Positions 1 to 64,000 of a stretch of DNA of 64,000 nt are shown piece by piece. A model generated the notes under the pieces. The model was given only the letters and a program-made list of their open reading frames with translations. It was not told the DNA's origin and ran no database searches. A program made the position numbers and the translations under genes. Location of the stretch: IMG/VR virus record IMGVR_UViG_3300023174_000045, positions 161,081-225,080 of that record; one strand, 5' to 3'. The number at the start of each line of letters is the position of its first letter. Within the stretch, counting starts at the first letter, position 1.

Positions 1-2
1 TT

Positions 3-158
3 AGAGATTGCAACGAAGACTACATGAACTGGTACTGCTCAGGCATTGGTCCCAAAGAAGACACTGAGTTTGTGGGCGAAGGCACAGTCACAGACGAAAT
101 AGCCGCAGATTTGGCACTCCTGGGATGGCGTGTGATTGAAGATCCCGACAGCGAATAA
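3..158 (+). CDS. 3' end of hypothetical phage protein (partial)
   Basis: Open frame RDCNEDYMNWYCSGIG...EGTVTDEIAADLALLGW ending TAA at 156-158, translated by hand. Confidence 0.7.
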   Translation, partial: RDCNEDYMNWYCSGIGPKEDTEFVGEGTVTDEIAADLALLGWRVIEDPDSE

Positions 159-162
159 CAGC

Positions 163-780
163 ATGTACAAATACACCAATGCTACCCCCGATTGGCTGTA
201 TCAACAGCCAAATTTAAGTGTTGATGCATTACCGATTATCAAAAAAGAATTACTAACATTGTTTGAGTTGAGCAAAGAATTCAGTTTGGTTCCTTATACC
301 AGCACATACATGGAAACGGGCAACAACGAGTTCATAGATCAGTACTGTCCAACATTGTGCAAAGAATTGAAAAAATTAAACCTACGAGATTCACTCAAGG
401 TATTGGCATTTATTTCTGTTGTGATAGACAAACATTTTCCCGCCCATGTAGACGCTGAGTCAGAAGTGGCGTTGAATATTCCTTTGATCAACTGCGATGG
501 TACCTATACTGTTTGGTACGACGGCCAGACACAGTCAAAAGAATTTGACGATTATTTGATAGGCGTAGAATCTGCAAGAACTGCAATAGAAGGAACTGCT
601 GATAGTTTGATAGAAATTGATCGCTGCGAGGCCAACGTACCACGTTGGATCAATGTGAATGTGTTGCATAGACCTGAAACACAGCATGACAAATTAAGAG
701 TTGCGGCTAGTTTGCGTTTTGATCCCGAACCATTGGACAATCATAGGCAGCTTTGGTCGCATTTGACAGTGTCAAAATGA
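163..780 (+). CDS. Cupin / 2OG-Fe(II) oxygenase-like protein
   Basis: HxD (HVD), ALNIP, distal H (VLHRP) and RxxxSLRF pattern; shared with ORFs at 16114 and 28425. ATG 163 preferred to TTG 136. Confidence 0.55.
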   Translation: MYKYTNATPDWLYQQPNLSVDALPIIKKELLTLFELSKEFSLVPYTSTYMETGNNEFIDQYCPTLCKELKKLNLRDSLKVLAFISVVIDKHFPAHVDAESEVALNIPLINCDGTYTVWYDGQTQSKEFDDYLIGVESARTAIEGTADSLIEIDRCEANVPRWINVNVLHRPETQHDKLRVAASLRFDPEPLDNHRQLWSHLTVSK

Positions 781-791
781 ACATGTTGAAA

Positions 792-820
792 TTGACTGTA
801 AACTTGTGTTTTGTTATAAT
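792..820 (+). promoter_or_regulatory. sigma70-type promoter
   Basis: TTGACT-17 nt-TATAAT. Confidence 0.65.
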
Positions 821-912
821 ACTAGCAGTGACGTTCACAAGCTATCAAAATCTAGCTGTAGACATCGGTCAAGCCTGGAGTTTGTGTAAATAACAGTCAA
901 CCGGAGACTGCT

Positions 913-1068
913 ATGAATTTGGTCAAATATCGAGATGCTGAGATGTGGACGTATACTTGGTTTTATGTGGGTGATACCGGACACATTGTGAGTCCGTATT
1001 TTGAAACAGAAAAACAAGCTCAGGAGTGGTTTGATCAAATTTTTGAAGGTGTTGAGGAGCAGTTATGA
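913..1068 (+). CDS. Small hypothetical protein (51 aa, not in ORF track)
   Basis: GGAG RBS, MNLVKYRDAEMWTYTWFY...EEQL*, ATGA overlap with next gene. Confidence 0.7.
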   Translation: MNLVKYRDAEMWTYTWFYVGDTGHIVSPYFETEKQAQEWFDQIFEGVEEQL

Positions 1069-1457
1069 AAAAAGTGTTATTTGGTTTGTTATTGGTATCT
1101 GGTACAGTTCTGGCACAAGATGTGTATGTGGTGGGCGCCCAGCCCAGGTATGTTACTGTGCAACAACAACAATGTCATGTAGTCAACGTGACTGAAAACA
1201 ACAGCGGCGTTGGCACTGTGATTGGTGCTGTGGCTGGTGGTGTAATCGGACATCAAGTGGGTCGTGGGTTTGGTCGCGATGTGGCCACTGTGTTGGGCAC
1301 CGGCATTGGCGCTTCGGTGGGACAACGCATTGGACAAGATCAACAACAAACAGTGACCAAGCAAGTTTGTGACATGGTACCAGTTGTCATACAACAAGGT
1401 GAAACTGTGACATTTAATTACAAGGGACGAGTGTTTACACAAGTTTTTGGTAATTAA
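1065..1457 (+). CDS. Glycine-zipper 2TM secreted/membrane protein
   Basis: Signal peptide and GTVIGAVAGGVIGHQVGRGFGRDVATVLGTGIGASVG motif. Confidence 0.85.
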   Translation: MKKVLFGLLLVSGTVLAQDVYVVGAQPRYVTVQQQQCHVVNVTENNSGVGTVIGAVAGGVIGHQVGRGFGRDVATVLGTGIGASVGQRIGQDQQQTVTKQVCDMVPVVIQQGETVTFNYKGRVFTQVFGN

Positions 1458-1458
1458 A

Positions 1459-1850
1459 GTTATTGCTGTATGAAGCCGAGAGAAAAGTGTTCTGGACGGG
1501 GGTGCGAATCCCCCCAGGTCCACCATAAAGAAATTTGATGAAACCAAAAAAAGTAAAACAGTATTTTGTTATAGTAGACAAAGATGACACAGTAAAAAGA
1601 GTGTGTTGGGCACCTTTACTGTGGGATATTCCTAACCTGGGATATCGTTTTACAGGATTTGACGGTGGTATTCCAAAGTTTCTTTATGTCGGGCCTGCAT
1701 AGTTTCGACAGGGCAACAAGTAACAGAGTGGACAGCACGGTAGGCGATGACCGTTAATCAAGCAAAAAACGTAAATGCAAACGACGAACAGTTCGCTTTG
1801 GCAGCCTAAACACTGCCTAGGGTAGGAAATACCTCGTAACAGAAACAACC
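1459..1850 (+). ncRNA. ssrA: Circularly permuted two-piece tmRNA: acceptor piece ~1459-1525, intervening segment 1526-1690, coding piece 1691-~1850
   Basis: T-arm and CAGGTCC-A-CCA end at 1525; 5' strand GGGCCTG at 1691 forms acceptor stem with G3.U70; tag ANDEQFALAA* at 1777-1809. Outer ends approximate. Confidence 0.92.
1538..1702 (+). CDS. 54-aa ORF inside the tmRNA intervening segment
   Basis: MKPKKVKQYFVIVDKDDTVKRVCWAPLLWDIPNLGYRFTGFDGGIPKFLYVGPA*; stop lies 10-12 nt inside the coding piece; no strong RBS. Confidence 0.5.
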   Translation: MKPKKVKQYFVIVDKDDTVKRVCWAPLLWDIPNLGYRFTGFDGGIPKFLYVGPA

Positions 1851-1851
1851 C

Positions 1852-1873
1852 AAAAGGCCTTGACGGGCCTTTT
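1852..1873 (+). terminator. Intrinsic terminator after tmRNA
   Basis: AAAAGGCC-ttgacg-GGCCTTTT; the loop doubles as the -35 of promoter TTGACG-17-TATACT (1860-1888). Confidence 0.75.
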
Positions 1874-1908
1874 GTCTTTGTGTATACTACACTATTGAGG
1901 AGAACAAC

Positions 1909-2100
1909 ATGAGCAAAGGCACACGACCCCGTCCGTCAGTGGTCAGTCAACAAGAACTGGCTGCAAGGCACGAAGCCATATTTGGCCGGAAGCCACCACG
2001 AGAACGTTATGTTCCGCCACCCTTGCCACCTGAACTGGCAGGACCCAGTTCTTTTGAACAGCAGTTGGGCACCACAAAACTTCCGCCCGGAAGAACATAA
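1909..2100 (+). CDS. Small Pro-rich hypothetical protein
   Basis: GAGGAG RBS and upstream promoter. Confidence 0.7.
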   Translation: MSKGTRPRPSVVSQQELAARHEAIFGRKPPRERYVPPPLPPELAGPSSFEQQLGTTKLPPGRT

Positions 2101-2125
2101 ATTGGCAAAAGACATTTAAAAATCG

Positions 2126-2154
2126 TTGACTTTCTTTCATTCATCATATATAAT
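2126..2154 (+). promoter_or_regulatory. sigma70 promoter for leader peptide 1 (leaderless)
   Basis: TTGACT-17-TATAAT, ATG 5 nt downstream. Confidence 0.8.
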
Positions 2155-2159
2155 ACACT

Positions 2160-2267
2160 ATGAACAAGCAAAACGCCCAACTGTCCTTTGAGATACCCTC
2201 ACATGATTTACACGATTATGCACGTGAGGCGCTGGCCTATACTAACAGCGGGTGGAGCGGTACCTAA
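2160..2267 (+). CDS. Putative leader peptide 1 (35 aa)
   Basis: MNKQNAQLSFEIPSHDLHDYAREALAYTNSGWSGT*; 3' end can pair with the downstream terminator arm. Confidence 0.55.
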   Translation: MNKQNAQLSFEIPSHDLHDYAREALAYTNSGWSGT

Positions 2268-2287
2268 TACAAAAGTACTACTCAAGC

Positions 2288-2320
2288 AAAAACCCGCCAC
2301 CTAGGCGGGTTTTTCTTTTT
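2288..2320 (+). terminator. Intrinsic terminator / possible attenuator 1
   Basis: AAAAACCCGCC-accta-GGCGGGTTTTT followed by more T. Confidence 0.85.
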
Positions 2321-2324
2321 GTGC

Positions 2325-2468
2325 TAGACCAATAATGGGATAGGTGTTATACTAGAGACTAGTTAGGAAAGCAACACAGCAAAGTTTGCAAAGACCCTAC
2401 AAAGCGAAGGGATTTTGCAAAACAAGTTGACCAGAATAGCACAAGGTGTTATACTAGAGACTAGTTAG
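2325..2468 (+). promoter_or_regulatory. Tandem duplicated promoters upstream of the tRNA array
   Basis: TAGACC-17-TATACT (2325-2353) and TTGACC-17-TATACT (2427-2455); 25-nt direct repeat AGGTGTTATACTAGAGACTAGTTAG at 2342 and 2444. Confidence 0.75.
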
Positions 2469-2651
2469 AAAGCAAGGCGGTCCTCGAATGTAAGAACCCA
2501 CGCAGAAATGCAAAAAGGGTTGGAACCAAGGGACACGAAGCGAGTTTGTAGACTCGGCCTCCGCAGGTTAAAACAGCACAGTCGATCGAGACTAGTTGAA
2601 AGGTTCGTTAAAATTTTGATTGTCATGTAGTCCCTGTCTAGTTACAGGGTA

Positions 2652-2883
2652 CTATATGTAAACACATTAGGGTTACCTAGCCGTTAGGGGTGAACGAAGG
2701 CCAGACAGCGCAAGCCGGATACCCATGAAGCAGGAGGGTTCTACAGTATGACGAGACACCATCGAGTCAAAGGGCAAGAACTATCAAACTCCAGGAAGGC
2801 GACGGAACAACTGGGCCCGTAATGAGGTCTTGACGCAAGTTGGTGATGCGTGTCAAGAACTTCCCTAATGTATTTTCATATAG
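2652..2883 (+). ncRNA. Unidentified structured RNA closed by a ~20-bp stem
   Basis: 2652-2672 pairs with 2863-2883; internal hairpins; no ORF in the track. Confidence 0.55.
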
Positions 2884-2886
2884 CAT

Positions 2887-2962
2887 GCACGGTTCGTCTA
2901 TCGGTTTAGGACACTAGCCTTTCACGTTAGTAAGACGGGTTCGATTCCCGTACCGTGTACCA
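2887..2962 (+). tRNA. tRNA-Glu(TTC)
   Basis: Cloverleaf, loop CTTTCAC, encoded CCA. Confidence 0.92.
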
Positions 2963-3128
2963 AGTTGTCGAGGAACTCCATCCTTAAACGGGGGGCAACA
3001 CTGGGCCTACGAAGTGGGTGATTGCAAAAACCAGAAAGAGCAACGTTGACATTGACGAAAAAATGTCTTACGATGAATAAACGTCCTAATAGGGGCTTGT
3101 CGACACACAAGTAGCCTGTACTAATTTT

Positions 3129-3214
3129 GGAGATGTGGCAGAGTGGTTGATTGCACCAGACTGTAAATCTGGCCCCTAAAAAGCGCGGTGGTTCGAATCC
3201 ATCCGTCTCCACCA
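3129..3214 (+). tRNA. tRNA-Tyr(GTA)
   Basis: Loop CTGTAAA, long variable arm, CCA. Confidence 0.93.
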
Positions 3215-3221
3215 ATTTTGT

Positions 3222-3377
3222 TTTTATAGTCAAGCATCGATACAGGTATCGTGTAAGGACGCTTACGCTATTCGGGTCCAACCGGCCGGGAACGGATCCT
3301 AATATAACTGCTATCGGCTGTTGCACTCTTAGCGGAGGACGCATAAATTGAGCATCTCTCGGTGCTTGACTATAAGA
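3222..3377 (+). ncRNA. Unidentified stem-closed RNA between Tyr and Asp tRNAs
   Basis: TTATAGTCAAGCATCGA pairs with TCGGTGCTTGACTATAA. Confidence 0.5.
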
Positions 3378-3381
3378 ATTT

Positions 3382-3457
3382 GGTCCTAAAGTGTTCATGG
3401 ACGCACGACGGCTTGTCACGCCGTAAGAGTGGGGATCGTTACCCCCTAGGACCGCCA
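3382..3457 (+). tRNA. tRNA-Asp(GTC), atypical T-loop
   Basis: Loop TTGTCAC, T-loop ATCGTTA, CCA. Confidence 0.88.
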
Positions 3458-3463
3458 AGTTTT

Positions 3464-3542
3464 GCAGATAATGGATAGGGCGGGCATCTATTGGTGCCTA
3501 ATACTAGTTGCCGCAGAGGTTCGAGTCCTCTGGTCTGCACCA
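3464..3542 (+). tRNA. Aberrant tRNA-like RNA, possible CTA anticodon
   Basis: Acceptor stem, GGTTCGAGTCC T-arm and ACCA end; 6-bp D-like stem; weak anticodon stem with loop GCCTAAT. Confidence 0.5.
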
Positions 3543-3547
3543 AGTTT

Positions 3548-3647
3548 TTGCGTTATAGTATAGTGGCCAGTACGCAAGGGCCCACACAATGAAAATTGTA
3601 TGGTGGGAATTGCCAGTGTAGCGATGGTTCGATTCCATCTAACGCAA
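3548..3647 (+). ncRNA. tRNA-like RNA with the anticodon arm replaced by a long GAAA-capped helix
   Basis: TTGCGTTA/TAACGCAA acceptor stem, normal D-arm and GGTTCGATTCC T-arm, no CCA. Confidence 0.6.
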
Positions 3648-3653
3648 TATCAT

Positions 3654-3871
3654 TTTTGAGAGTGTCAGCAAGCGCAGTCACGCTATCTAGGTAAGTTCGA
3701 ACTACCGAAATAGTAAAAGGGGACGGGTTCAACTCCCGGGGGATCGGAAGATCCCTGCAGATTGGTTGCTAACTGGACAGGTACCCAAGTGATATCCATC
3801 GCGAGCGAGGTCAGGCTAGGCGGCCGGTAGGTCCTGAATAAATCTACGATAAAAGTGACGTAGGCTCTCAA
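3654..3871 (+). ncRNA. Unidentified multi-stem RNA with T-loop and GNRA hairpins
   Basis: TTTGAGAG/CTCTCAAA closing stem, GTCAC/GTGAC, CGGGTTCAACTCCCG, GGGATC-GGAA-GATCCC. Confidence 0.6.
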
Positions 3872-3880
3872 ATTCAATCG

Positions 3881-3957
3881 GCGACCATAGCTCATTTGGA
3901 TAGAGCACTGTGCTACGAACGCAGGGGTGGGAGGTTCGAATCCTTCTGGTCGCGCCA
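3881..3957 (+). tRNA. tRNA-Arg(ACG)
   Basis: Loop CTACGAA, CCA. Confidence 0.93.
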
Positions 3958-4050
3958 TGTAAAAACACTCTAAACTGGACGCAGGATCTGAGAAGGTTGA
4001 ACGTAGGTTGATCACTACTAGTAAGCTGGAGATCAAGAGTGTTTCTACAT

Positions 4051-4127
4051 GGTGCGTGTCGTCAAGCGGTCAAGACCTCGGATTGTGATTCCGATATGCG
4101 TGGGTTCGAATCCCATCATGCACCCCA
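4051..4127 (+). tRNA. tRNA-His(GTG)
   Basis: Loop TTGTGAT, G-1:C73, CCA. Confidence 0.93.
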
Positions 4128-4150
4128 ACACAAGATAAATAAAAGAATAA

Positions 4151-4225
4151 CGCGGGGTAGAGAAGCAGTAACTCGTTAGGCTCATAACCTAAAGATCGGC
4201 GGTGCGAATCCGTCCTCCGCAACCA
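4151..4225 (+). tRNA. tRNA-fMet(CAT)
   Basis: CGCGGGG start, C1:A72 mismatch, loop CTCATAA. Confidence 0.9.
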
Positions 4226-4241
4226 AATTTTAGGAGTTTTT

Positions 4242-4649
4242 ATGATAGCAATTAACACGGTAATAAAACCGATGGTGGGCCACGAACAAGAAGCAATTGA
4301 CAATTTCTATACTTTTCATAAATCACCACACCCGGAGTTATTTGAATTTTTTAAAGAGTTTGTGGATCAAAATTTAATTTTGAATACGATGTTTTGGCAG
4401 CCATATGATGACCGAAATCTCAATCATTTGCTTAGATACTATGCTGTCAATATGGAAAATGCCGAAATTTTTCAAGAAAAATTATTGAGTGAGTCTGCAG
4501 ATTTTTCAATGAAAAAATTCTGGGATCAAAATAAATTTGACTATTCAATTGAGTTGACAGAAATAAACTTTGATGAAGAATTTCCACAATACTATGTTGT
4601 AGATAATGAGTCTGGTGGAGTTTGGGGAGACGTTTGGCCATTGCTTTGA
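4242..4649 (+). CDS. Hypothetical acidic protein (paralogue of next gene)
   Basis: AGGAG RBS; FFxExxDQNLI, AEIFxEK and FSMKxFW shared with next ORF. Confidence 0.8.
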   Translation: MIAINTVIKPMVGHEQEAIDNFYTFHKSPHPELFEFFKEFVDQNLILNTMFWQPYDDRNLNHLLRYYAVNMENAEIFQEKLLSESADFSMKKFWDQNKFDYSIELTEINFDEEFPQYYVVDNESGGVWGDVWPLL

Positions 4650-5128
4650 TATGCGTTGAAGTTTATTGCAGGCCAACAAAAAAATGTGATTTTGTTGCTG
4701 TTCGATCGTGGACAGAATTTATATGTGCTGAGTATCCAGCGATGTTTGACTTCTTTCAAGAGTGCATTGATCAAAATTTAATTGTGAACAAATTTGCATT
4801 AAATGTAGATGGAGTTACAGACTTATGGAAATACTACTCCTCCAATCAAACTCAAGCTGAAATTTTTCTTGAAAAATTTAAAAATATGCCTTTGAATTTT
4901 TCTAAAGAGAAGTTTTCAATGAAAGAATTTTGGAATCGTTATGAGTTTGAAATTGATATGTCACTCAAAGAAATAGATTTTGACAACGAAAAAGAATTAT
5001 TTGATTTGATAAACAAAGACACCGGTGAGATGTGGGCTACTACATTTCCATTAGGTGGACCGCTTGATAATTATTACCAGTTAGAAAAACATTTTCAGCC
5101 ACAGTGGTTGACAACAAAAGATAAATAA
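4646..5128 (+). CDS. Hypothetical protein (paralogue of previous gene)
   Basis: TTG start overlapping the upstream stop inferred from alignment to the paralogue. Confidence 0.75.
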   Translation: MICVEVYCRPTKKCDFVAVRSWTEFICAEYPAMFDFFQECIDQNLIVNKFALNVDGVTDLWKYYSSNQTQAEIFLEKFKNMPLNFSKEKFSMKEFWNRYEFEIDMSLKEIDFDNEKELFDLINKDTGEMWATTFPLGGPLDNYYQLEKHFQPQWLTTKDK

Positions 5129-5136
5129 ACTATAAT
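5108..5136 (+). promoter_or_regulatory. Consensus sigma70 promoter for leader peptide 2
   Basis: TTGACA-17-TATAAT. Confidence 0.88.
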
Positions 5137-5143
5137 AGGAACT

Positions 5144-5254
5144 ATGATGAAACAACAATTCTGTTCAATGTCCAAGCCCCAAACACTCCAGGCAACAACC
5201 TGGCTGTTGGCCAATGGCTCATTCAACAGCATTCCAGGAGAACCGGGGTTCTGA
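5144..5254 (+). CDS. Putative leader peptide 2 (36 aa)
   Basis: MMKQQFCSMSKPQTLQATTWLLANGSFNSIPGEPGF*; last codons form the antiterminator strand. Confidence 0.65.
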   Translation: MMKQQFCSMSKPQTLQATTWLLANGSFNSIPGEPGF

Positions 5255-5311
5255 TTAGACTATATTCGTATACCTAACAAGAACCCCGGAACTAAACACT
5301 CCGGGGTTTTT
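5243..5311 (+). terminator. Attenuator: mutually exclusive antiterminator and terminator
   Basis: CCGGGGTTCT(5243-52)/AGAACCCCGG(5280-89) competes with AACCCCGGA(5282-90)/TCCGGGGTT(5300-08) plus T tract. Confidence 0.78.
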
Positions 5312-5508
5312 CATTTAGTGCAACGGCAACGCGAGCCGGTATCACTCTAAACTACAAATGTGGGCGGCCCGGAGGATGGGAAGCTGGTGGTGAAAACGCC
5401 AGTGGTAAAATTCCGGAGTATCGAAGCATTCTCGGGCCTTGGGGCAAGTGGGTTCATCCATGAAGAGTGCTTCGATACACACATTGGCAACAGTGTGTTG
5501 AAATTTAT

Positions 5509-5582
5509 TCCGGTGTAGTATAATGGCAGTGCGGCGGTCTCCAAAACCGTTAGTGGGAGTTCGATTCTCTCCACCGGAGCCA
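5509..5582 (+). tRNA. tRNA-Trp(CCA)
   Basis: Loop CTCCAAA, CCA end. Confidence 0.92.
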
Positions 5583-5589
5583 AGTTAAT

Positions 5590-5664
5590 GGGGGGTTGGT
5601 GCTAACGGGAACACATGTGCTTTGCAAGCATGAGTTAAGGGTTCGATTCCCTTACCCTCCACCA
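5590..5664 (+). tRNA. tRNA-Ala(TGC)
   Basis: Loop TTTGCAA, G3.U70. Confidence 0.92.
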
Positions 5665-5686
5665 TAGTCAGTATAAGTATTCACAA

Positions 5687-5776
5687 GGTGCGGTCCTATA
5701 ATGGTATTAGAGCAGATTGCTAATCTGTCGCTCGGCGTAATCCGGGTTCTGAGTTCGAGTCTCAGTCGCACCGCCA
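5687..5776 (+). tRNA. tRNA-Ser(GCT)
   Basis: Loop TTGCTAA, long variable arm. Confidence 0.9.
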
Positions 5777-5783
5777 AGAACAT

Positions 5784-5859
5784 TCCCTCGTAGCACAGCG
5801 GTAGTTGCGCTTCACTGTTAATGAAGATGTCGTTCGTTCGATCCGAACCGAGGGAGCCA
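5784..5859 (+). tRNA. tRNA-Asn(GTT)
   Basis: Loop CTGTTAA. Confidence 0.92.
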
Positions 5860-5877
5860 AATAAAAAAGGAAACGCA

Positions 5878-6060
5878 ATGTCAGCATTTAACACACACAA
5901 CGACCCATTGAAACACAAGACTGGTAAGCCCAGACTTGGTCCAATGAATGTAGAACAGTTGACCCGACTGTTGGAGAGTGCCAGACCCAAACATCGTGCA
6001 AAGATTCAACGTGCCTTGGACTACAAGAAAACAATTCAAAAGATCATAGCAAAGGCTTGA
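5878..6060 (+). CDS. Small basic hypothetical protein
   Basis: AAGGA RBS, MSAFNTHNDPLKHKTGKPRLGP... Confidence 0.75.
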   Translation: MSAFNTHNDPLKHKTGKPRLGPMNVEQLTRLLESARPKHRAKIQRALDYKKTIQKIIAKA

Positions 6061-6065
6061 TATCC

Positions 6066-6139
6066 GCCCTACTAGTATAATGGCATTACACTGGTTTTGT
6101 AATCCTGTGATGGCAGTTCGATTCTGTCGTGGGGCACCA
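6066..6139 (+). tRNA. tRNA-Thr(TGT)
   Basis: Loop TTTGTAA; anticodon stem has two mismatches. Confidence 0.82.
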
Positions 6140-6162
6140 AATTTTTACAAAGGAGATCTGTC

Positions 6163-6201
6163 ATGAGTAGTGACAAGAGTGACAAACCTATGGGGGTATA
6201 A
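6163..6201 (+). CDS. 12-aa mini-ORF ending inside tRNA-Lys
   Basis: AAAGGAG RBS, MSSDKSDKPMGV*. Confidence 0.4.
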   Translation: MSSDKSDKPMGV

Positions 6202-6266
6202 CTTAACGGCTAAAGTAGTGGGCTTTTAACCCATTAATCAGAGTTCGATTCTCTGTGCCCCTACCA
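6192..6266 (+). tRNA. tRNA-Lys(TTT)
   Basis: Loop CTTTTAA. Confidence 0.92.
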
Positions 6267-6338
6267 TATAAAAACACATTAACAGCGTCGTACCGGTCGC
6301 CGGACTTAGGTTGAATTCCTAATAGTGTGTTTCTATAT

Positions 6339-6414
6339 GGTAATATAGCATAGTGGCTAATGCAGTTGCTTCATACGCAACCCACCGTTGGTTCGAGTCC
6401 AACTATTACCACCA
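6339..6414 (+). tRNA. tRNA(CAT), elongator Met or Ile2
   Basis: Loop TTCATAC, paired 1:72. Confidence 0.85.
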
Positions 6415-6420
6415 AGTTTT

Positions 6421-6495
6421 GGCCAGTTAGCTCAGGGGTAGAGCAACGTCTTGATAAGGCGTGGGTCGGTGGTTCGAGACCACCACTGGCTACCA
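6421..6495 (+). tRNA. tRNA-Ile(GAT)
   Basis: Loop TTGATAA. Confidence 0.93.
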
Positions 6496-6502
6496 ATTCA
6501 GT

Positions 6503-6578
6503 TGGGGTGTCGCCTAGAGGCCTAAGGCACTGGTCTTTGAAATCAGTATCATGAGTTCGAATCTCATCTCCCCTGCCA
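6503..6578 (+). tRNA. tRNA-Gln(TTG)
   Basis: Loop CTTTGAA. Confidence 0.9.
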
Positions 6579-6585
6579 AACAACG

Positions 6586-6614
6586 TAGACAAACTTTGAT
6601 GTTTGTTGTATAAT
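6586..6614 (+). promoter_or_regulatory. Internal sigma70 promoter of the tRNA array
   Basis: TAGACA-17-TATAAT. Confidence 0.65.
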
Positions 6615-6622
6615 TACACAAT

Positions 6623-6697
6623 GCGGGATTAACTCAGGGGTAGAGTGTCAGCCTTCCAAGCTGTTCGTCAGCGGTTCGAATCCGCTATCCCGCTCCA
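6623..6697 (+). tRNA. tRNA-Gly(TCC)
   Basis: Loop CTTCCAA, U73. Confidence 0.93.
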
Positions 6698-6717
6698 CTT
6701 TAACAGAAAGAAACAAC

Positions 6718-6924
6718 ATGACAATTGAGAGTGCCGCAACCTTTTTGGTATGTGTAATTTTATTGAGCTGTGGTATCATAGTGCTGGCCGGTCTAGTATT
6801 ATTGATCAACAACCTGTTGCATCGCTACTGGAAAGATCTAAACTGGACTCTACCTGAGAGCATGCAGTCCGTACGTTATGTTGAAGTTGACAAAACTCAA
6901 GAACCCCATTTAGACCGCAAGTAA
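6718..6924 (+). CDS. Small membrane protein
   Basis: One long hydrophobic segment. Confidence 0.7.
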   Translation: MTIESAATFLVCVILLSCGIIVLAGLVLLINNLLHRYWKDLNWTLPESMQSVRYVEVDKTQEPHLDRK

Positions 6925-6975
6925 TACCGACCCCTTGACGGTTTAGGTCCCTTGTACTTGCGGTCTAATTTTTTA

Positions 6976-7049
6976 CTCCGATTGGTGAAATGGTATCATT
7001 CATGGTTTGGGACCATGTGGCGCAAGTTCGATTCTTGCATCGGAGACCA
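6976..7049 (+). tRNA. tRNA-Pro(TGG)
   Basis: Loop TTTGGGA. Confidence 0.92.
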
Positions 7050-7055
7050 TGTAAT

Positions 7056-7133
7056 GCAACGGTGGCAGAGCGGCCCAATGCACGGGATTGCAAATCCCGA
7101 AAACCACTGGTTCAAATCCAGTCCGTTGCTCCA
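7056..7133 (+). tRNA. tRNA-Cys(GCA)
   Basis: Loop TTGCAAA, U73. Confidence 0.92.
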
Positions 7134-7147
7134 ACAAGAAAGTACCT

Positions 7148-7393
7148 ATGTGGGAATATGTTTTAACGTTTTTTGCTGTGTTGTTCACAGATATTTTTTA
7201 TACCTACTACCTAAAAGCAGTACAAGATGAACGTGTGATGGCTGCCAGTGTTTGGGCCACTGTTGTATTTTTGGTAGCCTGCGTAGCAGTGATCAACTAC
7301 ACAACAAATTACTGGTTGCTGATTCCTGCAGGGCTAGGTGCGTTTTGTGGCACTTGGATAGGCATGAGATTACGGGCTCAACAAAAGCAGTAG
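7148..7393 (+). CDS. Small 3-TM membrane protein
   Basis: MWEYVLTFF...GLGAFCGTWIG; start placed after tRNA-Cys. Confidence 0.75.
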   Translation: MWEYVLTFFAVLFTDIFYTYYLKAVQDERVMAASVWATVVFLVACVAVINYTTNYWLLIPAGLGAFCGTWIGMRLRAQQKQ

Positions 7394-7413
7394 TGATCGT
7401 CTATAAATATAGC

Positions 7414-7809
7414 ATGTCCATTTACAATCAGTATTTTTGCCAACATTGTCGTTCTGCGTATTCTAGATCACAAGAAAAATTAACTCCAGGATATTGCAGT
7501 TTGAATTGTTCTGTGGTTGAGTCAAAAAGACAGTCGCAAAAAACTTTCAAAGAACTAACTTTGGAAGACAGAATCAAAAATCGACCTGGTGGCACATATC
7601 TTGAGTACAACAGTGGTATTCCTCCTGAACTGGCTGTAGAAACAACCCCAGTCAAAAGAAGAGAGTACAAATGTGTTTGTTGCGGCATTGCTGATTACAA
7701 TGGCCGTCCGTTGAAACTACAACTGTTTCACCATGACGGTAATCAAAAGAATTTTGACCCAGACAATGTTAAATTTTTGTGTCCAAATTGTTTGAGCCAA
7801 CATCAATAA
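7414..7809 (+). CDS. HNH-endonuclease-like zinc-binding protein, possibly degenerate
   Basis: CxxC pairs, LQLFHHDGN..N....N...LCPNC; the usual final His is Leu; TATAAATA upstream. Confidence 0.7.
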   Translation: MSIYNQYFCQHCRSAYSRSQEKLTPGYCSLNCSVVESKRQSQKTFKELTLEDRIKNRPGGTYLEYNSGIPPELAVETTPVKRREYKCVCCGIADYNGRPLKLQLFHHDGNQKNFDPDNVKFLCPNCLSQHQ

Positions 7810-7815
7810 ATCAAA

Positions 7816-7905
7816 GGAAGTGTGGCAGAGTCCGGCTGATTGCACCTGTCTTGAAAACAGACGGCTCGAAAGGGTCCGTGAGTTCGAATCTCACCGCTTC
7901 CACCA
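7816..7905 (+). tRNA. tRNA-Ser(TGA)
   Basis: Loop CTTGAAA, long variable arm. Confidence 0.92.
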
Positions 7906-7911
7906 AAAATC

Positions 7912-7986
7912 GCCTTGTTAACTCAGCGGTAGAGTAGCGCCTTTACACGGCGAATGTCGGCGGTTCGATCCCGTCACAAGGTACCA
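7912..7986 (+). tRNA. tRNA-Val(TAC)
   Basis: Loop TTTACAC. Confidence 0.92.
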
Positions 7987-7992
7987 ACCAAT

Positions 7993-8068
7993 GGCTCGAT
8001 AGCTCAGTTGGTAGAGCAGTAGACTGAAAATCTATGTGTGGGCGGTTCGATCCCGTCTCGAGCCACCA
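7993..8068 (+). tRNA. tRNA-Phe(GAA)
   Basis: Loop CTGAAAA. Confidence 0.93.
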
Positions 8069-8265
8069 AATGTATTATCCAACACAAACTCATGTTGTTG
8101 TGGTTCAAATATGGGATCGTCTGCATATTGAGGCACAGTGTGTTGGTAAAGAGGATTCACTGTGAATTCTTTGGTTGTGGTCCATGATCGGTTGGGCCTG
8201 TAGGGTTCATGGCTAAATGCGGCATACAGCACCTGCACAGTGTCTCGTAGTTCATATGGAATCAT
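8032..8265 (-). CDS. Antisense hypothetical protein within the tRNA array
   Basis: Fills the Phe-Leu spacer; TAAATA motif 4 nt before ATG as in other genes here. Confidence 0.5.
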   Translation of the reverse strand: MIPYELRDTVQVLYAAFSHEPYRPNRSWTTTKEFTVNPLYQHTVPQYADDPIFEPQQHEFVLDNTFGGSRRDRTAHT

Positions 8266-8277
8266 ATTGTATTTAAT

Positions 8278-8354
8278 GCCCCGGTGATGGAATTGGTATA
8301 CATGCCGGTCTTAGAAGCCGTATTTTAGGAGTTCGAGTCTCCTCTGGGGCACCA
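8278..8354 (+). tRNA. tRNA-Leu(TAG), short variable loop
   Basis: Loop CTTAGAA. Confidence 0.88.
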
Positions 8355-8359
8355 ATTCA

Positions 8360-8434
8360 GGATGTTTAGCACAGCGGTAGTGCATCACCTCGACACGGTG
8401 AGGGTCAGTGGTTCAATTCCACTAACATCCACCA
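8360..8434 (+). tRNA. tRNA-Val(GAC)
   Basis: Loop TCGACAC (C33). Confidence 0.88.
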
Positions 8435-8441
8435 CAAATCT

Positions 8442-8520
8442 GCCCCCATGGACAAATCGGTAAAGTCGTCTCTCTCAAAAGGAGAAGTTGTTCTCTGTTC
8501 GAATCAGAGTGGGGGTACCA
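8442..8520 (+). tRNA. tRNA-Leu(CAA), short variable loop
   Basis: Loop CTCAAAA. Confidence 0.88.
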
Positions 8521-8528
8521 TTCCTAAT

Positions 8529-8605
8529 GCCCTGGTGGCGCAATTGGTAGACGCACCACTTTGAGGGGGTGTACAGTGTGAGTTCGAGTCTCACCCAGGG
8601 CACCA
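8529..8605 (+). tRNA. tRNA-Leu(GAG), short variable loop
   Basis: Loop TTGAGGG. Confidence 0.88.
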
Positions 8606-8606
8606 A

Positions 8607-8635
8607 TTGACAACAAATTCAAAATCAATTACAAT
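8607..8635 (+). promoter_or_regulatory. Internal sigma70 promoter
   Basis: TTGACA-17-TACAAT. Confidence 0.7.
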
Positions 8636-8643
8636 ACACACAC

Positions 8644-8717
8644 GGGCTGTTAGTTAAATGGGATAACTCTGCCATGGCATGGCAGCATCGGGAGTTCGAC
8701 TCTCCCACGGTCCACCA
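8644..8717 (+). tRNA. tRNA-Ala(GGC)
   Basis: Loop ATGGCAT, G3.U70. Confidence 0.92.
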
Positions 8718-8738
8718 CTATCAAGAAAGGAGTCAGTG

Positions 8739-9173
8739 ATGAGTGAATTTAACGTATTGGTTGGCAAGCGCATCAATGGCTTGTTCATAGGCGAAGATGC
8801 TTGGGCCTTGGTGTTTCGCGACATCAATGAACGTTACTATTGTTTTCGCACAGAGAACGATTGTTGCAACGCTGTGTGGTTCAATCACGTAAACGGTGTA
8901 GAAACTGTGCTGGGCGAAGGCAACTTGTTCGATGTCCTGCGTGGTGCCATGGTAACTGCTGTGGAAGACAAAGGCTGGACTGATGATCGCGACGACGAAG
9001 ATGGCTACGAAGTTGTGCAAGATGGTTTCTGGACCATAAAAACAGACCGTGGCTACATAGACTTAGAAGTACGCAACAGTCACAACGGCTACTATGGTGG
9101 CCGTGTGCGGTATGATGAAGAGTCCAAGCCTGGTGACATCAAAGATTTACAAGCAGTGACTGAAGATTTTTAA
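8739..9173 (+). CDS. Conserved phage protein (DCC...SxNGYYG type, DUF7448-like)
   Basis: AAGGAG RBS; DCC and RNSHNGYYGG motifs. Confidence 0.7.
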   Translation: MSEFNVLVGKRINGLFIGEDAWALVFRDINERYYCFRTENDCCNAVWFNHVNGVETVLGEGNLFDVLRGAMVTAVEDKGWTDDRDDEDGYEVVQDGFWTIKTDRGYIDLEVRNSHNGYYGGRVRYDEESKPGDIKDLQAVTEDF

Positions 9174-9250
9174 CGGAATATGGCGCAGCCTGGCAGCGCA
9201 CTTGCATGGGGTGCAAGGGGTCGCAAGTTCGAATCTTGCTATTCCGACCA
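9174..9250 (+). tRNA. tRNA-Pro(GGG)
   Basis: Loop ATGGGGT. Confidence 0.92.
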
Positions 9251-9275
9251 ACTATAAATAACCTTGAAAGTGTAT

Positions 9276-9746
9276 ATGAAAAAACTTGATATAGAACAAG
9301 TGGCCGAATTTATCCGGACTCAAAGTCCAGAAACACGCATCTATCTTGGATGCGACAGTGAACGCATCAAAATTGATGGTGCATGGTGGGCTGACTATGT
9401 GTTGGCCATTGTGGTTCACATCAACGGCAACAACGGTTGCAAACTGTTTGGTGAAGTACATCGTGAACGTGTGTGGGATCAAAAAGCATCCAAGCCGGCC
9501 ATGCGGCTCATGACTGAAGTTTACAAAGTTTCAGAACTGTACTTGAAACTGGCAGAAGTGTTGGAAGGGCGCGATGTTGAAGTTCACTTGGACATCAACC
9601 CTGACGAAATGCACGGATCAAGTTGTGTTGTCAGCCAAGCCATCGGTTACATCAAAGGCACATGTAATGTGATTCCTTTTGTGAAGCCTGAGGCTTTTGC
9701 AGCCAGCTATGCTGCCGACAGATTCAAAGGCTTGCGGGCGGCGTAG
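9276..9746 (+). CDS. RNase H-like YkuK family protein
   Basis: IYLGCDS, RLMTEV, EVHLDIN, ASYAAD motifs; start may be TTG 9264. Confidence 0.8.
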   Translation: MKKLDIEQVAEFIRTQSPETRIYLGCDSERIKIDGAWWADYVLAIVVHINGNNGCKLFGEVHRERVWDQKASKPAMRLMTEVYKVSELYLKLAEVLEGRDVEVHLDINPDEMHGSSCVVSQAIGYIKGTCNVIPFVKPEAFAASYAADRFKGLRAA

Positions 9747-9752
9747 AATATT

Positions 9753-9828
9753 GCGGACGTAGCTCAGTTGGTAGAGCATTACCTTGCCAAGGTAAATGTC
9801 GTCGGTTCGAACCCGATCGTCCGCTCCA
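9753..9828 (+). tRNA. tRNA-Gly(GCC)
   Basis: Loop TTGCCAA. Confidence 0.94.
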
Positions 9829-9842
9829 ACTAAAAAGTTTGT

Positions 9843-10496
9843 ATGATCAATCTACCAAAAGAATTTATCTCTGGGCACAGGTATCTTTTTGTGCATGGGC
9901 AAAGAAGCAGTGATGCTGAATTTGAGGTATGTATTAATGGCAAAACAATCGACAACCCATTTGCAAGCGTTGAACAATTTGATTTAGATCACCCTGATCT
10001 TGGTCCAACGCAGTACGCATTCAGCACTGAAACTTCTTTTTTGGGAGCCAGGACCATCTGCATCAAAATGCTTAAAGGGTCATTGACTTTGACAAGAGCT
10101 AGGGTAAGTTATCCTGCCAAGATAACCAACAGCGAAGGTATTGACTCATTTGGTTACTATTCATTGTTTCAGCCCATTGGTGATCCAAAGTGGCTTGTTA
10201 AGATAAATGGTCAGTTACAAACGCTGGAACCACAAGATCAACATTTAACTGGCGAAGTCCACCACAGCATAACTGCTGGAGATGTCCTAGAATACTATCA
10301 TGTCATGATTGAAGGTCCGAGCCACTGGTGTATTGCCTATTCACAATCTATACACAATGGAATAATTGATCAACAAGATCCCAACATTGAATCTATATTG
10401 CCTATTGATAATCAATCTGGAGTTGATTATCAATCCAGTAACAATCGATTGAACATTTTAAAAAATCAGCTTTTGGCTGATTACAAAAATAGCTGA
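9843..10496 (+). CDS. Hypothetical protein
   Basis: 217-aa ORF filling the Gly-Thr spacer; stop codon inside the tRNA-Thr 5' end. Confidence 0.7.
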   Translation: MINLPKEFISGHRYLFVHGQRSSDAEFEVCINGKTIDNPFASVEQFDLDHPDLGPTQYAFSTETSFLGARTICIKMLKGSLTLTRARVSYPAKITNSEGIDSFGYYSLFQPIGDPKWLVKINGQLQTLEPQDQHLTGEVHHSITAGDVLEYYHVMIEGPSHWCIAYSQSIHNGIIDQQDPNIESILPIDNQSGVDYQSSNNRLNILKNQLLADYKNS

Positions 10497-10566
10497 TGTG
10501 GCACAGTGGTAGCGCACTCCCTTGGTAAGGGAGAGGTCGCGGGTTCAATCCCCGCCATCAGCACCA
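10492..10566 (+). tRNA. tRNA-Thr(GGT)
   Basis: Loop TTGGTAA. Confidence 0.93.
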
Positions 10567-10571
10567 GACAA

Positions 10572-10646
10572 CGGCCTTTGGTGAAATGGATATCATGCTT
10601 GTCTTCGAAACAAGCGGTGGCGGTTCGATCCCGTCAGGGCTGGCCA
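10572..10646 (+). tRNA. tRNA-Arg(TCG)
   Basis: Loop CTTCGAA, CCA; overlaps the convergent CDS end. Confidence 0.85.
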
Positions 10647-11875
10647 TTTAATGCTACAGGCTTACTGGAAAAAGTCTTGTAGTTTAGCACTGTGTAGTTG
10701 TCATACAGTGTCTTATCAACCCAAGGAGTTAGTCCACCGTTGGTAATGTCTCCTATAGACAGAGATGTTTCACCAATGCGATGCGCAACTTCATTCAGCA
10801 CCTCGCCTAACACAGTGCGAATATGAGGGTGCTGTTGTTCCAACACACGCAATACTGGCAGTTCAAACTGCATAAAAAATCCATAGTCCACTTGTTTGTC
10901 TGCTTGCCAGGCTCGCGAATCGAACCCTGGATACAAATGGCACCGCATGGTGTCTTGCACATATCTGCTGAACTTTAATTCAGCCCGATCATTTTCGCTG
11001 GTGGCTTGATTGTGTGCTCTTGCTATCACAGGATCTTGTTTACACAAATTAATCAATTCATACCATCCACGTATGGCCAGTTCAGGCAGGTCTGGTGTCC
11101 AATAAAACGGTTCCCAAATTACATTGTCTGGAAAGCCGTTGCTCCGAGTGCAGTAAGTGTAGTTACGTATCAGTCCTTCGGGGAAGAAGCCTTGATAGGT
11201 GTTGCCTGTTTGCATCACACAAGGTTTGTCCAAGCCCAACATCAGTGCGGCACGACGATTGCCTATGCGCCGTTGCAGTTGCGCATCGGTGGCCACACTG
11301 AGCCAACGTCCAAAGAACACACCTGGTTTGGGACGACTATCCTTGAACACTTGTTCTGCGTCTTTATACGACTCAGCTACACGATCCAACCACTCTATTT
11401 TGATTACACCTGTGCCTGGATGCTCATGTGCATAGCGTTCAGCATAGGGAACGGCATGATACTTGATTTCTCCGTACCAGTTATCTGGATTCAAATTGTT
11501 GAATGGTGTTGAATTTTCCAACTCCTGTGTGACGAACACAATGATGTCATCTATGCGCAGGCCTTGTGCTGAGAAACTTTCAATGATATTGCGACTATCC
11601 CAGCCGCCACTGAACATCACAGCCACATAGTCGTACTGTTCACGTATTTGTCTTGCTCTAGCATAGTAAAGTTCTTTCAAACTTTGATTGCGCCAGTGTC
11701 CTGCTGAATGTGCTTGAGCCCATACATCATCATAGTAATGCCAAGACACTGGTTGACCAGTGCGATGCCCTGCTTCCAGCGCATCTCGGTTTGAGTAAAA
11801 CCAACTGTCGCCCACAGTGTAATGGCCCAGTGGACTGTACAACACTTCACCCACTGAATCTGGAACGTATATCAT
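10634..11875 (-). CDS. PP-loop (adenine nucleotide alpha-hydrolase superfamily) protein
   Basis: VAVMFSGGWDS; ATG 11875 overlaps the upstream stop. Confidence 0.7.
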   Translation of the reverse strand: MIYVPDSVGEVLYSPLGHYTVGDSWFYSNRDALEAGHRTGQPVSWHYYDDVWAQAHSAGHWRNQSLKELYYARARQIREQYDYVAVMFSGGWDSRNIIESFSAQGLRIDDIIVFVTQELENSTPFNNLNPDNWYGEIKYHAVPYAERYAHEHPGTGVIKIEWLDRVAESYKDAEQVFKDSRPKPGVFFGRWLSVATDAQLQRRIGNRRAALMLGLDKPCVMQTGNTYQGFFPEGLIRNYTYCTRSNGFPDNVIWEPFYWTPDLPELAIRGWYELINLCKQDPVIARAHNQATSENDRAELKFSRYVQDTMRCHLYPGFDSRAWQADKQVDYGFFMQFELPVLRVLEQQHPHIRTVLGEVLNEVAHRIGETSLSIGDITNGGLTPWVDKTLYDNYTVLNYKTFSSKPVALNGQP

Positions 11876-12777
11876 GCTAGTAAGAACTCCCGAACACGAT
11901 CCAGTGCTGACTGATAACCATGTTCCCACAGTGCAAAGTGTGTGGCACCGGGTATGGTATACGTTTGCAACTCAGCCATAGCAAAATATTCACATGCGCG
12001 ATCAAACCAATCTTGCGGAACATCCACATCATGTTCGCCACGAGTAAACAAAATTGGCACCCCGGCCAATGCGTCCACATCAAAGCCATGATTGTCATGC
12101 AACAAGGGCCAGTTGATCCTGTCCAACCACCATGTTCTAGGTGCAGTCCACGAATCCAAGTTGTAAGAAGTATAGTCTTGTGTGAGTCTTTGCATTTCCT
12201 TGTACCAAGAATCCACACGCTGTGGCTTGCCTATTTCACGATCACTGATTTTATTGAGTTGTTGCTCTACCAGCATATCCAAACTGGTACTCCAGTAGCC
12301 CGATTCAGTAGCAGTACGTTGCCACAGTCGTATCATAGCAGGGTGTTGTTGGCACCAGGTGGTATCAAACACCGTAGGGCTCATTACCACAGCACGATTG
12401 ACCACGCCTTGTGCAGCCAGCACCAGTGGGACCATGGTGGTGTTGCAGAAGCCTAGTGCGGCAATGTTATTGTACCCAGGCAAGGTTTCAGTCACAGCCG
12501 CAATCTGTTCAGCAAAGTAAATTCTATTGTAGTCAGGGCGCGACACACCTGTGCTGTTGCCAAATCCCAAAGCATCTACCATGTACACATCCACACCTTG
12601 TTCAGCCAATTGTTCAGCATGTGTTGTACCTGTGCCTGGATCAAAATGCCAAAAGTTTCTGCCACTCATTGAACGGCCAGGTAAGATTATCACAGCACGT
12701 TGATTGTTGGGTGCAGTGACTCGGTGAACATAAATGTTCCCTGATTCAAACGGTACGTAATAGTGTGGAATAACCAT
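11872..12777 (-). CDS. Alpha/beta-hydrolase fold protein
   Basis: DALGFGNS, RGEHD, IPGATHF; nucleophile elbow reads GFCNT. Confidence 0.8.
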   Translation of the reverse strand: MVIPHYYVPFESGNIYVHRVTAPNNQRAVIILPGRSMSGRNFWHFDPGTGTTHAEQLAEQGVDVYMVDALGFGNSTGVSRPDYNRIYFAEQIAAVTETLPGYNNIAALGFCNTTMVPLVLAAQGVVNRAVVMSPTVFDTTWCQQHPAMIRLWQRTATESGYWSTSLDMLVEQQLNKISDREIGKPQRVDSWYKEMQRLTQDYTSYNLDSWTAPRTWWLDRINWPLLHDNHGFDVDALAGVPILFTRGEHDVDVPQDWFDRACEYFAMAELQTYTIPGATHFALWEHGYQSALDRVREFLLA

Positions 12778-13615
12778 CCAGTGTCCAGGCTTTTTGTATG
12801 AGTTTTTTCAGTGTGTACTGTTCAGGTGACACTGAAAACTTTTGAGATTCAAATTCAGTAACAGGCACAATGTCTCCAGCTGTGCTGGTAACAAACATGT
12901 CAGTGGCAGCTTCTAGCATGCCCGCATCAATGTCTGAATATTTATAGTTGATACCATGAGCATCACACAACTGTTGCACAAGATGCATGGTAATTCCGCC
13001 CAGTACGTTTTGTCGTGGTATGTGTATGACTGAATCAATGACCACAGCCACATTAAATCCAGGTCCTTCAGTCAAATGCCCATTGTGATCCAACAGCACT
13101 GCACTGTCATATCCACGGTCTTGGGCCTGCCATTGGCTTTGTGTTAGATCTTGCCAGGCCCAGTTTTTGTAACTCTGATTGATAGATGTTGAAGGAACTC
13201 GTTGAGTTGTGCTCAAGCACAGTCTAGCAGAGTTGGCCACATTGAATCCGTAATAGGGTTTGACATAGGCCATGACTTGTGTGTTGCAACGGGTTAAGTC
13301 TCTAGGGTTACCTGAATCAGGAATACCTCTTGTGACCACAAACCAAACAAACGCTGATTCTAATTTGCTACGGTTGTATAACTCTGCCACCACGGTTTTT
13401 AATTCTTCACTGGTGTACAGCAAAGGCAATCGCCAACCACGACAACTGTTCTCTAATCTGTTGATATGTTGATTGAGTTGTAATGCTCGGCCATGTTTGA
13501 CTGCCAACACGTCATAGGTGGCATCTGAGTGTACCACACCCAGATCCATGATGCTCAAGGAGAGATCGGCAAGATTGCAATAGGTTCCATTGCGCCAGGC
13601 AGGAAAGTTGTTCAT
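12746..13615 (-). CDS. PLP fold-type IV aminotransferase
   Basis: DLGVVHSDATYDV, HINRL, KNWAW (PLP Lys), TEGPGFN, LGGIT, FVTSTAG. Confidence 0.9.
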   Translation of the reverse strand: MNNFPAWRNGTYCNLADLSLSIMDLGVVHSDATYDVLAVKHGRALQLNQHINRLENSCRGWRLPLLYTSEELKTVVAELYNRSKLESAFVWFVVTRGIPDSGNPRDLTRCNTQVMAYVKPYYGFNVANSARLCLSTTQRVPSTSINQSYKNWAWQDLTQSQWQAQDRGYDSAVLLDHNGHLTEGPGFNVAVVIDSVIHIPRQNVLGGITMHLVQQLCDAHGINYKYSDIDAGMLEAATDMFVTSTAGDIVPVTEFESQKFSVSPEQYTLKKLIQKAWTLDGYSTLLRTV

Positions 13616-13778
13616 GATATATTATATAATAAATTTTGGTAAAACGCAATAGAAAATGCCAAACATCAACATTAAAAAATACAATGGCAAAAACCGTAGA
13701 TCTCCACTATAGACATGCTATATACTAGTGTTAATACTAATAGACTTAGTATTTCATTCATTAACACAAGGAGATAAA

Positions 13779-14312
13779 ATGAAAACAGTTGGCGATAAAA
13801 TTGAAAAGTTTGCAGTGACCGGAATCAACCCTGGTAAAGATGATTTCTTTACTATCACAGATGAGAGTTTTGCCGGCAAGTGGAAAGTGATTGCTTTCTA
13901 TCCCAAAGACTTTACATTTGTTTGCCCCACAGAGATTGTGGCCTATGACAAGTTGAACTCGGACTTTGCTGACCGTGATGCTGTATTGCTTACAGGTAGC
14001 ACAGACAATGAGTTCTGCAAACTAGCATGGCAACGTAGTCATGAAGACTTGAGCAAGATCACCCACATTCAGTTTGCTGACACACAGCGTGGTGAACTCA
14101 GTTTGGTTGAACAACTGGGTGTGTTCTTTGCACCAGCAGGTGCGGCACTTCGTGCTACATTCATTGTGGACCCAGACAATGTGATCCAACACGTGACTGT
14201 GAACAACTTGAATGTTGGTCGTAGCCCAGAAGAATCTTTGCGTATTTTGGACGCATTGCAAACTGGCGAACTGTGTGCTTGTAACCGTACTGTGGGCGGG
14301 GAGACACTGTAA
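13779..14312 (+). CDS. ahpC: Peroxiredoxin AhpC
   Basis: FYPKDFTFVCPTEI, VGRS, GELC; AAGGAG RBS. Confidence 0.95.
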   Translation: MKTVGDKIEKFAVTGINPGKDDFFTITDESFAGKWKVIAFYPKDFTFVCPTEIVAYDKLNSDFADRDAVLLTGSTDNEFCKLAWQRSHEDLSKITHIQFADTQRGELSLVEQLGVFFAPAGAALRATFIVDPDNVIQHVTVNNLNVGRSPEESLRILDALQTGELCACNRTVGGETL

Positions 14313-14818
14313 TGGCATTCATTGACTCCGTAAAGGAAGCGTTGCCAGACTACGCCAAGGACACCAAGTTAAATCTTGACGCTGTTCTTTTGCGTAGTAC
14401 TTTGGATGCAGATGTGGCCATGGGTTGTGCTGTGGCCGCACTGGCTGCAACTGGTAACGGTAAAATCCTATCAGTAATTTTAGCAGATGCTCCAGTACAT
14501 GCAGAGTCAGCAATGACAGCGGCTAGTATCATGGCACAGAACAATGTATGGTATCCATATGTTGAAATGGCAGATGATCCTGCATTAAAAGGTTTACCGG
14601 CAGGATTGCGCATGAATGCTATTGCGTCACATGGTGGAACTACCAAATCAAACTTTGAGGCGTTTAGCCTTGCTGCCAGCATTGTGGGCAAGTGTCACTT
14701 CTGTGTGAAAGCACACTACGAAACGCTCAAGCAAGAAGGTTACACAGTTGAACAGCTTCGTGACATTGGAAGAATTGCAGCCGTAATGAATTCGGTTGCC
14801 AAAGTTTTAAACGCTTGA
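14312..14818 (+). CDS. ahpD: Alkyl hydroperoxide reductase AhpD
   Basis: LPDYAKDTKLNL, MAQNNVWY, CHFCVKAH. Confidence 0.93.
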   Translation: MAFIDSVKEALPDYAKDTKLNLDAVLLRSTLDADVAMGCAVAALAATGNGKILSVILADAPVHAESAMTAASIMAQNNVWYPYVEMADDPALKGLPAGLRMNAIASHGGTTKSNFEAFSLAASIVGKCHFCVKAHYETLKQEGYTVEQLRDIGRIAAVMNSVAKVLNA

Positions 14819-14820
14819 TC

Positions 14821-14875
14821 AAAAGGGTCCAATGGGCCCTTTTTCATTGACACACAATGGATTCTTTGTTATACT
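14821..14875 (+). terminator. Terminator followed by a sigma70 promoter
   Basis: AAAAGGGTCC-aat-GGGCCCTTTT; TTGACA-17-TATACT at 14847-14875. Confidence 0.7.
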
Positions 14876-14900
14876 GTATGCCAAGGATGTAAATAACAGT

Positions 14901-15083
14901 ATGACTGAACAAACTGAACCTAAAAAATTTACCGATACGTTGAAAGACGCATTAGCCAAAAAACACGCGGCTGCTCATCCTGATGCCAAAACCAAAACAG
15001 GCAAAAGTGGCAAAACCAAAAAATCTGGCACTCCTGTGGTAGCAGGGAGACCTGTGCAACGAGCAGTGGGACGTGGTGGATGA
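14901..15083 (+). CDS. Small Lys-rich protein
   Basis: ATG after TAAATA; ATGA overlap with next gene. Confidence 0.7.
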   Translation: MTEQTEPKKFTDTLKDALAKKHAAAHPDAKTKTGKSGKTKKSGTPVVAGRPVQRAVGRGG

Positions 15084-15376
15084 GCAACGAATTAGCCCGA
15101 TTTGTCAACAGCCGACGGCGACACAAAACTGATGTGGCTGTGGCCAGGCAAGTCAAGATTGCTCGAGCACACAATAGTACTTCAGATGTTAAGCAACCAC
15201 ATCGACTTGCAAAACGTCATGCCATGGACTGTGGTAACCCGCAATGTTACTTGTGTGGCAACCCACGCAAGACACACAAAGACAAACTGACACAACAAGA
15301 AAAACGCTTGTTCCAAGACTTGGAACAACAAACAGATCGACATTCAAACGGATTATCAACCAAGGAAGAACCATGA
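15080..15376 (+). CDS. Basic protein with CxxxxCxxC motif
   Basis: DCGNPQCYLCGNPRK. Confidence 0.75.
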   Translation: MSNELARFVNSRRRHKTDVAVARQVKIARAHNSTSDVKQPHRLAKRHAMDCGNPQCYLCGNPRKTHKDKLTQQEKRLFQDLEQQTDRHSNGLSTKEEP

Positions 15377-15639
15377 AGCACCCAGCAGACAGAACAGCCG
15401 GCCTCAACTCAGAACTAGCAGTGGAGATGATTGGCAACAGATACAATTTGATCCTAGCTGGCGCCCGCCGCATGAGAGAACTCAGTCGTGGTGACTTGCC
15501 TAAAATCACACTTAAATTTCCACACAGTGCAGGCGTCACAGCCATGCTGGAAATTGAAGCTGGCAAGATTGGCAAGGATTATATCTATCGTGAAACAGAA
15601 GTTCAACCACGACGCCGCAACAAGCAACAACCCTTGTAA
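15373..15639 (+). CDS. rpoZ: RNA polymerase omega subunit homologue
   Basis: AVEMIGNRYNLILAGARRMREL...VTAMLEIEAGKI aligns with E. coli [22 protein letters not shown]...VIALREIEEGLI. Confidence 0.85.
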   Translation: MKHPADRTAGLNSELAVEMIGNRYNLILAGARRMRELSRGDLPKITLKFPHSAGVTAMLEIEAGKIGKDYIYRETEVQPRRRNKQQPL

Positions 15640-15641
15640 CA

Positions 15642-16106
15642 GTGGATGAAAAGAACAGCGCCCGGGGACGTGACAGTTTTGATTCGGAAACTGGCAACAC
15701 CTTGGTGCATTTTTTTAACCGCAATGTCATGCCATATCCCACTGAAGCTGGTGGGCACAAATTTGACCTTGTACCGGTTCAAAATCAAAAAGACCTCATG
15801 GTCAATGCGGCACGTATGCATGCTCAACAAGAGTATGATCGCATTATGGAACTGGTGGCAGTGTTGCAACGCCAAGCTGAGGACATACAACACCGTTTGA
15901 ACATAACCGATCAGGTTCGTGAGGCAAAATACGAATTCCAAACTTACCATGGACAGATCTACTGGTTGGTTGAAGACCATCGACACAACTGCAAACGGCT
16001 AGTTCACACTGGACCTGCAGACTGGAACACTGGCCGACCTGAGGGATACGAATACATTTGCCAGGTGCAATGGCTAGGCGACTACACATGGAAAAAAGTA
16101 GAGTAA
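15642..16106 (+). CDS. Hypothetical protein (DUF2452-like)
   Basis: PYPTEAGG..F..VP, coiled coil, AKYEFQ..GQIYWL, P..W. Confidence 0.65.
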   Translation: MDEKNSARGRDSFDSETGNTLVHFFNRNVMPYPTEAGGHKFDLVPVQNQKDLMVNAARMHAQQEYDRIMELVAVLQRQAEDIQHRLNITDQVREAKYEFQTYHGQIYWLVEDHRHNCKRLVHTGPADWNTGRPEGYEYICQVQWLGDYTWKKVE

Positions 16107-16113
16107 ATAATTT

Positions 16114-16677
16114 ATGTTTTATAAATTTGTTGACCTACCAAATTTGTCACAGATTCAGTCTGACGTTTTGAATTTTGTAAATTCCGCAGAATATGCTTTG
16201 GAAGAAAATGAAGCTCATAGCATTAGATTTGCTCATACTTGGCAGCATGTTCAAAGTGTGGTTGATGCAGTTGAAACTATTTGTTCTTGGCAACATGTAA
16301 AATACATTGCATTTGCCACCACTCAAGCAAGAACATTTGGTACAACACCGCATAGAGATTCTGTCACAGATGATACAGAATATCCTTGGGCACTGAATAT
16401 TCCCATAGCAAATTGGAATCAGACCTATGTGAATTTTTACAGCGCTCAGAATACAACTGGCGCCACAGTGACATTTGGTCGTGATCAATATCAATATCCA
16501 GCAACACTGTTTGATCCTTCCCAAGTAAAACTTGAAGAAACAGTTTGTCTTGACCGGCCAGCATTTTTTAACACCAGAGAAATACATTCACCTGTTAACT
16601 ATACATCAAAAGCCAGACACATAATCAGTGTGAGATTTCACGTTGATTTGCGAAAATACAATTTGGGATTGGTGTAG
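16114..16677 (+). CDS. Cupin / 2OG-Fe(II) oxygenase-like protein
   Basis: PHRD, WALNIP, PAFFNT..IHS, RHIISVRF. Confidence 0.6.
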   Translation: MFYKFVDLPNLSQIQSDVLNFVNSAEYALEENEAHSIRFAHTWQHVQSVVDAVETICSWQHVKYIAFATTQARTFGTTPHRDSVTDDTEYPWALNIPIANWNQTYVNFYSAQNTTGATVTFGRDQYQYPATLFDPSQVKLEETVCLDRPAFFNTREIHSPVNYTSKARHIISVRFHVDLRKYNLGLV

Positions 16678-16720
16678 TACTTTGGTAGTACTTGACCAAT
16701 AATTGCCAAACTGTTATAAT
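16674..16720 (+). promoter_or_regulatory. Palindromic operator plus early promoter
   Basis: GTAGTACT-tt-GGTAGTAC abutting TTGACC-17-TATAAT. Confidence 0.8.
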
Positions 16721-16726
16721 TTGAGA

Positions 16727-16960
16727 ATGTATAAAATAATAAGCAAAAATGGGTTACCACTGAATTCGTGTCCAACACTGGACGAAGCCATGGCATTTGC
16801 CAAAATTGTAGGTGCATTTGTGACTATACGTGGGCCAGGATTTGAAGTATGCGGGCGCTTTGGCGTTGATGCAGTGCAGGATGGGCTTTGCCCAGATGGT
16901 GTTGCATATGACTGGAACAAAGCAAGTCGCATTGGACGAGTAAAACGAGAACGAACATAA
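16727..16960 (+). CDS. Hypothetical protein (leaderless)
   Basis: ATG 6 nt after the -10 box. Confidence 0.75.
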   Translation: MYKIISKNGLPLNSCPTLDEAMAFAKIVGAFVTIRGPGFEVCGRFGVDAVQDGLCPDGVAYDWNKASRIGRVKRERT

Positions 16961-16970
16961 GGAGCATGAC

Positions 16971-17537
16971 ATGCCAGCAGTATTTTTAGTCAGTGACACA
17001 CACTTTGGTCACGCTGGTGTGTGCCGCTTCACTCACCCTGATGACGCCACTGTGAAGTTGCGTCCCTGGGACAACCCTGACGACATGGATGAAGAAATGA
17101 TCCGTCGCTGGAACGATCGTGTGCGTCCCTCAGACAAGGTGTATCACTTGGGCGATGTAGTAATCAACCGCAAGGCATTGAGCACCTTGGCCAGGTTGAA
17201 CGGGGACAAAGTATTGATCCGTGGCAATCATGACATTTTCCGTGATGACGAATACAGACAGTACTTTCGTGAGTTGCGAGCATACCATGTCATGAACGGA
17301 ATGATATTGAGTCATATCCCAATTCACTCAGAATCGTTGGGTCGATTTGGCACCAACATTCACGGACACTTGCACGCCAGTCGTGTAAAGATCAACGGTG
17401 AAGTTGACGTACGGTATCATTGTGTGTGCGTGGAGCAGACTGACTTTGCACCTATCTTGTTGGATGATGTGTACAAACGCATTGAGGCAGAAGGTGGTAG
17501 CATTGGCTTCCGCAATGGCAACGGTCCCGCAATGTAA
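16971..17537 (+). CDS. Calcineurin-like metallophosphoesterase
   Basis: SDTHFGH, HLGD, GNHD, SHIP, HGHLH. Confidence 0.92.
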   Translation: MPAVFLVSDTHFGHAGVCRFTHPDDATVKLRPWDNPDDMDEEMIRRWNDRVRPSDKVYHLGDVVINRKALSTLARLNGDKVLIRGNHDIFRDDEYRQYFRELRAYHVMNGMILSHIPIHSESLGRFGTNIHGHLHASRVKINGEVDVRYHCVCVEQTDFAPILLDDVYKRIEAEGGSIGFRNGNGPAM

Positions 17538-17612
17538 TACTTGAGTATTACTTTTTAAAACCCTGCCCTGTGCAGGGTTTTTCTTGACCAATAATTGCCA
17601 AAATGCTATAAT
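17534..17612 (+). promoter_or_regulatory. Operator, terminator hairpin and early promoter
   Basis: GTAATACT-tg-AGTATTAC; AAAACCCTGC/GCAGGGTTTT; TTGACC-17-TATAAT. Confidence 0.8.
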
Positions 17613-17643
17613 ATGGACATATTGTAACAACAAGGAGCCAGCA

Positions 17644-17871
17644 ATGAAATCGATCAAAGAACAGTTTCCCGGCATCATGGTCCTGGACACAGAGCCTGTC
17701 ATGGTTGAGAATTTTTTCAGCGGTGAGACTTGTGTGCTCTCCCCTGATGAGGTTGCAGTGTACGATTACCTCAAAGGCTGTGAGCTTGTGGGTGACTACA
17801 AAATGCTACAAAAAGCCCTGGACTGGTTCCGTGAGCACAATGCAGAAGCATACATGACCCTGCTGGACTAA
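17644..17871 (+). CDS. Hypothetical early protein
   Basis: AAGGAG RBS; ends AYMTLLD. Confidence 0.8.
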   Translation: MKSIKEQFPGIMVLDTEPVMVENFFSGETCVLSPDEVAVYDYLKGCELVGDYKMLQKALDWFREHNAEAYMTLLD

Positions 17872-17872
17872 T

Positions 17873-17919
17873 GTAATACTTAGGTAGTACTTGACCAGAA
17901 ATTCCCAATTTGCTATAAT
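17873..17919 (+). promoter_or_regulatory. Operator plus early promoter
   Basis: GTAATACT-ta-GGTAGTAC, TTGACC-17-TATAAT. Confidence 0.8.
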
Positions 17920-17950
17920 ATAGGCATAGTTTAACAAAAAGGAGCCGGTA

Positions 17951-18136
17951 ATGAAGATCACAATTTCTGTTCCAAAATCTGCTGTCAAAGCAGTCAAAGA
18001 GTATGCCAAAGAGATCAATGGCAAGGCTCCCTCCAAAGAAGAACTGGCCAAGTTCTTTGCCCAGGACATCCAGGGCTTGTACGGCGACACTTTTGACGAA
18101 GGTATTGAAGACGCTGTTGAATGCTATTTCGGTTGA
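17951..18136 (+). CDS. Hypothetical early protein
   Basis: AAGGAG RBS. Confidence 0.75.
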   Translation: MKITISVPKSAVKAVKEYAKEINGKAPSKEELAKFFAQDIQGLYGDTFDEGIEDAVECYFG

Positions 18137-18161
18137 CCAATAATTGCCAAACTGTTATAAT
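18133..18161 (+). promoter_or_regulatory. Early promoter
   Basis: TTGACCAATAATTGCCAAACTGTTATAAT, identical to 16692-16720. Confidence 0.8.
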
Positions 18162-18191
18162 AGTCACATACAAAGCAAAAAGGAGCCAGTG

Positions 18192-18464
18192 ATGAGAAAA
18201 GCGTTTGAAGGACTTACTACCAAAGAAATCCGTGAAGTGGGCATGTACGGTTGCACAGAAGCGCAGATGCGTGAAGCAGTGGAATCCAGTAGCACTTTCC
18301 GTTTTTCAGGACCTGCTATGGTTGTGGCGTCAATGATGAGTGATGCACAGGAAATGATGGCATACGAACAGCCTGACTTCAACACCATCGAAGATCAGCG
18401 CCAACTGCTGAACCGTGCAAAATTTGTTTTATTCACTTACATCATGGACCGGGAGACAGCATAA
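18192..18464 (+). CDS. Hypothetical early protein
   Basis: AAGGAG RBS. Confidence 0.75.
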   Translation: MRKAFEGLTTKEIREVGMYGCTEAQMREAVESSSTFRFSGPAMVVASMMSDAQEMMAYEQPDFNTIEDQRQLLNRAKFVLFTYIMDRETA

Positions 18465-18727
18465 TGAAAATTCTAATTTGGAAAAGCCACGGTGACATCC
18501 GTGTTTATGATGTTTCTACTCCTGACAAACTACGTGCTCAGATTGAAGATGCCATTGATTGTCTAGATGGGTGGGGATTGGAAAAGGAAGTTGAATTGCT
18601 TCAAAAGCATATTGAAAAACATCCTAATGACCTTGTGGAATTGAGCCGAGCAGTTAACCAAATCATGATGGCAGTTGGAGACGAGGAAGAGATGTTTGAA
18701 CAATTTTATATTGGGGAATTAGAATGA
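18464..18727 (+). CDS. Hypothetical protein
   Basis: Coupled start/stop. Confidence 0.7.
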   Translation: MKILIWKSHGDIRVYDVSTPDKLRAQIEDAIDCLDGWGLEKEVELLQKHIEKHPNDLVELSRAVNQIMMAVGDEEEMFEQFYIGELE

Positions 18728-18918
18728 GCGAGAAGTTAGCACAGGCTGAGGCCAGATTCGACGAACTGGTTGATGCTGTTCAAGCATTGTCCAAAAAGAT
18801 GACTGAGTTTCGTAGACTTTATGAGCCCGAGTGTGTGGACTTCAATCAGATCAATGAATTGTTATACGACATGCTGGGCGAAATTGATGACCAATTGATT
18901 GAGGAGAATTTTGAATGA
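18724..18918 (+). CDS. Hypothetical acidic protein
   Basis: ATGA overlap. Confidence 0.7.
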   Translation: MSEKLAQAEARFDELVDAVQALSKKMTEFRRLYEPECVDFNQINELLYDMLGEIDDQLIEENFE

Positions 18919-19130
18919 CACAGGATGTGATTGGTCGTGAGATCACCGTGGGTTCGGCAGTGTTTTACAACGGTGTCTTGTACAAGGTCACCAAGACCAA
19001 AGGCCACATGATTGGCATGAACTACCTGCGTGGGCACTACCAACTGGTCAGGGACAAAACCAAGCCTGGAAGAGAATGTTGCATTGTTGAAGGCCCGGCA
19101 CTGACAGCATATTTGTTGGCCAAACAATAA
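18915..19130 (+). CDS. Hypothetical protein
   Basis: ATGA overlap, GAGGAG RBS. Confidence 0.7.
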   Translation: MTQDVIGREITVGSAVFYNGVLYKVTKTKGHMIGMNYLRGHYQLVRDKTKPGRECCIVEGPALTAYLLAKQ

Positions 19131-19141
19131 AGGAAACCAAG

Positions 19142-19318
19142 ATGAGCATGAGCGACATCAGCATTGACATTCAGAACATGTTGGAAGACGGCGACCACCC
19201 CACAGTGATTGCTAGGGTGTTGGGCGTTCCATTGGCTTGGGTGTACAACACCCTGGAACAAATGGATCCTGACACCATTGAAGAAGACCGTTGCAGACTT
19301 GCAACAGGCTACAATTGA
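19142..19318 (+). CDS. Small HTH-like protein (58 aa, not in ORF track)
   Basis: AAGGA RBS; MLEDGDHPTVIARVLGVPLAWVY. Confidence 0.65.
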   Translation: MSMSDISIDIQNMLEDGDHPTVIARVLGVPLAWVYNTLEQMDPDTIEEDRCRLATGYN

Positions 19319-19384
19319 CCACAAATTCAACTTCAGCTACAATAACGACTTAACTTATTTTTAACCCCCGAAAGGAAACAGCCC

Positions 19385-20476
19385 ATGTCAGCAGTATCAG
19401 ATGCACGTACAGTAACCAGTGCCCAAGTTCGCAAATCAATCATGCATGCGTTTAAGAAAAAGCGCCCTATGTTTTTGTGGGGTCCTCCCGGCATCGGCAA
19501 GAGCGAAGTTGTGGCTGGCATCACCGAAGAACTTGGTGGCTTGATGATTGACTTGCGCCTGGGTCAAATGGAGCCCACAGACATTCGTGGTATTCCGTTT
19601 TACAACAAAGACATCGGCAAGATGGATTGGGCTCCTCCTGTGGAGATGCCCGATGAAGAAACTGCCAGCCAGTACCCTGTGGTGGTGTTGTTCTTGGACG
19701 AGATGAACTCGGCTCCAGCGTCAGTGCAAAGTGCCGCATATCAGTTGATTTTGAATCGACGCATTGGCAAGTATCGACTGCCTGACAATGTGGTAATGGT
19801 TGCTGCCGGTAACCGTGAGAGTGACAAAGGTGTCACATTCCGCATGCCTACTCCACTGGCAAATCGTTTTGTTCACCAAGAAATGCGTGTGGACTTTGCA
19901 TCTTGGCAAGAGTGGGCTGTTAAAAACAACATCCACAAGGACGTGGTGGGTTACTTGAGTTTTGCCAAGCAAGACTTGTATGATTTTGATGCCAAGTCCA
20001 GTTCACGTGCGTTTGCTACACCACGCTCATGGAGTTTTGTGAGTGAGTTGTTGGCAGATGAATGTGATGAGGACACAGAAATGAACCTGATTGCAGGTAC
20101 TGTGGGCGAGGGTCTTGCAGTTAAGTTCAAGGCTCACCGCAAAGTGTCTGGACGCATGCCACAGCCCTCGGACATCTTGAGTGGCAAGGTCACTGACTTG
20201 AATGTAAAAGAGGTGAGTGCCATGTACAGTTTGGTGATCTCCATGTGCTACGAACTCAAAGACGCCATCGAGCAAAAGAAAGTTGGCGACAAAGAGTTCC
20301 ATGAAATGTCCAACAACTTTTTGACATACATGATGAAGAACTTTGAAACTGAGCTGGTGGTGTTGGGTGCTCGTATTGCACTGACAACTTACTTGTTGCC
20401 AATGCAACCCACCAAGATCAAGTGCTTTGACGAGTTCCACAGCCGCTACGGCAAGTACATTTTGCAAGCCAACTGA
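19385..20476 (+). CDS. MoxR/dynein-related AAA+ ATPase
   Basis: GPPGIGKS, LFLDE, AAGN, PLANRF, TPRSW; promoter TTGACC-17-TACAAT at 19315-19343. Confidence 0.92.
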   Translation: MSAVSDARTVTSAQVRKSIMHAFKKKRPMFLWGPPGIGKSEVVAGITEELGGLMIDLRLGQMEPTDIRGIPFYNKDIGKMDWAPPVEMPDEETASQYPVVVLFLDEMNSAPASVQSAAYQLILNRRIGKYRLPDNVVMVAAGNRESDKGVTFRMPTPLANRFVHQEMRVDFASWQEWAVKNNIHKDVVGYLSFAKQDLYDFDAKSSSRAFATPRSWSFVSELLADECDEDTEMNLIAGTVGEGLAVKFKAHRKVSGRMPQPSDILSGKVTDLNVKEVSAMYSLVISMCYELKDAIEQKKVGDKEFHEMSNNFLTYMMKNFETELVVLGARIALTTYLLPMQPTKIKCFDEFHSRYGKYILQAN

Positions 20477-20484
20477 TTGGGGGT

Positions 20485-20527
20485 GGGTGGTGCAGTCTAC
20501 TAGGGCTGTGACTGCGCCACCCTTTTT
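20485..20527 (+). terminator. Intrinsic terminator
   Basis: GGGTGGTGCAGTC/GACTGCGCCACCC plus T5. Confidence 0.75.
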
Positions 20528-20529
20528 CT

Positions 20530-20862
20530 ATGAACTACGAAATTGTCAAATTAAATGGTCGCAATGCTTGGAGCAAGATCTATCGGTACACCATTGAGTT
20601 TCCCAAGGGTGATTACAGCAGTGGTGTGCTGGAGTTTGATCGAGCCCGACGTTGGTTCAACCGCACTTATGGTTACAGCACAGATGTCCGAACACAGAAT
20701 GAAATTGCTGAACAACTCAATGACCGAATACCAGAAAGCCATCAATCAGATGATCTAAACTTGTTGTGGGCTTACAGCACTGAGTATCGCAACTACCGAA
20801 TCTACGTGGCTTCGGACAAAGAGTTGATGTTTTTTGAACTTGCACATTCTGGCACTGCATGA
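20530..20862 (+). CDS. Hypothetical protein
   Basis: ORF coupled to next. Confidence 0.7.
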   Translation: MNYEIVKLNGRNAWSKIYRYTIEFPKGDYSSGVLEFDRARRWFNRTYGYSTDVRTQNEIAEQLNDRIPESHQSDDLNLLWAYSTEYRNYRIYVASDKELMFFELAHSGTA

Positions 20863-21098
20863 AACACTGGCGTCATGAATATCATGTCCGGGTTGATGCT
20901 GTTCCACGTATTCGTTGGTGCAGAAAGAACTTGGGAGACCATGGAGACCGTTGGGACTATTTGAGTGGCAAAAACATTGTAGTCATATACATCATGAGCG
21001 ACGAGGATGCCGCACTGTACGACAAGCATTGGAGATTTTGGAATGTCCTTAAAGGTGACCACAAAGAAGAATCTCATTATTTTTCACAATCCCGATGA
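20859..21098 (+). CDS. Hypothetical protein
   Basis: ATGA overlap. Confidence 0.6.
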   Translation: MKHWRHEYHVRVDAVPRIRWCRKNLGDHGDRWDYLSGKNIVVIYIMSDEDAALYDKHWRFWNVLKGDHKEESHYFSQSR

Positions 21099-21354
21099 GT
21101 GGGCTCAGGTACTGGACCGCTTGGAACAGGATTTTGGTTTTTCCATTCGCATGCGGCATGTGATGCGGCGTGAACTGGGTTTTACCGCACGTGACCATCG
21201 TGGGTTGGTACCTAATCGCAAACTGGGGGAAATGTGGGCCGTGCTTCAATCACAGGAAATTGAGGATGCACCAGGGCACCACTATGAACAGCAAGTGCAT
21301 TTGGACTTCTACACAGAGTACGCACAGTCATGGTTCATACTAAAGTATTTGTAA
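21043..21354 (+). CDS. Hypothetical protein
   Basis: GGAG RBS before MSLKVTTKK; RRELGFT, VHLDFY. Confidence 0.65.
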   Translation: MSLKVTTKKNLIIFHNPDEWAQVLDRLEQDFGFSIRMRHVMRRELGFTARDHRGLVPNRKLGEMWAVLQSQEIEDAPGHHYEQQVHLDFYTEYAQSWFILKYL

Positions 21355-21398
21355 TACTCAAGTACTACATTGACCATTAATTCACGATCTGCTATAAT
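21351..21398 (+). promoter_or_regulatory. Operator plus early promoter
   Basis: GTAATACT-ca-AGTACTAC, TTGACC-17-TATAAT. Confidence 0.8.
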
Positions 21399-21421
21399 AC
21401 ATGAAACAAACAAGGAATCGC

Positions 21422-22726
21422 ATGCACTATTTTAACCCTGACGTACTACATGCCACAGCAGGCACCACTGCCACAAAAGATGACGCAAAGAAATTTGCCA
21501 ACTTGATCGGTCCCATGGACATGAAACTGGATCGAGTTGTGCGTGAAAAATTGATTTCAGCCCGTGTGGGTTTGTTGCTGAAAGCAAGTTTTTTTGGCAA
21601 CCTTGCAACACGTTTGAAACTGGTCAATGCTGATGAGTGGTGTCCCACTGCCGCAACAGACGGACGCAATTTTTACTACAACACTCGCTTCATTGAGATG
21701 TTGCGCCCCAAAGAAATTGAGTTTTTGTTTGGACATGAAGTGTTGCATTGTGTATATGATCACTTTGGACGCCGCGGTGATCGTGACCCACAGTTGTGGA
21801 ACATTGCCAATGATTATTGTGTGAATGGTGACTTGGTAAAGCACAATGTGGGTGAGAAGATCACTAGTGTGCCGTGTTTGTATGACCGCAAGTATGACGG
21901 CATGAGCTCGGAAGAAGTGTACGATGCCTTGTACGAAAATGCTGAAAAGATTGACATTGGCAAATTGCTGGATCAAATGATTGACGAGCACTTGGACGGT
22001 GATGGCGAAGGTGACGGCGACGAGGACGGTGAAGGCAAGGGTCGTCCCAAGTTGAGCGCTGAAGAAAAACAGGCCATCAAGGACGAGATCAAAGAAGCCA
22101 TGTTGGCGGCTGCCGCTACTGTGGACGGTGCTGGTAACTTGCCCGCAGGTGTCAAGCGACTGATCCAACAGCTGACAGAACCCCAGATGAACTGGCGTGA
22201 GATCTTGCGCATGAACTTGGAGAGCACCATCAAAGCCGACTACACCTGGATGCGGGCCAGCCGCAAAGGTTGGCACATGGATGCAGTCATGCCCGGCCAA
22301 AAGCCCGATGAAATGATTGACATTGCAGTGATGTTGGATGCATCTGGTTCAATCTCGGAATCCATGCTCAAGGACTTCTTGAGTGAAATCCAAGGCATCA
22401 TGGACTCGTTCCCTGCATACAAGATTCATGTTGTGACATTTGATACCGAAGCATACAATCCTGCACAATATGACTCGGACAATCTTGACAGCATGATTGA
22501 CTATGAAGTGTCCGGTGGTGGTGGTACTGATTTTGATTGTATCTTCACCTACTTGAAGGAAGAGGAAATCACACCACGCCGACTCATCGTGTTCACAGAC
22601 GGCTACCCGTTTGGTTCATGGGGTGACGCCGAATACTGCGACACCACCTGGATATTGCATGGTACCACAACCATTGTTCCACCCTGGGGCACACATGCCT
22701 ACTACGACGAGAACAAGGAAGATTGA
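21422..22726 (+). CDS. Metallopeptidase-like / vWA domain protein (DUF2201 type), AAA partner
   Basis: TAATDG, HEVLH, DASGS, GGGGTDF, FTDG. Confidence 0.9.
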   Translation: MHYFNPDVLHATAGTTATKDDAKKFANLIGPMDMKLDRVVREKLISARVGLLLKASFFGNLATRLKLVNADEWCPTAATDGRNFYYNTRFIEMLRPKEIEFLFGHEVLHCVYDHFGRRGDRDPQLWNIANDYCVNGDLVKHNVGEKITSVPCLYDRKYDGMSSEEVYDALYENAEKIDIGKLLDQMIDEHLDGDGEGDGDEDGEGKGRPKLSAEEKQAIKDEIKEAMLAAAATVDGAGNLPAGVKRLIQQLTEPQMNWREILRMNLESTIKADYTWMRASRKGWHMDAVMPGQKPDEMIDIAVMLDASGSISESMLKDFLSEIQGIMDSFPAYKIHVVTFDTEAYNPAQYDSDNLDSMIDYEVSGGGGTDFDCIFTYLKEEEITPRRLIVFTDGYPFGSWGDAEYCDTTWILHGTTTIVPPWGTHAYYDENKED

Positions 22727-22737
22727 GGAGTGCCGGA

Positions 22738-24676
22738 ATGAACGAACGAATTCAAGAACTTGCCCAACAATCACAACTTGCAGAGTTGTATGACCGCTAT
22801 GTTGAACAATGTATGAAAAATGCCGACGACGATATTCTTGATTACGATGTGATTGTTAAAGAGTTTGCCGAGTTGTTTGTGCAGGAATGTGCCCAAGTTT
22901 GTGAGCCGACACTGGATGAACCTTACGAGGATATGACTGAATTTGGCAAAGGGTTAGTTGAAGGGCAAGATATTGCCATTGAACGAATCAAAAAACATTT
23001 CGGAGTCGAAGAATGAAAACCGTGTTTGCTATTGTAGGTGCGTTCACTGTGGCTCTAGGCATCCTTGGAGCATTTGGTGTTGGCCACTTTGTTATGATCT
23101 ACAGTCCAGATAAAATTTCCTGCGTCAAAGGAGTTGAAGCGTGAGCAACCTTTGGTTTAACATTAGATTTGGTACTAGGCATTTTCAGTTCTCACGTGAC
23201 TGGGAGATTTCGTTCAGGGTCAACTCCTACTGGATTGAGAATCCGCCTGCCAAGTGGTTTGAAGTATACTGCCTGTTTGGGCATCATTTCGGAGTTGAAG
23301 AATGAACACAGCAGTATTTTCAGCCGCAGTTTGGGTATTGGTTACATCATTTGTTGATTCACACGGTGGTGGTAGCGTAACTTATAGTCCACCTTTGAAA
23401 GACCTACCGTCGTGTGAATACTTACAAAAGAGTTTGCCTGATTCAGTATCATACCGTACTCGGTGTGTTCAAATTAACATGGCGGTGACAAAATGAACGA
23501 ACGAATCCGAGAACTTGCTGAACAGGCTGGGATATTAAAAGAGCAATCTGTACAAGCAAAGATAGTAAAGAATGAAGATGGAACATGGACTTCAATTTTA
23601 GAATATCCTGATTTAGAAAAGTTCGCCGAGTTATTGATCCGGCAATGTATCCAGGCCGTAAAAAATGTCGGTGGCTACAACGAAGACTATCATATGAATG
23701 CTATCAAAAAATATTTCGGAGTTGAAGAATGAACGAACGAATTCGACAACTTGCTGAACAGGCTAAAATAGATTATGAATTGCTGCCTGAGATTGCACGG
23801 GAACCTGTGTGGATCGCTCTTGATGACGAACTTGAAAAGTTCGCCGAATTATTGATCCGGCAATGCATGCGTATGTGCGATTGTGCAGATGTATCATTGC
23901 TAGAACATAATCGTCCTCAAGAAGCCAGTGGTGCAGCCGGCGCTAAACAATTTATCAAAGAATGGTTTGAGGTCGAAGAATGAACGATTGGATTCAAGAA
24001 CTTGAAGCTACACTCATGGATCTATACCAGGGTCGACGGGTGGTTGTGCCACATGATATCGACCATGCTCATAACATGCTGATGGTGGCGGGTGCCTATA
24101 TTCAACATGACAAACAGCGCATGTGGAGCACACTAACGGAGATGAAAAGTGAACGAACGAATTAAGGAACTTGCTGAACAGGCTACATCAATTGTAGAAA
24201 TGGTAGGGCCCGAAGGTTATACCAGCAGTTATGCCAAATTTGATAGGGAAAAGTTCGCCGAGTTATTGATTCAGCAATGTATCAACGTTTGTGAGCCAGT
24301 TTTAGACGAACCGTATGAGGATATGAGTGAGTTTGACAAAGGGTTAGTCGAAGGACAGGATGTTGCAGTAGAAAAGATCAAACAACATTTCGGAGTTGAA
24401 GAATGAAGCCAAACACACAGGCGTGGCGAGCATGGATGTTGGAGATCTACTATGAATGAACGAATTAAAGAACTTGCTCAACAGGCTGAAATCTATGCTG
24501 GCGATCTGATAGATCAGGGTGCTGATTACGATCAGTATCCACGCTATTACACAGAAAAGTTAACCGAGTTAATGGTCCGGGAATGTTATGTGGCATTGTT
24601 TCCTGCCCTGCGTGACATGATCAGCCGTGGACAAGCATACGACATGATTCGACAACACTTTGGAGTTGAAGAATGA
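22738..24676 (+). repeat. Array of small translationally coupled genes sharing a junction repeat; MNERI..ELA paralogues at 22738, 23493, 23729, 24149, 24452
   Basis: Recurrent (CA)TTTCGGAGTTGAAGAATGA encoding FGVEE*, RBS and the next ATG; other cassettes at 23013-23144, 23141-23305, 23302-23496, 23980-24165, 24403-24459. Confidence 0.85.
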
Positions 24677-25047
24677 CCGACGAAATCACTTTGGAGATGC
24701 TGGACCGCAAGACGGCATGGTGCGAGCAAAACGCATTTTGGGGGCAAGATTCGGCCATACAGCGTATGCAAGATTTTTACTTTGAAAAGACTCGAACCAG
24801 TGTGAACGAAGCCTGGCCTGAAAGTTTTACCCTGGACGATCTTGCCAAAGTATTGAATGTGGAACGTGTGAGTTATAGAGTCTATTACAGCCGGGATAAT
24901 CTTACATTGAGACTGTTTGTGTTCCGTGCCCACTGCACCAAGTACGAAGAGCGCGAGATGTTGGCGTTGGGATTTGTACATGCCAAAGACGGCGATACAG
25001 ACAACATCCCTGACCAACCAGTAGAAGAAGTTAAAGGAGAAGAATAA
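24673..25047 (+). CDS. Hypothetical protein
   Basis: Starts in the junction repeat. Confidence 0.7.
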   Translation: MTDEITLEMLDRKTAWCEQNAFWGQDSAIQRMQDFYFEKTRTSVNEAWPESFTLDDLAKVLNVERVSYRVYYSRDNLTLRLFVFRAHCTKYEEREMLALGFVHAKDGDTDNIPDQPVEEVKGEE

Positions 25048-25343
25048 TGGGCAGTATCGTTGCAATGGTGGTTATTTTGTTGATTGAATTTGGAACCAAG
25101 GTGTAACCATGTGGGCATTGATTATTGCATTTGTAGTTGACATTGCGCCACCTGAATCCAAATACATTCAGTTGGCCGAAACAAAAACATATCAAGAGTG
25201 CCGAGACCTGTCTAAGATATTGAAAGCTCATGGACTCACTGATGGTGTATTTTTATTCTGCGTGGAGCGACAATGATATTTGCATTGGGCATGATAGCAG
25301 GTATTGTGTTGGGCGTAATAATTTACTTTTTGATTAGTCGCTG

Positions 25344-25589
25344 ATGGGCAATCAAACTGAATACTTTGAACGTATTGCATACCAGCCTGAATATCACATA
25401 GGCGACAGGGTGTTTGGTCATTATCGCGGTATTCCCTTTGCAGGCTCTGTGGGCAATGACACACTAATCAATCCTGTGCAAGGTCCCAGGATCAGCATAC
25501 ACTTGGATTTGCCTATACGCTTGGAAGGTGTTGTAAAGAATGTTATAATTGTTCAGCACAAAGATGTTCGACGCATGAAGGAGTTTTAA
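25344..25589 (+). CDS. Hypothetical protein
   Basis: IGDRVFG...IPF.GSVGND. Confidence 0.7.
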   Translation: MGNQTEYFERIAYQPEYHIGDRVFGHYRGIPFAGSVGNDTLINPVQGPRISIHLDLPIRLEGVVKNVIIVQHKDVRRMKEF

Positions 25590-25817
25590 ATGGTGTATAA
25601 AAGTGTTTACACAGAAGTTGAAGTAGAGGTTGATCTCGAAGAGTTTGACACAGATGATTTGCTGGAAGAATTAGACTCACGAGGTGCATTGCCCCCAGAA
25701 GGCAATGTCAATGCCAAAGAACTGGTAGAGCAGATTTACTACCTACGCAGGCAAGGACAAGCATACGACCACTTGATGGATTCGTTGATGTATGCTGTGC
25801 TGGGACGCATAGCGTGA
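25590..25817 (+). CDS. Hypothetical acidic protein
   Basis: AAGGAG RBS; EVDLEEFDTDDLLEEL. Confidence 0.75.
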   Translation: MVYKSVYTEVEVEVDLEEFDTDDLLEELDSRGALPPEGNVNAKELVEQIYYLRRQGQAYDHLMDSLMYAVLGRIA

Positions 25818-25937
25818 TACAATTTGAATGGTTTGTGTATGGATTGATGGCAGGCTTGGTGGCTCCTTATGTGTGGCCGTTGATCAGCCGGTGCATTGAA
25901 GAAGCACACATAGCACGTAGAGACTGGCGCAAAGACC

Positions 25938-26144
25938 GTGAACACCATTGATCAAATCATAAACAGGATCAAACGCCTGGAACAGTTTGTGGTAAAAGTG
26001 CATGTTCCTGAAGATTTTGCGTTTCGAGGGGCAGTGCCGTTTGACATGGAAATTGTGGGGTCAACTGCCATGGTCACTGTATGGGCCGTGAGCGAAGCAG
26101 AAGCGCAAAGACGAGCCGAAGAATACTTCCAAAATAATCCATAA
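25938..26144 (+). CDS. Hypothetical protein
   Basis: GTG-start ORF in gene-dense run. Confidence 0.6.
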   Translation: MNTIDQIINRIKRLEQFVVKVHVPEDFAFRGAVPFDMEIVGSTAMVTVWAVSEAEAQRRAEEYFQNNP

Positions 26145-26181
26145 AAATTTACCCCCTGGTGGTTTGGTATTAAATATTTGC

Positions 26182-26391
26182 ATGGAAAATATTCAACTTA
26201 CCCTGGCTGATCTCGCATCACTCAAAAATTTAATCGAAGCTGCCACTGAACGTGGCGCTTACAAGGCTGCTGAATTGAGCGTTGTAGGTGGCATCTATGA
26301 CAAGCTCACTGCTTTCTTGGTTGCATCACAAGCACAATTAGCACAACAAGCTGAAGCACAACAACCAGCTGAACCCACACAAGGAGCATGA
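26182..26391 (+). CDS. Small conserved phage protein
   Basis: LTLADL..L..LIEAA..RGAYKAAEL..VG..YDKL; TAAATA upstream. Confidence 0.75.
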   Translation: MENIQLTLADLASLKNLIEAATERGAYKAAELSVVGGIYDKLTAFLVASQAQLAQQAEAQQPAEPTQGA

Positions 26392-27122
26392 CAATGTTGA
26401 AACACATAGGACGACACGGTGACCGCAAGGTTGCAATCATATTTAGAGAACTACCTGGCGAGGACCACATGTGCCTGGTGATTTATCCTGAGACATTGCC
26501 AACACATATTCATAACACCATTATGGGTATTTTGGAAAGTGCTCCTGGACAAGCCGCACCCAATTTGGCCGATGTGTTGCACCGCAACCTGTTGCCCGAT
26601 GGCAGAGTTATTTTACAGGCCTTGCACAATGAAGGCATGTTGAAGAAAATTCAAACCAACCAAGTCATTATCACTCCCACAGCACAAAGCAACGTCAAAC
26701 TGGACGAACTCAATCGCATTGTAAAAGAAATGGAATCAGGCGCCGATGCTCTTAAACGCATGCAGGAACTGGATGCCAATGCTGGTTTTGTGGACCCTGC
26801 TGTAAAACGCAAGGCTGAGAAGGCATTCAAAGCAGGCAAACTTGCTGAAGCCGAAGCCATGGTCACACCATTGGTTGCGCCTGCCTCGGGTGCGTTAGAT
26901 GATCAGTCACTGGCAGCCAACATGCTGGCACAGGCCAAGAAAATGGAAGCAGACGCCAAGGGCTTGGTTGCCGAAGCTGCCAGAATGAAAAAGGAAGCAC
27001 AAAAAATGTTTCCTGCTGTGAACATGAAGGCTGTTAAAACTACACCTGTGGCTGTTGCCGTTGAACCCGCTGCGACCAAAACTCGCGGTCGCAAGAAGGC
27101 AGCGGCTGATGCAGTTCAGTGA
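26388..27122 (+). CDS. Hypothetical protein with C-terminal coiled coil
   Basis: AAGGAG RBS, 244 aa. Confidence 0.8.
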   Translation: MTMLKHIGRHGDRKVAIIFRELPGEDHMCLVIYPETLPTHIHNTIMGILESAPGQAAPNLADVLHRNLLPDGRVILQALHNEGMLKKIQTNQVIITPTAQSNVKLDELNRIVKEMESGADALKRMQELDANAGFVDPAVKRKAEKAFKAGKLAEAEAMVTPLVAPASGALDDQSLAANMLAQAKKMEADAKGLVAEAARMKKEAQKMFPAVNMKAVKTTPVAVAVEPAATKTRGRKKAAADAVQ

Positions 27123-27411
27123 TGAGTTCCTGGAACGGTGGGAACACATCATTGACGACGTTGACATCACTGATGTACCACTGGAATGTATCAAAAAAGT
27201 TGTGATCAAGTTACAAGGCAAGCGGCAACGCACCATCAACTTGAGCATGCTACGACGTCAAGGTCTTGACTTCAACGAAATTGAAACTGTGATGACAAGA
27301 ACTTTGACCGAACTGGGAGATGCAGTGCGTGACGTTGATTTTATTCTTGATGTTGGTGCCATTGCTACCATTGTACAACCCGAAACCGACAAACTACTAA
27401 AAGATCTATGA
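27109..27411 (+). CDS. Hypothetical protein
   Basis: MQFSDEFLERW... Confidence 0.7.
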   Translation: MQFSDEFLERWEHIIDDVDITDVPLECIKKVVIKLQGKRQRTINLSMLRRQGLDFNEIETVMTRTLTELGDAVRDVDFILDVGAIATIVQPETDKLLKDL

Positions 27412-28088
27412 ATGTTCGCTTACTCAGCTACAGTCAACCTACCCAGGAATTTGCAACTCAAGGCATTACAGATGCACAAGAACTCATTGCGTACTGCGCC
27501 CGTGTCAGCAATCCCTCCAACCAATTCAACACAGACACTAGTGAAAAACTCATTCGGTACCTGGTCCGACACCAGCACTGGAGTCCCCTTGAAATGGTTT
27601 CAGCTTGCATGGAAATTACGACAACAAGAGATATTGCGCGACAAATCCTCAGACACAGAAGTTTCAGCTTCCAAGAGTTTTCCCAACGCTATGCTGACCC
27701 AACAAAGGATCTTGAATTCGTACTACGCGAAGCCCGACTGCAAGACACAAAAAATAGACAGAACAGTATAGAGGTTGTACAGGACACACCTGAGGCACGT
27801 AACCTGGCCATGGGTTGGGAACGTGCGCAGACCAGGGTTAAACTTGCGGCCATTGAAGCATACAACTGGGCCATCGACAATGGTATCGCCAAGGAACAGG
27901 CCCGTGCTGTGTTACCCGAAGGCATGATCAGCAGTCGCTTGTACATGAATGGTACCTTGAGGTCATGGATTCACTTTATTGAATTGCGTTCAGGCCATGG
28001 CACACAGAAAGAACATCAGGAAGTGGCCCGAGCCTGTGCAGAAGCCATTGCCGCAATTTTCCCAATGGCATCGACATTAGCAGAGTAA
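27408..28088 (+). CDS. thyX: Flavin-dependent thymidylate synthase
   Basis: HWSPLE, RHRSFSFQEFSQRY, KEQARAVLP, TQKEH. Confidence 0.96.
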   Translation: MNVRLLSYSQPTQEFATQGITDAQELIAYCARVSNPSNQFNTDTSEKLIRYLVRHQHWSPLEMVSACMEITTTRDIARQILRHRSFSFQEFSQRYADPTKDLEFVLREARLQDTKNRQNSIEVVQDTPEARNLAMGWERAQTRVKLAAIEAYNWAIDNGIAKEQARAVLPEGMISSRLYMNGTLRSWIHFIELRSGHGTQKEHQEVARACAEAIAAIFPMASTLAE

Positions 28089-28104
28089 TCTGCTACAATG
28101 TTGC

Positions 28105-28428
28105 ATGTCAACAACACGCGACCAATACCCTGAATACAAGCAATACCAAGCCCCAGAATACAAAATTGTCGACAACAATGTTGTACGGTTTTCTGATATC
28201 TGTGTACATGAGTTCACCATGGGCGATGTAGAAGATCCAGACTTGTATGCGGCACAACCGCTTTGGGAATGGCAAGAAAGCGAAGCAGGCAAGTTTGTGA
28301 TGGAGCATGCCGTGGAATCACCGTATTGGATTCGCCAAGTAGACCACAGTAGTTATGGTCATCAATATCGAATCATAGCCCGACTCAGCGAGCCCAATCA
28401 AACATTTTTCAAGTTGAAGTTCAAATGA
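28105..28428 (+). CDS. Hypothetical protein
   Basis: GDVEDPDLYAAQPLWEW; promoter TCGACA-17-TACAAT, leaderless. Confidence 0.75.
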   Translation: MSTTRDQYPEYKQYQAPEYKIVDNNVVRFSDICVHEFTMGDVEDPDLYAAQPLWEWQESEAGKFVMEHAVESPYWIRQVDHSSYGHQYRIIARLSEPNQTFFKLKFK

Positions 28429-28952
28429 ATTGCTATAAAAAATTACCTTGTGACAACTACAACAAAATCAATCAAGAAATACTCAAATACGTGCAGTTGG
28501 TTCTTGATGTTGACAATGCCACTGTATTCTGGAATCCTGTTCCTGTGGTAGACTTTGTCAGGGCCACACCATTGTTGCAAACCTGGCTTCGAGAACAAAA
28601 ACTACAGATCAAATCATTGGCAGTGACCATTGGAATCAATCAAAATTGTTGTGGGCCACATCTAGATACTCCTCCTGCAAGATTCAAACTCAGTTGGCCA
28701 ATACAGAACTGTGCTACCACATTCAACAGATTTTTTCAAACAAAAAATTCCAATGGCCAAACACATGTAAATCATTTGGGTGGCACAAGTTACTTGAACT
28801 CAAATGAGTTGACAGAAATTGATCGAATGAGAGTGGATTCACCTGCGCTGATTGATGCACAACAACCGCATGATGTGTGGTTTGAGACTGATTCGAAGTT
28901 TCCAAGACTGGGCTTGCAATGCCATTTAATGAAAGAACCTGAATATCTATGA
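28425..28952 (+). CDS. Cupin / 2OG-Fe(II) oxygenase-like protein
   Basis: PHLD, LSWPIQNC, PALID...PHDV, RLGLQ. Confidence 0.55.
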   Translation: MNCYKKLPCDNYNKINQEILKYVQLVLDVDNATVFWNPVPVVDFVRATPLLQTWLREQKLQIKSLAVTIGINQNCCGPHLDTPPARFKLSWPIQNCATTFNRFFQTKNSNGQTHVNHLGGTSYLNSNELTEIDRMRVDSPALIDAQQPHDVWFETDSKFPRLGLQCHLMKEPEYL

Positions 28953-29923
28953 CATTTTTAGTAACCGGCGGCCTAGGCCTTATTGGGCACAACGTAGTAC
29001 AACGTCTGCAAGCACGTGATGAGAAAGTGGTTATATTAGATACAAAAACCACGTATCACGATTTCATTCCTCAAGACGAACTTGACTATTTGATGACGGA
29101 ACGACAGAAAAAAATTGCTCCAGACACCAAGATTGAGTGCTTTGATATTTCAAACTTTTGGACCTGTGACTTGGCTGTGCTTAATCATAAGCCAAAAGTA
29201 ATCATTCACTGTGCCAGCTATCCCCGGCAAAAAGCCGTGAACCATAAGCCAACTGAGGCTGCCGATGTCATGATCAAAGGCCTGGTCAACATGCTTGAGA
29301 GTGCCAAAAAGCACGGCATTGAAAGATTTGTGTACATCAGTAGCAGCATGGTGTACGGAGACTTTGAAGATGATGTACTGGAAGATGACCCATGCCATCC
29401 CAAAGGACAGTATGGAATATTGAAATTATGTGGAGAAGAACTTGTAAAAGATTATGCTCGTCGTTGTGGCTTTGAGTATGTTATCATTCGTCCCAGTGCT
29501 GTTTATGGGCCACTTGACGTGGCGGATCGAGTGATCGCAAAATTCATGCTCACAGCAATGCGCAGCGGAGTGCTCCGAGTTAATGGAGCAAACGAAACCT
29601 TGGACTTTACCTACGTGGATGATGCCGCAGATGGCATTGTTGCTGCCGCAACACGTATCATGTGCCGCAACATGACATTCAACATCACCAAGTCGCACAG
29701 TGTGAGTCTACTGGAGGCCGCAGAAATGATTGTGAAAATTGTGGGCCGAGGCAGCATTGAGGTGCAGGACCGAGATGAGGACTTTCCCAGTCGCGGTGCA
29801 TTGAATATCGACCGTGCCCGAACTATCTTGAGTTTTGACCCCAAGGTAGATGTTGAACAAGGATTCCAAAAGTATTATGAGTGGCTTGACAATTCCATTT
29901 ACTGGAATCCGAAAACAGTATAA
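28949..29923 (+). CDS. NAD-dependent epimerase/dehydratase (NDP-sugar)
   Basis: TGGLGLIG, SSSMVYG, YGILK, DFTYVDD. Confidence 0.93.
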   Translation: MTFLVTGGLGLIGHNVVQRLQARDEKVVILDTKTTYHDFIPQDELDYLMTERQKKIAPDTKIECFDISNFWTCDLAVLNHKPKVIIHCASYPRQKAVNHKPTEAADVMIKGLVNMLESAKKHGIERFVYISSSMVYGDFEDDVLEDDPCHPKGQYGILKLCGEELVKDYARRCGFEYVIIRPSAVYGPLDVADRVIAKFMLTAMRSGVLRVNGANETLDFTYVDDAADGIVAAATRIMCRNMTFNITKSHSVSLLEAAEMIVKIVGRGSIEVQDRDEDFPSRGALNIDRARTILSFDPKVDVEQGFQKYYEWLDNSIYWNPKTV

Positions 29924-30965
29924 CAATCTCCGCACTGAGATCTTGGATGCAACAGATACAGTGTTGCGTTCAGGAACTCTCATGAGTGGCAACTACACCT
30001 ACGAGTTTGAGGATTGGCTGGCTAGACGCAATCACCAACCCTATGCTGTGACCTGCCACTCAGGCACACAGGCCTTGGAGATCATTGCTGAATGGTATAT
30101 GTTGCAGTCAGGACGTCCTGATATTCCCACTGTAGCTGTGCCCACACTGACTTATCCTGCCACACTCAACGCATTTGTACGAGCAGGCTGGAACTTGCAC
30201 ATTGTGGACACTGACAGATATGGTGCGATGGACTTGAGCCGCCTTGAGCACAACACAGACATTCAAGCCATATGCGGAGTGGGTCTGTACGGTCAATCTG
30301 TGCAGAATATGACACAGAGTTTATGGGCATTGACTCATCCCATCATTGAAGATGGCGCACAACATTGGCTCAGTAATGACTGTCAACGTGTGGGTGACTG
30401 TGCCATCAGTTTCGATCCCACAAAAAATCTAGCCAACTATAGCAATGGTGGTGCTGTGATCACTGCCAATCGTGACCTGATGGAATTTGCTAGAAACTGG
30501 ATCAGCAATGGCAAACATACAAAACATGCTGAATCAGGCACCAACAGCAGAATGAGTGAAACGGATTGTGCGCAGATGTTGGTAAAAACTCGCTACATTG
30601 ATCAATGGCAACAACGTAGAAGTACTATTGCTCAACACTGGATGGAGATGCTAAAGCACAAGCCTTGGATCACTTGTTTAATTGACGACAGCAACTTCAA
30701 TACGCACTGTTTCCACAAGTTTGTGATACATGTGGACAATCGAGATATCTTGCAACGCAACCTTGCCTTGCGTGGTATTGAGACCAAAGTACACTACCCA
30801 ACACCCATGCACGAGTTACCAGCATACCAGCACTATCCGTGTCCAGACTTGCTCAGTGCCGGCAGCAGCCTGGCACGTAGATGTCTAAGCCTGCCTATCT
30901 ATCCTGAACTAACAGACCTGGAAGTTGAGTATGTTATTGATTCGGTGTTAGAGATCGTTTCATAA
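29877..30965 (+). CDS. DegT/DnrJ/EryC1/StrS sugar aminotransferase
   Basis: SGTQAL, IEDGAQ, SFDPTKNL, LSLPIYP. Confidence 0.92.
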   Translation: MSGLTIPFTGIRKQYNNLRTEILDATDTVLRSGTLMSGNYTYEFEDWLARRNHQPYAVTCHSGTQALEIIAEWYMLQSGRPDIPTVAVPTLTYPATLNAFVRAGWNLHIVDTDRYGAMDLSRLEHNTDIQAICGVGLYGQSVQNMTQSLWALTHPIIEDGAQHWLSNDCQRVGDCAISFDPTKNLANYSNGGAVITANRDLMEFARNWISNGKHTKHAESGTNSRMSETDCAQMLVKTRYIDQWQQRRSTIAQHWMEMLKHKPWITCLIDDSNFNTHCFHKFVIHVDNRDILQRNLALRGIETKVHYPTPMHELPAYQHYPCPDLLSAGSSLARRCLSLPIYPELTDLEVEYVIDSVLEIVS

Positions 30966-33531
30966 ACGCATAAGTGGCCAACCAGGACCACTCATAACTC
31001 TTTTGTAGTTCTTTGGGATCGCCCTCAACTGAGTCATAGTACTCCACAGCATCCTCTGCACCTTTGCGACTCCAAGCGCCATCAGTATGATCCACACCAA
31101 GCCAAGTTCTAAGTCTGTGTTCGTTTTCTACGTCTGGAGCACTGGCCTTGAGTTTGAGTACTTCACGGAATGCAGTGCGCCAACACATCCAGTCTGATTC
31201 ATGATAGTTGGCGGTGCCAGAAATAATAGGTACAACTTCATGAGGTTGATCCAGTGTAAAGTCCAGGCCCGTTCCGGTATTCTCTAACACCAGTTGTTTG
31301 TTGTAAGCAATCATGGCCTGATGCCCATACACCAATCCGTTCACAGGATTGTGTGCGTGAAATATGTAATGTTTGGCCTGTTGCATACGATCAGGTTGCC
31401 AACGCCAGTCAAACTTGAAGTCAATGGTTAACTTGGCAAACACAGCAAAGAACCAAGGTGTGGTGCTGGCTTGGGCGGCTGCGTGATATGCTGCCACACG
31501 CCCGTTAATGCCGTCTACTCTGTGCAAATGGTTTGTATGGTTTGTTCCTAAGTTGACAATTCGATTTTCCAACAGCATCCAGTTGTCTTCAGCATTTATT
31601 TCACCGTTGCTGATGAACACAATGTCCAAGGGCGGATCTTTTAGTACACGTTGTGTTTTATCTATGTACGGGTAGTCATACAACTGTGTACGAATGTAAG
31701 GCACAGCCACACGTGGCACCACAACTGTGCCAGCACCGCTACTGACAGGCACAATGGCTTTGGTTTCTTTGCGCCACAGTGGCACAGTCACAAGATTGCC
31801 AGGCACGTAATCGTGATTGGTAAATGTAGCAAGTGGCCCTGTCCATTCAGTGTTCTTTACAGCATCAACTTGACTGTCTCTGTCATGCACAATAACAGGC
31901 ATGGGTCTGCGTGGTACACTGACATCAACAAAGTTTACATCTGACCACTCCAGTAGTTCTTTCTTTTCTGCTCTCACAGCAAATGTAGGCACATGCATGT
32001 AGAAAGTGTCACCAAACTTTTGATCGTTGGATTGGAACACATGCAACATGGTGGCTTGCCACTGTTCGGGATGCCAGGAGAAGTCAAAGTTGGTATAGTC
32101 ACAAATGCTGGAGCACACCCAAACAAACTCATGTTGATTGCCTATGCTTTTGGCCAGGCGTATCAGTGTGTCTCGGTAGTTGTCAAAATAACGCACTGTG
32201 CGAATGGTGTTGGCAATTTTACCAGCTGAGCCACACAAGTGATCAATTTCAAATATCACGGCAGACTTGGCATCTGTGGTGATGCGTATTTGATCCACAA
32301 ACTTGACTTCTGTTGCCCCTGGTACTGTGTACTGCGGGCCACCAGTGCGTTGATGCTGTGTGCCAAACTGATACGTAAATGGCGGATCAGTATCGTCGGG
32401 GTGCCAGGTCCAATCAAAGGTCCCAGTGTCCACACCGTCGGGCACAGTCCATGCATCATCCTTGGATGTTTTTGTCCCACGAGGCCAAACAACATACTTG
32501 ACTTCTACCGCACCAGGCACAGTGTATCGGGCACCACCTGTGCGTTGCCATTGTGTGCCAAATTGATATTGGTAAGGAGGATCTCCAGGATCAGGACACC
32601 AACTGTGATCCACACCTTCAACGCCATCGGGCACTGACCAATTGGCCATGGTGGGTAGTAGTTGCGCTCGTGGCCAGTTCACATACTTGCGTTCTGTGGC
32701 TCCTGGCACATGGTATTCTACTGTGGGCATGACTTCTGCTGGCCACCACTGATTACCAAACACATAAATGTAAGGTGGATCGCCAGGATCGGGGCACCAA
32801 CTGCGATCAAAATCAAACGCACAGTCGGCCACTGAGTGCCAACAGTCTTGAGTCGGTAGCAGTCTTGCTCGAGGATGCGTGATATACTTGCGTTCTACAG
32901 CGCCCGGTGTATGATATTCCATGGTGGGCATGACTTCAGGATTCCACCACTGATTACCAAACACATAGATGTAGGGTGGGTCTTTGGGATGCGGCCGCCA
33001 ACTGTAGTCCCACTCACAATCTGTTTTGCTGTGCCAGTGTTTGTCACGTTTGGGCAATAATTTTGCACCGGGGCTGTTGATGTATTTGGTATCAGCGGCA
33101 CCTAGCACACGATACACGGGTCCTCCTAGTTCATGCCACTGAGTGGCAAATTGATAGATATAAGGAGGGTCAACAGGATCTGGATGCCAACTGGTATCCC
33201 AGGTATCTAGTCCTGGCGGTATGGTCCAAGACTCAGCGTCAGAGCGTCGTTGTATTGTTGGAGTGGTATGATAGTTTGTGTCTACATAGCCCTCACGCGG
33301 TACAAGATACACACCAGAATCTTTTTGCCATTGGCTGGGCCATGCATGCCGTTGATCGGCTTGCCATGGCAGCGGTTCAAAAAGCCAGTCCCATGCATCA
33401 AGGTCCGCTAAGTAGTGTATCCACCAGAAATATCTAGTGCGACTCAACTTCTGTGCATGCTCAATGCTGTCAGCCCGACGCTCATGCGCAAATTGGCCTG
33501 GCTTCTTACCTGAATAAAATACGTCAAACAT
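30934..33531 (-). CDS. Large repeat protein with C-terminal glycosyltransferase-like domain
   Basis: Five WxPxxxDPPY repeats; C-terminus resembles 51091-52017. Confidence 0.75.
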   Translation of the reverse strand: MFDVFYSGKKPGQFAHERRADSIEHAQKLSRTRYFWWIHYLADLDAWDWLFEPLPWQADQRHAWPSQWQKDSGVYLVPREGYVDTNYHTTPTIQRRSDAESWTIPPGLDTWDTSWHPDPVDPPYIYQFATQWHELGGPVYRVLGAADTKYINSPGAKLLPKRDKHWHSKTDCEWDYSWRPHPKDPPYIYVFGNQWWNPEVMPTMEYHTPGAVERKYITHPRARLLPTQDCWHSVADCAFDFDRSWCPDPGDPPYIYVFGNQWWPAEVMPTVEYHVPGATERKYVNWPRAQLLPTMANWSVPDGVEGVDHSWCPDPGDPPYQYQFGTQWQRTGGARYTVPGAVEVKYVVWPRGTKTSKDDAWTVPDGVDTGTFDWTWHPDDTDPPFTYQFGTQHQRTGGPQYTVPGATEVKFVDQIRITTDAKSAVIFEIDHLCGSAGKIANTIRTVRYFDNYRDTLIRLAKSIGNQHEFVWVCSSICDYTNFDFSWHPEQWQATMLHVFQSNDQKFGDTFYMHVPTFAVRAEKKELLEWSDVNFVDVSVPRRPMPVIVHDRDSQVDAVKNTEWTGPLATFTNHDYVPGNLVTVPLWRKETKAIVPVSSGAGTVVVPRVAVPYIRTQLYDYPYIDKTQRVLKDPPLDIVFISNGEINAEDNWMLLENRIVNLGTNHTNHLHRVDGINGRVAAYHAAAQASTTPWFFAVFAKLTIDFKFDWRWQPDRMQQAKHYIFHAHNPVNGLVYGHQAMIAYNKQLVLENTGTGLDFTLDQPHEVVPIISGTANYHESDWMCWRTAFREVLKLKASAPDVENEHRLRTWLGVDHTDGAWSRKGAEDAVEYYDSVEGDPKELQKSYEWSWLATYAFMKRSLTPNQ

Positions 33532-34699
33532 GATTAGAATAGATGAAATTTACAACAACACATTTTGGCCTTGGATTGAGCGTCATCATCCAGGTGTTAG
33601 AATGTTTTTTTGCGAACCATTTGGTAGAACTGATCCTGATAGTCTAGTTAATTATGGCAGTGATGATATACCTGAACACAATTATACACTATTATGGGAT
33701 CAAGAACCTATTCATTTGAACATACATACTGCCACATTTGAATGTCTTATTGCGCAAAATATTGATTTGCACGATTGGTGCAATGGATTAAACAATAAAG
33801 ACAAGGCAGCAATTAAAGCTGGATACACACAAAAATCAACTGGGGATTGTACTGTAGGCAGTATTATTACCAGTGAGCGAGACAGTGATACTGTAGATGC
33901 TGTATGTAAAAAATACCACTGGAAAAGTTATTATTATTTTTTTCACGGCTGGGCTGCACTGGATTGGTACCGTGGGTATGATCGAACTTTCTTGATCACC
34001 CCATGGCAACAAAGAACTATCTCAAAAACATTTCTAGCACCCAATCGCATTGTGGCAGGAGAACGTCAACACAGATTGGAAATGCTGTACTGGATATTCC
34101 AACTGGGCATGACCAACAATCATATATCATGCCCTAGTGTGTGTCCTGCAGAAAACATATCAATCATGGATGCTGTGCAGCCACTTAAAACAAAGTATTC
34201 TGATATAGAAACAGTGTTTGCACAACAGCCATTGCCACTGAATTTTAAAAATGAAGTTGGCCATCCCATGCAGTCATGTTGGCTCGATTTATTTGATCAA
34301 TCGGCTGAAAGTCTGTTATACTTGGTTACTGAAACAGTGGCCACGGGACGACGACATCACTTGACTGAAAAAACTTTTAAGCCTATAGCAATGGGCATGC
34401 CGTTTGTAATTGTGGGCACACAAGGCAGTTTAAAGTACCTGCGCAGTTATGGATTTCGAACGTTTGGTGACTTGTGGGATGAAAGTTATGACGACGAACC
34501 TGATGATTCTCGACGCATAGAAAAAATTGCCCATGTATTGAAACAGTTAGAAGGATTAGAAGAACATCGCCAAGACATATTTGAATCTGCACATGAAATA
34601 ATTGAGCACAATTGGAATCATTTTTATCATGGTGGATTTGAAGCGATATTGTGGCAAGAACTAAAGGACATGTTAAATGAGTTTAAATTTAGTCGTTGA
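33530..34699 (+). CDS. Glycosyltransferase-like protein (TET...TEKTFKP family)
   Basis: LVTET, LTEKTFKPI, GFRTF, DESYD. Confidence 0.6.
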   Translation: MIRIDEIYNNTFWPWIERHHPGVRMFFCEPFGRTDPDSLVNYGSDDIPEHNYTLLWDQEPIHLNIHTATFECLIAQNIDLHDWCNGLNNKDKAAIKAGYTQKSTGDCTVGSIITSERDSDTVDAVCKKYHWKSYYYFFHGWAALDWYRGYDRTFLITPWQQRTISKTFLAPNRIVAGERQHRLEMLYWIFQLGMTNNHISCPSVCPAENISIMDAVQPLKTKYSDIETVFAQQPLPLNFKNEVGHPMQSCWLDLFDQSAESLLYLVTETVATGRRHHLTEKTFKPIAMGMPFVIVGTQGSLKYLRSYGFRTFGDLWDESYDDEPDDSRRIEKIAHVLKQLEGLEEHRQDIFESAHEIIEHNWNHFYHGGFEAILWQELKDMLNEFKFSR

Positions 34700-35858
34700 C
34701 CAACTCATTCGAGGTAGAATATATCCTGCTTTGGCACGCCACCAGGCTGTGCCATACACACAAGGTTGGAGAGAATTTGGCCAACACTGGCCACATACCA
34801 TTCCTTTGAGACTGCAAGAATACTGTGACCATCACAGTGTTGAACTAAACATCACGGACATTAACTCTGAATGGCCCACTGATGCATTTTATCCCGTGGG
34901 CTTGAGTTTCTTTGATTTTGGCATTGATTACTTTGAACTAATGCCTGAGCGCATACGAACAGAATTGTTTTCTGACAATGTGCGTGTGTTGTTTTACTAT
35001 CACGAAGGTGATAATCCTTGGCATATCAAAACTAGACTAGACGAACTATGCACCAAACATAATTTACACAACGACTGTTACAAATTTGTCAGTGCAAATA
35101 CTGCGGCCCGAGATGTTCCAGGATTTGTTTACTTTACAGATTTTGAATTGTGGTATTATCAACGCAACCGGGCAAGCTCCCCACTGAAAATACACCACGA
35201 GCCAAGAGAGCGTGACTTCACTGTGCTCAACAGACTGCACAAATCATGGCGTGCCTTGGCCATGGCCGATTTAAAAAGTCTTGACTTACTGAACAATTCA
35301 TACTGGAGTTATTGTGAATCAGGTGAGTTTGACGATGCAGAGTGTCCCATTGAAATTGATGCCATTGCCGGACTGCGCACTGCCACTGAAGAGTTTTTGC
35401 GTACAGCACCGTACGTCAGCGATGAACTGGATCATGACCAGCGCAATGACCACAGCACACTTGTGCCCAAGTATCATGTCAACAGTTATTGCAACATTGT
35501 GATAGAAACACATTTTGATGCTGATCAAAGTGGCGGAACCTTTCTAACTGAAAAAACATTCAAGCCCATCAAACATGGACAAATGTTTTTTATAGCGGGT
35601 CCAGCAGGCAGTTTGCAGGTGCTACGTGACTTGGGCTATCGTGTATTTGATTCAGTGTTGGACAACAGTTACGATCTGGAACCTGACCATACACAACGTT
35701 GGATGGCGTTGACTCGAGCAGTTTATTTTGCTCAATCAGAACTGCCTGCATTGTTTGAACAGGCCAGAGCTGACATAGAACACAACCAACAGTTATTTCA
35801 AGCCATCAAGACTGAACGTTTAAATACCCTAATCAAGGACATCAATGAATCCCATTAA
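34677..35858 (+). CDS. Glycosyltransferase-like protein (same family)
   Basis: IVIET, LTEKTFKPI, DNSYD. Confidence 0.6.
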   Translation: MSLNLVVDQLIRGRIYPALARHQAVPYTQGWREFGQHWPHTIPLRLQEYCDHHSVELNITDINSEWPTDAFYPVGLSFFDFGIDYFELMPERIRTELFSDNVRVLFYYHEGDNPWHIKTRLDELCTKHNLHNDCYKFVSANTAARDVPGFVYFTDFELWYYQRNRASSPLKIHHEPRERDFTVLNRLHKSWRALAMADLKSLDLLNNSYWSYCESGEFDDAECPIEIDAIAGLRTATEEFLRTAPYVSDELDHDQRNDHSTLVPKYHVNSYCNIVIETHFDADQSGGTFLTEKTFKPIKHGQMFFIAGPAGSLQVLRDLGYRVFDSVLDNSYDLEPDHTQRWMALTRAVYFAQSELPALFEQARADIEHNQQLFQAIKTERLNTLIKDINESH

Positions 35859-36882
35859 CTCTTACACCAGCTGGCAACCACTTGAAGAAGTCATTGTGGG
35901 TCGTGCATACACTCCAGACTACTTTGACTTTATTGAAAACGCACAAGTACGTAATCAATTACAGCAAATTCTCTCAGAGACTGAAGAGGACCTGGCCAAC
36001 TTGCAAAAAACCATCGAGACTTATGGCGCTCAAGTGCGTAGACCTGACTTGCCTGACAAGCATCAATTTCAACAAGGACAAATTGGAGGGCAAGGAGCTC
36101 CGCTGCCTCCATTGACTCCACGAGACTGGCAGATTACGTTGGGAGACAAACTGTTGCGTGTGTTGGCCATGCAGGAATTAGATGGCTTGTGCAACGAATA
36201 CACCGAGGCCGGCGGCACAGTGATCAATCCACATGGTCCCACAGGATGGGACGAAAACTGCATTCTCAATCAAGCGTCAGCGTCATGTATTGTACGTGTG
36301 GGCCGTGACGTGTTCTTTGACAACTCAGACTTTTTACGGCCAGATCAAACACGTTGGATTGTGGACAATGTGTTGGGACCTGAGTATAGAATACACGAAG
36401 CTATCACAGATGGCCATGGCGATGCTGTGTTTGCTATATTAAAGCCAGGTGTGTTGTTGAGTAGCAAGCACGATGTAAACTTGAACCTGGCAGCAGACTT
36501 CCCAGGCTGGGATGTTTGCAAGATTTGGGATAGTAGTATATGGGCTGCCATGGAAGTTGGCAAGTTCAAGTATGAATCTAGCCCGGGTGCATGGTATGTG
36601 CAAGGACAAACACCCACACCAGAGTTCACAGACTTTGTGAACACCTACTTAACCAAGTGGACTGGCTTTGTTGCTGAAACTGTGTTTGATGTCAACTGCT
36701 TGGTGCTAGATGAATCGCACGTGATCTTCTCAGCATACAACAAAGAAGTGTTTGACTACTGTCGCAAGCACAGAATAGAACCCATTATCTCAGAATTGCG
36801 ACACAGTTATTTCTGGGACGGTGGCATCAGTTGTTGCACACAAGACATCCGGCGCCGCGGTGGGTTGGAAACGTATCTATAA
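35845..36882 (+). CDS. Amidinotransferase (glycine/inosamine type)
   Basis: SWQPLEEVIVG, PRD, GHGD, DVNCL, DGGISCCTQDIRR. Confidence 0.85.
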   Translation: MNPINSYTSWQPLEEVIVGRAYTPDYFDFIENAQVRNQLQQILSETEEDLANLQKTIETYGAQVRRPDLPDKHQFQQGQIGGQGAPLPPLTPRDWQITLGDKLLRVLAMQELDGLCNEYTEAGGTVINPHGPTGWDENCILNQASASCIVRVGRDVFFDNSDFLRPDQTRWIVDNVLGPEYRIHEAITDGHGDAVFAILKPGVLLSSKHDVNLNLAADFPGWDVCKIWDSSIWAAMEVGKFKYESSPGAWYVQGQTPTPEFTDFVNTYLTKWTGFVAETVFDVNCLVLDESHVIFSAYNKEVFDYCRKHRIEPIISELRHSYFWDGGISCCTQDIRRRGGLETYL

Positions 36883-37503
36883 ACGTTTGATACCATACAA
36901 CAAAGAAATTTCTTTGACCAGGCCTTCGTCAAACTGTTGATCAGTGTCATAGATCCAGTGGGCCCGAGTTTCAAATCCAGCCTTGCCGAACAATCCTTGC
37001 CACATTTTATTGCCCAATATACTGTAGTGATTGGGATTGTTTTCGTGCATCCAGGTGCGTTGATTGTCAGGTGCTGGCACTTCAATAAACGCTTGGCCGC
37101 CAGGTTTCAACACACGATGGAATTCGTACAATGTAAACAGCGGATAAGGACTGTGTTCCAAAGCATGCCTACACCAAATAAAATCCACAGAGCCATCTGC
37201 CCAAGGCAAGTCACTCATGTCAGCATGTTTTATTTTTAAACCAGCCAACTCGCATGCAGCCACATCGTCAGCACTGAGTGTGACTCCCGTGATATCTGAG
37301 TATCCCAATTTGTGTGCAGCCTGCGCAAACAGTCCTGCACCACATCCTATGTCAATGATACCAGCATCGGACTGCAGATCAAACTCAGGTAAAAACCTTT
37401 GAGCAAACTCAGGAATAATTTGATCGTGAAACCCGCCCGGCACTTCACTGTAAACAGTGCTCAATGCCTGTTGTTCATAGCGTTGAAATTTTTCAAAATT
37501 CAT
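36877..37503 (-). CDS. Class I SAM methyltransferase
   Basis: IDIGCGAG, HALEH, RVLKPGG. Confidence 0.9.
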   Translation of the reverse strand: MNFEKFQRYEQQALSTVYSEVPGGFHDQIIPEFAQRFLPEFDLQSDAGIIDIGCGAGLFAQAAHKLGYSDITGVTLSADDVAACELAGLKIKHADMSDLPWADGSVDFIWCRHALEHSPYPLFTLYEFHRVLKPGGQAFIEVPAPDNQRTWMHENNPNHYSILGNKMWQGLFGKAGFETRAHWIYDTDQQFDEGLVKEISLLYGIKRL

Positions 37504-38290
37504 CAGATGTCAACTCCTTGGCGTAAAATCTACTGACATTGTCATTGGGTCCTTGAACCGGCGTCAGTGGCAATTCTGTCAATGTCTTTGGCCAGGCCAC
37601 TATAGACATCAATCCTGATGTTCCAAATACATTTTCAATGTTGCCAGCAAAATTGCCTGGATTGTAGTTGTTGATCTGTGCCCAATAAAATCGATAGCCC
37701 ATTGGCTCCAAGAATTCATATATTTCTCGCAGTTGATCTGATTCATGTGCTTCGTAAAAAATCACTGGACATTTCTGTTGTATAATTGTTTTACATCCTT
37801 GCAACACCTGCAGTTCAGAACCTTCTACATCTATCTTGATCATGTCTGGTAAGTCTAGTCCAGCTGTGTCCAGAGTTATGGCAGTGGTTTCAATTCCACT
37901 GGCATCATTGATCACTTTGACCATGCCAAAATTACCTGTGATTTCTGGATCGTAGTCTGATATATAACATGTGGTATTGCTGTTGGATACTGCGTATTTT
38001 CCAATGTAAACGTGATCAAGATCTTTGGTGTTTTGTTCCAACAACGCATAATTTTTAGGATGAGGTTCAAACGCATAAACTTTTTTGGCCACACTGGCAA
38101 ATGCCGTGGTGTGGTAACCTATGTTGGCTCCCACATCATAGACCACTGAATTTTCGTTCAGCATGGACAATAAAAATTCCAACTCAAATTGACTGTATTC
38201 TCCGTAGCGCTCTAAACTGCACCCAATCATTTCATCAGTATCATAGTAACTGAAATTTTCGCTGTATCTTGTTTTTGTAGATTTAATCAT
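37493..38290 (-). CDS. FkbM family methyltransferase
   Basis: DVGANIG, FEP, KIDVEGSE. Confidence 0.92.
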   Translation of the reverse strand: MIKSTKTRYSENFSYYDTDEMIGCSLERYGEYSQFELEFLLSMLNENSVVYDVGANIGYHTTAFASVAKKVYAFEPHPKNYALLEQNTKDLDHVYIGKYAVSNSNTTCYISDYDPEITGNFGMVKVINDASGIETTAITLDTAGLDLPDMIKIDVEGSELQVLQGCKTIIQQKCPVIFYEAHESDQLREIYEFLEPMGYRFYWAQINNYNPGNFAGNIENVFGTSGLMSIVAWPKTLTELPLTPVQGPNDNVSRFYAKELTSDEF

Positions 38291-39774
38291 GAATATACCT
38301 TTACATTATATCTTGTTTCAAAACGATCTGCATCTGCTCGATCATTGACCATGGGTTCGCCACGTATGTTCAAACTGGTGTTTAGCAACATGGGACAACC
38401 TGTTTTGGTATACCATGCTTCCAACAACTGTCTTATTCCTGATCCGTCTTTGCCCACAGTTTGTACTCTACTAGTACCATCAACATGACACACAGCAGGA
38501 AAGGCATCAGGTTGGCGACATCGAGCTACTGACTGCATGTAGTTATGAGTATGCCAACCGCTAGGCATATCAAAATAATTGCCAGCCAGTTCAGCCAGGA
38601 CCACAGGGGCAAAAGGTCGGAATTTCTGACGTCGTTTGATTTCATTTACTCGGTCTTTGATTTCTTTGCCTCGGGGGTCAGCCAGTAGGCTCCGGTTACC
38701 CAATGCCCTGGGACCAAATTCAGCTTTGCCAGAGGCCGCTCCAACAATGCCAGTGTCAAGTAAACTGCGGACAAGATCATCAACAGGATAAGGGCCAGGG
38801 ATATTATGCCCAAGGTAAGCATTGTTCCAATGCAGCCTTTTACCATACGCAAGAGCAGCGGCTCCGAGGCTGCTGCCGGCGTCACCGGGGCAGGGCATGA
38901 TCCAGATGTTGTCAAAGTATTCTCCTAGTTTTCTATTGGCCAAACAGTTCAGTGCAACACCGCCTTGATACACAAGATTGGTTGACCACTCAAAGTCTCT
39001 GGCACGTTGCATGACATTGCCTATCAAGCGTTCCAGCAGGGTTTGAGCACTGGCGGCTATGTCTTCATTGCTAAGACTGCCCAAGAAGTCATTGCTGACC
39101 CCGGTATGTAAGTTATATCCAAACTCTATTTCATCTGCATCACGTAGCAGTACTGCTTCCATCACATGGTTATAACTGTCTCTGCCATAGGCTGCCATGC
39201 CCATGGTAATGTATTCTTCGTCTAGTGGGTGTAGGCCCACACGCTGAGTAATTGCACTATAAAACAGACCCAGGCTGTGCGGATATCGTTGTCCCCACAA
39301 TCGTCGGTATCTTGCTTGTCCTTTTCCATCATACTCTGCTCCCCAGATTGAAATTGTGTCCCACTCGCCTATGGCATCAATCACCACCACTGTGGCACGA
39401 TCAAATGGTGACGTTTGAAACCCACCAGCAGCATGTGAGAGGTGATGACTGTAGCAACTATAAGGCATGTGCGAAAACCATCCTCGTAGTTGTTGTTGCA
39501 AAACTTGTCCAGTGGTCAACTTGCTCCACTCAATACCTTGCCCTGCATACAACTGGCGCAGTTGTTTTTTCCATGGTGTTTCGTAGTAGGCTACATGATC
39601 AATGCCAACATCGCCACATGCGTCCCAGATTAGGCCAAGGTTAATGTCAGCATCATTCTTTTTCTTGCTATATCGTTCTGCATGCCCGGCAAATACAATG
39701 TCACCTTGTGAATTGACCACTGTGGCCGCGGCATCATGATAGCCGGCTGAGATACCTAGGATATTAATTTCCAA
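38287..39774 (-). CDS. Carbamoyltransferase (NodU/CmcH family)
   Basis: HDAA, HHLSHA, GGVALN, EFGPRALGNRS, FRPFAP, LNTSLN. Confidence 0.95.
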   Translation of the reverse strand: MEINILGISAGYHDAAATVVNSQGDIVFAGHAERYSKKKNDADINLGLIWDACGDVGIDHVAYYETPWKKQLRQLYAGQGIEWSKLTTGQVLQQQLRGWFSHMPYSCYSHHLSHAAGGFQTSPFDRATVVVIDAIGEWDTISIWGAEYDGKGQARYRRLWGQRYPHSLGLFYSAITQRVGLHPLDEEYITMGMAAYGRDSYNHVMEAVLLRDADEIEFGYNLHTGVSNDFLGSLSNEDIAASAQTLLERLIGNVMQRARDFEWSTNLVYQGGVALNCLANRKLGEYFDNIWIMPCPGDAGSSLGAAALAYGKRLHWNNAYLGHNIPGPYPVDDLVRSLLDTGIVGAASGKAEFGPRALGNRSLLADPRGKEIKDRVNEIKRRQKFRPFAPVVLAELAGNYFDMPSGWHTHNYMQSVARCRQPDAFPAVCHVDGTSRVQTVGKDGSGIRQLLEAWYTKTGCPMLLNTSLNIRGEPMVNDRADADRFETRYNVKVYS

Positions 39775-40108
39775 ACTCCTTGAAAGTTATCTCGTATCCC
39801 ACAACAATACCAACACGCTTGCTATCAACTTCGTAACCTGGAGAAACCCACCAATTACCTTTTTTTGCTCTAACAAAAGGAGCCAATGGTGTAGAACTAT
39901 ATCCAGTGACAGCGCCAAGTTCTACTGTGGCAAAATCAAACTTGAATTCTCGTCCTGCATAAACACTGGGCCGATAGTCAGAATTATAGTATGCCCCTGT
40001 GATATAAGAATTTTCTGATGTGTATCTTATGTGAGGGTGTATATTATTATGATCGCCTGAGAATCCCAAATGAGTCGACAGCGCCAACATCAATGCCCAG
40101 CTATTCAT
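39764..40108 (-). CDS. Small beta-strand-rich exported/outer-membrane-like protein
   Basis: Hydrophobic N-terminus, GAYYNS, GAVTGY. Confidence 0.5.
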   Translation of the reverse strand: MNSWALMLALSTHLGFSGDHNNIHPHIRYTSENSYITGAYYNSDYRPSVYAGREFKFDFATVELGAVTGYSSTPLAPFVRAKKGNWWVSPGYEVDSKRVGIVVGYEITFKEFGN

Positions 40109-40209
40109 TTGTAGATAAAGGGATCTCGTTTGCGAAGTTCTTTTAATTTTTTTCTGTATCGAATTTCTAAGGTAATTCTATCCCAAATTCGTTTGATAAA
40201 GTTTGTCAT
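40105..40209 (-). CDS. 34-aa basic peptide ending DPFIYK (not in ORF track)
   Basis: MTNFIKRIWDRITLEIRYRKKLKELRKRDPFIYK*, ATGA overlaps on both sides. Confidence 0.75.
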   Translation of the reverse strand: MTNFIKRIWDRITLEIRYRKKLKELRKRDPFIYK

Positions 40210-40892
40210 GATTTTTTCTCAAAGATGTAAGTTACTAGGCCACCATTCTTGTAATTAAACAATGCTGGCAAGCTAAAATTATTTAGTAACTGGGGATATG
40301 CTTGCTTAAAATCAAACTCTTGAGTCAACTGCTGAACTTGTTTAAATGTAAAACTAAGTTCAAAAGGATTTAGTTCTTGATCCTGAAATAATATGCTGCT
40401 TTTGTAATCAATGTTGAAGAATTTTTTAACTATCTTACCAGCCGGGTGATACAACCCCAAAATTAATTTACCACCTGGATTCACCAACTGTTTTAGTGTA
40501 GACAGTACTGTTTTGTATTCAGGTACATGGTGTAATACACCTTGGCATATTACAATATCAAATGATTCATTGAAGTCAATGTCTAATAGATCTTGTTTGA
40601 TAAATTTTGCATTGACTATGTTGTGTTGTTTACCAAAAGATTTAGCCCAATCAATTGAGTTAGCAAAATCAACTCCAACAAATTCACAAGTTGGATGTCT
40701 CATTGAGAATAAATTTGTGGTCAGCCCAGTTCCGCAGCCTGCATCTAATATTTTTTGATTGCTGTTAATTTGAGATTCAATTGTGCGCAAATATGGATTT
40801 TCTATAGGGTTACCATATTTCAATAATTGATCAATGGTATATTTTCCCGGGAAACCGATACAATTATAAAATTGTTTTATCTGTTGTGTCAT
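40206..40892 (-). CDS. Class I SAM methyltransferase
   Basis: LDAGCGTG, GVLHH, PGG. Confidence 0.9.
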   Translation of the reverse strand: MTQQIKQFYNCIGFPGKYTIDQLLKYGNPIENPYLRTIESQINSNQKILDAGCGTGLTTNLFSMRHPTCEFVGVDFANSIDWAKSFGKQHNIVNAKFIKQDLLDIDFNESFDIVICQGVLHHVPEYKTVLSTLKQLVNPGGKLILGLYHPAGKIVKKFFNIDYKSSILFQDQELNPFELSFTFKQVQQLTQEFDFKQAYPQLLNNFSLPALFNYKNGGLVTYIFEKKS

Positions 40893-40990
40893 TTATAAAT
40901 GTAAGGGTCTGATTTTTTATGTTCTTTTAATCTTTTATAATAGATAATTTTTTGAAAAATTTTGTGGTAGGTATTGCGCATCCAATTCAT
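40889..40990 (-). CDS. 33-aa basic peptide ending DPYIYK (not in ORF track)
   Basis: MNWMRNTYHKIFQKIIYYKRLKEHKKSDPYIYK*, ATGA overlaps on both sides. Confidence 0.75.
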   Translation of the reverse strand: MNWMRNTYHKIFQKIIYYKRLKEHKKSDPYIYK

Positions 40991-42012
40991 CGTAGTCTCC
41001 TTATTTGTTGTTCAGCGTAATCTGCATCTTTCCAGCTGTAATCGTACTTAGCTTCAACATCACTGGTTTTTATTTTGTAAACGTCCAGGTGAGTAGCAAG
41101 TTGCTGCCAAATTTGATTGTAATCTAATGTGCCAAAACTGCGCGAAAGATTTACTTGCGCTACTTGCGGATGTCCAATGGTTAGAGATTGATCCTCAGGG
41201 TTAAACCCATTTGCTATCAACCATGCGCGAAATTCTGTTAATTTTTTTATTTGCCAATGATATGCACCTGGGTCTCTGGCCCATTCTATATCAAAATCGC
41301 CAGCGGCTTCAATTTGATTACGCATGCTGGTTGTTATCAGCTGATCTATTCCGCTGCCTTCGTCATTGAATACTTCCCAGTGTGTTTTACTGACCGCTTT
41401 GTTTACGCCAACATATACTCCGCCCATTTTGCGATTCAATGTTTCGATTCCAAACAGTTCATAATCTTCTGAGTCTAATTCAAAGCGTGGCGCATTGAGC
41501 CAACACATCAGCTGGCTGGGTCTCCGCCATTCGGGCGCTTGTATAACTTTGCGCATGCTCAGCACAAGACTTTCGTATTCGTGACACAGTAAATTGAGTT
41601 GACGTATGTGCCACCGTACAAGTGCATCTGCTTTTTTCCAATATGGGCTCATGTGTCCTGAGTGTCCCTGAAGATCTTCAAAGTAACGATGCAACCAATT
41701 CATTCGTTCATGGTCGACATCCAAGTTGTCTTGTATTGTGCCTTCTACTGTGAACTGATCATTGATGGTATATCCTAAGTTGGCTGTGTTAATTGCGGCA
41801 ATGCTGGTATTGATCTGATCAATTATATATTCGGCTGTGCGTTCACTTTCGGTCCATCCCAGCCAGCAATAGTTCTTTTCTAAATGCAAGTCGTTGCGTA
41901 TGATATCATTTAATGCGGCAAGCCATTTACGACTAAGGCTATTGTCTGTGACATCAATATACAGCGTAAGATTGTCTGCGCCACGTAGGACTATTTCGAT
42001 TTGATCAAGCAA
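40987..42012 (-). CDS. Hypothetical protein
   Basis: 341 aa; NWLHRYFE...LNLLCHEYE. Confidence 0.75.
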   Translation of the reverse strand: MLDQIEIVLRGADNLTLYIDVTDNSLSRKWLAALNDIIRNDLHLEKNYCWLGWTESERTAEYIIDQINTSIAAINTANLGYTINDQFTVEGTIQDNLDVDHERMNWLHRYFEDLQGHSGHMSPYWKKADALVRWHIRQLNLLCHEYESLVLSMRKVIQAPEWRRPSQLMCWLNAPRFELDSEDYELFGIETLNRKMGGVYVGVNKAVSKTHWEVFNDEGSGIDQLITTSMRNQIEAAGDFDIEWARDPGAYHWQIKKLTEFRAWLIANGFNPEDQSLTIGHPQVAQVNLSRSFGTLDYNQIWQQLATHLDVYKIKTSDVEAKYDYSWKDADYAEQQIRRLR

Positions 42013-43282
42013 TGTTGTTCCACCATTCTAGCACCGCGGGACGATCAGCAAGTATTTGTTCCATTGTGATCCGTTGTGTGCGTATGCTTTCTAATTGTAA
42101 CACACGATCCCGGCCACTTGCAAGACCTTGACGGTAAGTATCTGGCCATTGTTCTTCAAAAGTCTGGCGTGTTTTTAACTGTGTCAGCATGTCACGCAAC
42201 GCACCATCCACTTGAGGAACAAGTTCATCGATCCAAGGTTCTAACAATGTCCTAGGCAAGGCCAACGGACTCATCACAATGTTAGGCGAGAAAGAGAACA
42301 TTACTTTAGCAAGGACTTCGACTCCGTATTCTTGGGCAAGTTGTTTAATGCGTGTAACTTCGAACATTCCGGGCAGAGTGAGCGTAAAGTCAATTCGTAC
42401 TTGACGTCTGTTACGTTGGATCTCAACTGCTTGACCAAAATGCTCAAGCCACTGATCATACTCAAGACCTGTTCTAATGTATTCTCCAATTGCGCCTGTA
42501 CCGTCGAGACTTGCACATATCTGCCAATCGCGCAACCCGCTGAGAATATCGCGATATAAGTTAACACCTCGATAATCCACTCTGGATAAATTTGTATTAT
42601 ATCTAGCATATACTCTTGGCCCATCCCCTAATTCAACTATGCGTTTCATGTAACGCCAATGTTGTTCGTACATTAGTGGTTCGCCGCCCACCCAGTATAC
42701 TTCTTCAACACGATGCTGTTCCACAGCATCAGCAAACTCCTGCTCAATCTGACTGTCTTGAAATGCACTGATAGCCGATCTCACTTCGGGACGCATCCAG
42801 TTGTTGTTGGGATCCGTCCACTCAATCATGTTGTGTTGTCGTTGTTCTGACTCCCATGCACTACTCAACATGTCACCACAGGTTCTACATTTGAAATTGC
42901 ATAAGTTACTGAATCTATAATCCCAACTCACAGGCCGCATGGTAGTGTGGCCTGCTGTGTTTGTGGTTTCCCAAATGTCAGGGTACTTATGCTTGAATAA
43001 CTGCCAAAAATATGTGCGGTAAACATCAGTGTTCAATAACCGGTCATTGCATACTTCGCATTCGGGCAGAGTTTCACCTGCCATCATGCGACTGCGCACA
43101 CTCATCATGTGTGGCGAGTTCCAATGTTCGTCCAGTGTGATGGGAATATATTTGTTACTGCCAGATTCAGTGTCTATGTACTGACGAAAGTTTTGTGCAG
43201 GTTCTCTTGATGCACAACACATGCGCCGTTCAGTCAATGGGCTCAAGTAGGTATGCACCCAAGGTGCCATGCACAGGCTCAT
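42005..43282 (-). CDS. Radical SAM enzyme with N-terminal SPASM/twitch-like domain
   Basis: CMAPW..CC..CxxC; CNFKCRTC; GGEPL. Confidence 0.9.
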   Translation of the reverse strand: MSLCMAPWVHTYLSPLTERRMCCASREPAQNFRQYIDTESGSNKYIPITLDEHWNSPHMMSVRSRMMAGETLPECEVCNDRLLNTDVYRTYFWQLFKHKYPDIWETTNTAGHTTMRPVSWDYRFSNLCNFKCRTCGDMLSSAWESEQRQHNMIEWTDPNNNWMRPEVRSAISAFQDSQIEQEFADAVEQHRVEEVYWVGGEPLMYEQHWRYMKRIVELGDGPRVYARYNTNLSRVDYRGVNLYRDILSGLRDWQICASLDGTGAIGEYIRTGLEYDQWLEHFGQAVEIQRNRRQVRIDFTLTLPGMFEVTRIKQLAQEYGVEVLAKVMFSFSPNIVMSPLALPRTLLEPWIDELVPQVDGALRDMLTQLKTRQTFEEQWPDTYRQGLASGRDRVLQLESIRTQRITMEQILADRPAVLEWWNNIA

Positions 43283-44517
43283 TGGTAATCAATCAAGTCA
43301 GCAAATTCAGGCTCAACTGTACGTAAGTTTTGATTACGTTTGCGATCCAGGTCTGCAATTTTCATGCGCAACATGAACCCATCTGTACTTGCACCATTAA
43401 GCATGAAATTTATAATGTGATCAAACTCTTCACGGTACTCAATCGGCACATCTGCTGAGCGCAAATGCTCTGCAATACCTGCTTTGGCAGTGTCAGGCAG
43501 AGTGGCAATACTGAAGTACCAAGAATCATGCATCATGTTCCAATACACAAAATCAAACTTTTGCAGTGCTATCCAGTGGGCTAACTGATCAATGTAACGT
43601 ACATTGAACACATTCACAGTGCTACAACATTGTAATTGCAGATTAGGCATTTGAGTTTTTAAATATTGAAAACTTGTAATGTTGTCTAATACCACAGCCC
43701 AGTCTGCATTGGTGCGTTGATATTCAAAGCGGGCACCCAAGTCGTCAATGCTAAATGCTACTTCTACAGTTTTAAAGTGCGGCCAAATATCCATGGCCCG
43801 TGCAGGATATTGTGTGCCATTGGTGTTGTAGTGTATTTCCACTTGGTGCGCAATGCCTCGATCAACAATGCCTTGCAACATGTCAAAGTGTTCGTCAATC
43901 ATAAATGGCTCGCCGCCTGTAAATTCAATGTAACGTATGTTGGATAACACTGAATCAATTTGTTTCCAAAAATAAACATTTTCCCTAGGCCATGCCCCAG
44001 CACGTAACATTTGATAAGCATAAGTTTTTTTCTTATCTTCTTTGGGATCCATGTTATTGAGTTCTTCTGTGGCAAATTGACTTGAACTCCAGGGACCACA
44101 AATACGGCATTTTAAATTGCAAATATTACCCAGTTTCAAATCCAAAAACATCAAGGGTTTGGCATCCAAAGTCCATTCTTTATCTGTTCCAGAAGATAAA
44201 AAATGTTTAGCCATTGGAGATTCAAGACGTTTTAAGGTATGCATTCGTTTGCTGGTGCGACCAGCACGTTCTTCATTCCAACATTTACGACAGGTCTGTG
44301 GTTGTTCTCCAGCAAGAAATTGCTCACGCAGTCGGCGCATGTGATTGGAGTCCTGTACTTCAGTAAAATTAAAATTGCCACTGTCCAATTTGAATTTGTT
44401 GCCTTCATTGTCCACAATGTCGTCGTCGGCAAGACAACATGGATTTAAAGTTCCCACTGGCGAAGCTTCAAGGCTGATCCAGGGTAATACGCAAAATTTA
44501 TCGTGTGGTATATTCAT
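43279..44517 (-). CDS. Radical SAM enzyme with N-terminal SPASM/twitch-like domain
   Basis: CVLPW..PCC; CNLKCRIC; GGEPF. Confidence 0.9.
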   Translation of the reverse strand: MNIPHDKFCVLPWISLEASPVGTLNPCCLADDDIVDNEGNKFKLDSGNFNFTEVQDSNHMRRLREQFLAGEQPQTCRKCWNEERAGRTSKRMHTLKRLESPMAKHFLSSGTDKEWTLDAKPLMFLDLKLGNICNLKCRICGPWSSSQFATEELNNMDPKEDKKKTYAYQMLRAGAWPRENVYFWKQIDSVLSNIRYIEFTGGEPFMIDEHFDMLQGIVDRGIAHQVEIHYNTNGTQYPARAMDIWPHFKTVEVAFSIDDLGARFEYQRTNADWAVVLDNITSFQYLKTQMPNLQLQCCSTVNVFNVRYIDQLAHWIALQKFDFVYWNMMHDSWYFSIATLPDTAKAGIAEHLRSADVPIEYREEFDHIINFMLNGASTDGFMLRMKIADLDRKRNQNLRTVEPEFADLIDYQ

Positions 44518-46211
44518 TTTAATGCCGCTAATTCTGGAATTATGTTCATGATGTCTTCTTTTCTTATATTATCTAGTTCGTATGTTTTACGCCAAAATGT
44601 GTCAATCAAGTGTGTGTTATCTGTAGCCTTCATAAAACTCAAGGCTGATTGAAATCCCACCGTGGCACGGTGAAGAGGATCTCTATCCTTCAACCAATCT
44701 AAATGTTTTAGGTACTTTTCTTCCAATTGTTGTTTGTATTCTGCAGGTGCAATGTCTAGTCTGTAATATGCAGGGTCTTGCAAAATATTTACGTTTAGAT
44801 CTTGGGCCTTAATAAGGCCGCGCTCAACCCAGTCTCTATGAAAATCAGGCAGATGCCACGCATTCATAATGCTTAATGTGGGACTAATATAAAAATCTAC
44901 CTCAGGGCATGTGCGTAACATATCTTGACGATTTTGTTCTACCACAGACCAATTGGTACCTTTGCGAATATATTCTGCATGTGGCCCAGAAGCATCCAAA
45001 CTTGCCCCCACTGCTACACTGTCAAACAGTTTCCAATATTCAAATACTGATTTGCCTTTAAGTTCAGTATGTGTAAAGTTTGTGTTATAAATCAATCTCA
45101 CATGAAACATTTTGCGTTGAACAAGTTCTTCTAAAATACGATAGTGCTCTTCCATCAGTAGTGGCTCACCACCAGCAAAATATATTTGTTCCACATAATC
45201 CAAATGTGGTTCTAGTTGTTCCCACATGTCTGTTTCTGTACGACCAGCGTACAGCAAAGCTGAATTTTGTTCTTTCCAGATGTTACCTGCTAACTTGGCT
45301 TGATCTTGATACCACTGGCTTGAAAAAATATATCCACAACTGCGACATTTTAAATTGCATAAATTACTGAATCGAATATCCCAGTAAGTCATTTTGAAAA
45401 TATCTAAATGTCCATCATCTTTGGTTTGTTGCACAAAATCAATGTGATGTCCGTGATGTTTGTTGGCACTTTGTCGTCCACTGAAAAATCCATTATCTTC
45501 TTGTTCATAGCACCGACCACATGTTGGGTTTGATACTTCATTCAACATATCTTTGCGTAGCACTTTTAATGCGGTATCATTCCATATTTCTTTAAGATCT
45601 TGGCTATGACAATTACCTATTTTCCCCACTTTCATTTCAGCATGACAACAGGGGTATGCTTCACCTGTTGGATAGGCATGCAAATGTATCCATGGGTACA
45701 TACAAAATGTTTTACTCTCTGTCAACAAGAATTTTTCTCTGTCAGTGACATCATTTATATTAATTTTCATTGGATTCACAGATCCGTATTGATAAATTTC
45801 TTTCAAACTTGTTGGAGAACGGGCAAGCATGATTTTAGAAAAATCTTCTGAAGATCTAATTACAGTGACTGGCACAGCGTCTTGACTGATTTTGTTAATG
45901 TATTCAATCTCTTGGTTGATGTCAGGATTAGATGAAACAATTATCACAAATGCATTTGAAATATCAACTTCGTTTAATATCACTTGTAAATTTTTTAAAA
46001 TATATCCCACATTATTTTCTGATGAATAATAGTCTTTTGAATGTAAAAAAACTATGCGTTCATCAGGAGTGTACTCTACACGATGCAACTGCTGGCATTT
46101 TTGTTCTAGCCATTGTTGACTTTGTTGATAATTTTGATCCCAGCTGCTAAGATCAACAACATCAACAACGTTGTATTGTTTTTTAAGATTGTTAATTATT
46201 GATTGAATCAT
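44514..46211 (-). CDS. Radical SAM enzyme with additional N-terminal extension
   Basis: CMYPW..PCC; CNLKCRSC; GGEPL. Confidence 0.9.
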   Translation of the reverse strand: MIQSIINNLKKQYNVVDVVDLSSWDQNYQQSQQWLEQKCQQLHRVEYTPDERIVFLHSKDYYSSENNVGYILKNLQVILNEVDISNAFVIIVSSNPDINQEIEYINKISQDAVPVTVIRSSEDFSKIMLARSPTSLKEIYQYGSVNPMKININDVTDREKFLLTESKTFCMYPWIHLHAYPTGEAYPCCHAEMKVGKIGNCHSQDLKEIWNDTALKVLRKDMLNEVSNPTCGRCYEQEDNGFFSGRQSANKHHGHHIDFVQQTKDDGHLDIFKMTYWDIRFSNLCNLKCRSCGYIFSSQWYQDQAKLAGNIWKEQNSALLYAGRTETDMWEQLEPHLDYVEQIYFAGGEPLLMEEHYRILEELVQRKMFHVRLIYNTNFTHTELKGKSVFEYWKLFDSVAVGASLDASGPHAEYIRKGTNWSVVEQNRQDMLRTCPEVDFYISPTLSIMNAWHLPDFHRDWVERGLIKAQDLNVNILQDPAYYRLDIAPAEYKQQLEEKYLKHLDWLKDRDPLHRATVGFQSALSFMKATDNTHLIDTFWRKTYELDNIRKEDIMNIIPELAALK

Positions 46212-47535
46212 ACCATTCTGCTAGGTTGGGAAATGCTCTAGCAAAGATTTTGTCTCTGCGCTGATCATATTGTGTGTAAAATTGCTTGAAGTCATTCAAC
46301 AACTTGGGCATTTCAAATGCTTCACTGTGTGGAGTTTTAACAATATCTAAATAATCAATCAGGCGTTGTACATGGTTGACTTCGTGTTCGTGCAAGCAGG
46401 GATTTTCACTATTGTGGAACAACCATGCTTGCAGTTGTAATCGATAACGATTGCGCAATTCTTCTGGTAATACCAATGCACTTTGAAAACTAGGAAAGCG
46501 TAATATATTTAATGTAAAGTTGATTTGGTCACGACCATAGCGTTGTTTCAAATACAACATCATGTTGAGATGATCCACAAGACTGTCCAGGCACAATGCG
46601 TTAATGGTACACATGATGTGCAAGGCCTTTACTAACTTGCCCTCCAACAAATACAACACGTTCTGCAGCCATTGGTCATAGTTCAAGCCGTCACGTATGT
46701 ACTCTGCTTGCTTAAATGTTGCTTCCATTGATGTATATACTTCCACGTCAGGCAAGGTGCGAATGGCGGCACCAAACTCCATCATCTTGGGCAGTTCAAT
46801 ACCCAGGTTTGAATTGATGGCCAGACGTGTTGTGCTACGACCTTGGTTCTGTTTAAACCAATCAATCAGTTTCCAGGTGTAGCCCGACATCAAGGGCTCA
46901 CCGCCGGTTATTCGGAGTTCTTGGAGAGTGCGGTGGAGGTCTCGTTCCCACCAGTCGAAGAAGGCTTCCACGTACGGATTAGTTTCACCGAATTTATAAA
47001 GTTGAGCACTATCGTGAGTGTGAGTAAAGTGGTTCCTACCATCGCTAACCAACCCGTTGTAGGGTCCATGCTTGCGTATATCATTGACCCAAGTGGAACT
47101 AAAAGCAGGATTGCAATAAGAACAAGCAAATTGACAAGTGCGATCGAAACTGATTTCCAGTGTTCTAAGATTAACGTCATCTTGGACGGGAGTGTTGACT
47201 GCTTCATGTAAGGCCTCTATGGGATAAATTTTGCTTTTGTACACACGGTCACTCACAGCATTGGTGTCCATGTCTTCAATCTTCCAGCAGTACTCGCAAC
47301 CAGCAGGGCGTTTGCCCATGACCATGTCACGACGATCTGCTTTCTTTTGGTCAGTATTGTGCAGCAGCCTAGAGTTGTTATTGACTTTATCAACGTCAAT
47401 CAAATGAGCTGGCGGGTGATGGCAACTTGTGGTCTGCCCACTTCCTAACCAAATGGTAGCATTGTACCATTTCGCTGCACAAAAACTTGAGGACACAGGA
47501 TCTAATACCTGTTGTTTAAATTCTAAATCATTCAT
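46192..47535 (-). CDS. Radical SAM enzyme
   Basis: CAAKW..SCHHP..CEYCW; CQFACSYC; GGEPL. Confidence 0.9.
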   Translation of the reverse strand: MNDLEFKQQVLDPVSSSFCAAKWYNATIWLGSGQTTSCHHPPAHLIDVDKVNNNSRLLHNTDQKKADRRDMVMGKRPAGCEYCWKIEDMDTNAVSDRVYKSKIYPIEALHEAVNTPVQDDVNLRTLEISFDRTCQFACSYCNPAFSSTWVNDIRKHGPYNGLVSDGRNHFTHTHDSAQLYKFGETNPYVEAFFDWWERDLHRTLQELRITGGEPLMSGYTWKLIDWFKQNQGRSTTRLAINSNLGIELPKMMEFGAAIRTLPDVEVYTSMEATFKQAEYIRDGLNYDQWLQNVLYLLEGKLVKALHIMCTINALCLDSLVDHLNMMLYLKQRYGRDQINFTLNILRFPSFQSALVLPEELRNRYRLQLQAWLFHNSENPCLHEHEVNHVQRLIDYLDIVKTPHSEAFEMPKLLNDFKQFYTQYDQRRDKIFARAFPNLAEWYDSINN

Positions 47536-48619
47536 TTATATATTGGGTTAACCGTTCGGGGAGTTCTGCACGTTCACGACGATTGTGTTCGCGAAGTTGT
47601 TGATAATTGTATTTACAAACAGATCTAGCTGCCTCCAAGAAACTGGCAGCACCATTATAACATATATCAGCAACAACGTCAACAATTCTATTGGCACGAT
47701 CGGTGGGGTCATCTATTAAATCAAATGTTTCATCAATCAGGTGCCCGAATGTTTGAAAACCTGCACTACGTAAATCTCTATAGTATCCTCGATTGGCTGC
47801 CACAACAAATGGATGACACATGATTATAGGCTTCCAAATCTTTTCTGTACGAAACGTGTAAGGATAATCAAATATGGTTTCTGTTACAACACTAAAACAG
47901 GTGTCTACATAAGCACGTGGATTTACAATAGCATCGCCCCAGGTGTTACCAAACAAATGATGTTTTACAAATCCTGTTGTCACAGTGCTCATGTTGGGCA
48001 CTGCACGAGCAATTTCATATTGAGGGGGCAACAATCTAATAGGTTCATCAGGTTGAGTGTGTAATGCACTACTCCAAGTCATCTCCACATGATCGCCAAG
48101 ATTGGTCCATAGCGCACGATCTAACAATCCCTGTTTACGCATGGCATCTATTAGATACTTGCGGTGTGGACGCAGCCGTCCATTTAAAAACAAAAAATCA
48201 TAGAGCTTGTGTTGTGTTTGTACATTGTGCGTGGCGGCATCAAGATTTTCCAGATACTCTACAATGTTAGAAAAGTAACCGTCTGTTTTGCAGTAGTTCC
48301 ACCCAGGTTCTAAGTCTCCGGATGTTAGTAATCCGATGCGTCCGTCACGAACATATTCTGTTATCATCAGTCTACGAAGTTGTAGCAGTATGGTTTCACT
48401 GCCTTCGGCAGGATTGGAAAATACAATATGACCTGGATGTTTGGTGGCCCACTCTGTTATGGGATACCAGTTTTCTTTTAGTACAACTCTGCCTACAATG
48501 TATATCGCATCAGGATCTAGTTCCGTGGGCCACTGCCAAAAGCTGGCATCGGCATATGGTTTGAGCAAGTCCCATACTTCGGCCCACTCGTCTACAATGA
48601 TTTTATGTTGTCCTAGCAT
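47528..48619 (-). CDS. Glycosyltransferase-like protein (TET...TEK family)
   Basis: VVTET, RTEKIWKPI, GFQTF, DETFD. Confidence 0.6.
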   Translation of the reverse strand: MLGQHKIIVDEWAEVWDLLKPYADASFWQWPTELDPDAIYIVGRVVLKENWYPITEWATKHPGHIVFSNPAEGSETILLQLRRLMITEYVRDGRIGLLTSGDLEPGWNYCKTDGYFSNIVEYLENLDAATHNVQTQHKLYDFLFLNGRLRPHRKYLIDAMRKQGLLDRALWTNLGDHVEMTWSSALHTQPDEPIRLLPPQYEIARAVPNMSTVTTGFVKHHLFGNTWGDAIVNPRAYVDTCFSVVTETIFDYPYTFRTEKIWKPIIMCHPFVVAANRGYYRDLRSAGFQTFGHLIDETFDLIDDPTDRANRIVDVVADICYNGAASFLEAARSVCKYNYQQLREHNRRERAELPERLTQYINE

Positions 48620-49719
48620 TAGATGTTCTGATTTAAAAAATTTAAAAAACGTTCAGGAAATTCTTGTTGAATTTTGATCGCTGTATCAGCAAAATGTTGC
48701 TGGTTGTATATGCATATATCACGTGATTCTTTAAGAAATTGATCAAGATCTGATTTACATAAATCTTCAACGACTTCGGCTATTCGACTTAGTCGCTGTT
48801 GCTTATCTTCGATCAGATCAAAACTTTCATCTATCAAGTGTTCGAATGTTTTGAACCCTAGATTACGAATATCTTTGTAGTACCCGGCGTTAGCCACTGC
48901 AATCCAGGGATGCCCTATTGCAATAGGCTTCCAGATCTTTTCAGTCCTAAAACTGTAAGAATCCGTGACAGTTTCTGTTACCAACGAAAAATACGTGTCA
49001 ATATAAGGTTCTGCAACTAGTTGTCCATCACCCCAGGTGCCATTGAACAAGTGACGTTTAACTTCCAAAAACTTGTCGTAGCCAGATAGCGCACTGGCAT
49101 CTAAATTAGATTGATACTCCGATAGTTCATATTTTTTGTCTAGTAAATGTATATCAGCCATGTTGCGATCGAGACAGCTCCATAAACTTTGATCTATTAG
49201 ATTGTTGTTTTTAAATCGTTCTATTAGGTACTTGCGGTGCCATCGATACATGCCATTCAAAAACAAAAATTTATAAGGCTTACTGGTTTTGTTATATATT
49301 TCGTTGACTCTAGCGCACTGCGGTTTGTTTTTTTCATTTTTATAGATTTCTACCAAAAAAGTTTCGTGGGCTAGACATGCATACTCATGCCCTAGTTCAG
49401 CACCAGCAATAATCAGAAATTGTTTTTGTTTAGCAATAGCATCTATTCCAGTTTCTAACAAATCACAAGCCAGTGTTATTGATCCTTCAAAAGGATGACT
49501 ATAAACTACTTTTATACGTTTTGTTTCAATTAGCTCTTGTATATAATCAAAGTTTTTGTAGAATAATGCTCGACCAAAAATATAAATTCCATCCTCAATC
49601 ACCTGGTTCACCTGGTCAGAAAAATCAACTGAGCTAGAATAAACCATTGAGTTAAATAGCTCAGGAATTCCGCACCATGGGTCTACAATGATTTTATGAT
49701 TGCCGAGCATGGTATGCAC
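48619..49719 (-). CDS. Glycosyltransferase-like protein, tandem paralogue of previous
   Basis: MLGxHKIIVD start, FLFLNG, TEKIWKPI. Confidence 0.6.
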   Translation of the reverse strand: MHTMLGNHKIIVDPWCGIPELFNSMVYSSSVDFSDQVNQVIEDGIYIFGRALFYKNFDYIQELIETKRIKVVYSHPFEGSITLACDLLETGIDAIAKQKQFLIIAGAELGHEYACLAHETFLVEIYKNEKNKPQCARVNEIYNKTSKPYKFLFLNGMYRWHRKYLIERFKNNNLIDQSLWSCLDRNMADIHLLDKKYELSEYQSNLDASALSGYDKFLEVKRHLFNGTWGDGQLVAEPYIDTYFSLVTETVTDSYSFRTEKIWKPIAIGHPWIAVANAGYYKDIRNLGFKTFEHLIDESFDLIEDKQQRLSRIAEVVEDLCKSDLDQFLKESRDICIYNQQHFADTAIKIQQEFPERFLNFLNQNI

Positions 49720-51091
49720 ACTCCTCCCACCATGACCTCATCTCTGGAAATGTTTTCAAAAAGTCTGTGTCACGACGACGATCATGTTCGCTGAAGAAAC
49801 GATAGAAGTCTGCTTTTGCCACACTGTGATCTGCCAACTGTGCTGACCGCATCCAGGCAATGTCGCGATCCAGTCTGTGTAGTTCATAGTCTTTGAATCC
49901 TTTGAATGGTGCCTCTTCTGTTTCAATTTGTCGTACCATCCATGCCCACAACCATTCCAGCTTCTCTGCGTAGCTTTCGGGCAAGATCTGTAGACTTTGC
50001 CAAGCAGGCTCACGCAACACAGGCGTGTCAAACCACACACGTTGATATGTGTTGCTGTATACCTTACGCAGTCCTAGTATGCCAGCAAACAGTTTGTCCA
50101 AACTGGTCACACTCAAATTGTTCATTGTGATGATAAATGTGAGACTGCTGTAATTGGGTACTTCTGTAAGGAATTGATTTACTCGGTCCCATAGCAGTTC
50201 AAAGTCTAACCCGTGCCGCATGTATTCAGCTTGTTCGCCCCAGCCATCTAGGCTCACATACTGCATGAAATGTTCTATGCGACCATCACACAGTTGTTTG
50301 ACGTACGCTAGATACTTTTGCCACGACTTTTCATCTACACTAAAGTTGCTTGTGACATTTAAGTGTAGTCGGGGACTGGGGTTGGCCAACACATAATCAA
50401 ACACACGATAGGTATTTTTGTCCAACAGTGGCTCTCCACCAGTCATTCTAAAGTGTTCTAGGTGTGGATACAGAGTTGGCCACCAGGACCAGAAGGCGTC
50501 AATATAAGGGTTGGACTCTCGAACTGGAATTGGTCTACGTTGGCCCACAAAGTGCTCAGGAGCATTGTGTGGACGACTAGTAGGGTAAGCACCCAAGCGC
50601 GAAATTTCATCTGCCCATGAGCTTGAGAACTGAGGGCTACAATAGCTACACTTGAGATTGCAAGCGTGATTAAAATTAACTTCAACATAACTGGGGATAA
50701 CATCTTCCTCTCCTGTGCTGTTCTTTATTGATTCAAAATCCACCGCGGCCCAAGGCTCGCCTGACCGATAATGACGATCACTGAGTTTACCTTCATTTTC
50801 CATGTTCCAACAGTAAGAACATTCTGTGGGTTTCTCTCCTGCCAACATCATCCGACGTTGAGTTTTTTTGTGAGCAGTGTTGTGTAATGCGCTGGGGTTG
50901 ACTTTGATTGCATCTGCATCTATAGCATGCAGGGGTGGATGATAACATGAGTTGTTGAGTCCAGTGGGCAAGTGAAAGCTGACTTGTTTCCATTTGGCCA
51001 AACAAAGTGCAGGTCCTAATTGTGCTTTCATCTGTTCAGCAGAGTTCAAGAACTTGCTTTTGGTGCCTATGGACTCATCACCTTTGTTCAT
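49694..51091 (-). CDS. Radical SAM enzyme
   Basis: CLAKW..SCYHP..CSYCW; CNLKCSYC; GGEPL. Confidence 0.9.
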   Translation of the reverse strand: MNKGDESIGTKSKFLNSAEQMKAQLGPALCLAKWKQVSFHLPTGLNNSCYHPPLHAIDADAIKVNPSALHNTAHKKTQRRMMLAGEKPTECSYCWNMENEGKLSDRHYRSGEPWAAVDFESIKNSTGEEDVIPSYVEVNFNHACNLKCSYCSPQFSSSWADEISRLGAYPTSRPHNAPEHFVGQRRPIPVRESNPYIDAFWSWWPTLYPHLEHFRMTGGEPLLDKNTYRVFDYVLANPSPRLHLNVTSNFSVDEKSWQKYLAYVKQLCDGRIEHFMQYVSLDGWGEQAEYMRHGLDFELLWDRVNQFLTEVPNYSSLTFIITMNNLSVTSLDKLFAGILGLRKVYSNTYQRVWFDTPVLREPAWQSLQILPESYAEKLEWLWAWMVRQIETEEAPFKGFKDYELHRLDRDIAWMRSAQLADHSVAKADFYRFFSEHDRRRDTDFLKTFPEMRSWWEECAYHARQS

Positions 51092-52017
51092 TACCAGCCT
51101 TCTTGTTCACGGATAACATCAATCTCTCTCACCATGACACCACGATTTGACCAGTTGCTACGATAGTGATGTTTGAAGAACTTGCTTTGTTCACCTTCAA
51201 ATATGGCCATGGGCAGGTCCAATTGTGAATACAAATCATCTGCCACACGTCCGCCTAACAATCGTGGGTCTGAATCTTTCACACTATTCCAAAGTTCTGC
51301 AAGTGCATCAAAGTCTTGAACTTGTTTGTGATCCCAGTTTGTGAGCATGGTCATGTATGTGCCTTGTCTGGCACCGGCCATGGCCCACTGACCGTTGTTG
51401 ACGTCTGCACCAATGTTGTGCCATATGGTCAAATTATCTAAATTTCTTTTGTGTACTTGTTCTTGAAATTCTTCTACACTGGGTTTGGCACCTTTGTTCA
51501 GGCACATTTTTACACCTTCACGGAATCCGGCACGCCATGCTTGGAAAGCGGATCCATTGGGGTATGTGGTCGAATAACAGTCGTACATGGGCCAGTACAA
51601 GGGATCAAAACAAAACTCTACTTCAGTTTCCACACGGCCATCGGTGGCTTCGTGTGTGCGCATGTTGTTGACAAATTCACGTGTCCACGAACTTAAACCG
51701 CCATTGCCATACATCAGGCCATTGATGTGATTTTTTGCTCGCCAACGAAACACCGCTTGTTCCCAGTCTGGTGTCACAAATGTCAGCGTTTGGTTAAAGA
51801 AGGCAGAATCAGGAATGTTGTCACCGTCAATGAGTATAAAACGCTCAGTGGTGCTGACAGCGGCAGCGGCTTTGTGTGCGGCGTCACTGCCCTTTACGCC
51901 GTCTACTCTTGTGGCCCATGGTACCATGTTCTTGATCTTTACCCAAAATTCTTCTTTTTCAGGTTCATCATAACTTAGGTATACACAGTCTAGGTCTGCA
52001 ATGTCAATTTGATTCAT
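51091..52017 (-). CDS. GT-A-like glycosyltransferase
   Basis: [36 protein letters not shown]. Confidence 0.65.
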
Positions 52018-52339
52018 ATGTTTTTTTACTCCATTTGGTATGAGGTCGGCTCTCAGCAACGATTACAGCGACATTGTCAGGATGACAAGGGGATCCAGAG
52101 TTGCCAGGAACCAATTTTGTTGTAGTTTTCCAAGTTACTTCTACTAGTTGCCCGTCACGCACACGCACGTTGGAAGGACTGCGGGCAAAAGTTGCTTGAT
52201 CAATTTCAATGTATGTACCAGGCTGATCCTCCATGCTGTAGAATAATGGGAAGCCATCAGCGTCATGATACAAACGATAAAATGGAGGCGGTGGGTCAAG
52301 CACGGCCTGAAACATTTTGATTAATTCTTCAGGTGTCAT
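52004..52339 (-). CDS. Hypothetical protein
   Basis: [10 protein letters not shown]...FYRLYHD. Confidence 0.7.
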
Positions 52340-53106
52340 GCTCGCCACTCTTTGACATTGTAATGAAATGCACCTGTTTGTGGCACAGTTTGTATGCGTA
52401 GTCGCAAGTCTTGATATTCCCACACCAGTTCATCCAACCAGTGTTCAGTATGCGTTCCTGCTATGTGGCGTTTCATATGCACAATCTTTGGGTATGTGCT
52501 GAATGGCATTGTCACACGTTCAGGTCCTATGATTTCAGCAGCCATGGCATACACCAAATCTGTAGATGGAACTTCATCTGGAAACTTTATGAGTTTTTTA
52601 AACTCTGCCCAGTTGGCAAATATATCACGCACCCAGCCAAAGAATTCTTTGGCAGTTTCACTGCGCCGCCAATATGTGACAGCATTGTACACGTCAGGCA
52701 AGTTGTTGGCATCAAACACTCGTCGATAGTTTCTTGCTGTGCTGACATTATCCTGCCAATCTCTACAGCCTGTTGATATTACTACATCACGATGTCTAAA
52801 CTGAGTCCACCAATGGTCGATGGGACTCACTATCAACATGTCTGCTTCCAGTTTGATGGTTTCACGAAATGGTGTGAGTCTAAACAGTTGTGCATCATTG
52901 GCAAATGGGTTGGCATTAGGCACAATCTGTCTGTAGTGATCATACAAGGGTTCAGTGTAAGCACGGTCTGTGACTAGACAAATACGTGCTGACGGATCCC
53001 AGTAGCGTATGGTCTTGGCCAAGGTGCGGGCGCAATCCTGGTAATCAATAGTGTCGCTGTTGACCGCAACAATTAAGTAACCTTGTTCATCAATGGGCTG
53101 CAACAA
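52336..53106 (-). CDS. GT8-like nucleotide-diphospho-sugar transferase
   Basis: [16 protein letters not shown]. Confidence 0.7.
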
Positions 53107-53941
53107 TGGCCTCCAAATGCTTTTTACCCATAGCGTGAAAATCCATGCCCCGCCAACTCATAGTTTTAAGCTGACCATCGGCATTGATGTATTCAACTTC
53201 ATAATGATCCTGCTCAATCCAAGTCAATCGGGGCTCAGGCATGATATTGACCATGCTGCCATATATCTCATGCACTGATTGTTCAGTCCCTGCTACCAGG
53301 CCTAGGGCAATGCTCAAAGCATGGTCATTGCGATAGTTACTTTGGTGGATGCCATACAAGTCTCGATAGTGTTGCCAATTGTTGCGGATCATTTGCATGC
53401 TATCAAATATGTATTGACTGATGTTGCCACGGCGAAACATCATTACAGTGGCCCACCACATGGGCATGTGATGCGCACCAAATGTGTCAAGGTTGGTCAA
53501 GTTGGCTACGTCAAGTGAATCCCGAAAGGCTGCAAACTGTTGCGGTATTTTTAATACATCCAACAAGGCATCACTGGCCACAACATAGTCAGCGTCCAGC
53601 ACCAGGGTTTGATCAAAAGGCGACAGTTCATAAGCATTGATTCGTCCAGCATTGTGCCAGGTTACTGTGGCGTTGTAGTCAGCAAAATGTCTTGACCCGC
53701 CAGCGTCCGGTGCAGTTACAATGATGTGCTCAAATTTGTACTGGGCGGCCACTTCTGGATTGTCTGTAACCACAGCCACAGGCAATTCTAAGTGGCGACG
53801 GATGTTTTTTGCACTCCATGCTGCCATAGCAATGTAATCTGTGGCCTCGTTGTTGAAGGCAAAGATCACGACACCTTGGCTCAGCGTTTTTTGCTTAGTT
53901 CGTCCCATTCCACTTTCCATGCGTTCATTTGTTCTTGCCAA
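53090..53941 (-). CDS. GT8-like nucleotide-diphospho-sugar transferase (start uncertain, probably nearer 53890)
   Basis: SPFDQTLVLDADY, YRNDHALSIA, HAMGK. Confidence 0.72.
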   Translation of the reverse strand: MARTNERMESGMGRTKQKTLSQGVVIFAFNNEATDYIAMAAWSAKNIRRHLELPVAVVTDNPEVAAQYKFEHIIVTAPDAGGSRHFADYNATVTWHNAGRINAYELSPFDQTLVLDADYVVASDALLDVLKIPQQFAAFRDSLDVANLTNLDTFGAHHMPMWWATVMMFRRGNISQYIFDSMQMIRNNWQHYRDLYGIHQSNYRNDHALSIALGLVAGTEQSVHEIYGSMVNIMPEPRLTWIEQDHYEVEYINADGQLKTMSWRGMDFHAMGKKHLEAIVAAH

Positions 53942-54189
53942 CGTTCGTGTGCTAGAGCAAATAGTTCTGTCACAGTAATTTTTACCGGAGTTTCATACAA
54001 GTCAAGTAAGACAACATCCTTGTCTTGTGCGCAGGCCAGCAGTGTGGTCAGCAAGTCAGGGCCTGCCCTCCACATACCACCAGCATAGGCAAACACCATA
54101 CGTGCTTCGTACTTTTCTTTTAGCACCCGTCTAGCGGCTGCATGATCAAATCGGGCTCGTGCGTGAGCAACCAAGGCTTCAGTATCCAT
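53881..54189 (-). CDS. Hypothetical protein, first gene of the modification operon
   Basis: Promoter TTTACT-17-TATAAT, ATG 5 nt after the -10 box. Confidence 0.75.
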   Translation of the reverse strand: MDTEALVAHARARFDHAAARRVLKEKYEARMVFAYAGGMWRAGPDLLTTLLACAQDKDVVLLDLYETPVKITVTELFALAHERWQEQMNAWKVEWDELSKKR

Positions 54190-54220
54190 AGTGCATTATA
54201 TAGGAAAAGCGGAAAAAAGT

Positions 54221-54241
54221 AAAGGGGCTGTTGCCCCTTTT
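54221..54241 (-). terminator. Terminator after structural genes
   Basis: AAAGGGGC-tgtt-GCCCCTTT with flanking A/T tracts. Confidence 0.7.
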
Positions 54242-54243
54242 GG

Positions 54244-55194
54244 TTAAGTTGTTGTGGCAGCCACGGTGGGTGTTCCCCAGGTATTGGTGAGTGTGGTTGT
54301 TTCTGGTGGAAAATATGTAACAATGGTACAAGGTGCTGTACCTGGCGTGGCGCCCGATGCGGCTGTACCACCAGTGATTGGATCACTGTCACCGTTTGAC
54401 CACAGTGTGGTAATTGTCAACACGTTTGACGAGGCGCCTTTGGCAATGCTGTGTTGAATAAAGTTTGTAGTGTAGGGCGCAGTATCAGCAAACTGTTTGT
54501 ACACAATGGTAGCAGCAGCACCTGCTGTAAGAGCATCCCAGCCAGTGGCAGTACTCAGTGTAGTAGGTGTACCTGTTCCGCCAACTTTGGTTGTTCCAGT
54601 ATATGCAACACCAGCAATGGTATGACTAGTGGCTGCGCCAGAAATATATATGTCACCGCACAATGTTGTGGACAAGTCATTCCATTCTGGATCTCCAGTG
54701 GCACCAGTTGAACTTTTTGCCACGTCAATTTTGACCAAGCCGCCAGCATTGAAAAAGTTAGTGGCTGCTGTACTGTTTGCCCATGTCACAGTGTTGGTAA
54801 AAGTAATAGTCCAATTTGCACCTGACGTGGCTGCGGTTTTGCTATTGGTACCAGTCCAGGCAGTGTATTGTGAGCCGACAGCATAGGCATTGGCTCGATT
54901 GGAGTAAACGTTGGTAATGTCAGTGTTGACATTGGCCAAAATAGAAATGGTGTTTCCAGTCACTGGAGCAGTTCTTGAAGTAATAGTGGTATTTGTATGG
55001 GTTCCCAATGACGTAAGGGTGTTGACCAGTTGTGACCATTGTGTGGCAGTAACTGTGCCAGTGGATGTCACAGTGGACAGTGCGGTTTGTCCATATGCTG
55101 TGTTCCAAGTTGCATTGATATTGGCACCCACTGTGGTGCTAACAAAACCATTGTAATCTGTTGCTTGGATTAAGCCGCCTGATGAATATGTCAT
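54244..55194 (-). CDS. Thr/Gly-rich virion structural (tail fibre-associated) protein
   Basis: MTYSSGGLIQATDYN, FFNAGG; structural gene context. Confidence 0.65.
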   Translation of the reverse strand: MTYSSGGLIQATDYNGFVSTTVGANINATWNTAYGQTALSTVTSTGTVTATQWSQLVNTLTSLGTHTNTTITSRTAPVTGNTISILANVNTDITNVYSNRANAYAVGSQYTAWTGTNSKTAATSGANWTITFTNTVTWANSTAATNFFNAGGLVKIDVAKSSTGATGDPEWNDLSTTLCGDIYISGAATSHTIAGVAYTGTTKVGGTGTPTTLSTATGWDALTAGAAATIVYKQFADTAPYTTNFIQHSIAKGASSNVLTITTLWSNGDSDPITGGTAASGATPGTAPCTIVTYFPPETTTLTNTWGTPTVAATTT

Positions 55195-55213
55195 TTCCTG
55201 TTCCCTACGTTAA

Positions 55214-57016
55214 TTATTTGATTGTAACAATCGCTTCAATTGTTCCCAATTCTTCCAAGTGTTTGTCTTCCAATGACCGGCCAATCACATTGAATGCTGT
55301 GGCTTCTCCTGGTTGGGCTGCTCTAGCCACACCCGAACCAGCACTCACAAGTCTATCACCTCTGCGTATGATACCAATGGCTTTGACAGGAACACGGCCA
55401 GTCATTGCAACTGGAGGATGCGTGTCGTCTTCACCGGCTCCGCCATTCATGGTATAGGCTGGTCTTGTACTTATAACGCCAAATACATTTTCACTTAAAT
55501 CTTGTTGAGATCGGGTAATTTCTTTCAAGCCGCCCAATTCTACAACTGTGCCAGGTTCCAATAACTCATCTGCAGCAAAGCGTTCTGCAACGTCGGCGTA
55601 CAAGGCTGTGGTGGCTGTGGCAAACACACGGTTGAAGTAGTTACCGCTAGATCCAATATTGCCCACAGCATTGCTTCCTGTTTTCTGGATGCCGTCCACA
55701 CTGATCTCAGCGTCAAAATATGCAGTAGAAGATGTCAGCACCAAAACATTGGCGGTTCCACCAACTTGGAATGCAATGTTACCGCCTGATGAACCAATGT
55801 TACCTTCAGACGTGCCATTGACAAATTTGGTAACTGATACCGCGGCGCTGAGCCCAGACAACGTTGAACCGTTGCCATAAAAGTAACTGCCTTGGATGTT
55901 ACCGGCGGTGCTGATTGATGTATTTGAAGTACTGCTGGTATTGATTAGTCCTGAGGTGATAAAATTACCACCAGTGATGTTGCCGGTTGTGCTCACAGCA
56001 CCTCCTGCAGGGGGAATCACATTACCAATAAAGTTAGCACCAGTTATATTACCAGTAGCAGAAACTTGTCCACCAGTGAGCAAATTACCGCCTGTGGTAT
56101 TACCTGTGACACTGAGTGTGCTGCCCACTGTGGCTGCATTGGCAATGGCAAATGCACCATTGCCTCCCAATGCAGTTGCCACAGTGTATGTTGTGCCACT
56201 GACATTGGTACGAATAATCAAATTGCCAGTACTCACGGAAGAGGCGATTACACCATCATTTGAGCTTTGACTGATGTTGACCGCATTGGAAGTACCGATG
56301 TAGATACCATTGGCATTGTTCACCTGCAAGCGACCGGTTGTGGCTGTGTTGGCTGTGGCTCGCATGAAGTCAGTGCTGTCCAAGCTGTCCAACAACTGTG
56401 CATTAGTGGCTGATCCTGCAAAAACTGCGCCAGACACTGAAGCACTCAGCGTCACGCCAGGATAAATTGTGGGGAAAGCCGCAAGCAGTGCAGCCTCAGG
56501 GGTAAAACTTGCGCCGTCGTACACAATGGCCACTCGCACATTGTTTACATACAAGCTGGTGATATAACGTGTGGCCCCAACATTGTTTAAAATTGTTTCA
56601 GGAATAGCGCCCGACGTGCCTTGTGCGCTGGTGTACCCTGGGCCAACCACTAGGAAGGCAGCTCCAGTGTAAACTTTTAATTGTTGATTTGTGGTGTCAT
56701 ACCATAAATCACCAGTGACGTTGCTGGAAGGCTGAGTAGAAGATGCTGTGGCTGCGCTAATTGTTTTAAAAATTGACCCATTATAGACTTTGAGCAAGTT
56801 GTTGGTTTTATCCCACCAAAGTTGTCCAGTCAACGGTGCTGATGGTGCTGTGGTGTTTGATCCATTTTCCAACAAGTGTATAAAGTTTTCATCCAAAAAC
56901 TCGCCGTAGCCAGCGTAGTTTTTACCCACCAAGATCATTGAACTTGATGTGTTGATTGTGCCGTCTGAAATAGTTGCAAAAACTGTTCCGTCGGTTAGAT
57001 TGATTGTATATGCCAT
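55214..57016 (-). CDS. Tail fibre protein with C-terminal intramolecular chaperone/autocleavage domain
   Basis: GKNYAGYGE..ENF, GQLWWD, TGNITGGN repeats, YADVAERF...GRVPVK..GDRLVS. Confidence 0.8.
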   Translation of the reverse strand: MAYTINLTDGTVFATISDGTINTSSSMILVGKNYAGYGEFLDENFIHLLENGSNTTAPSAPLTGQLWWDKTNNLLKVYNGSIFKTISAATASSTQPSSNVTGDLWYDTTNQQLKVYTGAAFLVVGPGYTSAQGTSGAIPETILNNVGATRYITSLYVNNVRVAIVYDGASFTPEAALLAAFPTIYPGVTLSASVSGAVFAGSATNAQLLDSLDSTDFMRATANTATTGRLQVNNANGIYIGTSNAVNISQSSNDGVIASSVSTGNLIIRTNVSGTTYTVATALGGNGAFAIANAATVGSTLSVTGNTTGGNLLTGGQVSATGNITGANFIGNVIPPAGGAVSTTGNITGGNFITSGLINTSSTSNTSISTAGNIQGSYFYGNGSTLSGLSAAVSVTKFVNGTSEGNIGSSGGNIAFQVGGTANVLVLTSSTAYFDAEISVDGIQKTGSNAVGNIGSSGNYFNRVFATATTALYADVAERFAADELLEPGTVVELGGLKEITRSQQDLSENVFGVISTRPAYTMNGGAGEDDTHPPVAMTGRVPVKAIGIIRRGDRLVSAGSGVARAAQPGEATAFNVIGRSLEDKHLEELGTIEAIVTIK

Positions 57017-57044
57017 GTCAGTTACCTGTTCCTAGTTTCTATAT

Positions 57045-57650
57045 TTATACAGCATTTATGTTGCTCAGCGTCTGTATACGCAGGGTGTAGTCAATTTGAA
57101 TCTGTCTATTCAAACTCTTTTGTACTGGGTGAAAAATCACATGTGTAATTAGACGTAAATTGTCAGCTGATCCATTCCATGTTTTTAACCCAAGCTCATC
57201 AAACACAAATTCACCGTTGAAGTTGGTTGAATTATCAAACGCTTGTTGTTCGGGTGGTTCACCGTAATCCAACAAACAAGTCACAAGAATATCGCTGTAA
57301 ACGTTGCCGCTGACATGCAATGGAGTCATTTTGTTGTTTTCGGGATCTGTGTCGGCAGCTGAATTGTCATCCACTACTTTAGCGTAAGTTTGGTTGTACA
57401 AGTCAGCATTTTGACCTGTGGTATTTGGGGGCAAATATGTGATAACACCTGTGGGGTCTACACTACTACCTCCGTTGCCAAATGCCATTTCATAGATATA
57501 GCCAGTGTTGCGATCGCTCAGCGTTTGAGCCATGGCCAAACTGATATTTTCATAGTGAATTGCATTCTTTTTATCCACAAGGACTTCGCCCGTAACAGGG
57601 TCATGTATTTTGACAAACCCTTCAATTTTACACAGTCCGGGCTGAATCAT
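57045..57650 (-). CDS. Baseplate/structural protein
   Basis: NAIH, MAFGNGG, FDELGL, THVIFHPVQKS; context. Confidence 0.65.
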   Translation of the reverse strand: MIQPGLCKIEGFVKIHDPVTGEVLVDKKNAIHYENISLAMAQTLSDRNTGYIYEMAFGNGGSSVDPTGVITYLPPNTTGQNADLYNQTYAKVVDDNSAADTDPENNKMTPLHVSGNVYSDILVTCLLDYGEPPEQQAFDNSTNFNGEFVFDELGLKTWNGSADNLRLITHVIFHPVQKSLNRQIQIDYTLRIQTLSNINAV

Positions 57651-57799
57651 GCTCGACCCTCCACATAAGTTTTTTGTGTTTTTGGATCAAAAATTCGCAT
57701 GTGAGCTTGAACGCTGATGCTGCCAGTTTCGTTGGGGCGGCGTGACGGCGTTGTTTTTTGCGGTGTGTCTGTTGACTGTTTTGGTGCTGTATTTGACAT
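57647..57799 (-). CDS. 50-aa protein resembling the N-terminus of the downstream gene
   Basis: ...VQAHMRIFDPKTQKTYVEGRA*; TAAATA upstream; ATGA overlap. Confidence 0.65.
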   Translation of the reverse strand: MSNTAPKQSTDTPQKTTPSRRPNETGSISVQAHMRIFDPKTQKTYVEGRA

Positions 57800-57818
57800 G
57801 GTCTTTTATTTATCCGTG

Positions 57819-60800
57819 TTATCTGTTGCACAAAAACCTTGCGGCCGCTGTGTCAGTTTCTTGCAATGCAACACCATTGCTTGCGGTAGTTGCGCCTGGC
57901 TCGTACCAGCTCAATGCACGACGTTGTAAAATGGTAACTTCGCTGCCTGCAGCTGGTGGTAGCAATGGACTCACCGGGTCATTGTCAACAATAAATTCTA
58001 TTGCCAATGGTCCAAAATCTGTCACAATGTAACGGTATTGTGACGTGGCTTGTGTTTGACTGTAATTGTATTGGCGTTGCCCGCCCACATAAACCTCAAT
58101 GCTTTCTGTGTATATTGAACTGCTGTCACCAAAGTCTGAAATGTTGATGCTGGGTGCATAGTACAGTGTGGTCGAGCCGTCGGCCAATGTGCTGTCACTC
58201 ACAATGTAATCTTGATAAGTTGAACTCAACAAGTTGCCACGACCAATGTCATACACTGCTTCATCTGTATAGTGACCGTCGGCAGCAGTGCCTGCTGTGC
58301 CGCGCATGAGTCCAGAAACTGTGTTGGCCACAATGTCTCGCTCTCTGTACATGATGCGTTCTCCGCCAATTGTGATCAATCCAAACACACCGCCAGGCAA
58401 GTCTGGTTCGCTGAGTGCGGCAGCATTTTTAACGTAGATGATGTCGGCCGTAGCCGAAAGATCTTGCACCAGCACTGTGGTAGTTTCTGGGGTCATTCTG
58501 TATGTGGCCTGCACTCCACGCATGTCTTGGAATATTCTAAATTCTGCTGCATCGGGCACTATGCTGTCGGTAAATTCAGTTACCACCAACTGTTGACTGT
58601 TGTTTATTGTGCCCGACGCCAAAATCAAATATTGCCCAGACACAGTAAAATCTCGTCCGTCGACCAATCTGACACCATCCAAATTGACCCATAAACGACT
58701 GCCTACGACGTTGTCTCTCAACAAATCAAACTCATTGCTGGATATTGTGGTTCCTGTTTGGAAATCAAATTCGCCAGGCAGTGGCTCAAATGGATTGTTC
58801 AATGTGGGACTGTCATAGTCTGTGGTATCGTATGCTTGAACAATCTCTGAGCCTGAAATTACCACAGGACCTTGGAAAGTCAAGGTGCAGATATTTTGTT
58901 GTCCGGTGTTGTTCCAGGTAATAACTTCAATCACATCGCCTATGTTCAACAAAGGTACAATTTGTAATTTGTTGGTAAAGGCTGGCGCCGAAGGATCATA
59001 TGCAAAGTTTGTCCAGGCCAGGGTCGAAACTGCAATCAAAATTTGATCGCCAGATTCTGGCGGAGTATCAAACACCACCTGGCGGCCTGGTGTATTGGTG
59101 CCAGTCCAATTGGTCACACTATAAGTTCCAGTTTGGGCGCCAAACGATTGTTTCTGCAACACATTGTTTACCCAAACTTGTATATCATAAGGAGCGTCAA
59201 TGGTAGATTGCAAAAAGCTGGTGCCTAATCTTTGTGGCAATCCAAAGCTGGCTGTGGTGCCATCGCCAATCCATTCTATGTCTGTTGGGCCAACTATTCT
59301 TAGGCCATTGACGTTGACAATCATATTGGCAGGATTAGTTCCTGATGGCACTGCCGACAACATAACTGATCCATTGGTTCTGATAGTGTCATCAACTACA
59401 AATGTTTCAGTTACTGGAGTACTCCAGGATCTATAATCTGTCGGAACAAATTTTGCAACAAGTTCCCCAGTCCATACAGCTTGATCATCAATCAATGCAA
59501 CCGGGGTTGATCCATCTTCAGTTATGGTAATTGAATTGGCAGCAGCATTGATGGTCAATACCTGGTAATCAGTTTGCGTTTGCACACCGCCCAGACTGTA
59601 TCCTGAGAATGTGACTGTTTGTCCCAGAGACAATGACGAAACTGAGCTGGTCAATACAACAGCATTGCCTGATTCAGTTGTCTCACTTACTGCAATACTG
59701 GTAGCATCACCAAGCACCAAAATTGCTATGCCGTCTGTGGCAGTCAATGTGTCTGGTATTGTTACCAAAGTACGTTGTGTCGGAATAAACGGCAACCAAT
59801 AGTTGGTATTGGTCAACTGGATTCCTGGGATCACAGTTTGTATGGCTCGATAATATGTGCCTGTGGGACTGCCAGTCATGGATCCTGTGGCTGTGAGCAA
59901 TGTGGTTGGTGTTGTTGCTCCGGCCTCAGTGCTGATAAAGAACTGTGTGCCATTGGCAATGGCCTGTACATAATATTCTTGTTCGGCTACAATACCGCCA
60001 AATCCTGTGCCAGAAAACACAATAGGTTGTCCTACAATCAATGCTGATGCATTGTTGCAAGTCACTGAGTTGTAAACTCCATCCGTGTTGGTAATTGTAA
60101 TCTCATTGTCATTGAACACAATGTCAAGGCTTTGATAAGTGTTGTTTAAATTCCAAGGGATACTTGCTGTGTATGGTCTTAGTTCAGGAGTTGACGCTGG
60201 AGATCCATTTACAAACACGTATGTTTGAACCATTTGTGCATAACTCACTGGTACCAGCAATGTATTGTCATCTGCTATGACATCTGCACCAACAAAATTT
60301 CCTCTGTACAATTGACTGCCACCGCCAATTTCATACACATCAATGTTGATCAATTCCCCATCAGCAACGTTAGAAATAATGGTAATGGTTTGATCTGCCC
60401 AGTTAGCAGTGTAATTAATGTCTTCACTCAGTACGCGACCAGTGGTCAAATTGGTCACAACAATCTGATAAGCATTTTGAACTACATCAGCCCAGCTATA
60501 GGTATCAGTAACTGCTGGGGTATATGTGTAACGAACAGTACTGACCTGGAACCCGTGCCCGTCAAACGTCCAGTCCGATCCTGGCCGTGTGTAAATGCGC
60601 ATGTCCATGGTATCGTACTCTGCACCATTGACCAGCTCTTCAGGTGCGTGTCCTTCATAAGGGCCAACAAATTCTCCACCATCAACATTGATGTCTGAAT
60701 ATCTAGTCCCAAGATAAATGTCAGCAAATTCGCTTTGATAATCAGCATCCAATCGACGATTGTCAAGGAAGTACTCGCCCCAAACTTGCACACCTGGATA

Positions 60801-63800
60801 ATCAACGCCATCTACCAGCAATGGCAATTCTAATCCCGGTGAATTTACACCTGGCACATACAAGCCCATGGTACGATCAACACCAGACAATCCAGTGTGT
60901 TGATCACTGCCTGGATAAGCATAAGTTGCGGCGTTGACTAGTTGCCAATTTTCCAAATCAAATGTGGGTCCTACCACAGCCGAGCTGCCATCAGCATTGG
61001 CTGCTGACCACACTCGATCGTCATAACGCACTAAGGTTCCATTTTCATAAGTGCCGTTGGAACTCCAGGTTTGCACGGCTGTTTGATACTGATATCGATC
61101 GTATCTGATTACAGTACGGAATTGACGCACAACATCGTTGGTCATTCGAGGATATGCTGCGGCGCCTGATCCATTGCCACCTTCAAATGTCACTGTGGGA
61201 GTAGATCTATATCCTGAGCCTGAAGTTGTAACGTTGATGGCAACAACTTGTCCGGCACCATTTAATACTGCTGTGGCTTCAGCGGCTTGTGTTGGAGCTG
61301 GGTCATTGGGGTTGGCAGTGATAATCACCAACGGAGGAGCACTGTATCCTGAACCTGTTTCAACTATGACTACGGAATCCACTGCCAACAAATAATTGTT
61401 GTACCATTGGCTGTAAGGCCAATCTGCCCACACAGTAGAATTTGACGGCAGATCACTGAGGTTGTTGGTTTCACTGTTGAATGCAGTGCTGTGATCATAG
61501 GGCAACAGTATTGGGCTGGTAAATTGTGGTATTTCCAATGTAGTGTTATAGTATGCCGGCAAATCAAAGTCAGTCATGTCTCCAAAAAACTCGTCAGCCC
61601 CGTTGTAACGCAGGTTAAATTCGCGGATAGACACATGATAAGGTTTGACTTCTTGAATGTAGTCTAGCACAAATTCTTGGTTGTCTCGGCTGTAATTTTG
61701 GAATGGCAACAGCGCACGAATTCTGTGCTCAACATCAATCAATGAAGTTTTTACCAGCCATTCAGGAGCGCCAAATTCGCTGAGCACAAAATTAAACATC
61801 AATGTCAATGCACGATTGCGTTCGATCAACAACTCATCGATGAACAATTCTTCATTGATGGCCTGAATAATTTTTCGTGTTTCAATCACAGGTTCTTGGT
61901 CAAAATACTGAGCATCAAATACTTCAACGTCAAATCCAAATCTTCCTAATGCATAGTCCCATAATTCAGCTGAAAATTCTATGGTACCGTCTTGCAGGCC
62001 CACACGATCCCATCCAGTGACAGTGCGTATATAAATTTCAAATTTTCCTTGGCCATTGGCTGTGACTTTTACACTGCTGCCTACTGCCACGTTTAACGTG
62101 GACAATGAAGCAAAATTAGGAACTTCAGCAATGATTTTTGCACTGCTGTTGTAACCAGGTAGGTACCAGTTGATATAACTCCAATACTGGCGTGTGTCAT
62201 AATTTTGCACACGATATAATTGCAGTTCTCTAACAGTTCCAATGGACTGGATAGTTTCTATCACTTGATAAATTGTCCACAGTCCACGATTTCTAGAGTC
62301 TGTTGCTACCAAATACTTGTAACCCAATGGTACTTCGTCAATCTTTTGAAATCCTAAAATTTCCAAGTTAGCCACACGTTTGTTCCAGTTAACAGTTGTG
62401 ACACCATCAACTGTGGTTGTAGCACTGGGTTCAAGTTCGCGACTGTTCAACAGTACAAACGTACGATTTTCTGATATGGTGAATTGAGCCAAAACAGTAT
62501 TGGCACGAACCAGATAATTTTTCAATGCAGCAAATCTGTCCACAAACATACTTTGTCTTGGACGGAATTGCACACCGTATCTTTCAGCTGGGCCAAGGTT
62601 TACGTCTGGCACGAGATTGCCGGCTGTGTCTACACCGCAAAAACTGTCTTGTAGTTTGCGATACAAATTGTTGCTGAGCCAGGCGTCTGCTTTGTCTTGT
62701 GCAATTAATTCGTATTCAACGTGAACGTTATCATTGTTGAATTCTTTATCAAATTCAATGCTGATAACAGTGTCTTCAGCTTCTATGTAATCAGTTGCAT
62801 TGTATAATGCAATGGTGCTGGCGTTGATCGGAGCAATATAAGTTATACCACTGGCTCTGGGATTTTCAATGTAATTGGCCACTGTGCTAACAGGCAATGT
62901 TTTGCCTTTTTGTGTGGCTGTTGCAGTTATACCTCGCACCCAGAAATAATATTCAGTGTTGAAAATTCCAGATTGGCTCAACACAGTGTTCACTACATAA
63001 CTGGCTGTATCATATGGTATGCCTTCGCCAGCATAAGCCACAGGGGGAACAGAGCTGACTACCCATTGATACACATCTACTGTGCTGCCTGGGAACACTT
63101 GTCCCCAACGACGACTTGCATACACAATATCATCTTGGCCAGGGTCAATGAATCTCACTGTGCTAGTATCCCACCATGTCTCACCCACATAACCTGCGCC
63201 CCAGGTTGTGCCGCGAATATTTACAGGACCTACATTGTAACTGGCTGGGTCAATTGCGCCAATATAGTCTATGTTTTGACGTGCGGCGCCCAATATCTTG
63301 CCTTGCAATGGATTGAAGAAATCATAATATTGTGTCACGGCCGAAGTTATGCGATCATAACTGTACACTGAATTCAACAGTCTAATGTCGACCACAGGCT
63401 GCTGAACTCTCAGCGCAGTCCATGCAGGCACTCGATCAGGATTAACACTAACAAACACTCTGCCATAATTGGCGCTAAGGGTGCTGTCTCCAAATTCGTT
63501 GCCTGGTGCTCCAGTAAACAACACGCCATCAGTGTAGCTCACAGCAGTTCCATATCGATCGTATGATGCTATATCTGGACTGCTGATCTGTTGGCCAAAC
63601 ACAAATTTGTCAGGGTTTGTCACAGAGGAACTTGAACTTGACAATAAATCGTAAGTGTATACTGCACCACTTTGTATGGTCTGATCAAAGAAATCAGTGG
63701 CACCTTCGTCAAAGTCAGTTTCTATTGTGTTGCCATCAGTATCAGTGGTAAGGTCAAACACTGTGATCAAATATAACGTGCCTCGTGGTGAACCTACCAC

Positions 63801-64000
63801 CAGGTTCACGGCTGTGTCATCAATGTTCAAGCTGGTACCAAATCCAGCAAAGTCCACAGGATACGGACTCAGGATAGTTTGCGTAAACACAAATGTGTCA
63901 AAACCAATGTCATCAAATGTGGTTCCAACGGAGCCTGGCGCCACTTGTAGTTTGTCTCCCACTGGTGCCGCTGCTGAATTTTTAACTGCTAGAGTTAAGT
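57819..64000 (-). CDS. Very large virion/baseplate protein (5' end outside window)
   Basis: >2047 aa open frame; FG-GAP-like VGSP/GAPG motifs, GSGY repeats, EVKPYH. Confidence 0.8.
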   Translation of the reverse strand, partial: LTLAVKNSAAAPVGDKLQVAPGSVGTTFDDIGFDTFVFTQTILSPYPVDFAGFGTSLNIDDTAVNLVVGSPRGTLYLITVFDLTTDTDGNTIETDFDEGATDFFDQTIQSGAVYTYDLLSSSSSSVTNPDKFVFGQQISSPDIASYDRYGTAVSYTDGVLFTGAPGNEFGDSTLSANYGRVFVSVNPDRVPAWTALRVQQPVVDIRLLNSVYSYDRITSAVTQYYDFFNPLQGKILGAARQNIDYIGAIDPASYNVGPVNIRGTTWGAGYVGETWWDTSTVRFIDPGQDDIVYASRRWGQVFPGSTVDVYQWVVSSVPPVAYAGEGIPYDTASYVVNTVLSQSGIFNTEYYFWVRGITATATQKGKTLPVSTVANYIENPRASGITYIAPINASTIALYNATDYIEAEDTVISIEFDKEFNNDNVHVEYELIAQDKADAWLSNNLYRKLQDSFCGVDTAGNLVPDVNLGPAERYGVQFRPRQSMFVDRFAALKNYLVRANTVLAQFTISENRTFVLLNSRELEPSATTTVDGVTTVNWNKRVANLEILGFQKIDEVPLGYKYLVATDSRNRGLWTIYQVIETIQSIGTVRELQLYRVQNYDTRQYWSYINWYLPGYNSSAKIIAEVPNFASLSTLNVAVGSSVKVTANGQGKFEIYIRTVTGWDRVGLQDGTIEFSAELWDYALGRFGFDVEVFDAQYFDQEPVIETRKIIQAINEELFIDELLIERNRALTLMFNFVLSEFGAPEWLVKTSLIDVEHRIRALLPFQNYSRDNQEFVLDYIQEVKPYHVSIREFNLRYNGADEFFGDMTDFDLPAYYNTTLEIPQFTSPILLPYDHSTAFNSETNNLSDLPSNSTVWADWPYSQWYNNYLLAVDSVVIVETGSGYSAPPLVIITANPNDPAPTQAAEATAVLNGAGQVVAINVTTSGSGYRSTPTVTFEGGNGSGAAAYPRMTNDVVRQFRTVIRYDRYQYQTAVQTWSSNGTYENGTLVRYDDRVWSAANADGSSAVVGPTFDLENWQLVNAATYAYPGSDQHTGLSGVDRTMGLYVPGVNSPGLELPLLVDGVDYPGVQVWGEYFLDNRRLDADYQSEFADIYLGTRYSDINVDGGEFVGPYEGHAPEELVNGAEYDTMDMRIYTRPGSDWTFDGHGFQVSTVRYTYTPAVTDTYSWADVVQNAYQIVVTNLTTGRVLSEDINYTANWADQTITIISNVADGELINIDVYEIGGGSQLYRGNFVGADVIADDNTLLVPVSYAQMVQTYVFVNGSPASTPELRPYTASIPWNLNNTYQSLDIVFNDNEITITNTDGVYNSVTCNNASALIVGQPIVFSGTGFGGIVAEQEYYVQAIANGTQFFISTEAGATTPTTLLTATGSMTGSPTGTYYRAIQTVIPGIQLTNTNYWLPFIPTQRTLVTIPDTLTATDGIAILVLGDATSIAVSETTESGNAVVLTSSVSSLSLGQTVTFSGYSLGGVQTQTDYQVLTINAAANSITITEDGSTPVALIDDQAVWTGELVAKFVPTDYRSWSTPVTETFVVDDTIRTNGSVMLSAVPSGTNPANMIVNVNGLRIVGPTDIEWIGDGTTASFGLPQRLGTSFLQSTIDAPYDIQVWVNNVLQKQSFGAQTGTYSVTNWTGTNTPGRQVVFDTPPESGDQILIAVSTLAWTNFAYDPSAPAFTNKLQIVPLLNIGDVIEVITWNNTGQQNICTLTFQGPVVISGSEIVQAYDTTDYDSPTLNNPFEPLPGEFDFQTGTTISSNEFDLLRDNVVGSRLWVNLDGVRLVDGRDFTVSGQYLILASGTINNSQQLVVTEFTDSIVPDAAEFRIFQDMRGVQATYRMTPETTTVLVQDLSATADIIYVKNAAALSEPDLPGGVFGLITIGGERIMYRERDIVANTVSGLMRGTAGTAADGHYTDEAVYDIGRGNLLSSTYQDYIVSDSTLADGSTTLYYAPSINISDFGDSSSIYTESIEVYVGGQRQYNYSQTQATSQYRYIVTDFGPLAIEFIVDNDPVSPLLPPAAGSEVTILQRRALSWYEPGATTASNGVALQETDTAAARFLCNR

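What the first reader, a model, noticed from the sequence alone, without database searches (positions are those of the whole stretch)
10634..13649. Three-gene biosynthetic-looking operon: fold-IV transaminase, Cys-elbow hydrolase and PP-loop ATPase
Seen: overlapping genes behind a leaderless promoter (TTGCGT-17-TATAAT), convergent on the tRNA array and overlapping tRNA-Arg by 13 nt. The transaminase has HSDATYDV and KNxxWxDL, resembling (R)-amine transaminases more than IlvE. The hydrolase has GFCNT instead of GxSxG. PP-loop enzymes adenylate substrates for amide or thio transfer, including tRNA modification. Inference: an undescribed phage pathway that makes an amine and ligates it to a tRNA, nucleotide or glycan.
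Basis: partly seen in the sequence, partly recalled or inferred. Interest (0 to 1): 0.6.

Follow-up and report, generated by a model that had tools for sequence, protein, structure and literature searches.

The report
Phage transaminase–hydrolase–adenylating enzyme operon
A 225-kb freshwater phage carries three tightly overlapping enzyme genes, each from a family found almost only in viruses, that probably make or reshape a small nitrogen-containing carboxylic acid rather than modify tRNA.

Summary
Three minus-strand genes overlap (32 nt, then ATGA) and end 13 nt inside tRNA-Arg. Two corrections apply. The third gene most likely starts at ATG 11875 (413 aa). The "leaderless promoter" is one of several equally weak candidates.

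- **Gene 1** is a fold-IV aminotransferase. It meets the published (R)-amine-transaminase motifs. It scores about 1e-43 against solved (R)-ATAs, about 1e-29 against BCATs, and far below the IlvE cut-offs.
- **Gene 2** is an α/β-hydrolase with a Cys111-Asp250-His280 triad. Relatives carry Ser at that position.
- **Gene 3** has no Pfam, NCBIfam, PHROG or PDB sequence match. A confident model (pLDDT 94) is a PP-loop fold closest to asparagine, β-lactam and carbapenam synthetases (Z 9–12). It founds a viral family of about 1,750 clusters.

Across viral contigs the transaminase is followed by the hydrolase in 28 of 32 distinct loci. The PP-loop family usually sits beside secreted Bug/TctC carboxylate-binding proteins (30 of 53). 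It joins transaminase and hydrolase in at least three separate arrangements.

The best reading is a small-molecule amine/carboxylate amide-forming module whose substrate is unknown. A tRNA, nucleotide or glycan target is not supported. This is a new variant of known enzyme kinds.

The parts
13621..13649 (-). Promoter-like element: TTGCGT (13649-13644), 17-nt spacer, TATAAT (13626-13621), ending 5 nt before the ATG. No Shine-Dalgarno sequence.
   Evidence: Read from the sequence. The -35 matches only 3 of 6 positions and was not listed by the scan, which offers alternatives at 13734-13706 and 13662-13633. It is conserved in L093, L010 and L011 along with the whole spacer. Function is not shown.
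12746..13615 (-). Fold-type-IV PLP aminotransferase of (R)-amine-transaminase type, 289 aa. Key residues: Lys150, His29, Tyr34, Val36, Phe-Val-Trp91, loop Arg105.
   Evidence: PF01063, E 1e-33. Best solved relatives are (R)-ATAs 8zm7, 4ce5 and 3wwh at E 1e-43 to 1e-37, against BCATs at about 1e-29 and DAAT at 1e-16. NCBIfam IlvE and DAAT scores are far below their cut-offs. The motif residues are invariant in 22 homologues. Motif definitions come from PMC8048526.
11872..12777 (-). α/β-hydrolase with a helical cap, 301 aa. The nucleophile elbow G-F-C111-N-T carries Cys, with Asp250 and His280 completing the triad.
   Evidence: PF00561, E 1e-10. AF2 model pLDDT 79.6, with Cys111 after strand 104-110, Asp250 after strand 241-247 and His280 after strand 269-275. 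Foldseek E about 1e-12 and VIA Z about 22 to many capped α/β-hydrolases. Cys111 aligns with the nucleophile Ser of γ-lactamase 1hkh. In 32 distinct family members the position is Ser in 27 and Cys in 5, while Asp and His are present in all 32.
10634..11875 (-). PP-loop ATP-pyrophosphatase-fold protein, 413 aa. It has SGGWDS at residues 89-94, further conserved G-x-D-K-P and F-Y-W-T-P-D motifs, and an N-terminal domain of about 80 aa. It belongs to a virus-restricted family closest in fold to asparagine, β-lactam and carbapenam synthetases.
   Evidence: No Pfam, NCBIfam or PHROG hit. No PDB sequence hit even with profiles. AF2 pLDDT 93.9. VIA Z is 12.3 for AsnS 9b6c, 11.9 for AsnB 1ct9, 10.0 for β-LS 1jgt and 9.2 for CarA and TsnB9. 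Other PP-loop enzymes score Z 5.3-7.4. The family has 1,750 clusters at 50% identity. Atlas clusters are 100% viral.
10572..10646 (+). tRNA-Arg(tcg), the last gene of the convergent array of 31 tRNAs plus a tmRNA. Its 3' end overlaps the last 13 nt of gene 3.
   Evidence: ARAGORN and the sequence itself.

Best explanation
The three genes form a co-transcribed, translationally coupled enzyme module that acts on a small amino- or keto-carboxylic acid.

1. The fold-IV PLP enzyme interconverts a carbonyl and an amine with (R)/D stereochemistry, probably using D-alanine/pyruvate as co-substrates. This is inferred from its (R)-amine-transaminase active-site motifs.
2. The α/β-hydrolase uses a Cys111-His280-Asp250 triad to form an acyl-thioester intermediate. 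It thereby unmasks a carboxylate from an ester, amide or thioester, or transfers the acyl group. This step is inferred.
3. The PP-loop enzyme adenylates a carboxylate (acyl-AMP plus PPi). A nitrogen nucleophile then attacks to give an amide or lactam; that nucleophile could be ammonia or the amine made in step 1, acting between or within molecules. This follows the chemistry of its nearest structural neighbours. It is inferred.

What is shown: the enzyme classes, the catalytic residues, the gene overlaps and the recurrent co-occurrence. What is not known: the substrate, the product and the benefit to the phage.
For: Gene identities and catalytic residues.

Overlaps of 32 nt and ATGA.

Conservation:
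- The same transaminase-hydrolase-PP-loop order occurs in related contigs of 146-240 kb (L010, L011, L015, L016, L093).
- The transaminase is followed directly by the hydrolase in 28 of 32 distinct IMG/VR loci, at only 43-50% transaminase identity.
- PP-loop family members join these genes in three further arrangements. In L100, L118, L131 and L129 the order is transaminase, hydrolase, a 249-aa ORF, then a distant PP-loop paralogue. In L101 a PP-loop gene overlaps the transaminase, which is followed by a BesC-like di-iron oxidase. In L110, L122 and L127 a PP-loop gene lies 2-4 kb away.
- In L137 the transaminase is followed by an unrelated ANL-type adenylating fragment.

Evidence for small-carboxylate substrates:
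- 30 of 53 distinct PP-loop genes abut a Bug/TctC solute-binding protein with a signal peptide.
- The family is acidic to neutral and has no conserved Cys.
- Its fold neighbours adenylate carboxylates.
Against: - No substrate can be named.
- In most genomes the transaminase+hydrolase pair and the PP-loop gene occur apart. PP-loop orthologues at 63-64% identity (L018-L023) have TctC rather than the hydrolase upstream, and L006, L007 and L014 lack the transaminase. The trio may therefore be a recent fusion of two modules.
- Gene overlaps are common in phages whatever the function.
- PP-loop genes are multi-copy in these phages, so proximity can arise by chance.
- The hydrolase fold matches are generic.
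- No sequence-level link to AsnB could be made.
Confidence: 0.45

Rival explanations
1. Two unrelated auxiliary modules lie side by side: a transaminase+hydrolase pair, and a PP-loop enzyme that has lost its Bug/TctC partner. They were packed together in a variable island and do not share a pathway.
For: The pair and the PP-loop gene are usually separate. The third gene after the pair is mostly an unrelated basic 367-aa protein. PP-loop orthologues at 63% identity keep TctC upstream. L006 and L007 lack the transaminase. The neighbouring redox genes are also swapped between relatives.
Against: PP-loop family members adjoin the transaminase and/or hydrolase in at least three different gene orders and lineages. 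The ATGA coupling is kept throughout the window's clade. The Ser-to-Cys change in the hydrolase occurs only in the clade where it is fused to the PP-loop gene.
Confidence: 0.3
2. The genes serve amino-acid or nitrogen salvage for phage protein synthesis. The transaminase recycles D-amino acids or branched-chain amino acids. The hydrolase acts as a peptidase or esterase. The PP-loop protein is an ammonia-dependent asparagine synthetase analogue.
For: AsnS and AsnB are the top fold matches. The solved Bug protein nearest to the phage binding proteins is BugD. The genome invests heavily in translation, with 31 tRNAs and a tmRNA.
Against: IlvE and DAAT models score far below their cut-offs, and the D-ATA carboxylate trap (YxQ, RxH) is absent. 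Several divergent PP-loop/TctC pairs occur per phage genome, which argues against a single housekeeping reaction. There is no sequence similarity to AsnB.
Confidence: 0.12
3. This is the first reader's idea: the PP-loop enzyme adenylates a base in a tRNA, nucleotide or glycan (TilS- or QueC-like), and the transaminase-made amine is attached to it.
For: The genes lie next to a large tRNA array. TilS, QueC and tRNA thiolases are weak fold neighbours at Z 5.6-6.6.
Against: In relatives the same trio is followed by a DesA-type desaturase, not tRNAs. The window protein has pI 5.7 (family median 6.5) and the family has no conserved Cys. AsnB-type matches cover about 290 residues, against about 170 for tRNA enzymes. 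The family's usual partner is a secreted carboxylate-binding protein.
Confidence: 0.07
4. This is a peptide macrolactam (lasso- or RiPP-like) system. The AsnB-like enzyme cyclises a small peptide and the Cys hydrolase acts as the leader peptidase.
For: By established knowledge, lasso-peptide cyclases are AsnB homologues. A conserved ORF of 53-54 aa follows PP-loop genes in some distant loci.
Against: There is no small ORF in the window, because a tRNA follows directly. The small ORFs are not detectably related between lineages. A transaminase and secreted binding proteins do not fit a RiPP system.
Confidence: 0.03

Closest known systems
(R)-selective amine transaminases of PLP fold type IV (for example Aspergillus terreus 4ce5, Arthrobacter 3wwh, and bacterial enzymes in PMC8048526)
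   Same: Pairwise E is 1e-43 to 1e-37 over nearly the full length. The catalytic Lys in K-N-x-x-W-x-D-L is present. Motif 1, H-x4-Y-x-V-x-A, is present. The active-site-loop Arg is present. As in some bacterial (R)-ATAs, there is no N-terminal helix.
   Different: Motif 2 is F-V-W rather than [FY]-V-[EANQ]; Trp occurs there in only about 3% of putative (R)-ATAs. The subfamily is virus-restricted, with one hit among the genomes of 185,579 prokaryote species. It has a conserved hydrolase partner. Activity is untested.
Asparagine synthetase B, β-lactam synthetase and carbapenam synthetase (AsnB-type PP-loop synthetase domain)
   Same: They are the best structural matches: Z 12.3, 11.9, 10.0 and 9.2 over 237-294 residues. 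The SGGxDS PP-loop is present. A Gly/acidic motif and an aromatic-Pro-Asp motif lie at spacings similar to AsnB's motifs; this positional comparison is my own, made from memory of AsnB.
   Different: There is no Ntn glutaminase domain, only an N-terminal domain of about 80 aa. No sequence or profile similarity is detectable. The family is viral only. It is typically paired with secreted Bug/TctC binding proteins.
Capped α/β-hydrolases (epoxide hydrolases, haloalkane and fluoroacetate dehalogenases, esterases, PhaZ, thioesterase domains)
   Same: The fold and cap match at Z about 22 over 250-279 residues. The nucleophile, acid and His sit at the canonical positions.
   Different: The elbow is G-F-(S/C)-(T/N)-(S/T)-T rather than G-x-S-x-G. 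The window's clade has Cys as the nucleophile. No specific subfamily stands out. All homologues found so far come from metagenomic assemblies or viral contigs.
Bug/TctC solute-binding proteins of tripartite tricarboxylate transporters
   Same: The usual neighbours of the PP-loop family in other phages match PF03401 and solved Bug proteins (BugD at 2e-11). They carry signal peptides.
   Different: None is present in this genome. Here the hydrolase occupies that position upstream of the PP-loop gene.

Membership tests
(R)-selective amine transaminase (fold type IV) | Fold-IV PLP domain with a catalytic Lys | tested here: met
   PF01063, E 1e-33. Lys150 aligns with the catalytic Lys of 8zm7 and 4ce5 and is invariant in 22 homologues.
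(R)-selective amine transaminase (fold type IV) | Motif 1: [HR]-x4-Y-x-[VT]-x-[HSAPT] | tested here: met
   His29, Tyr34, Val36 and Ala38 fit the motif. His29, Tyr34 and Val36 are invariant in the family. The motif is as quoted in PMC8048526.
(R)-selective amine transaminase (fold type IV) | Motif 2: [YF]-V-[EANQ] | tested here: inconclusive
   The sequence is F-V-W91, with Trp invariant. It fails the strict motif but fits the extended motif [YF]-[VIC]-[EAQSNWMD] of PMC8048526.
(R)-selective amine transaminase (fold type IV) | Absence of the BCAT (YxR), D-ATA (YxQ plus RxH) and ADCL signatures | tested here: met
   The position reads F-V-W. The loop reads G-N-P-R-D-L-T-R-C, with no RxH.
(R)-selective amine transaminase (fold type IV) | Transamination of (R)-amines that lack an α-carboxylate | not testable with these tools
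   This needs an enzyme assay.
Branched-chain amino-acid aminotransferase (IlvE) | Score at or above the curated equivalog cut-off | tested here: not met
   TIGR01122 scores 108 bits against a cut-off of 245. NF006185 scores 114 bits against 363.
α/β-hydrolase superfamily | α/β fold with the nucleophile-acid-His triad at canonical positions | tested here: met
   The model and DSSP place Cys111, Asp250 and His280 at those positions. Z is about 22. Asp and His are present in 32 of 32 members, and the nucleophile is Ser or Cys in all 32.
α/β-hydrolase superfamily | G-x-S-x-G nucleophile elbow | tested here: not met
   The elbow is G-F-C-N-T here and G-F-S-T-S/T in relatives. The final Gly is missing in all 32 members.
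PP-loop ATP pyrophosphatase (adenine nucleotide α-hydrolase superfamily) | SGGxDS loop on a Rossmann-like fold | tested here: met
   Ser89 and Asp93 are invariant in 48 diverse members, and Gly90, Gly91 and Ser94 are at least 90% conserved. All top fold matches are PP-loop enzymes.
Asparagine synthetase B / β-lactam synthetase family | Sequence-profile membership (PF00733, TIGR01536) | tested here: not met
   None of the 48 members hits Pfam. There is no PDB profile hit. hhalign against E. coli AsnB gives probability 2%.
Asparagine synthetase B / β-lactam synthetase family | N-terminal Ntn-type (class II) glutaminase domain | tested here: not met
   Only about 80 residues precede the PP-loop, and there is no N-terminal Cys.
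Asparagine synthetase B / β-lactam synthetase family | Synthetase-domain fold | tested here: met
   Z is 12.3, 11.9, 10.0 and 9.2 over 237-294 residues. This stands above other PP-loop enzymes at Z 7.4 or less.
PP-loop sulfurtransferases (ThiI, MnmA, TtcA, TtuA, LarE) | Conserved catalytic or Fe-S-ligand cysteines | tested here: not met
   No alignment column has Cys in 30% or more of the 48 members.

The most novel reading that the evidence does not exclude
Large freshwater phages carry a virus-specific toolkit for small-molecule nitrogen chemistry. AsnB-like adenylating enzymes receive their substrates in one of two ways: from phage-encoded periplasmic Bug/TctC binding proteins that hijack host uptake, or, as here, from an (R)-amine transaminase plus a Cys/Ser hydrolase. 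The product would be a non-proteinogenic amino-acid amide or lactam, such as an antimetabolite, signal or trapped nutrient, that benefits the infection. This would also give (R)-amine transaminases a natural role.
Probability: 0.15. Interest if true: 0.8.

Novelty: new variant of a known kind. Interest (0 to 1): 0.6.

Why it matters
- (R)-selective amine transaminases are prized biocatalysts. Here a virus-restricted clade comes with a conserved partner gene, which makes a natural role experimentally approachable.
- Gene 3 reveals a large viral family of PP-loop enzymes: about 1,750 clusters at 50% identity, with no Pfam, PHROG or NCBIfam model.
- That family's habitual pairing with secreted carboxylate-binding proteins suggests phages couple host nutrient uptake to ATP-dependent chemical trapping. 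I found no description of this.
- If the trio makes a defined metabolite, it would add a new class of phage-encoded small-molecule biosynthesis.

Tried and rejected
- **DNA search.** A megablast of the region and a tblastn of gene 3 against 50,697 phage records found nothing. The transaminase hit only bacterial-type IlvE genes at 21-26% identity, in phage-labelled and bacterial records of the collection.
- **Complex prediction.** The hydrolase with the PP-loop protein scored 0.00 and gave no verdict. This is not evidence either way.
- **RNA evidence for the promoter.** Only two freshwater runs were found, each holding 7% of the words and kept as contigs. These cannot show a transcript start.
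- **The 367-aa gene after transaminase+hydrolase in other phages.** I tested whether it is a PP-loop analogue. hhalign gave probability 0.5%. It has no Pfam or NCBIfam family, pI 9.4, and is separated by 40-90 nt. I judged it an unrelated neighbouring gene.
- **Sequence link to E. coli AsnB.** hhalign gave probability 2%. It aligned only a short N-terminal stretch to the end of AsnB's glutaminase domain. This is a lead, not a result.
- **Hydrolase subfamily.** Foldseek and VIA lists are flat, with Z 21-23 for epoxide hydrolases, dehalogenases, esterases and PhaZ. No subfamily was assigned.
- **Literature.** Searches for TctC or PP-loop genes in phages, and for phage class-IV aminotransferases, found nothing relevant.
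- **DesA-type desaturase downstream in relatives.** It matches NF049918 at 6e-123 and is absent from this genome. I treat it as a separate auxiliary gene.
Full report
**Setting.** The window is the last 64 kb of a single 225,080-bp contig with 44.8% G+C. It carries a tmRNA and 31 tRNAs at 1430-10646 on the plus strand. PHROG matches to phage ATPase, HNH endonuclease, radical-SAM and virion proteins mark it as a large phage. The nearest cultured phages, judged by an AAA ATPase, are Pseudomonas jumbo phage PA5oct and its kin at 52% identity. Close relatives of the three genes come from metagenome assemblies, and the only sequencing runs that hold part of the region are labelled freshwater metagenome. 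Standard code 11 reads the genome well: stop-to-stop frames of at least 150 codons cover 90% of it.

**The observation.**
- The transaminase (12746-13615) and hydrolase (11872-12777) overlap by 32 nt.
- The hydrolase stop and an ATG at 11875 form ATGA.
- All database homologues of the third protein are called from that ATG, giving 413 aa. I therefore place its start at 11875, not at the upstream GTG 11929.
- Its TGA stop (10634-10636) lies 13 nt inside tRNA-Arg(tcg), 10572-10646.
- The quoted promoter (TTGCGT, 17 nt, TATAAT, 5 nt, ATG) is present and no Shine-Dalgarno sequence precedes the ATG.
- Its -35 element is weak, matching at 3 of 6 positions. The AT-rich spacer holds other candidates of equal or better score. 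The count of promoter-like sites (11) is not clearly above shuffles (7.4 +/- 2.9).
- The element is conserved in relatives, but so is the whole spacer.
- Leaderless expression is a fair hypothesis only. No usable RNA data exist.

**Gene 1, the transaminase.**
- It matches PF01063 at 1e-33. IlvE, DAAT and ADCL equivalog models all score far below their cut-offs.
- Against solved structures, the 26 best hits (E 3e-43 to 4e-33) are (R)-selective or otherwise amine-forming transaminases, some deposited under BCAT names. Archaeal and bacterial BCATs follow at about 1e-29, DAAT at 1e-16 and E. coli IlvE at 8e-13.
- Using the motif rules quoted in PMC8048526, the protein has motif 1 (His29-x4-Tyr34-x-Val36-x-Ala38) and lacks the BCAT YxR, the D-ATA YxQ/RxH and the ADCL signatures.
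- It has the catalytic Lys150 in K-N-W-A-W-Q-D-L and an Arg in the active-site loop.
- Motif 2 reads F-V-W. This falls outside the strict [FY]-V-[EANQ] but inside the extended motif.
- These residues are invariant in 22 homologues down to 43% identity.
- The subfamily is nearly virus-only. A pattern scan of one genome for each of 185,579 prokaryote species found a single hit.

**Gene 2, the hydrolase.**
- It matches PF00561 at 1e-10.
- The model (pLDDT 79.6) is a capped α/β-hydrolase. Cys111 sits at the strand-turn-helix elbow, Asp250 after the seventh strand and His280 after the last.
- Fold matches are strong but generic: Foldseek E about 1e-12 and VIA Z 21-23 to epoxide hydrolases, dehalogenases, esterases, PhaZ and thioesterase domains.
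- A profile alignment puts Cys111 opposite the nucleophile Ser of γ-lactamase 1hkh.
- In 32 distinct family members, Asp and His are invariant. The nucleophile is Ser in 27 and Cys in 5.
- The five with Cys are exactly the window's clade, where the gene is fused to the PP-loop gene.
- Cys is thus a recent replacement of a catalytic Ser, not an inactivation.

**Gene 3, the PP-loop protein.**
- Nothing matches it in Pfam, NCBIfam or PHROGs, for this protein or for 48 diverse relatives. Profile searches of the PDB also found nothing.
- An AF2 model built on 34 homologues is confident, with pLDDT 93.9 and pTM 0.92.
- Foldseek gives only weak hits (E 1e-3 or worse), but all are PP-loop enzymes.
- The exhaustive VIA search ranks human asparagine synthetase first (Z 12.3, 293 residues). 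E. coli AsnB follows at 11.9, then β-lactam synthetase at 10.0, then TsnB9 and carbapenam synthetase at 9.2.
- NAD and GMP synthetases, PAPS reductases, LarE, TilS, QueC and tRNA thiolases score Z 5.3-7.4 over about 170 residues.
- Ser89 and Asp93 of the SGGxDS loop are invariant, and the family also conserves G-x-D-K-P and F-Y-W-T-P-D motifs.
- No Cys is conserved, and the proteins are acidic to neutral: pI 5.7 here, family median 6.5. This argues against sulfur transfer and against RNA binding.
- The family is large, with 1,750 clusters at 50% identity, of which 1,435 score at or below 1e-10.
- In the ESM Atlas its clusters are 100% viral.

**Genomic company of the transaminase.**
- The window's gene order recurs in contigs of 70-240 kb: L010, L011, L015, L016 and L093. 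There it is followed by a DesA-family desaturase instead of tRNAs.
- L006, L007 and L014 keep the hydrolase and the PP-loop gene but lack the transaminase.
- In 47 IMG/VR loci found with the transaminase, it is followed directly by the hydrolase in 28 of 32 distinct loci. The two genes usually overlap by 20-30 nt, at only 43-50% transaminase identity.
- The next gene there is mostly a basic 367-aa protein. It shows no relation to the PP-loop family and lies 40-90 nt away, so I treat it as an unrelated neighbour.

**Genomic company of the PP-loop family.**
- The family was found in 221 IMG/VR stretches.
- In 30 of 53 distinct cases it abuts a PF03401 Bug/TctC solute-binding protein, often with overlap and often as two or three tandem pairs.
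- Nearly all of those proteins begin with a typical signal peptide. They match solved Bug proteins, with BugD at 2e-11.
- PP-loop orthologues at 63-64% identity to the window's still have TctC upstream. Those at 75% or more have the hydrolase.

**Links between the two modules.** Three further arrangements join them.
- In L100, L118, L131 and L129 the order is transaminase, hydrolase, a 249-aa ORF, then a distant PP-loop paralogue with the same N-terminal domain. hhalign gives probability 91% at E 1e-6, and jackhmmer started from it recovers 110 family members.
- In L101 a PP-loop gene overlaps the transaminase, which is followed by a BesC-like di-iron oxidase at 1.3e-64.
- In L110, L122 and L127 a PP-loop gene lies 2-4 kb away.
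- In L137 an ANL-type adenylating fragment follows the transaminase.
- Neighbours in these islands are 2OG-Fe(II) oxygenases and methyltransferases.
- The window's own genome has one copy of each of the three genes. It has no TctC, no desaturase and no 367-aa protein.

**Interpretation.**
- Shown: three enzyme classes with intact catalytic residues, tight coupling, and recurrent association.
- Inferred: the PP-loop family works on small carboxylic acids. Its fold neighbours adenylate carboxylates, and its usual partner is a periplasmic carboxylate-binding protein, which cannot form a cytoplasmic complex but can define what enters the cell.
- In the window's clade, a hydrolase takes the position of that partner. 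A hydrolase can generate a free carboxylate inside the cell, and the transaminase can supply or remove an amine of (R)/D configuration.
- The simplest chemistry is to unmask the carboxylate, set the amine, adenylate, and close an amide or lactam.
- I give this 0.45. The main rival, two modules merely juxtaposed, gets 0.30. Amino-acid salvage gets 0.12, nucleic-acid modification 0.07 and a RiPP system 0.03.
- A predicted hydrolase/PP-loop complex gave no verdict.

**Comparison and novelty.** Each protein belongs to a known superfamily.
- The transaminase passes most (R)-ATA membership tests.
- The hydrolase passes the fold and triad tests but not the GxSxG test.
- The third protein is a PP-loop fold that fails every sequence-based test for the AsnB family and lacks its glutaminase domain. 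It works like an AsnB-type synthetase at best and should not be filed as one.
- I found no description of the operon, the viral PP-loop family or its pairing with secreted binding proteins.
- I rate it a new variant of a known kind, with interest 0.6.

Noticed in passing
window 3464-3542 (+): ARAGORN calls a tRNA with anticodon CTA (labelled tRNA-Pyl), which is an amber-suppressor-type tRNA, inside the array. TAG ends only 20 of 214 long frames in the genome, and code 11 reads the genome well, so wholesale recoding is not indicated.
   Followed up: partly
window 13779-14818 (+): A peroxiredoxin (AhpC/TSA, 8.6e-22) and an AhpD-like CMD protein (9e-12) are transcribed divergently from the operon. 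At the same position, related phages carry rubrerythrin plus rubredoxin instead. This is a swap of antioxidant genes.
   Followed up: partly
L001-L092 (IMG/VR and metagenome loci): Large phage contigs carry tandem pairs of signal-peptide-bearing Bug/TctC solute-binding proteins and PP-loop family genes, up to three pairs in 13 kb. Fatty-acid-desaturase-like genes often lie nearby, with four in L062.
   Followed up: partly
L140 1617-2483 (+): The only cellular hit for the transaminase subfamily is in a Candidatus Peribacteria MAG contig. That contig reads only under code 25: in-frame TGA falls at conserved Gly positions. The gene sits between pheS and the ribosomal-protein operon, with no hydrolase next to it.
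   Followed up: partly
window 44514-51091 (-) and 38287-39774 (-): There is a run of at least three radical-SAM-like proteins (565, 447 and 465 aa) among overlapping genes. A Nol-like carbamoyltransferase (2e-92) lies nearby. This looks like another biosynthetic cluster.
   Followed up: no
window 15244-15639 (+): A 131-aa ORF sits where relatives carry a gene matching RNA_pol_Rpb6, the omega-subunit family (seen in L006, L007 and L010).
   Followed up: no
window 57819-63962 (-): A very long ORF of 2,047 aa runs almost to the window end. It was not examined.
   Followed up: no
L101 6819-7580 (+): A phage gene resembling BesC, the heme-oxygenase-like di-iron oxidase of the terminal-alkyne amino-acid pathway (1.3e-64, below the equivalog cut-off), directly follows a PP-loop gene and the transaminase.
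   Followed up: no

Follow-up and report, generated by a model that had tools for sequence, protein, structure and literature searches.

A radical SAM-rich gene cluster beside the tail-fibre genes of a Rak2-like jumbo phage as a candidate pathway for a virion glycan

What does a phage make with some 25 kb of enzyme genes placed against its tail fibres, and what receives the product? The locus that raises this question belongs to a Rak2-like freshwater jumbo phage represented by a 225-kb contig, which ends with the 64,000-nucleotide stretch analysed here (the window). Positions 28949–54189 of the window form an enzyme block encoding 24 proteins and adjoining tail-fibre genes. On the 5′ side of the cluster lie the following features:

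54195..54240, minus strand: terminator-like hairpin and TTTACT-17-TATAAT promoter-like site
54244..55194, minus strand: Thr-rich fibre-like protein, 316 aa (24% Thr, 32% Ser+Thr), a candidate glycosylation target
55214..57016, minus strand: virion fibre/tail-pin protein, 600 aa (22% Ser+Thr)
57819..63962, minus strand: virion structural protein of Rak2-like jumbo myoviruses, 2047 aa (context gene)

The 316-aa gene adjoins the cluster in 42 of the 47 full-length related viral loci on which our conservation counts are based. Homologues of the 600-aa protein in PA5oct, Atu_ph07, Phosso and other jumbo phages are labelled virion structural protein or baseplate wedge/tail pin. Its paralogs recur elsewhere in the genome, where fibre paralogs are adjoined by further copies of the radical SAM and TEK-motif genes described below. 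The 2047-aa protein has tblastn matches in K64-1, Atu_ph07 and 121Q-like phages, and mass spectrometry has confirmed that its homologue in phage RsoM2USA, ORF361, is part of the virion (PMC8504454).

Between 54189 and 36877 the minus-strand genes overlap or abut except at two gaps (94 and 97 nt), one on each side of the accessory methyltransferase gene at 40206–40892. The tight operon proposed in a preliminary description thus stands, but it probably does not simply run on from the fibre genes, as the hairpin and promoter-like element occupy the 54-nt gap between fibre gene and cluster. The hairpin has an 8-bp stem followed by a T-run (folding energy −14 kcal/mol, z −2.8), and the promoter-like site ends 5 nt ahead of the ATG. 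Of 69 related loci, almost all retain the hairpin and the TATAAT/TACAAT box, and the hairpin stem varies on both of its arms in ways that preserve pairing. Because these elements are conserved after the fibre gene, the cluster is probably transcribed as a unit of its own rather than as a mere extension of the fibre operon.

Seven genes encode enzymes of sugar-nucleotide, amidino-, carbamoyl- and methyl-transfer chemistry, all confirmed by Pfam or by phmmer against the Protein Data Bank (PDB) where the preliminary description had placed them:

28949..29923, plus strand: SDR protein resembling NDP-sugar epimerases/4,6-dehydratases, 324 aa (Pfam PF01370, 1e-42)
29850..30965, plus strand: DegT/PseC-like PLP sugar aminotransferase, 371 aa (PF01041, 2e-52)
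35845..36882, plus strand: amidinotransferase of the AGAT/StrB1/SxtG/HsvA superfamily, 345 aa (phmmer against the PDB)
36877..37503, minus strand: accessory class I SAM methyltransferase, 208 aa (PF08241, 8e-21; 3 of 47 loci)
37493..38290, minus strand: accessory FkbM-family methyltransferase, 265 aa (PF05050, 2e-20; 5 of 47 loci)
38287..39774, minus strand: carbamoyltransferase of the NodU/CmcH/TobZ type, 495 aa (PF02543, 1e-37; PF16861, 1e-48)
40206..40892, minus strand: accessory class I SAM methyltransferase, 228 aa (PF13847, 1e-19; 1 of 47 loci)

The top NCBIfam model for the SDR protein is dTDP-glucose 4,6-dehydratase (5e-32, full length, under its cut-off); those for the aminotransferase, which has an orthologue in L005 (57%), are PseC (1e-37) and 4-amino-4,6-dideoxyhexose transaminases, all below their equivalog cut-offs. 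The amidinotransferase has no match in Pfam or NCBIfam. Its phmmer matches in the PDB are L-arginine:glycine amidinotransferase (5e-16), HsvA (1e-11), StrB1 (4e-11) and SxtG (3e-10), and the alignment covers the N-terminal, His and C-terminal catalytic-Cys segments; the median identity to its orthologues is 89%, and two more paralogs occur elsewhere in the genome. Pfam matches both the N- and C-terminal domains of the carbamoyltransferase, which is found in 46 of 47 loci and matches the NodU model (5e-41) well under the equivalog cut-off. The FkbM protein exceeds the cut-off of TIGR01444 (93 versus 37.7 bits).

Five further proteins are radical SAM enzymes:

42005..43282, minus strand: N-twitch radical SAM protein, 425 aa (NF033640, 265 bits)
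43279..44517, minus strand: N-twitch radical SAM protein, 412 aa (NF033640, 328 bits)
44514..46211, minus strand: N-twitch radical SAM protein, 565 aa, with a 165-aa additional N-terminal extension (NF033640, 405 bits)
46192..47535, minus strand: N-twitch radical SAM protein, 447 aa (NF033640, 287 bits)
49694..51091, minus strand: N-twitch radical SAM protein, 465 aa, coupled to the upstream GT-A gene (NF033640, 317 bits)

That each carries an auxiliary Cys domain before CxxxCxxC, as previously described, is borne out both by scores of 265–405 bits against the NCBIfam model NF033640 (N_Twi_rSAM; cut-off 170 bits) and by an alignment with four invariant N-terminal Cys followed by CxxxCxxC and GGEP. 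The preliminary description set the arrangement against the usual C-terminal place of SPASM/twitch domains, but it is a known layout rather than an unrecognised oddity, and a four-Cys twitch domain ahead of CxxxCxxC defines this curated family. Pfam places SPASM (residues 9–80) before Radical_SAM (129–280) in the 412-aa protein. In the 565-aa protein NF033640 spans residues 166–563 and SPASM residues 170–235 (1e-10); its N-terminal piece aligns with the SPASM parts that canonical enzymes carry at the C-terminus, and the 165-aa extension is found in 21 of 75 relatives. The 412-aa protein has more than 7500 metagenomic relatives, and 482 IMG/VR contigs carry a relative of the 447-aa protein. None of 14 control genomes contains an NF033640 member above the cut-off, so five in one cluster is far beyond chance. 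The paralogs are only 19–30% identical to one another, and each is conserved at 69–76% across all 47 loci (medians of 73% and 76% for the 425-aa and 465-aa proteins), which argues for five distinct retained functions.

About eight genes had been described as glycosyltransferase-like:

30934..33531, minus strand: 865-aa protein made up of five ~65-aa repeats, a central region and a GT-A-like domain at the C-terminus
33530..34699, plus strand: putative glycosyltransferase, GT-B type, 389 aa (TEK-motif paralog 1, by paralogy to the other TEK genes)
34677..35858, plus strand: putative glycosyltransferase, GT-B type, 393 aa (TEK-motif paralog 2)
47528..48619, minus strand: putative glycosyltransferase, GT-B type, 363 aa (TEK-motif paralog 3; AF2 model)
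48619..49719, minus strand: putative glycosyltransferase, GT-B type, 366 aa (TEK-motif paralog 4, 38% identical to paralog 3)
51091..52059, minus strand: core gene for a 322-aa protein with a predicted GT-A fold and a DGD motif (AF2 pLDDT 93.6)
52336..53106, minus strand: 256-aa protein carrying a DxD-like motif, possible GT-A (phrog_1903, function not assigned, 5e-11)
53090..53941, minus strand: 283-aa protein, possible GT-A (GT8/NleB-like), with an LDADY motif

Sequence comparison and structure prediction lend fold support to five of the eight (four GT-B-like paralogs and one GT-A); the others are one degenerate GT-A paralog and two proteins with a DxD motif only. The confident model of the 322-aa protein, whose likely start is the ATG at codon 15, predicts a GT-A fold, which is also common to nucleotidyltransferases. 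Its best Foldseek match is the PBCV-1 capsid-glycosylating glycosyltransferase A64R (1.6e-4), and all 50 matches listed by VIA-align are glycosyltransferases or nucleotidyltransferases (best Z 9.4). The family comprises 1523 representative clusters, and all 47 loci encode the protein, at 77% median identity. The 865-aa protein ends in a paralog of this protein (29% identity) that lacks the DxD motif. Its SWxPDPxDPPYxYxFGxQW repeats lie at residues 121, 184, 251, 317 and 382, it has no match in Pfam, NCBIfam, PHROG or PDB sequences, and its start codon and that of the divergently oriented TEK paralog 1 overlap. For the TEK family, the model of paralog 3 (pLDDT 59, poor) weakly suggests a GT-B assignment. 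Residues 135–362 match C-terminal domains of GT-B enzymes, which make up most of the 50 listed matches, Arabidopsis FUT11 (GT10) being the top one (Z 8.4); hhalign places the family's ET..TEK on the GT10 motif EN..YxTEK (E 0.26). By way of this 363-aa paralog, paralog 1, whose family numbers more than 4700 metagenomic proteins, none named, is putatively GT-B-like. Most relatives have a single gene in place of paralogs 3 and 4. The 256-aa protein (45 of 47 loci) is a paralog of its 283-aa neighbour, and motif-level evidence makes both possible glycosyltransferases: NleB is the sole PDB profile match of the 283-aa protein (DxD region, E 0.4), and hhalign aligns its DAD with the DGD of the GT-A family (E 0.023).

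The remaining four proteins are small or match no described family:

39764..40108, minus strand: accessory 114-aa protein, matching about the C-terminal third of 'PagP'-annotated phrog_3600 (PHROG, 5e-9)
40987..42012, minus strand: conserved 341-aa protein, core gene (found at all 47 loci, with 66% median identity)
52004..52423, minus strand: small conserved protein, 139 aa, start likely at codon 29 (46 of 47 loci)
53881..54189, minus strand: small conserved protein, 102 aa, first gene past the hairpin and promoter-like site (44 of 47 loci)

The 341-aa protein has no Pfam, NCBIfam, PHROG or PDB match, profile search included, and the 139-aa and 102-aa proteins have no family match. The 114-aa protein occurs in 1 of 47 loci; a 'PagP'-annotated gene also lies near the radical SAM cluster of Vibrio phage K566.

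The fibre gene, GT-A-like genes, five radical SAM genes and carbamoyltransferase gene form a core that is syntenic in 47 of 47 related viral loci. The cultured Ralstonia phage RsoM2USA has a reduced version, which sits inside the structural gene block. It holds orthologues of the 283-aa (32%), 256-aa (28%) and 322-aa proteins and of the 465-aa radical SAM protein (34%), the last adjoining the GT-A orthologue, together with an epimerase-like gene, and is flanked by tail sheath, a fibre-like gene and virion proteins confirmed by mass spectrometry. Members of the NF033640 family in three bacterial genomes have carbohydrate genes around them; the neighbours include a methyltransferase–GT2 fusion, GT22-like and GT11-like proteins, a polysaccharide deacetylase, a carbamoyltransferase and GDSL proteins.

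We propose, at roughly even confidence, that the cluster is a wholly cytoplasmic phage system for producing and modifying an unusual oligosaccharide, most likely on the Thr/Ser-rich fibres. From the enzyme classes we infer a substrate and an order of reactions. The 4,6-dehydratase-like SDR protein and PseC/DegT-like aminotransferase would convert a host NDP-hexose to an NDP-4-amino-4,6-dideoxyhexose, and the arginine-dependent amidinotransferase could turn an amine into a guanidino group. The NodU/TobZ-type enzyme would O-carbamoylate a sugar, and up to three accessory methyltransferases may add methyl groups in this particular phage. Several GT-A-like and GT-B-like transferases would assemble the glycan, and each N-twitch protein would perform one radical tailoring step on sugar residues (candidates are epimerisation, oxidation, deoxygenation and C–C/C–X bond formation). 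The most likely acceptors are the fibre proteins encoded just upstream. Precedents exist in Mimivirus fibrils, which are glycosylated with virus-made 4-amino-4,6-dideoxy sugars, in chlorovirus capsids glycosylated by A64R and in mycobacteriophage virions. Against fibres as acceptors, the conserved hairpin and promoter-like site part the fibre gene from the cluster, and soluble glycosyltransferases can also use host-supplied lipid-linked acceptors.

The modified sugars might instead be placed on host LPS, capsule or S-layer glycans by way of the host's lipid carrier, flippase and polymerase, blocking superinfection or aiding release. The cluster's own promoter-like site and the polysaccharide-type contexts of the bacterial relatives, including a GT22-like membrane glycosyltransferase, favour such remodelling, and glycosyltransferase and radical SAM cassettes adjoining tail fibres in pelagimyophages were read as host O-antigen modification (PMC7029224). 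However, all 24 cluster proteins lack a transmembrane segment. Since no hydrophobic 19-mer exceeds 1.52, the 25 kb contain no Wzx-, Wzy- or WecA-like component, and no membrane protein, flippase, polymerase or initiating phosphoglycosyltransferase. The place in or beside the structural module is kept even in distant RsoM2USA, and the highly conserved core, present at all 47 loci, differs from typical host-specific O-antigen cassettes. We regard host-surface remodelling as unlikely, at perhaps one chance in five.

Less probable still is that the radical SAM proteins act directly on fibre or other virion proteins, by epimerisation, cross-links or hydroxyl-type chemistry, while the sugar enzymes work in parallel. 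Most twitch/SPASM enzymes are peptide maturases; that they often have peptide substrates also counts against the glycan reading, and the weak NCBIfam matches here include sactipeptide and ranthipeptide maturases. On the Bacteroidota chromosome G080, a radical SAM pair is grouped with four PhyH dioxygenases and a WelO5-like enzyme and adjoins a fibre-like Peptidase_S74/T9SS protein, a neighbour that also speaks for the link to virion genes in the glycan reading. In the two other bacterial loci and in phages, however, the radical SAM genes lie among or beside glycosyltransferase-like and sugar-modifying genes, and neither a precursor-peptide-like gene nor a RiPP recognition element was seen. BtrN and BlsE are twitch enzymes with sugar substrates, and BlsE is also among the weak matches.

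A diffusible aminoglycoside-like guanidino/carbamoyl amino-sugar acting on host or competitors is very unlikely. A cyanophage trio of DegT-like, radical SAM and inosamine-amidinotransferase genes has been named 'antibiotic synthesis genes' (PMC12801897), and the StrB1-type amidinotransferase, TobZ-type carbamoyltransferase, DegT and twitch radical SAM proteins are aminoglycoside pathway classes. The aminoglycoside-type chemistry suggested earlier survives as this resemblance of enzyme classes but not as membership of a characterised pathway, as no cluster gene reaches the NCBIfam equivalog cut-off of a characterised pathway enzyme. We found no gene for a cyclitol synthase, an exporter or resistance, eight glycosyltransferase-like genes far exceed what such pathways need, and the link with fibre and structural genes is fixed.

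Least probable of all is a sugar-based adduct on phage DNA bases for restriction evasion: phage GT-B enzymes can glucosylate DNA, the TEK model matches include the T4 beta- and alpha-glucosyltransferases (Z 7.4 and 6.4), known base hypermodification includes radical SAM, PLP and carbamoyl chemistry and ThyX is encoded just upstream, but the ThyX product is ordinary dTMP, no ThyA-type pyrimidine hydroxymethylase was found in the 225 kb (genome ~65% complete), eight transferases with NDP-4-amino-6-deoxyhexose enzymes suit a glycan rather than a base adduct, and the RsoM2USA module sits in a structural block.

The elaborate modified glycan of the preliminary description thus fits the sugar-nucleotide enzymes, the GT-A/GT-B folds and the bacterial contexts, but its three open targets narrow: the evidence leans toward the virion, and DNA is unlikely. 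Virion glycosylation, if true, could tune adsorption or shield the fibres.

All five radical SAM proteins of the cluster fall, by sequence score, within one curated family, NCBIfam NF033640 (N_Twi_rSAM, 'twitch domain-containing radical SAM protein'), which is itself their nearest named entity. They score 265, 328, 405, 287 and 317 bits against a curated cut-off of 170 bits, and the matches run the full length of the model (positions 1–3 to 387–398). The Pfam Radical_SAM model recognizes them weakly (23–29 bits; cut-off 29.5). Their alignment contains four invariant cysteines (C9, C27, C76 and C79) within the N-terminal ~80 residues, ahead of the core, followed by an invariant CxxxCxxC motif (C133, C137 and C140) and a GGEP SAM-binding motif. 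Pfam SPASM matches lie N-terminal to Radical_SAM, at residues 9–80 and 170–235, and in the 565-aa protein the N-terminal piece can be aligned with the C-terminal SPASM parts of the StsB, WgkB and GeoRSP maturase models. A twitch or half-SPASM cysteine domain, predicted to bind an auxiliary Fe–S cluster, precedes the core. The preliminary description had singled out this domain order as unusual; the permutation is genuine, yet a family that had already been curated is defined by it, so it is no new oddity.

Our literature search returned nothing relevant on NF033640 or on enzymes with N-terminal twitch or SPASM domains, and the family is named with no reaction assigned to it. No member exceeded the cut-off in 14 reference genomes; among 301 sampled genomes of one bacterial phylum, three carried members, one of them a MAG with phage contigs. 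The 225-kb phage contig encodes eight, five in the cluster and three elsewhere. Neither five conserved NF033640 paralogs in a single operon nor eight members within 225 kb have an earlier description. The 565-aa paralog bears an extra N-terminal domain of 165 aa (residues 1–165), encoded in a low-GC stretch (0.37) and found in only 21 of 75 related loci; its orthologs in the related loci L001 and L005 are ~420 aa long.

The cluster genes are listed below, with occurrence counted in the 47 related loci that have full 10-kb flanks. Every enzyme class that had been read from the sequence was borne out by Pfam, phmmer or NF033640 scores; the observation holds and goes far beyond what chance would give.

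Genes of the cluster and the adjoining fiber gene: window coordinates, strand, assignment and loci with the gene.
28949–29923, plus: NAD epimerase (dehydratase-like SDR), by Pfam
29850–30965, plus: DegT aminotransferase, by Pfam
30934–33531, minus: 865-aa protein
33530–34699 and 34677–35858, plus; 47528–48619 and 48619–49719, minus: four TEK paralogs of 389, 393, 363 and 366 aa; a TEK gene in 46/47
35845–36882, plus: amidinotransferase, by phmmer against PDB sequences
36877–37503, minus: methyltransferase (208 aa), by Pfam; 3/47
37493–38290, minus: methyltransferase of FkbM type, by Pfam; 5/47
38287–39774, minus: carbamoyltransferase, by Pfam; 46/47
39764–40108, minus: 114-aa protein; 1/47
40206–40892, minus: methyltransferase (228 aa), by Pfam; 1/47
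40987–42012, minus: 341-aa protein; 47/47
42005–43282, 43279–44517, 44514–46211, 46192–47535 and 49694–51091, minus: radical SAM proteins of 425, 412, 565, 447 and 465 aa (the last is rSAM465); each 47/47, median identity 69–76%
51091–52059, minus: 322-aa GT-A protein; 47/47
52004–52423, minus: 139-aa protein; 46/47
52336–53106, minus: 256-aa protein; 45/47
53090–53941, minus: 283-aa protein; 44/47
53881–54189, minus: 102-aa protein; 44/47
54244–55194: 316-aa Thr-rich fiber-like protein; 42/47

Because the five radical SAM paralogs are only 19–30% identical to one another, yet each is kept in all 47 loci, the alignments imply five old functions, each maintained separately. IMG/VR contains 482 contigs with a relative of the 447-aa paralog. 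Between 54189 and 36877 the minus-strand genes all overlap or abut, except for gaps of 94 and 97 nt around the methyltransferase gene at 40206–40892. The plus-strand genes (epimerase and DegT, then two TEK paralogs and the amidinotransferase) meet or leave minus-strand genes with overlapping ends. The convergent pairs overlap at 30934–30965 and 36877–36882, and the divergent 865-aa gene (minus) and first TEK gene (plus) share overlapping start codons at 33530–33531, which therefore leaves no intergenic promoter region between them.

Near-identical DNA was found in lake, river and freshwater metagenomes from at least ten studies, and the 2,047-aa product of 57819–63962 is a large virion structural protein common to Rak2-like jumbo myoviruses (K64-1, Atu_ph07 and 121Q-type phages); the source is therefore a freshwater jumbo phage. 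The 600-aa protein encoded at 55214–57016 has homologs in PA5oct and its relatives that are annotated as virion structural protein or baseplate wedge/tail pin. The contig, of which the window is the final 64 kb, is 225,080 bp long and ~65% complete by CheckV, and related contigs reach 345–364 kb. Megablast of 14 kb against cultured phages gave no match. A MAG labeled Haliscomenobacter sp. (G001, locus L005) contains two long contigs, C1 and C3, each with the five-radical-SAM phage cluster. The two are probably phage sequences that ended up in the MAG through binning, and we do not accept the MAG as evidence for Haliscomenobacter as the host. Every cluster gene is open under translation table 11, and no alternative code was applied. 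TAG is the rarest stop codon (1 of 28 genes in and around the cluster; 21 of 235 genome open reading frames of at least 100 aa). At 1430–10646, 31 tRNA genes and a tmRNA (ARAGORN 'tmRNA*'; tag ANDEQFALAA) form a dense array. One of the tRNAs, at 3464–3542, has the anticodon CUA; it is called as tRNA-Pyl and would be an amber suppressor. Just past the array, at 11872–14312, lie auxiliary metabolic genes for an alpha/beta hydrolase (11872–12777), a class IV (D-amino-acid/branched-chain) aminotransferase (12746–13615) and an AhpC/TSA peroxiredoxin (13728–14312). The stretch at 19385–22726 encodes a MoxR–VWA pair in a phage, namely a MoxR-type AAA ATPase (19385–20476) and a DUF2201 metallopeptidase-like/VWA protein (21401–22726).

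The sugar-modifying enzymes of the cluster are assigned at the level of superfamilies. Pfam places the SDR and the DegT/PseC-like aminotransferase in their superfamilies, and their best models reach 111 bits (equivalog cut-off 365) and 130 bits (equivalog cut-off 423), short of an equivalog-level match to a characterized enzyme; from this dehydratase/PseC-type pair we infer a 4-amino-4,6-dideoxyhexose as the product. The carbamoyltransferase contains the Pfam domains Carbam_trans_N and Carbam_trans_C at 130 and 165 bits (cut-offs 24 and 27). It is not NodU itself, as it scores 141 bits against the NodU equivalog cut-off of 1,000. The amidinotransferase has no match in Pfam (to E = 10) or NCBIfam, and phmmer against PDB sequences matches it to L-arginine:glycine amidinotransferase (AGAT; 5e-16), HsvA (1e-11), StrB1 (4e-11) and SxtG (3e-10). 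Three aligned stretches, comprising the N-terminal, His and C-terminal catalytic-Cys segments, span residues 3–345 and thereby the whole fold of the solved members. In the AGAT alignment, GGISCCTQDIRRRG pairs with GGGFHCWTCDVRRRG and GHGDA pairs with HIDA, which we take, by analogy with AGAT, to carry the catalytic Cys near the C terminus and the triad His. By these alignments, the protein is a divergent member of the AGAT/StrB1 superfamily.

Among the candidate glycosyltransferases is the 322-aa protein. It belongs to a large, unnamed and almost entirely viral family (1,523 clusters at 50% identity), and its AlphaFold (AF2) model, built with 78 diverse relatives, has a pLDDT of 93.6. Residues 16–170 of the model form a GT-A Rossmann-like fold, with VIA-align Z scores of up to 9.4 and only glycosyltransferases or nucleotidyltransferases among the best 50 rows. 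The best PDB match by Foldseek is the PBCV-1 capsid-glycosylating transferase A64R (1.6e-4), with further matches to ArnC, RmlT, TarP and SunS, and among its viral structural neighbors are annotated glycosyltransferases, for instance that of mycobacteriophage Che8. A DGD motif follows strand 4, at the place of the DxD metal/nucleotide-sugar motif, and D78 and D80 are nearly invariant in 78 family members. The model identifies a GT-A fold with a DxD motif, compatible alike with glycosyltransferase and nucleotidyltransferase activity. The family profile found nothing significant among PDB sequences (ankyrin-like and GmaR noise at E ≥ 0.05). A predicted complex of the 322-aa protein with rSAM465 scored 0.00, a value by which binding is neither supported nor contradicted. 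At its C terminus, the 865-aa protein has 300 residues that are paralogous to the 322-aa protein and lack the DxD motif; its residues ~100–430 consist of five tandem ~65-aa repeats (SWxPDPxDPPYxYxFGxQW...GG..Y.VPGA...KY) that match nothing in Pfam, PHROGs, NCBIfam or PDB sequences.

The four TEK paralogs share 21–38% identity and a C-terminal motif, ...TET...TEK(F/W)KPI...G...G...LR..GF..F...DE.YD. They have no significant match in Pfam (to E = 10), NCBIfam, PHROG or PDB sequences, including by profile search, and tblastn of one paralog against phages found none. The AF2 model of the 363-aa paralog has a pLDDT of 59; its N-terminal half is unreliable and only its C-terminal half usable. Its top Foldseek matches are the GT-B enzymes SenB, GtfA and Helicobacter pylori alpha-1,3-FucT, at a low TM score of ~0.25. 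In an exhaustive VIA-align comparison, residues 135–362 matched C-terminal domains of GT-B enzymes: Arabidopsis FUT11 (GT10) ranked first (Z 8.4), and NGT (7.9), OGT (7.7), PimA (7.6) and T4 beta-GT (7.4) were also matched, scores in the middling range for this tool. Such GT-B glycosyltransferase domains make up most of the best 50 rows, beside a few TIR and receiver-type ones. Membership of GT10 was not supported: hhalign against five bacterial GT10 proteins gave E = 0.26 and a probability of 0.2%, with only the ET..TEK / EN..YxTEK motif aligned, and PF00852 did not match at E = 10. The model suggests that the TEK paralogs are probably GT-B-type transferases with a GT10-like donor motif and not GT10 members.

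The 256-aa and 283-aa proteins are mutual paralogs with an LDAD-type motif and no match in Pfam or NCBIfam. Their profile retrieves only NleB from the PDB, weakly and around LDAD (E = 0.4), and aligns weakly by hhalign to the 322-aa family, with DAD placed on DGD (E = 0.023, probability 2%); we regard both as candidate glycosyltransferases. Pfam, NCBIfam and PHROGs scans found nothing for the 865-, 389-, 393-, 363-, 366-, 341-, 322-, 283-, 139- and 102-aa proteins, nor did a profile of the 341-aa family find anything significant among PDB sequences. Of the 'about eight' glycosyltransferase-like genes proposed initially, five have fold support, one is a degenerate paralog and two are candidates. 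Further N-twitch radical SAMs and relatives of other cluster genes lie in the phage's own genome (G000:C1) at 4100–7350, 43330–47230, 55225–56586, 140254–141297 and 153126–156183. These intervals, all beyond the window, hold three radical SAMs, at least two TEK-like genes, one fiber paralog and two amidinotransferase paralogs. At 153.1–156.2 kb, a TEK-like gene lies directly upstream of a radical SAM, and at 4.0–5.1 kb the fiber paralog adjoins one.

The 54-nt gap between the 316-aa fiber gene and the first cluster gene (54190–54243) contains an 8-bp GC-rich hairpin followed by a T-run (54240–54213), and then TTTACT-17-TATAAT, which ends 5 nt short of the ATG. The hairpin itself occupies 54221–54240 and the TATAAT box 54195–54200. 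Across 69 related loci (L016–L092), nearly all keep the hairpin, whose stem sequence changes on both arms with pairing retained, and nearly all likewise keep the TATAAT/TACAAT box. This pattern suggests an intrinsic terminator with covariation, followed by a promoter for a nearly leaderless mRNA. Because these conserved elements lie in the gap, the cluster is probably a separate, perhaps near-leaderless, transcription unit that starts where the fiber transcript ends. The earlier picture of a tight minus-strand operon directly after the fiber genes is retained as to overlap and abutment, with only two gaps, but the operon probably does not continue the fiber transcript. A genome-wide scan for TTTAC-N16–20-TATAAT-like-N3–9-ATG/GTG found only three sites, so the element does not represent a widespread promoter type from which the timing of the operon could be read. 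No sequencing run recorded as RNA contains the stretch. The gene at 28105 has a similar TACAAT-5nt-ATG arrangement ahead of it, and near 57040–57050, ~30 nt upstream of the 600-aa fiber gene, there is a T4-late-like TATAAATA.

Bacterial relatives of the radical SAMs occur in three contexts, of which two are clearly concerned with carbohydrates. One bacterial NF033640 member (G152) lies among a methyltransferase–GT2 fusion, a GT22-like protein and GDSL proteins, and another (G284) among a polysaccharide deacetylase, a GT11-like protein, a carbamoyltransferase and GDSL proteins. On a Bacteroidota chromosome (locus L012, G080:C2:1208000–1227999), a divergent N-twitch radical SAM pair has as neighbors four dioxygenases of the PhyH family, a halogenase/hydroxylase resembling WelO5, a methyltransferase and a GDSL protein. 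Also flanking the pair is an 842-aa protein that combines Peptidase_S74 (endosialidase chaperone) and T9SS sorting domains; the arrangement resembles a cluster for oxidative tailoring next to a secreted fiber-like protein. We are fairly confident that the phage cluster serves glycan synthesis and tailoring.

As to the acceptor, the 316-aa fiber protein, with 24% Thr, is a candidate, and some of the extra radical SAM, TEK-like and amidinotransferase copies in the phage genome adjoin fiber paralogs. In the Ralstonia jumbo phage RsoM2USA, the order is fiber-like ORF355, ORF353 (32% identity to the 283-aa protein), ORF352 (28% to the 256-aa protein), a small gene, ORF350 (40% to the 322-aa GT-A protein), ORF349 (34% to rSAM465) and ORF348, a second GT-A paralog. 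The epimerase-like ORF358 sits between the tail sheath gene ORF359 and the structural gene ORF356, and ORF361, upstream of the ORF348–358 block, is a homolog of the 2,047-aa virion protein; ORF356, ORF359 and ORF361 were detected in virions by mass spectrometry (PMC8504454). We give the fibers or the virion at best an even chance of being the acceptor. Remodeling of the host surface, which the preliminary description had also allowed, is an unlikely alternative: no TM-like segment occurs in any of the 24 cluster proteins (top 19-residue Kyte–Doolittle mean 1.50; 1.52 over all proteins tested), and the cluster encodes none of the membrane components of Wzx/Wzy- or ABC-dependent pathways (initiating transferase, flippase, polymerase or transporter). 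That the radical SAMs modify proteins directly is rather improbable, given the plainly carbohydrate character of two of the three bacterial contexts.

We see little likelihood of a small-molecule product. The amidinotransferase, carbamoyltransferase and twitch radical SAMs of the cluster belong to the same superfamilies as StrB1, TobZ/NodU and the sugar-acting BtrN and BlsE, known from sugar tailoring in aminoglycoside and nucleoside antibiotics. However, the twitch domain lies at the opposite end of the protein in those systems, and the cluster lacks a cyclitol synthase, a resistance gene and an exporter. The suggested aminoglycoside-type chemistry amounts to a likeness of enzyme superfamilies, without an equivalog-level match. 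Hypermodification of DNA is very unlikely, because the 225-kb contig (~65% of the genome) has no ThyA-type hydroxymethylase and ThyX is encoded just upstream. The proposal of a modified glycan for fibers, host surface or DNA was a sensible one, although it covers more than the present evidence supports.

Giant viruses and some mycobacteriophages are established to encode glycosylation of their own, and the cluster, as a predicted glycosylation system, would work most like those behind Mimivirus fibril glycans, PBCV-1 A64R and Che8-type virion glycosylation. It shares with them soluble virus-encoded GT-A enzymes (A64R and the Che8 enzyme being among the matches of the 322-aa protein), a predicted dehydratase and aminotransferase route to 4-amino-6-deoxy sugars, sugar methyltransferases including the FkbM type, and a position beside structural genes. 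It differs in its radical SAM, amidino- and carbamoyl-transferring enzymes; we know of no radical SAM, amidinotransferase or carbamoyltransferase in Mimivirus, chlorovirus or mycobacteriophage glycosylation.

Among phages, the 'host recognition cluster' of pelagimyophages and cyanomyophages consists of tail-fiber-linked islands with glycosyltransferases and radical SAM cassettes, noted without explanation (PMC7029224), and a DegT-like, radical SAM and inosamine-amidinotransferase trio in cyanophage S-SCSM2R has been called 'antibiotic synthesis genes' of unclear role (PMC12801897). These islands resemble the cluster in fiber linkage, glycosyltransferases and radical SAMs. They belong to T4-like marine phages and are hypervariable, whereas the core of the cluster is syntenic in 47 of 47 freshwater jumbo-phage loci. 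The cultured phage RsoM2USA, whose ORF348–358 are all annotated as hypothetical, matches the cluster in gene order and in lying downstream of the 2,047-aa-protein homolog, but has one radical SAM in the block instead of five, with two more matches elsewhere in its genome; the 29 kb examined contain no BLAST-detectable TEK paralog, amidinotransferase or carbamoyltransferase. Xanthomonas phage XacN1 is another cultured phage that carries the module. The KVP40-like Vibrio phages K566 and nt-1 carry four tandem NF033640 members amid hypothetical proteins of 300–420 aa, with a 'PagP'-annotated gene nearby. Their radical SAMs are only 21–28% identical to those of the cluster, the interleaved genes have no BLAST-detectable homology to TEK or GT-A genes, and no annotated fiber genes adjoin them in the stretch examined. 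What is new is a large, conserved, fiber-linked and radical-SAM-rich glycan cluster in abundant freshwater jumbo phages; the N-terminal twitch domain was already known.

In the pathway that we propose, a host NDP-hexose would be converted to an NDP-4-amino-4,6-dideoxyhexose by the dehydratase-like SDR and the PseC/DegT-like transaminase, steps modeled on their nearest, sub-equivalog relatives. The amidinotransferase, following the chemistry of its family, would turn an amine into a guanidino group using arginine; the carbamoyltransferase would O-carbamoylate and the accessory methyltransferases methylate; the GT-A and GT-B-like transferases would build the glycan; and the five N-twitch radical SAMs may each perform one radical tailoring step on sugars. 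A bolder version, which we offer tentatively and think doubtful as a whole, is that NF033640 is a new class of carbohydrate-tailoring radical enzymes, five of which act in series with the GT-A and GT-B-like transferases, the amidinotransferase and the carbamoyltransferase to build a guanidino/carbamoyl fiber glycan. If this is true, such a glycan on tail fibers would be unprecedented chemistry in protein glycosylation, and fiber glycans would be a host-recognition determinant in abundant freshwater phages.

In the cluster, a radical SAM family that has a name but no assigned function is represented by five different members, fixed beside phage fiber genes in a lineage found on hundreds of viral contigs and whose proteins have thousands of metagenomic relatives in lakes and rivers. 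The cultured phages with reduced versions, RsoM2USA and the KVP40-like Vibrio phages, make it directly testable. Solving the cluster would assign a chemistry to NF033640 and probably reveal new sugar modifications (guanidino, carbamoyl and radical-derived). It would also test whether the receptor-binding organelles of jumbo phages are glycosylated by the phages themselves, a question relevant to host range and to the reading of the 'host recognition clusters' of marine phages.
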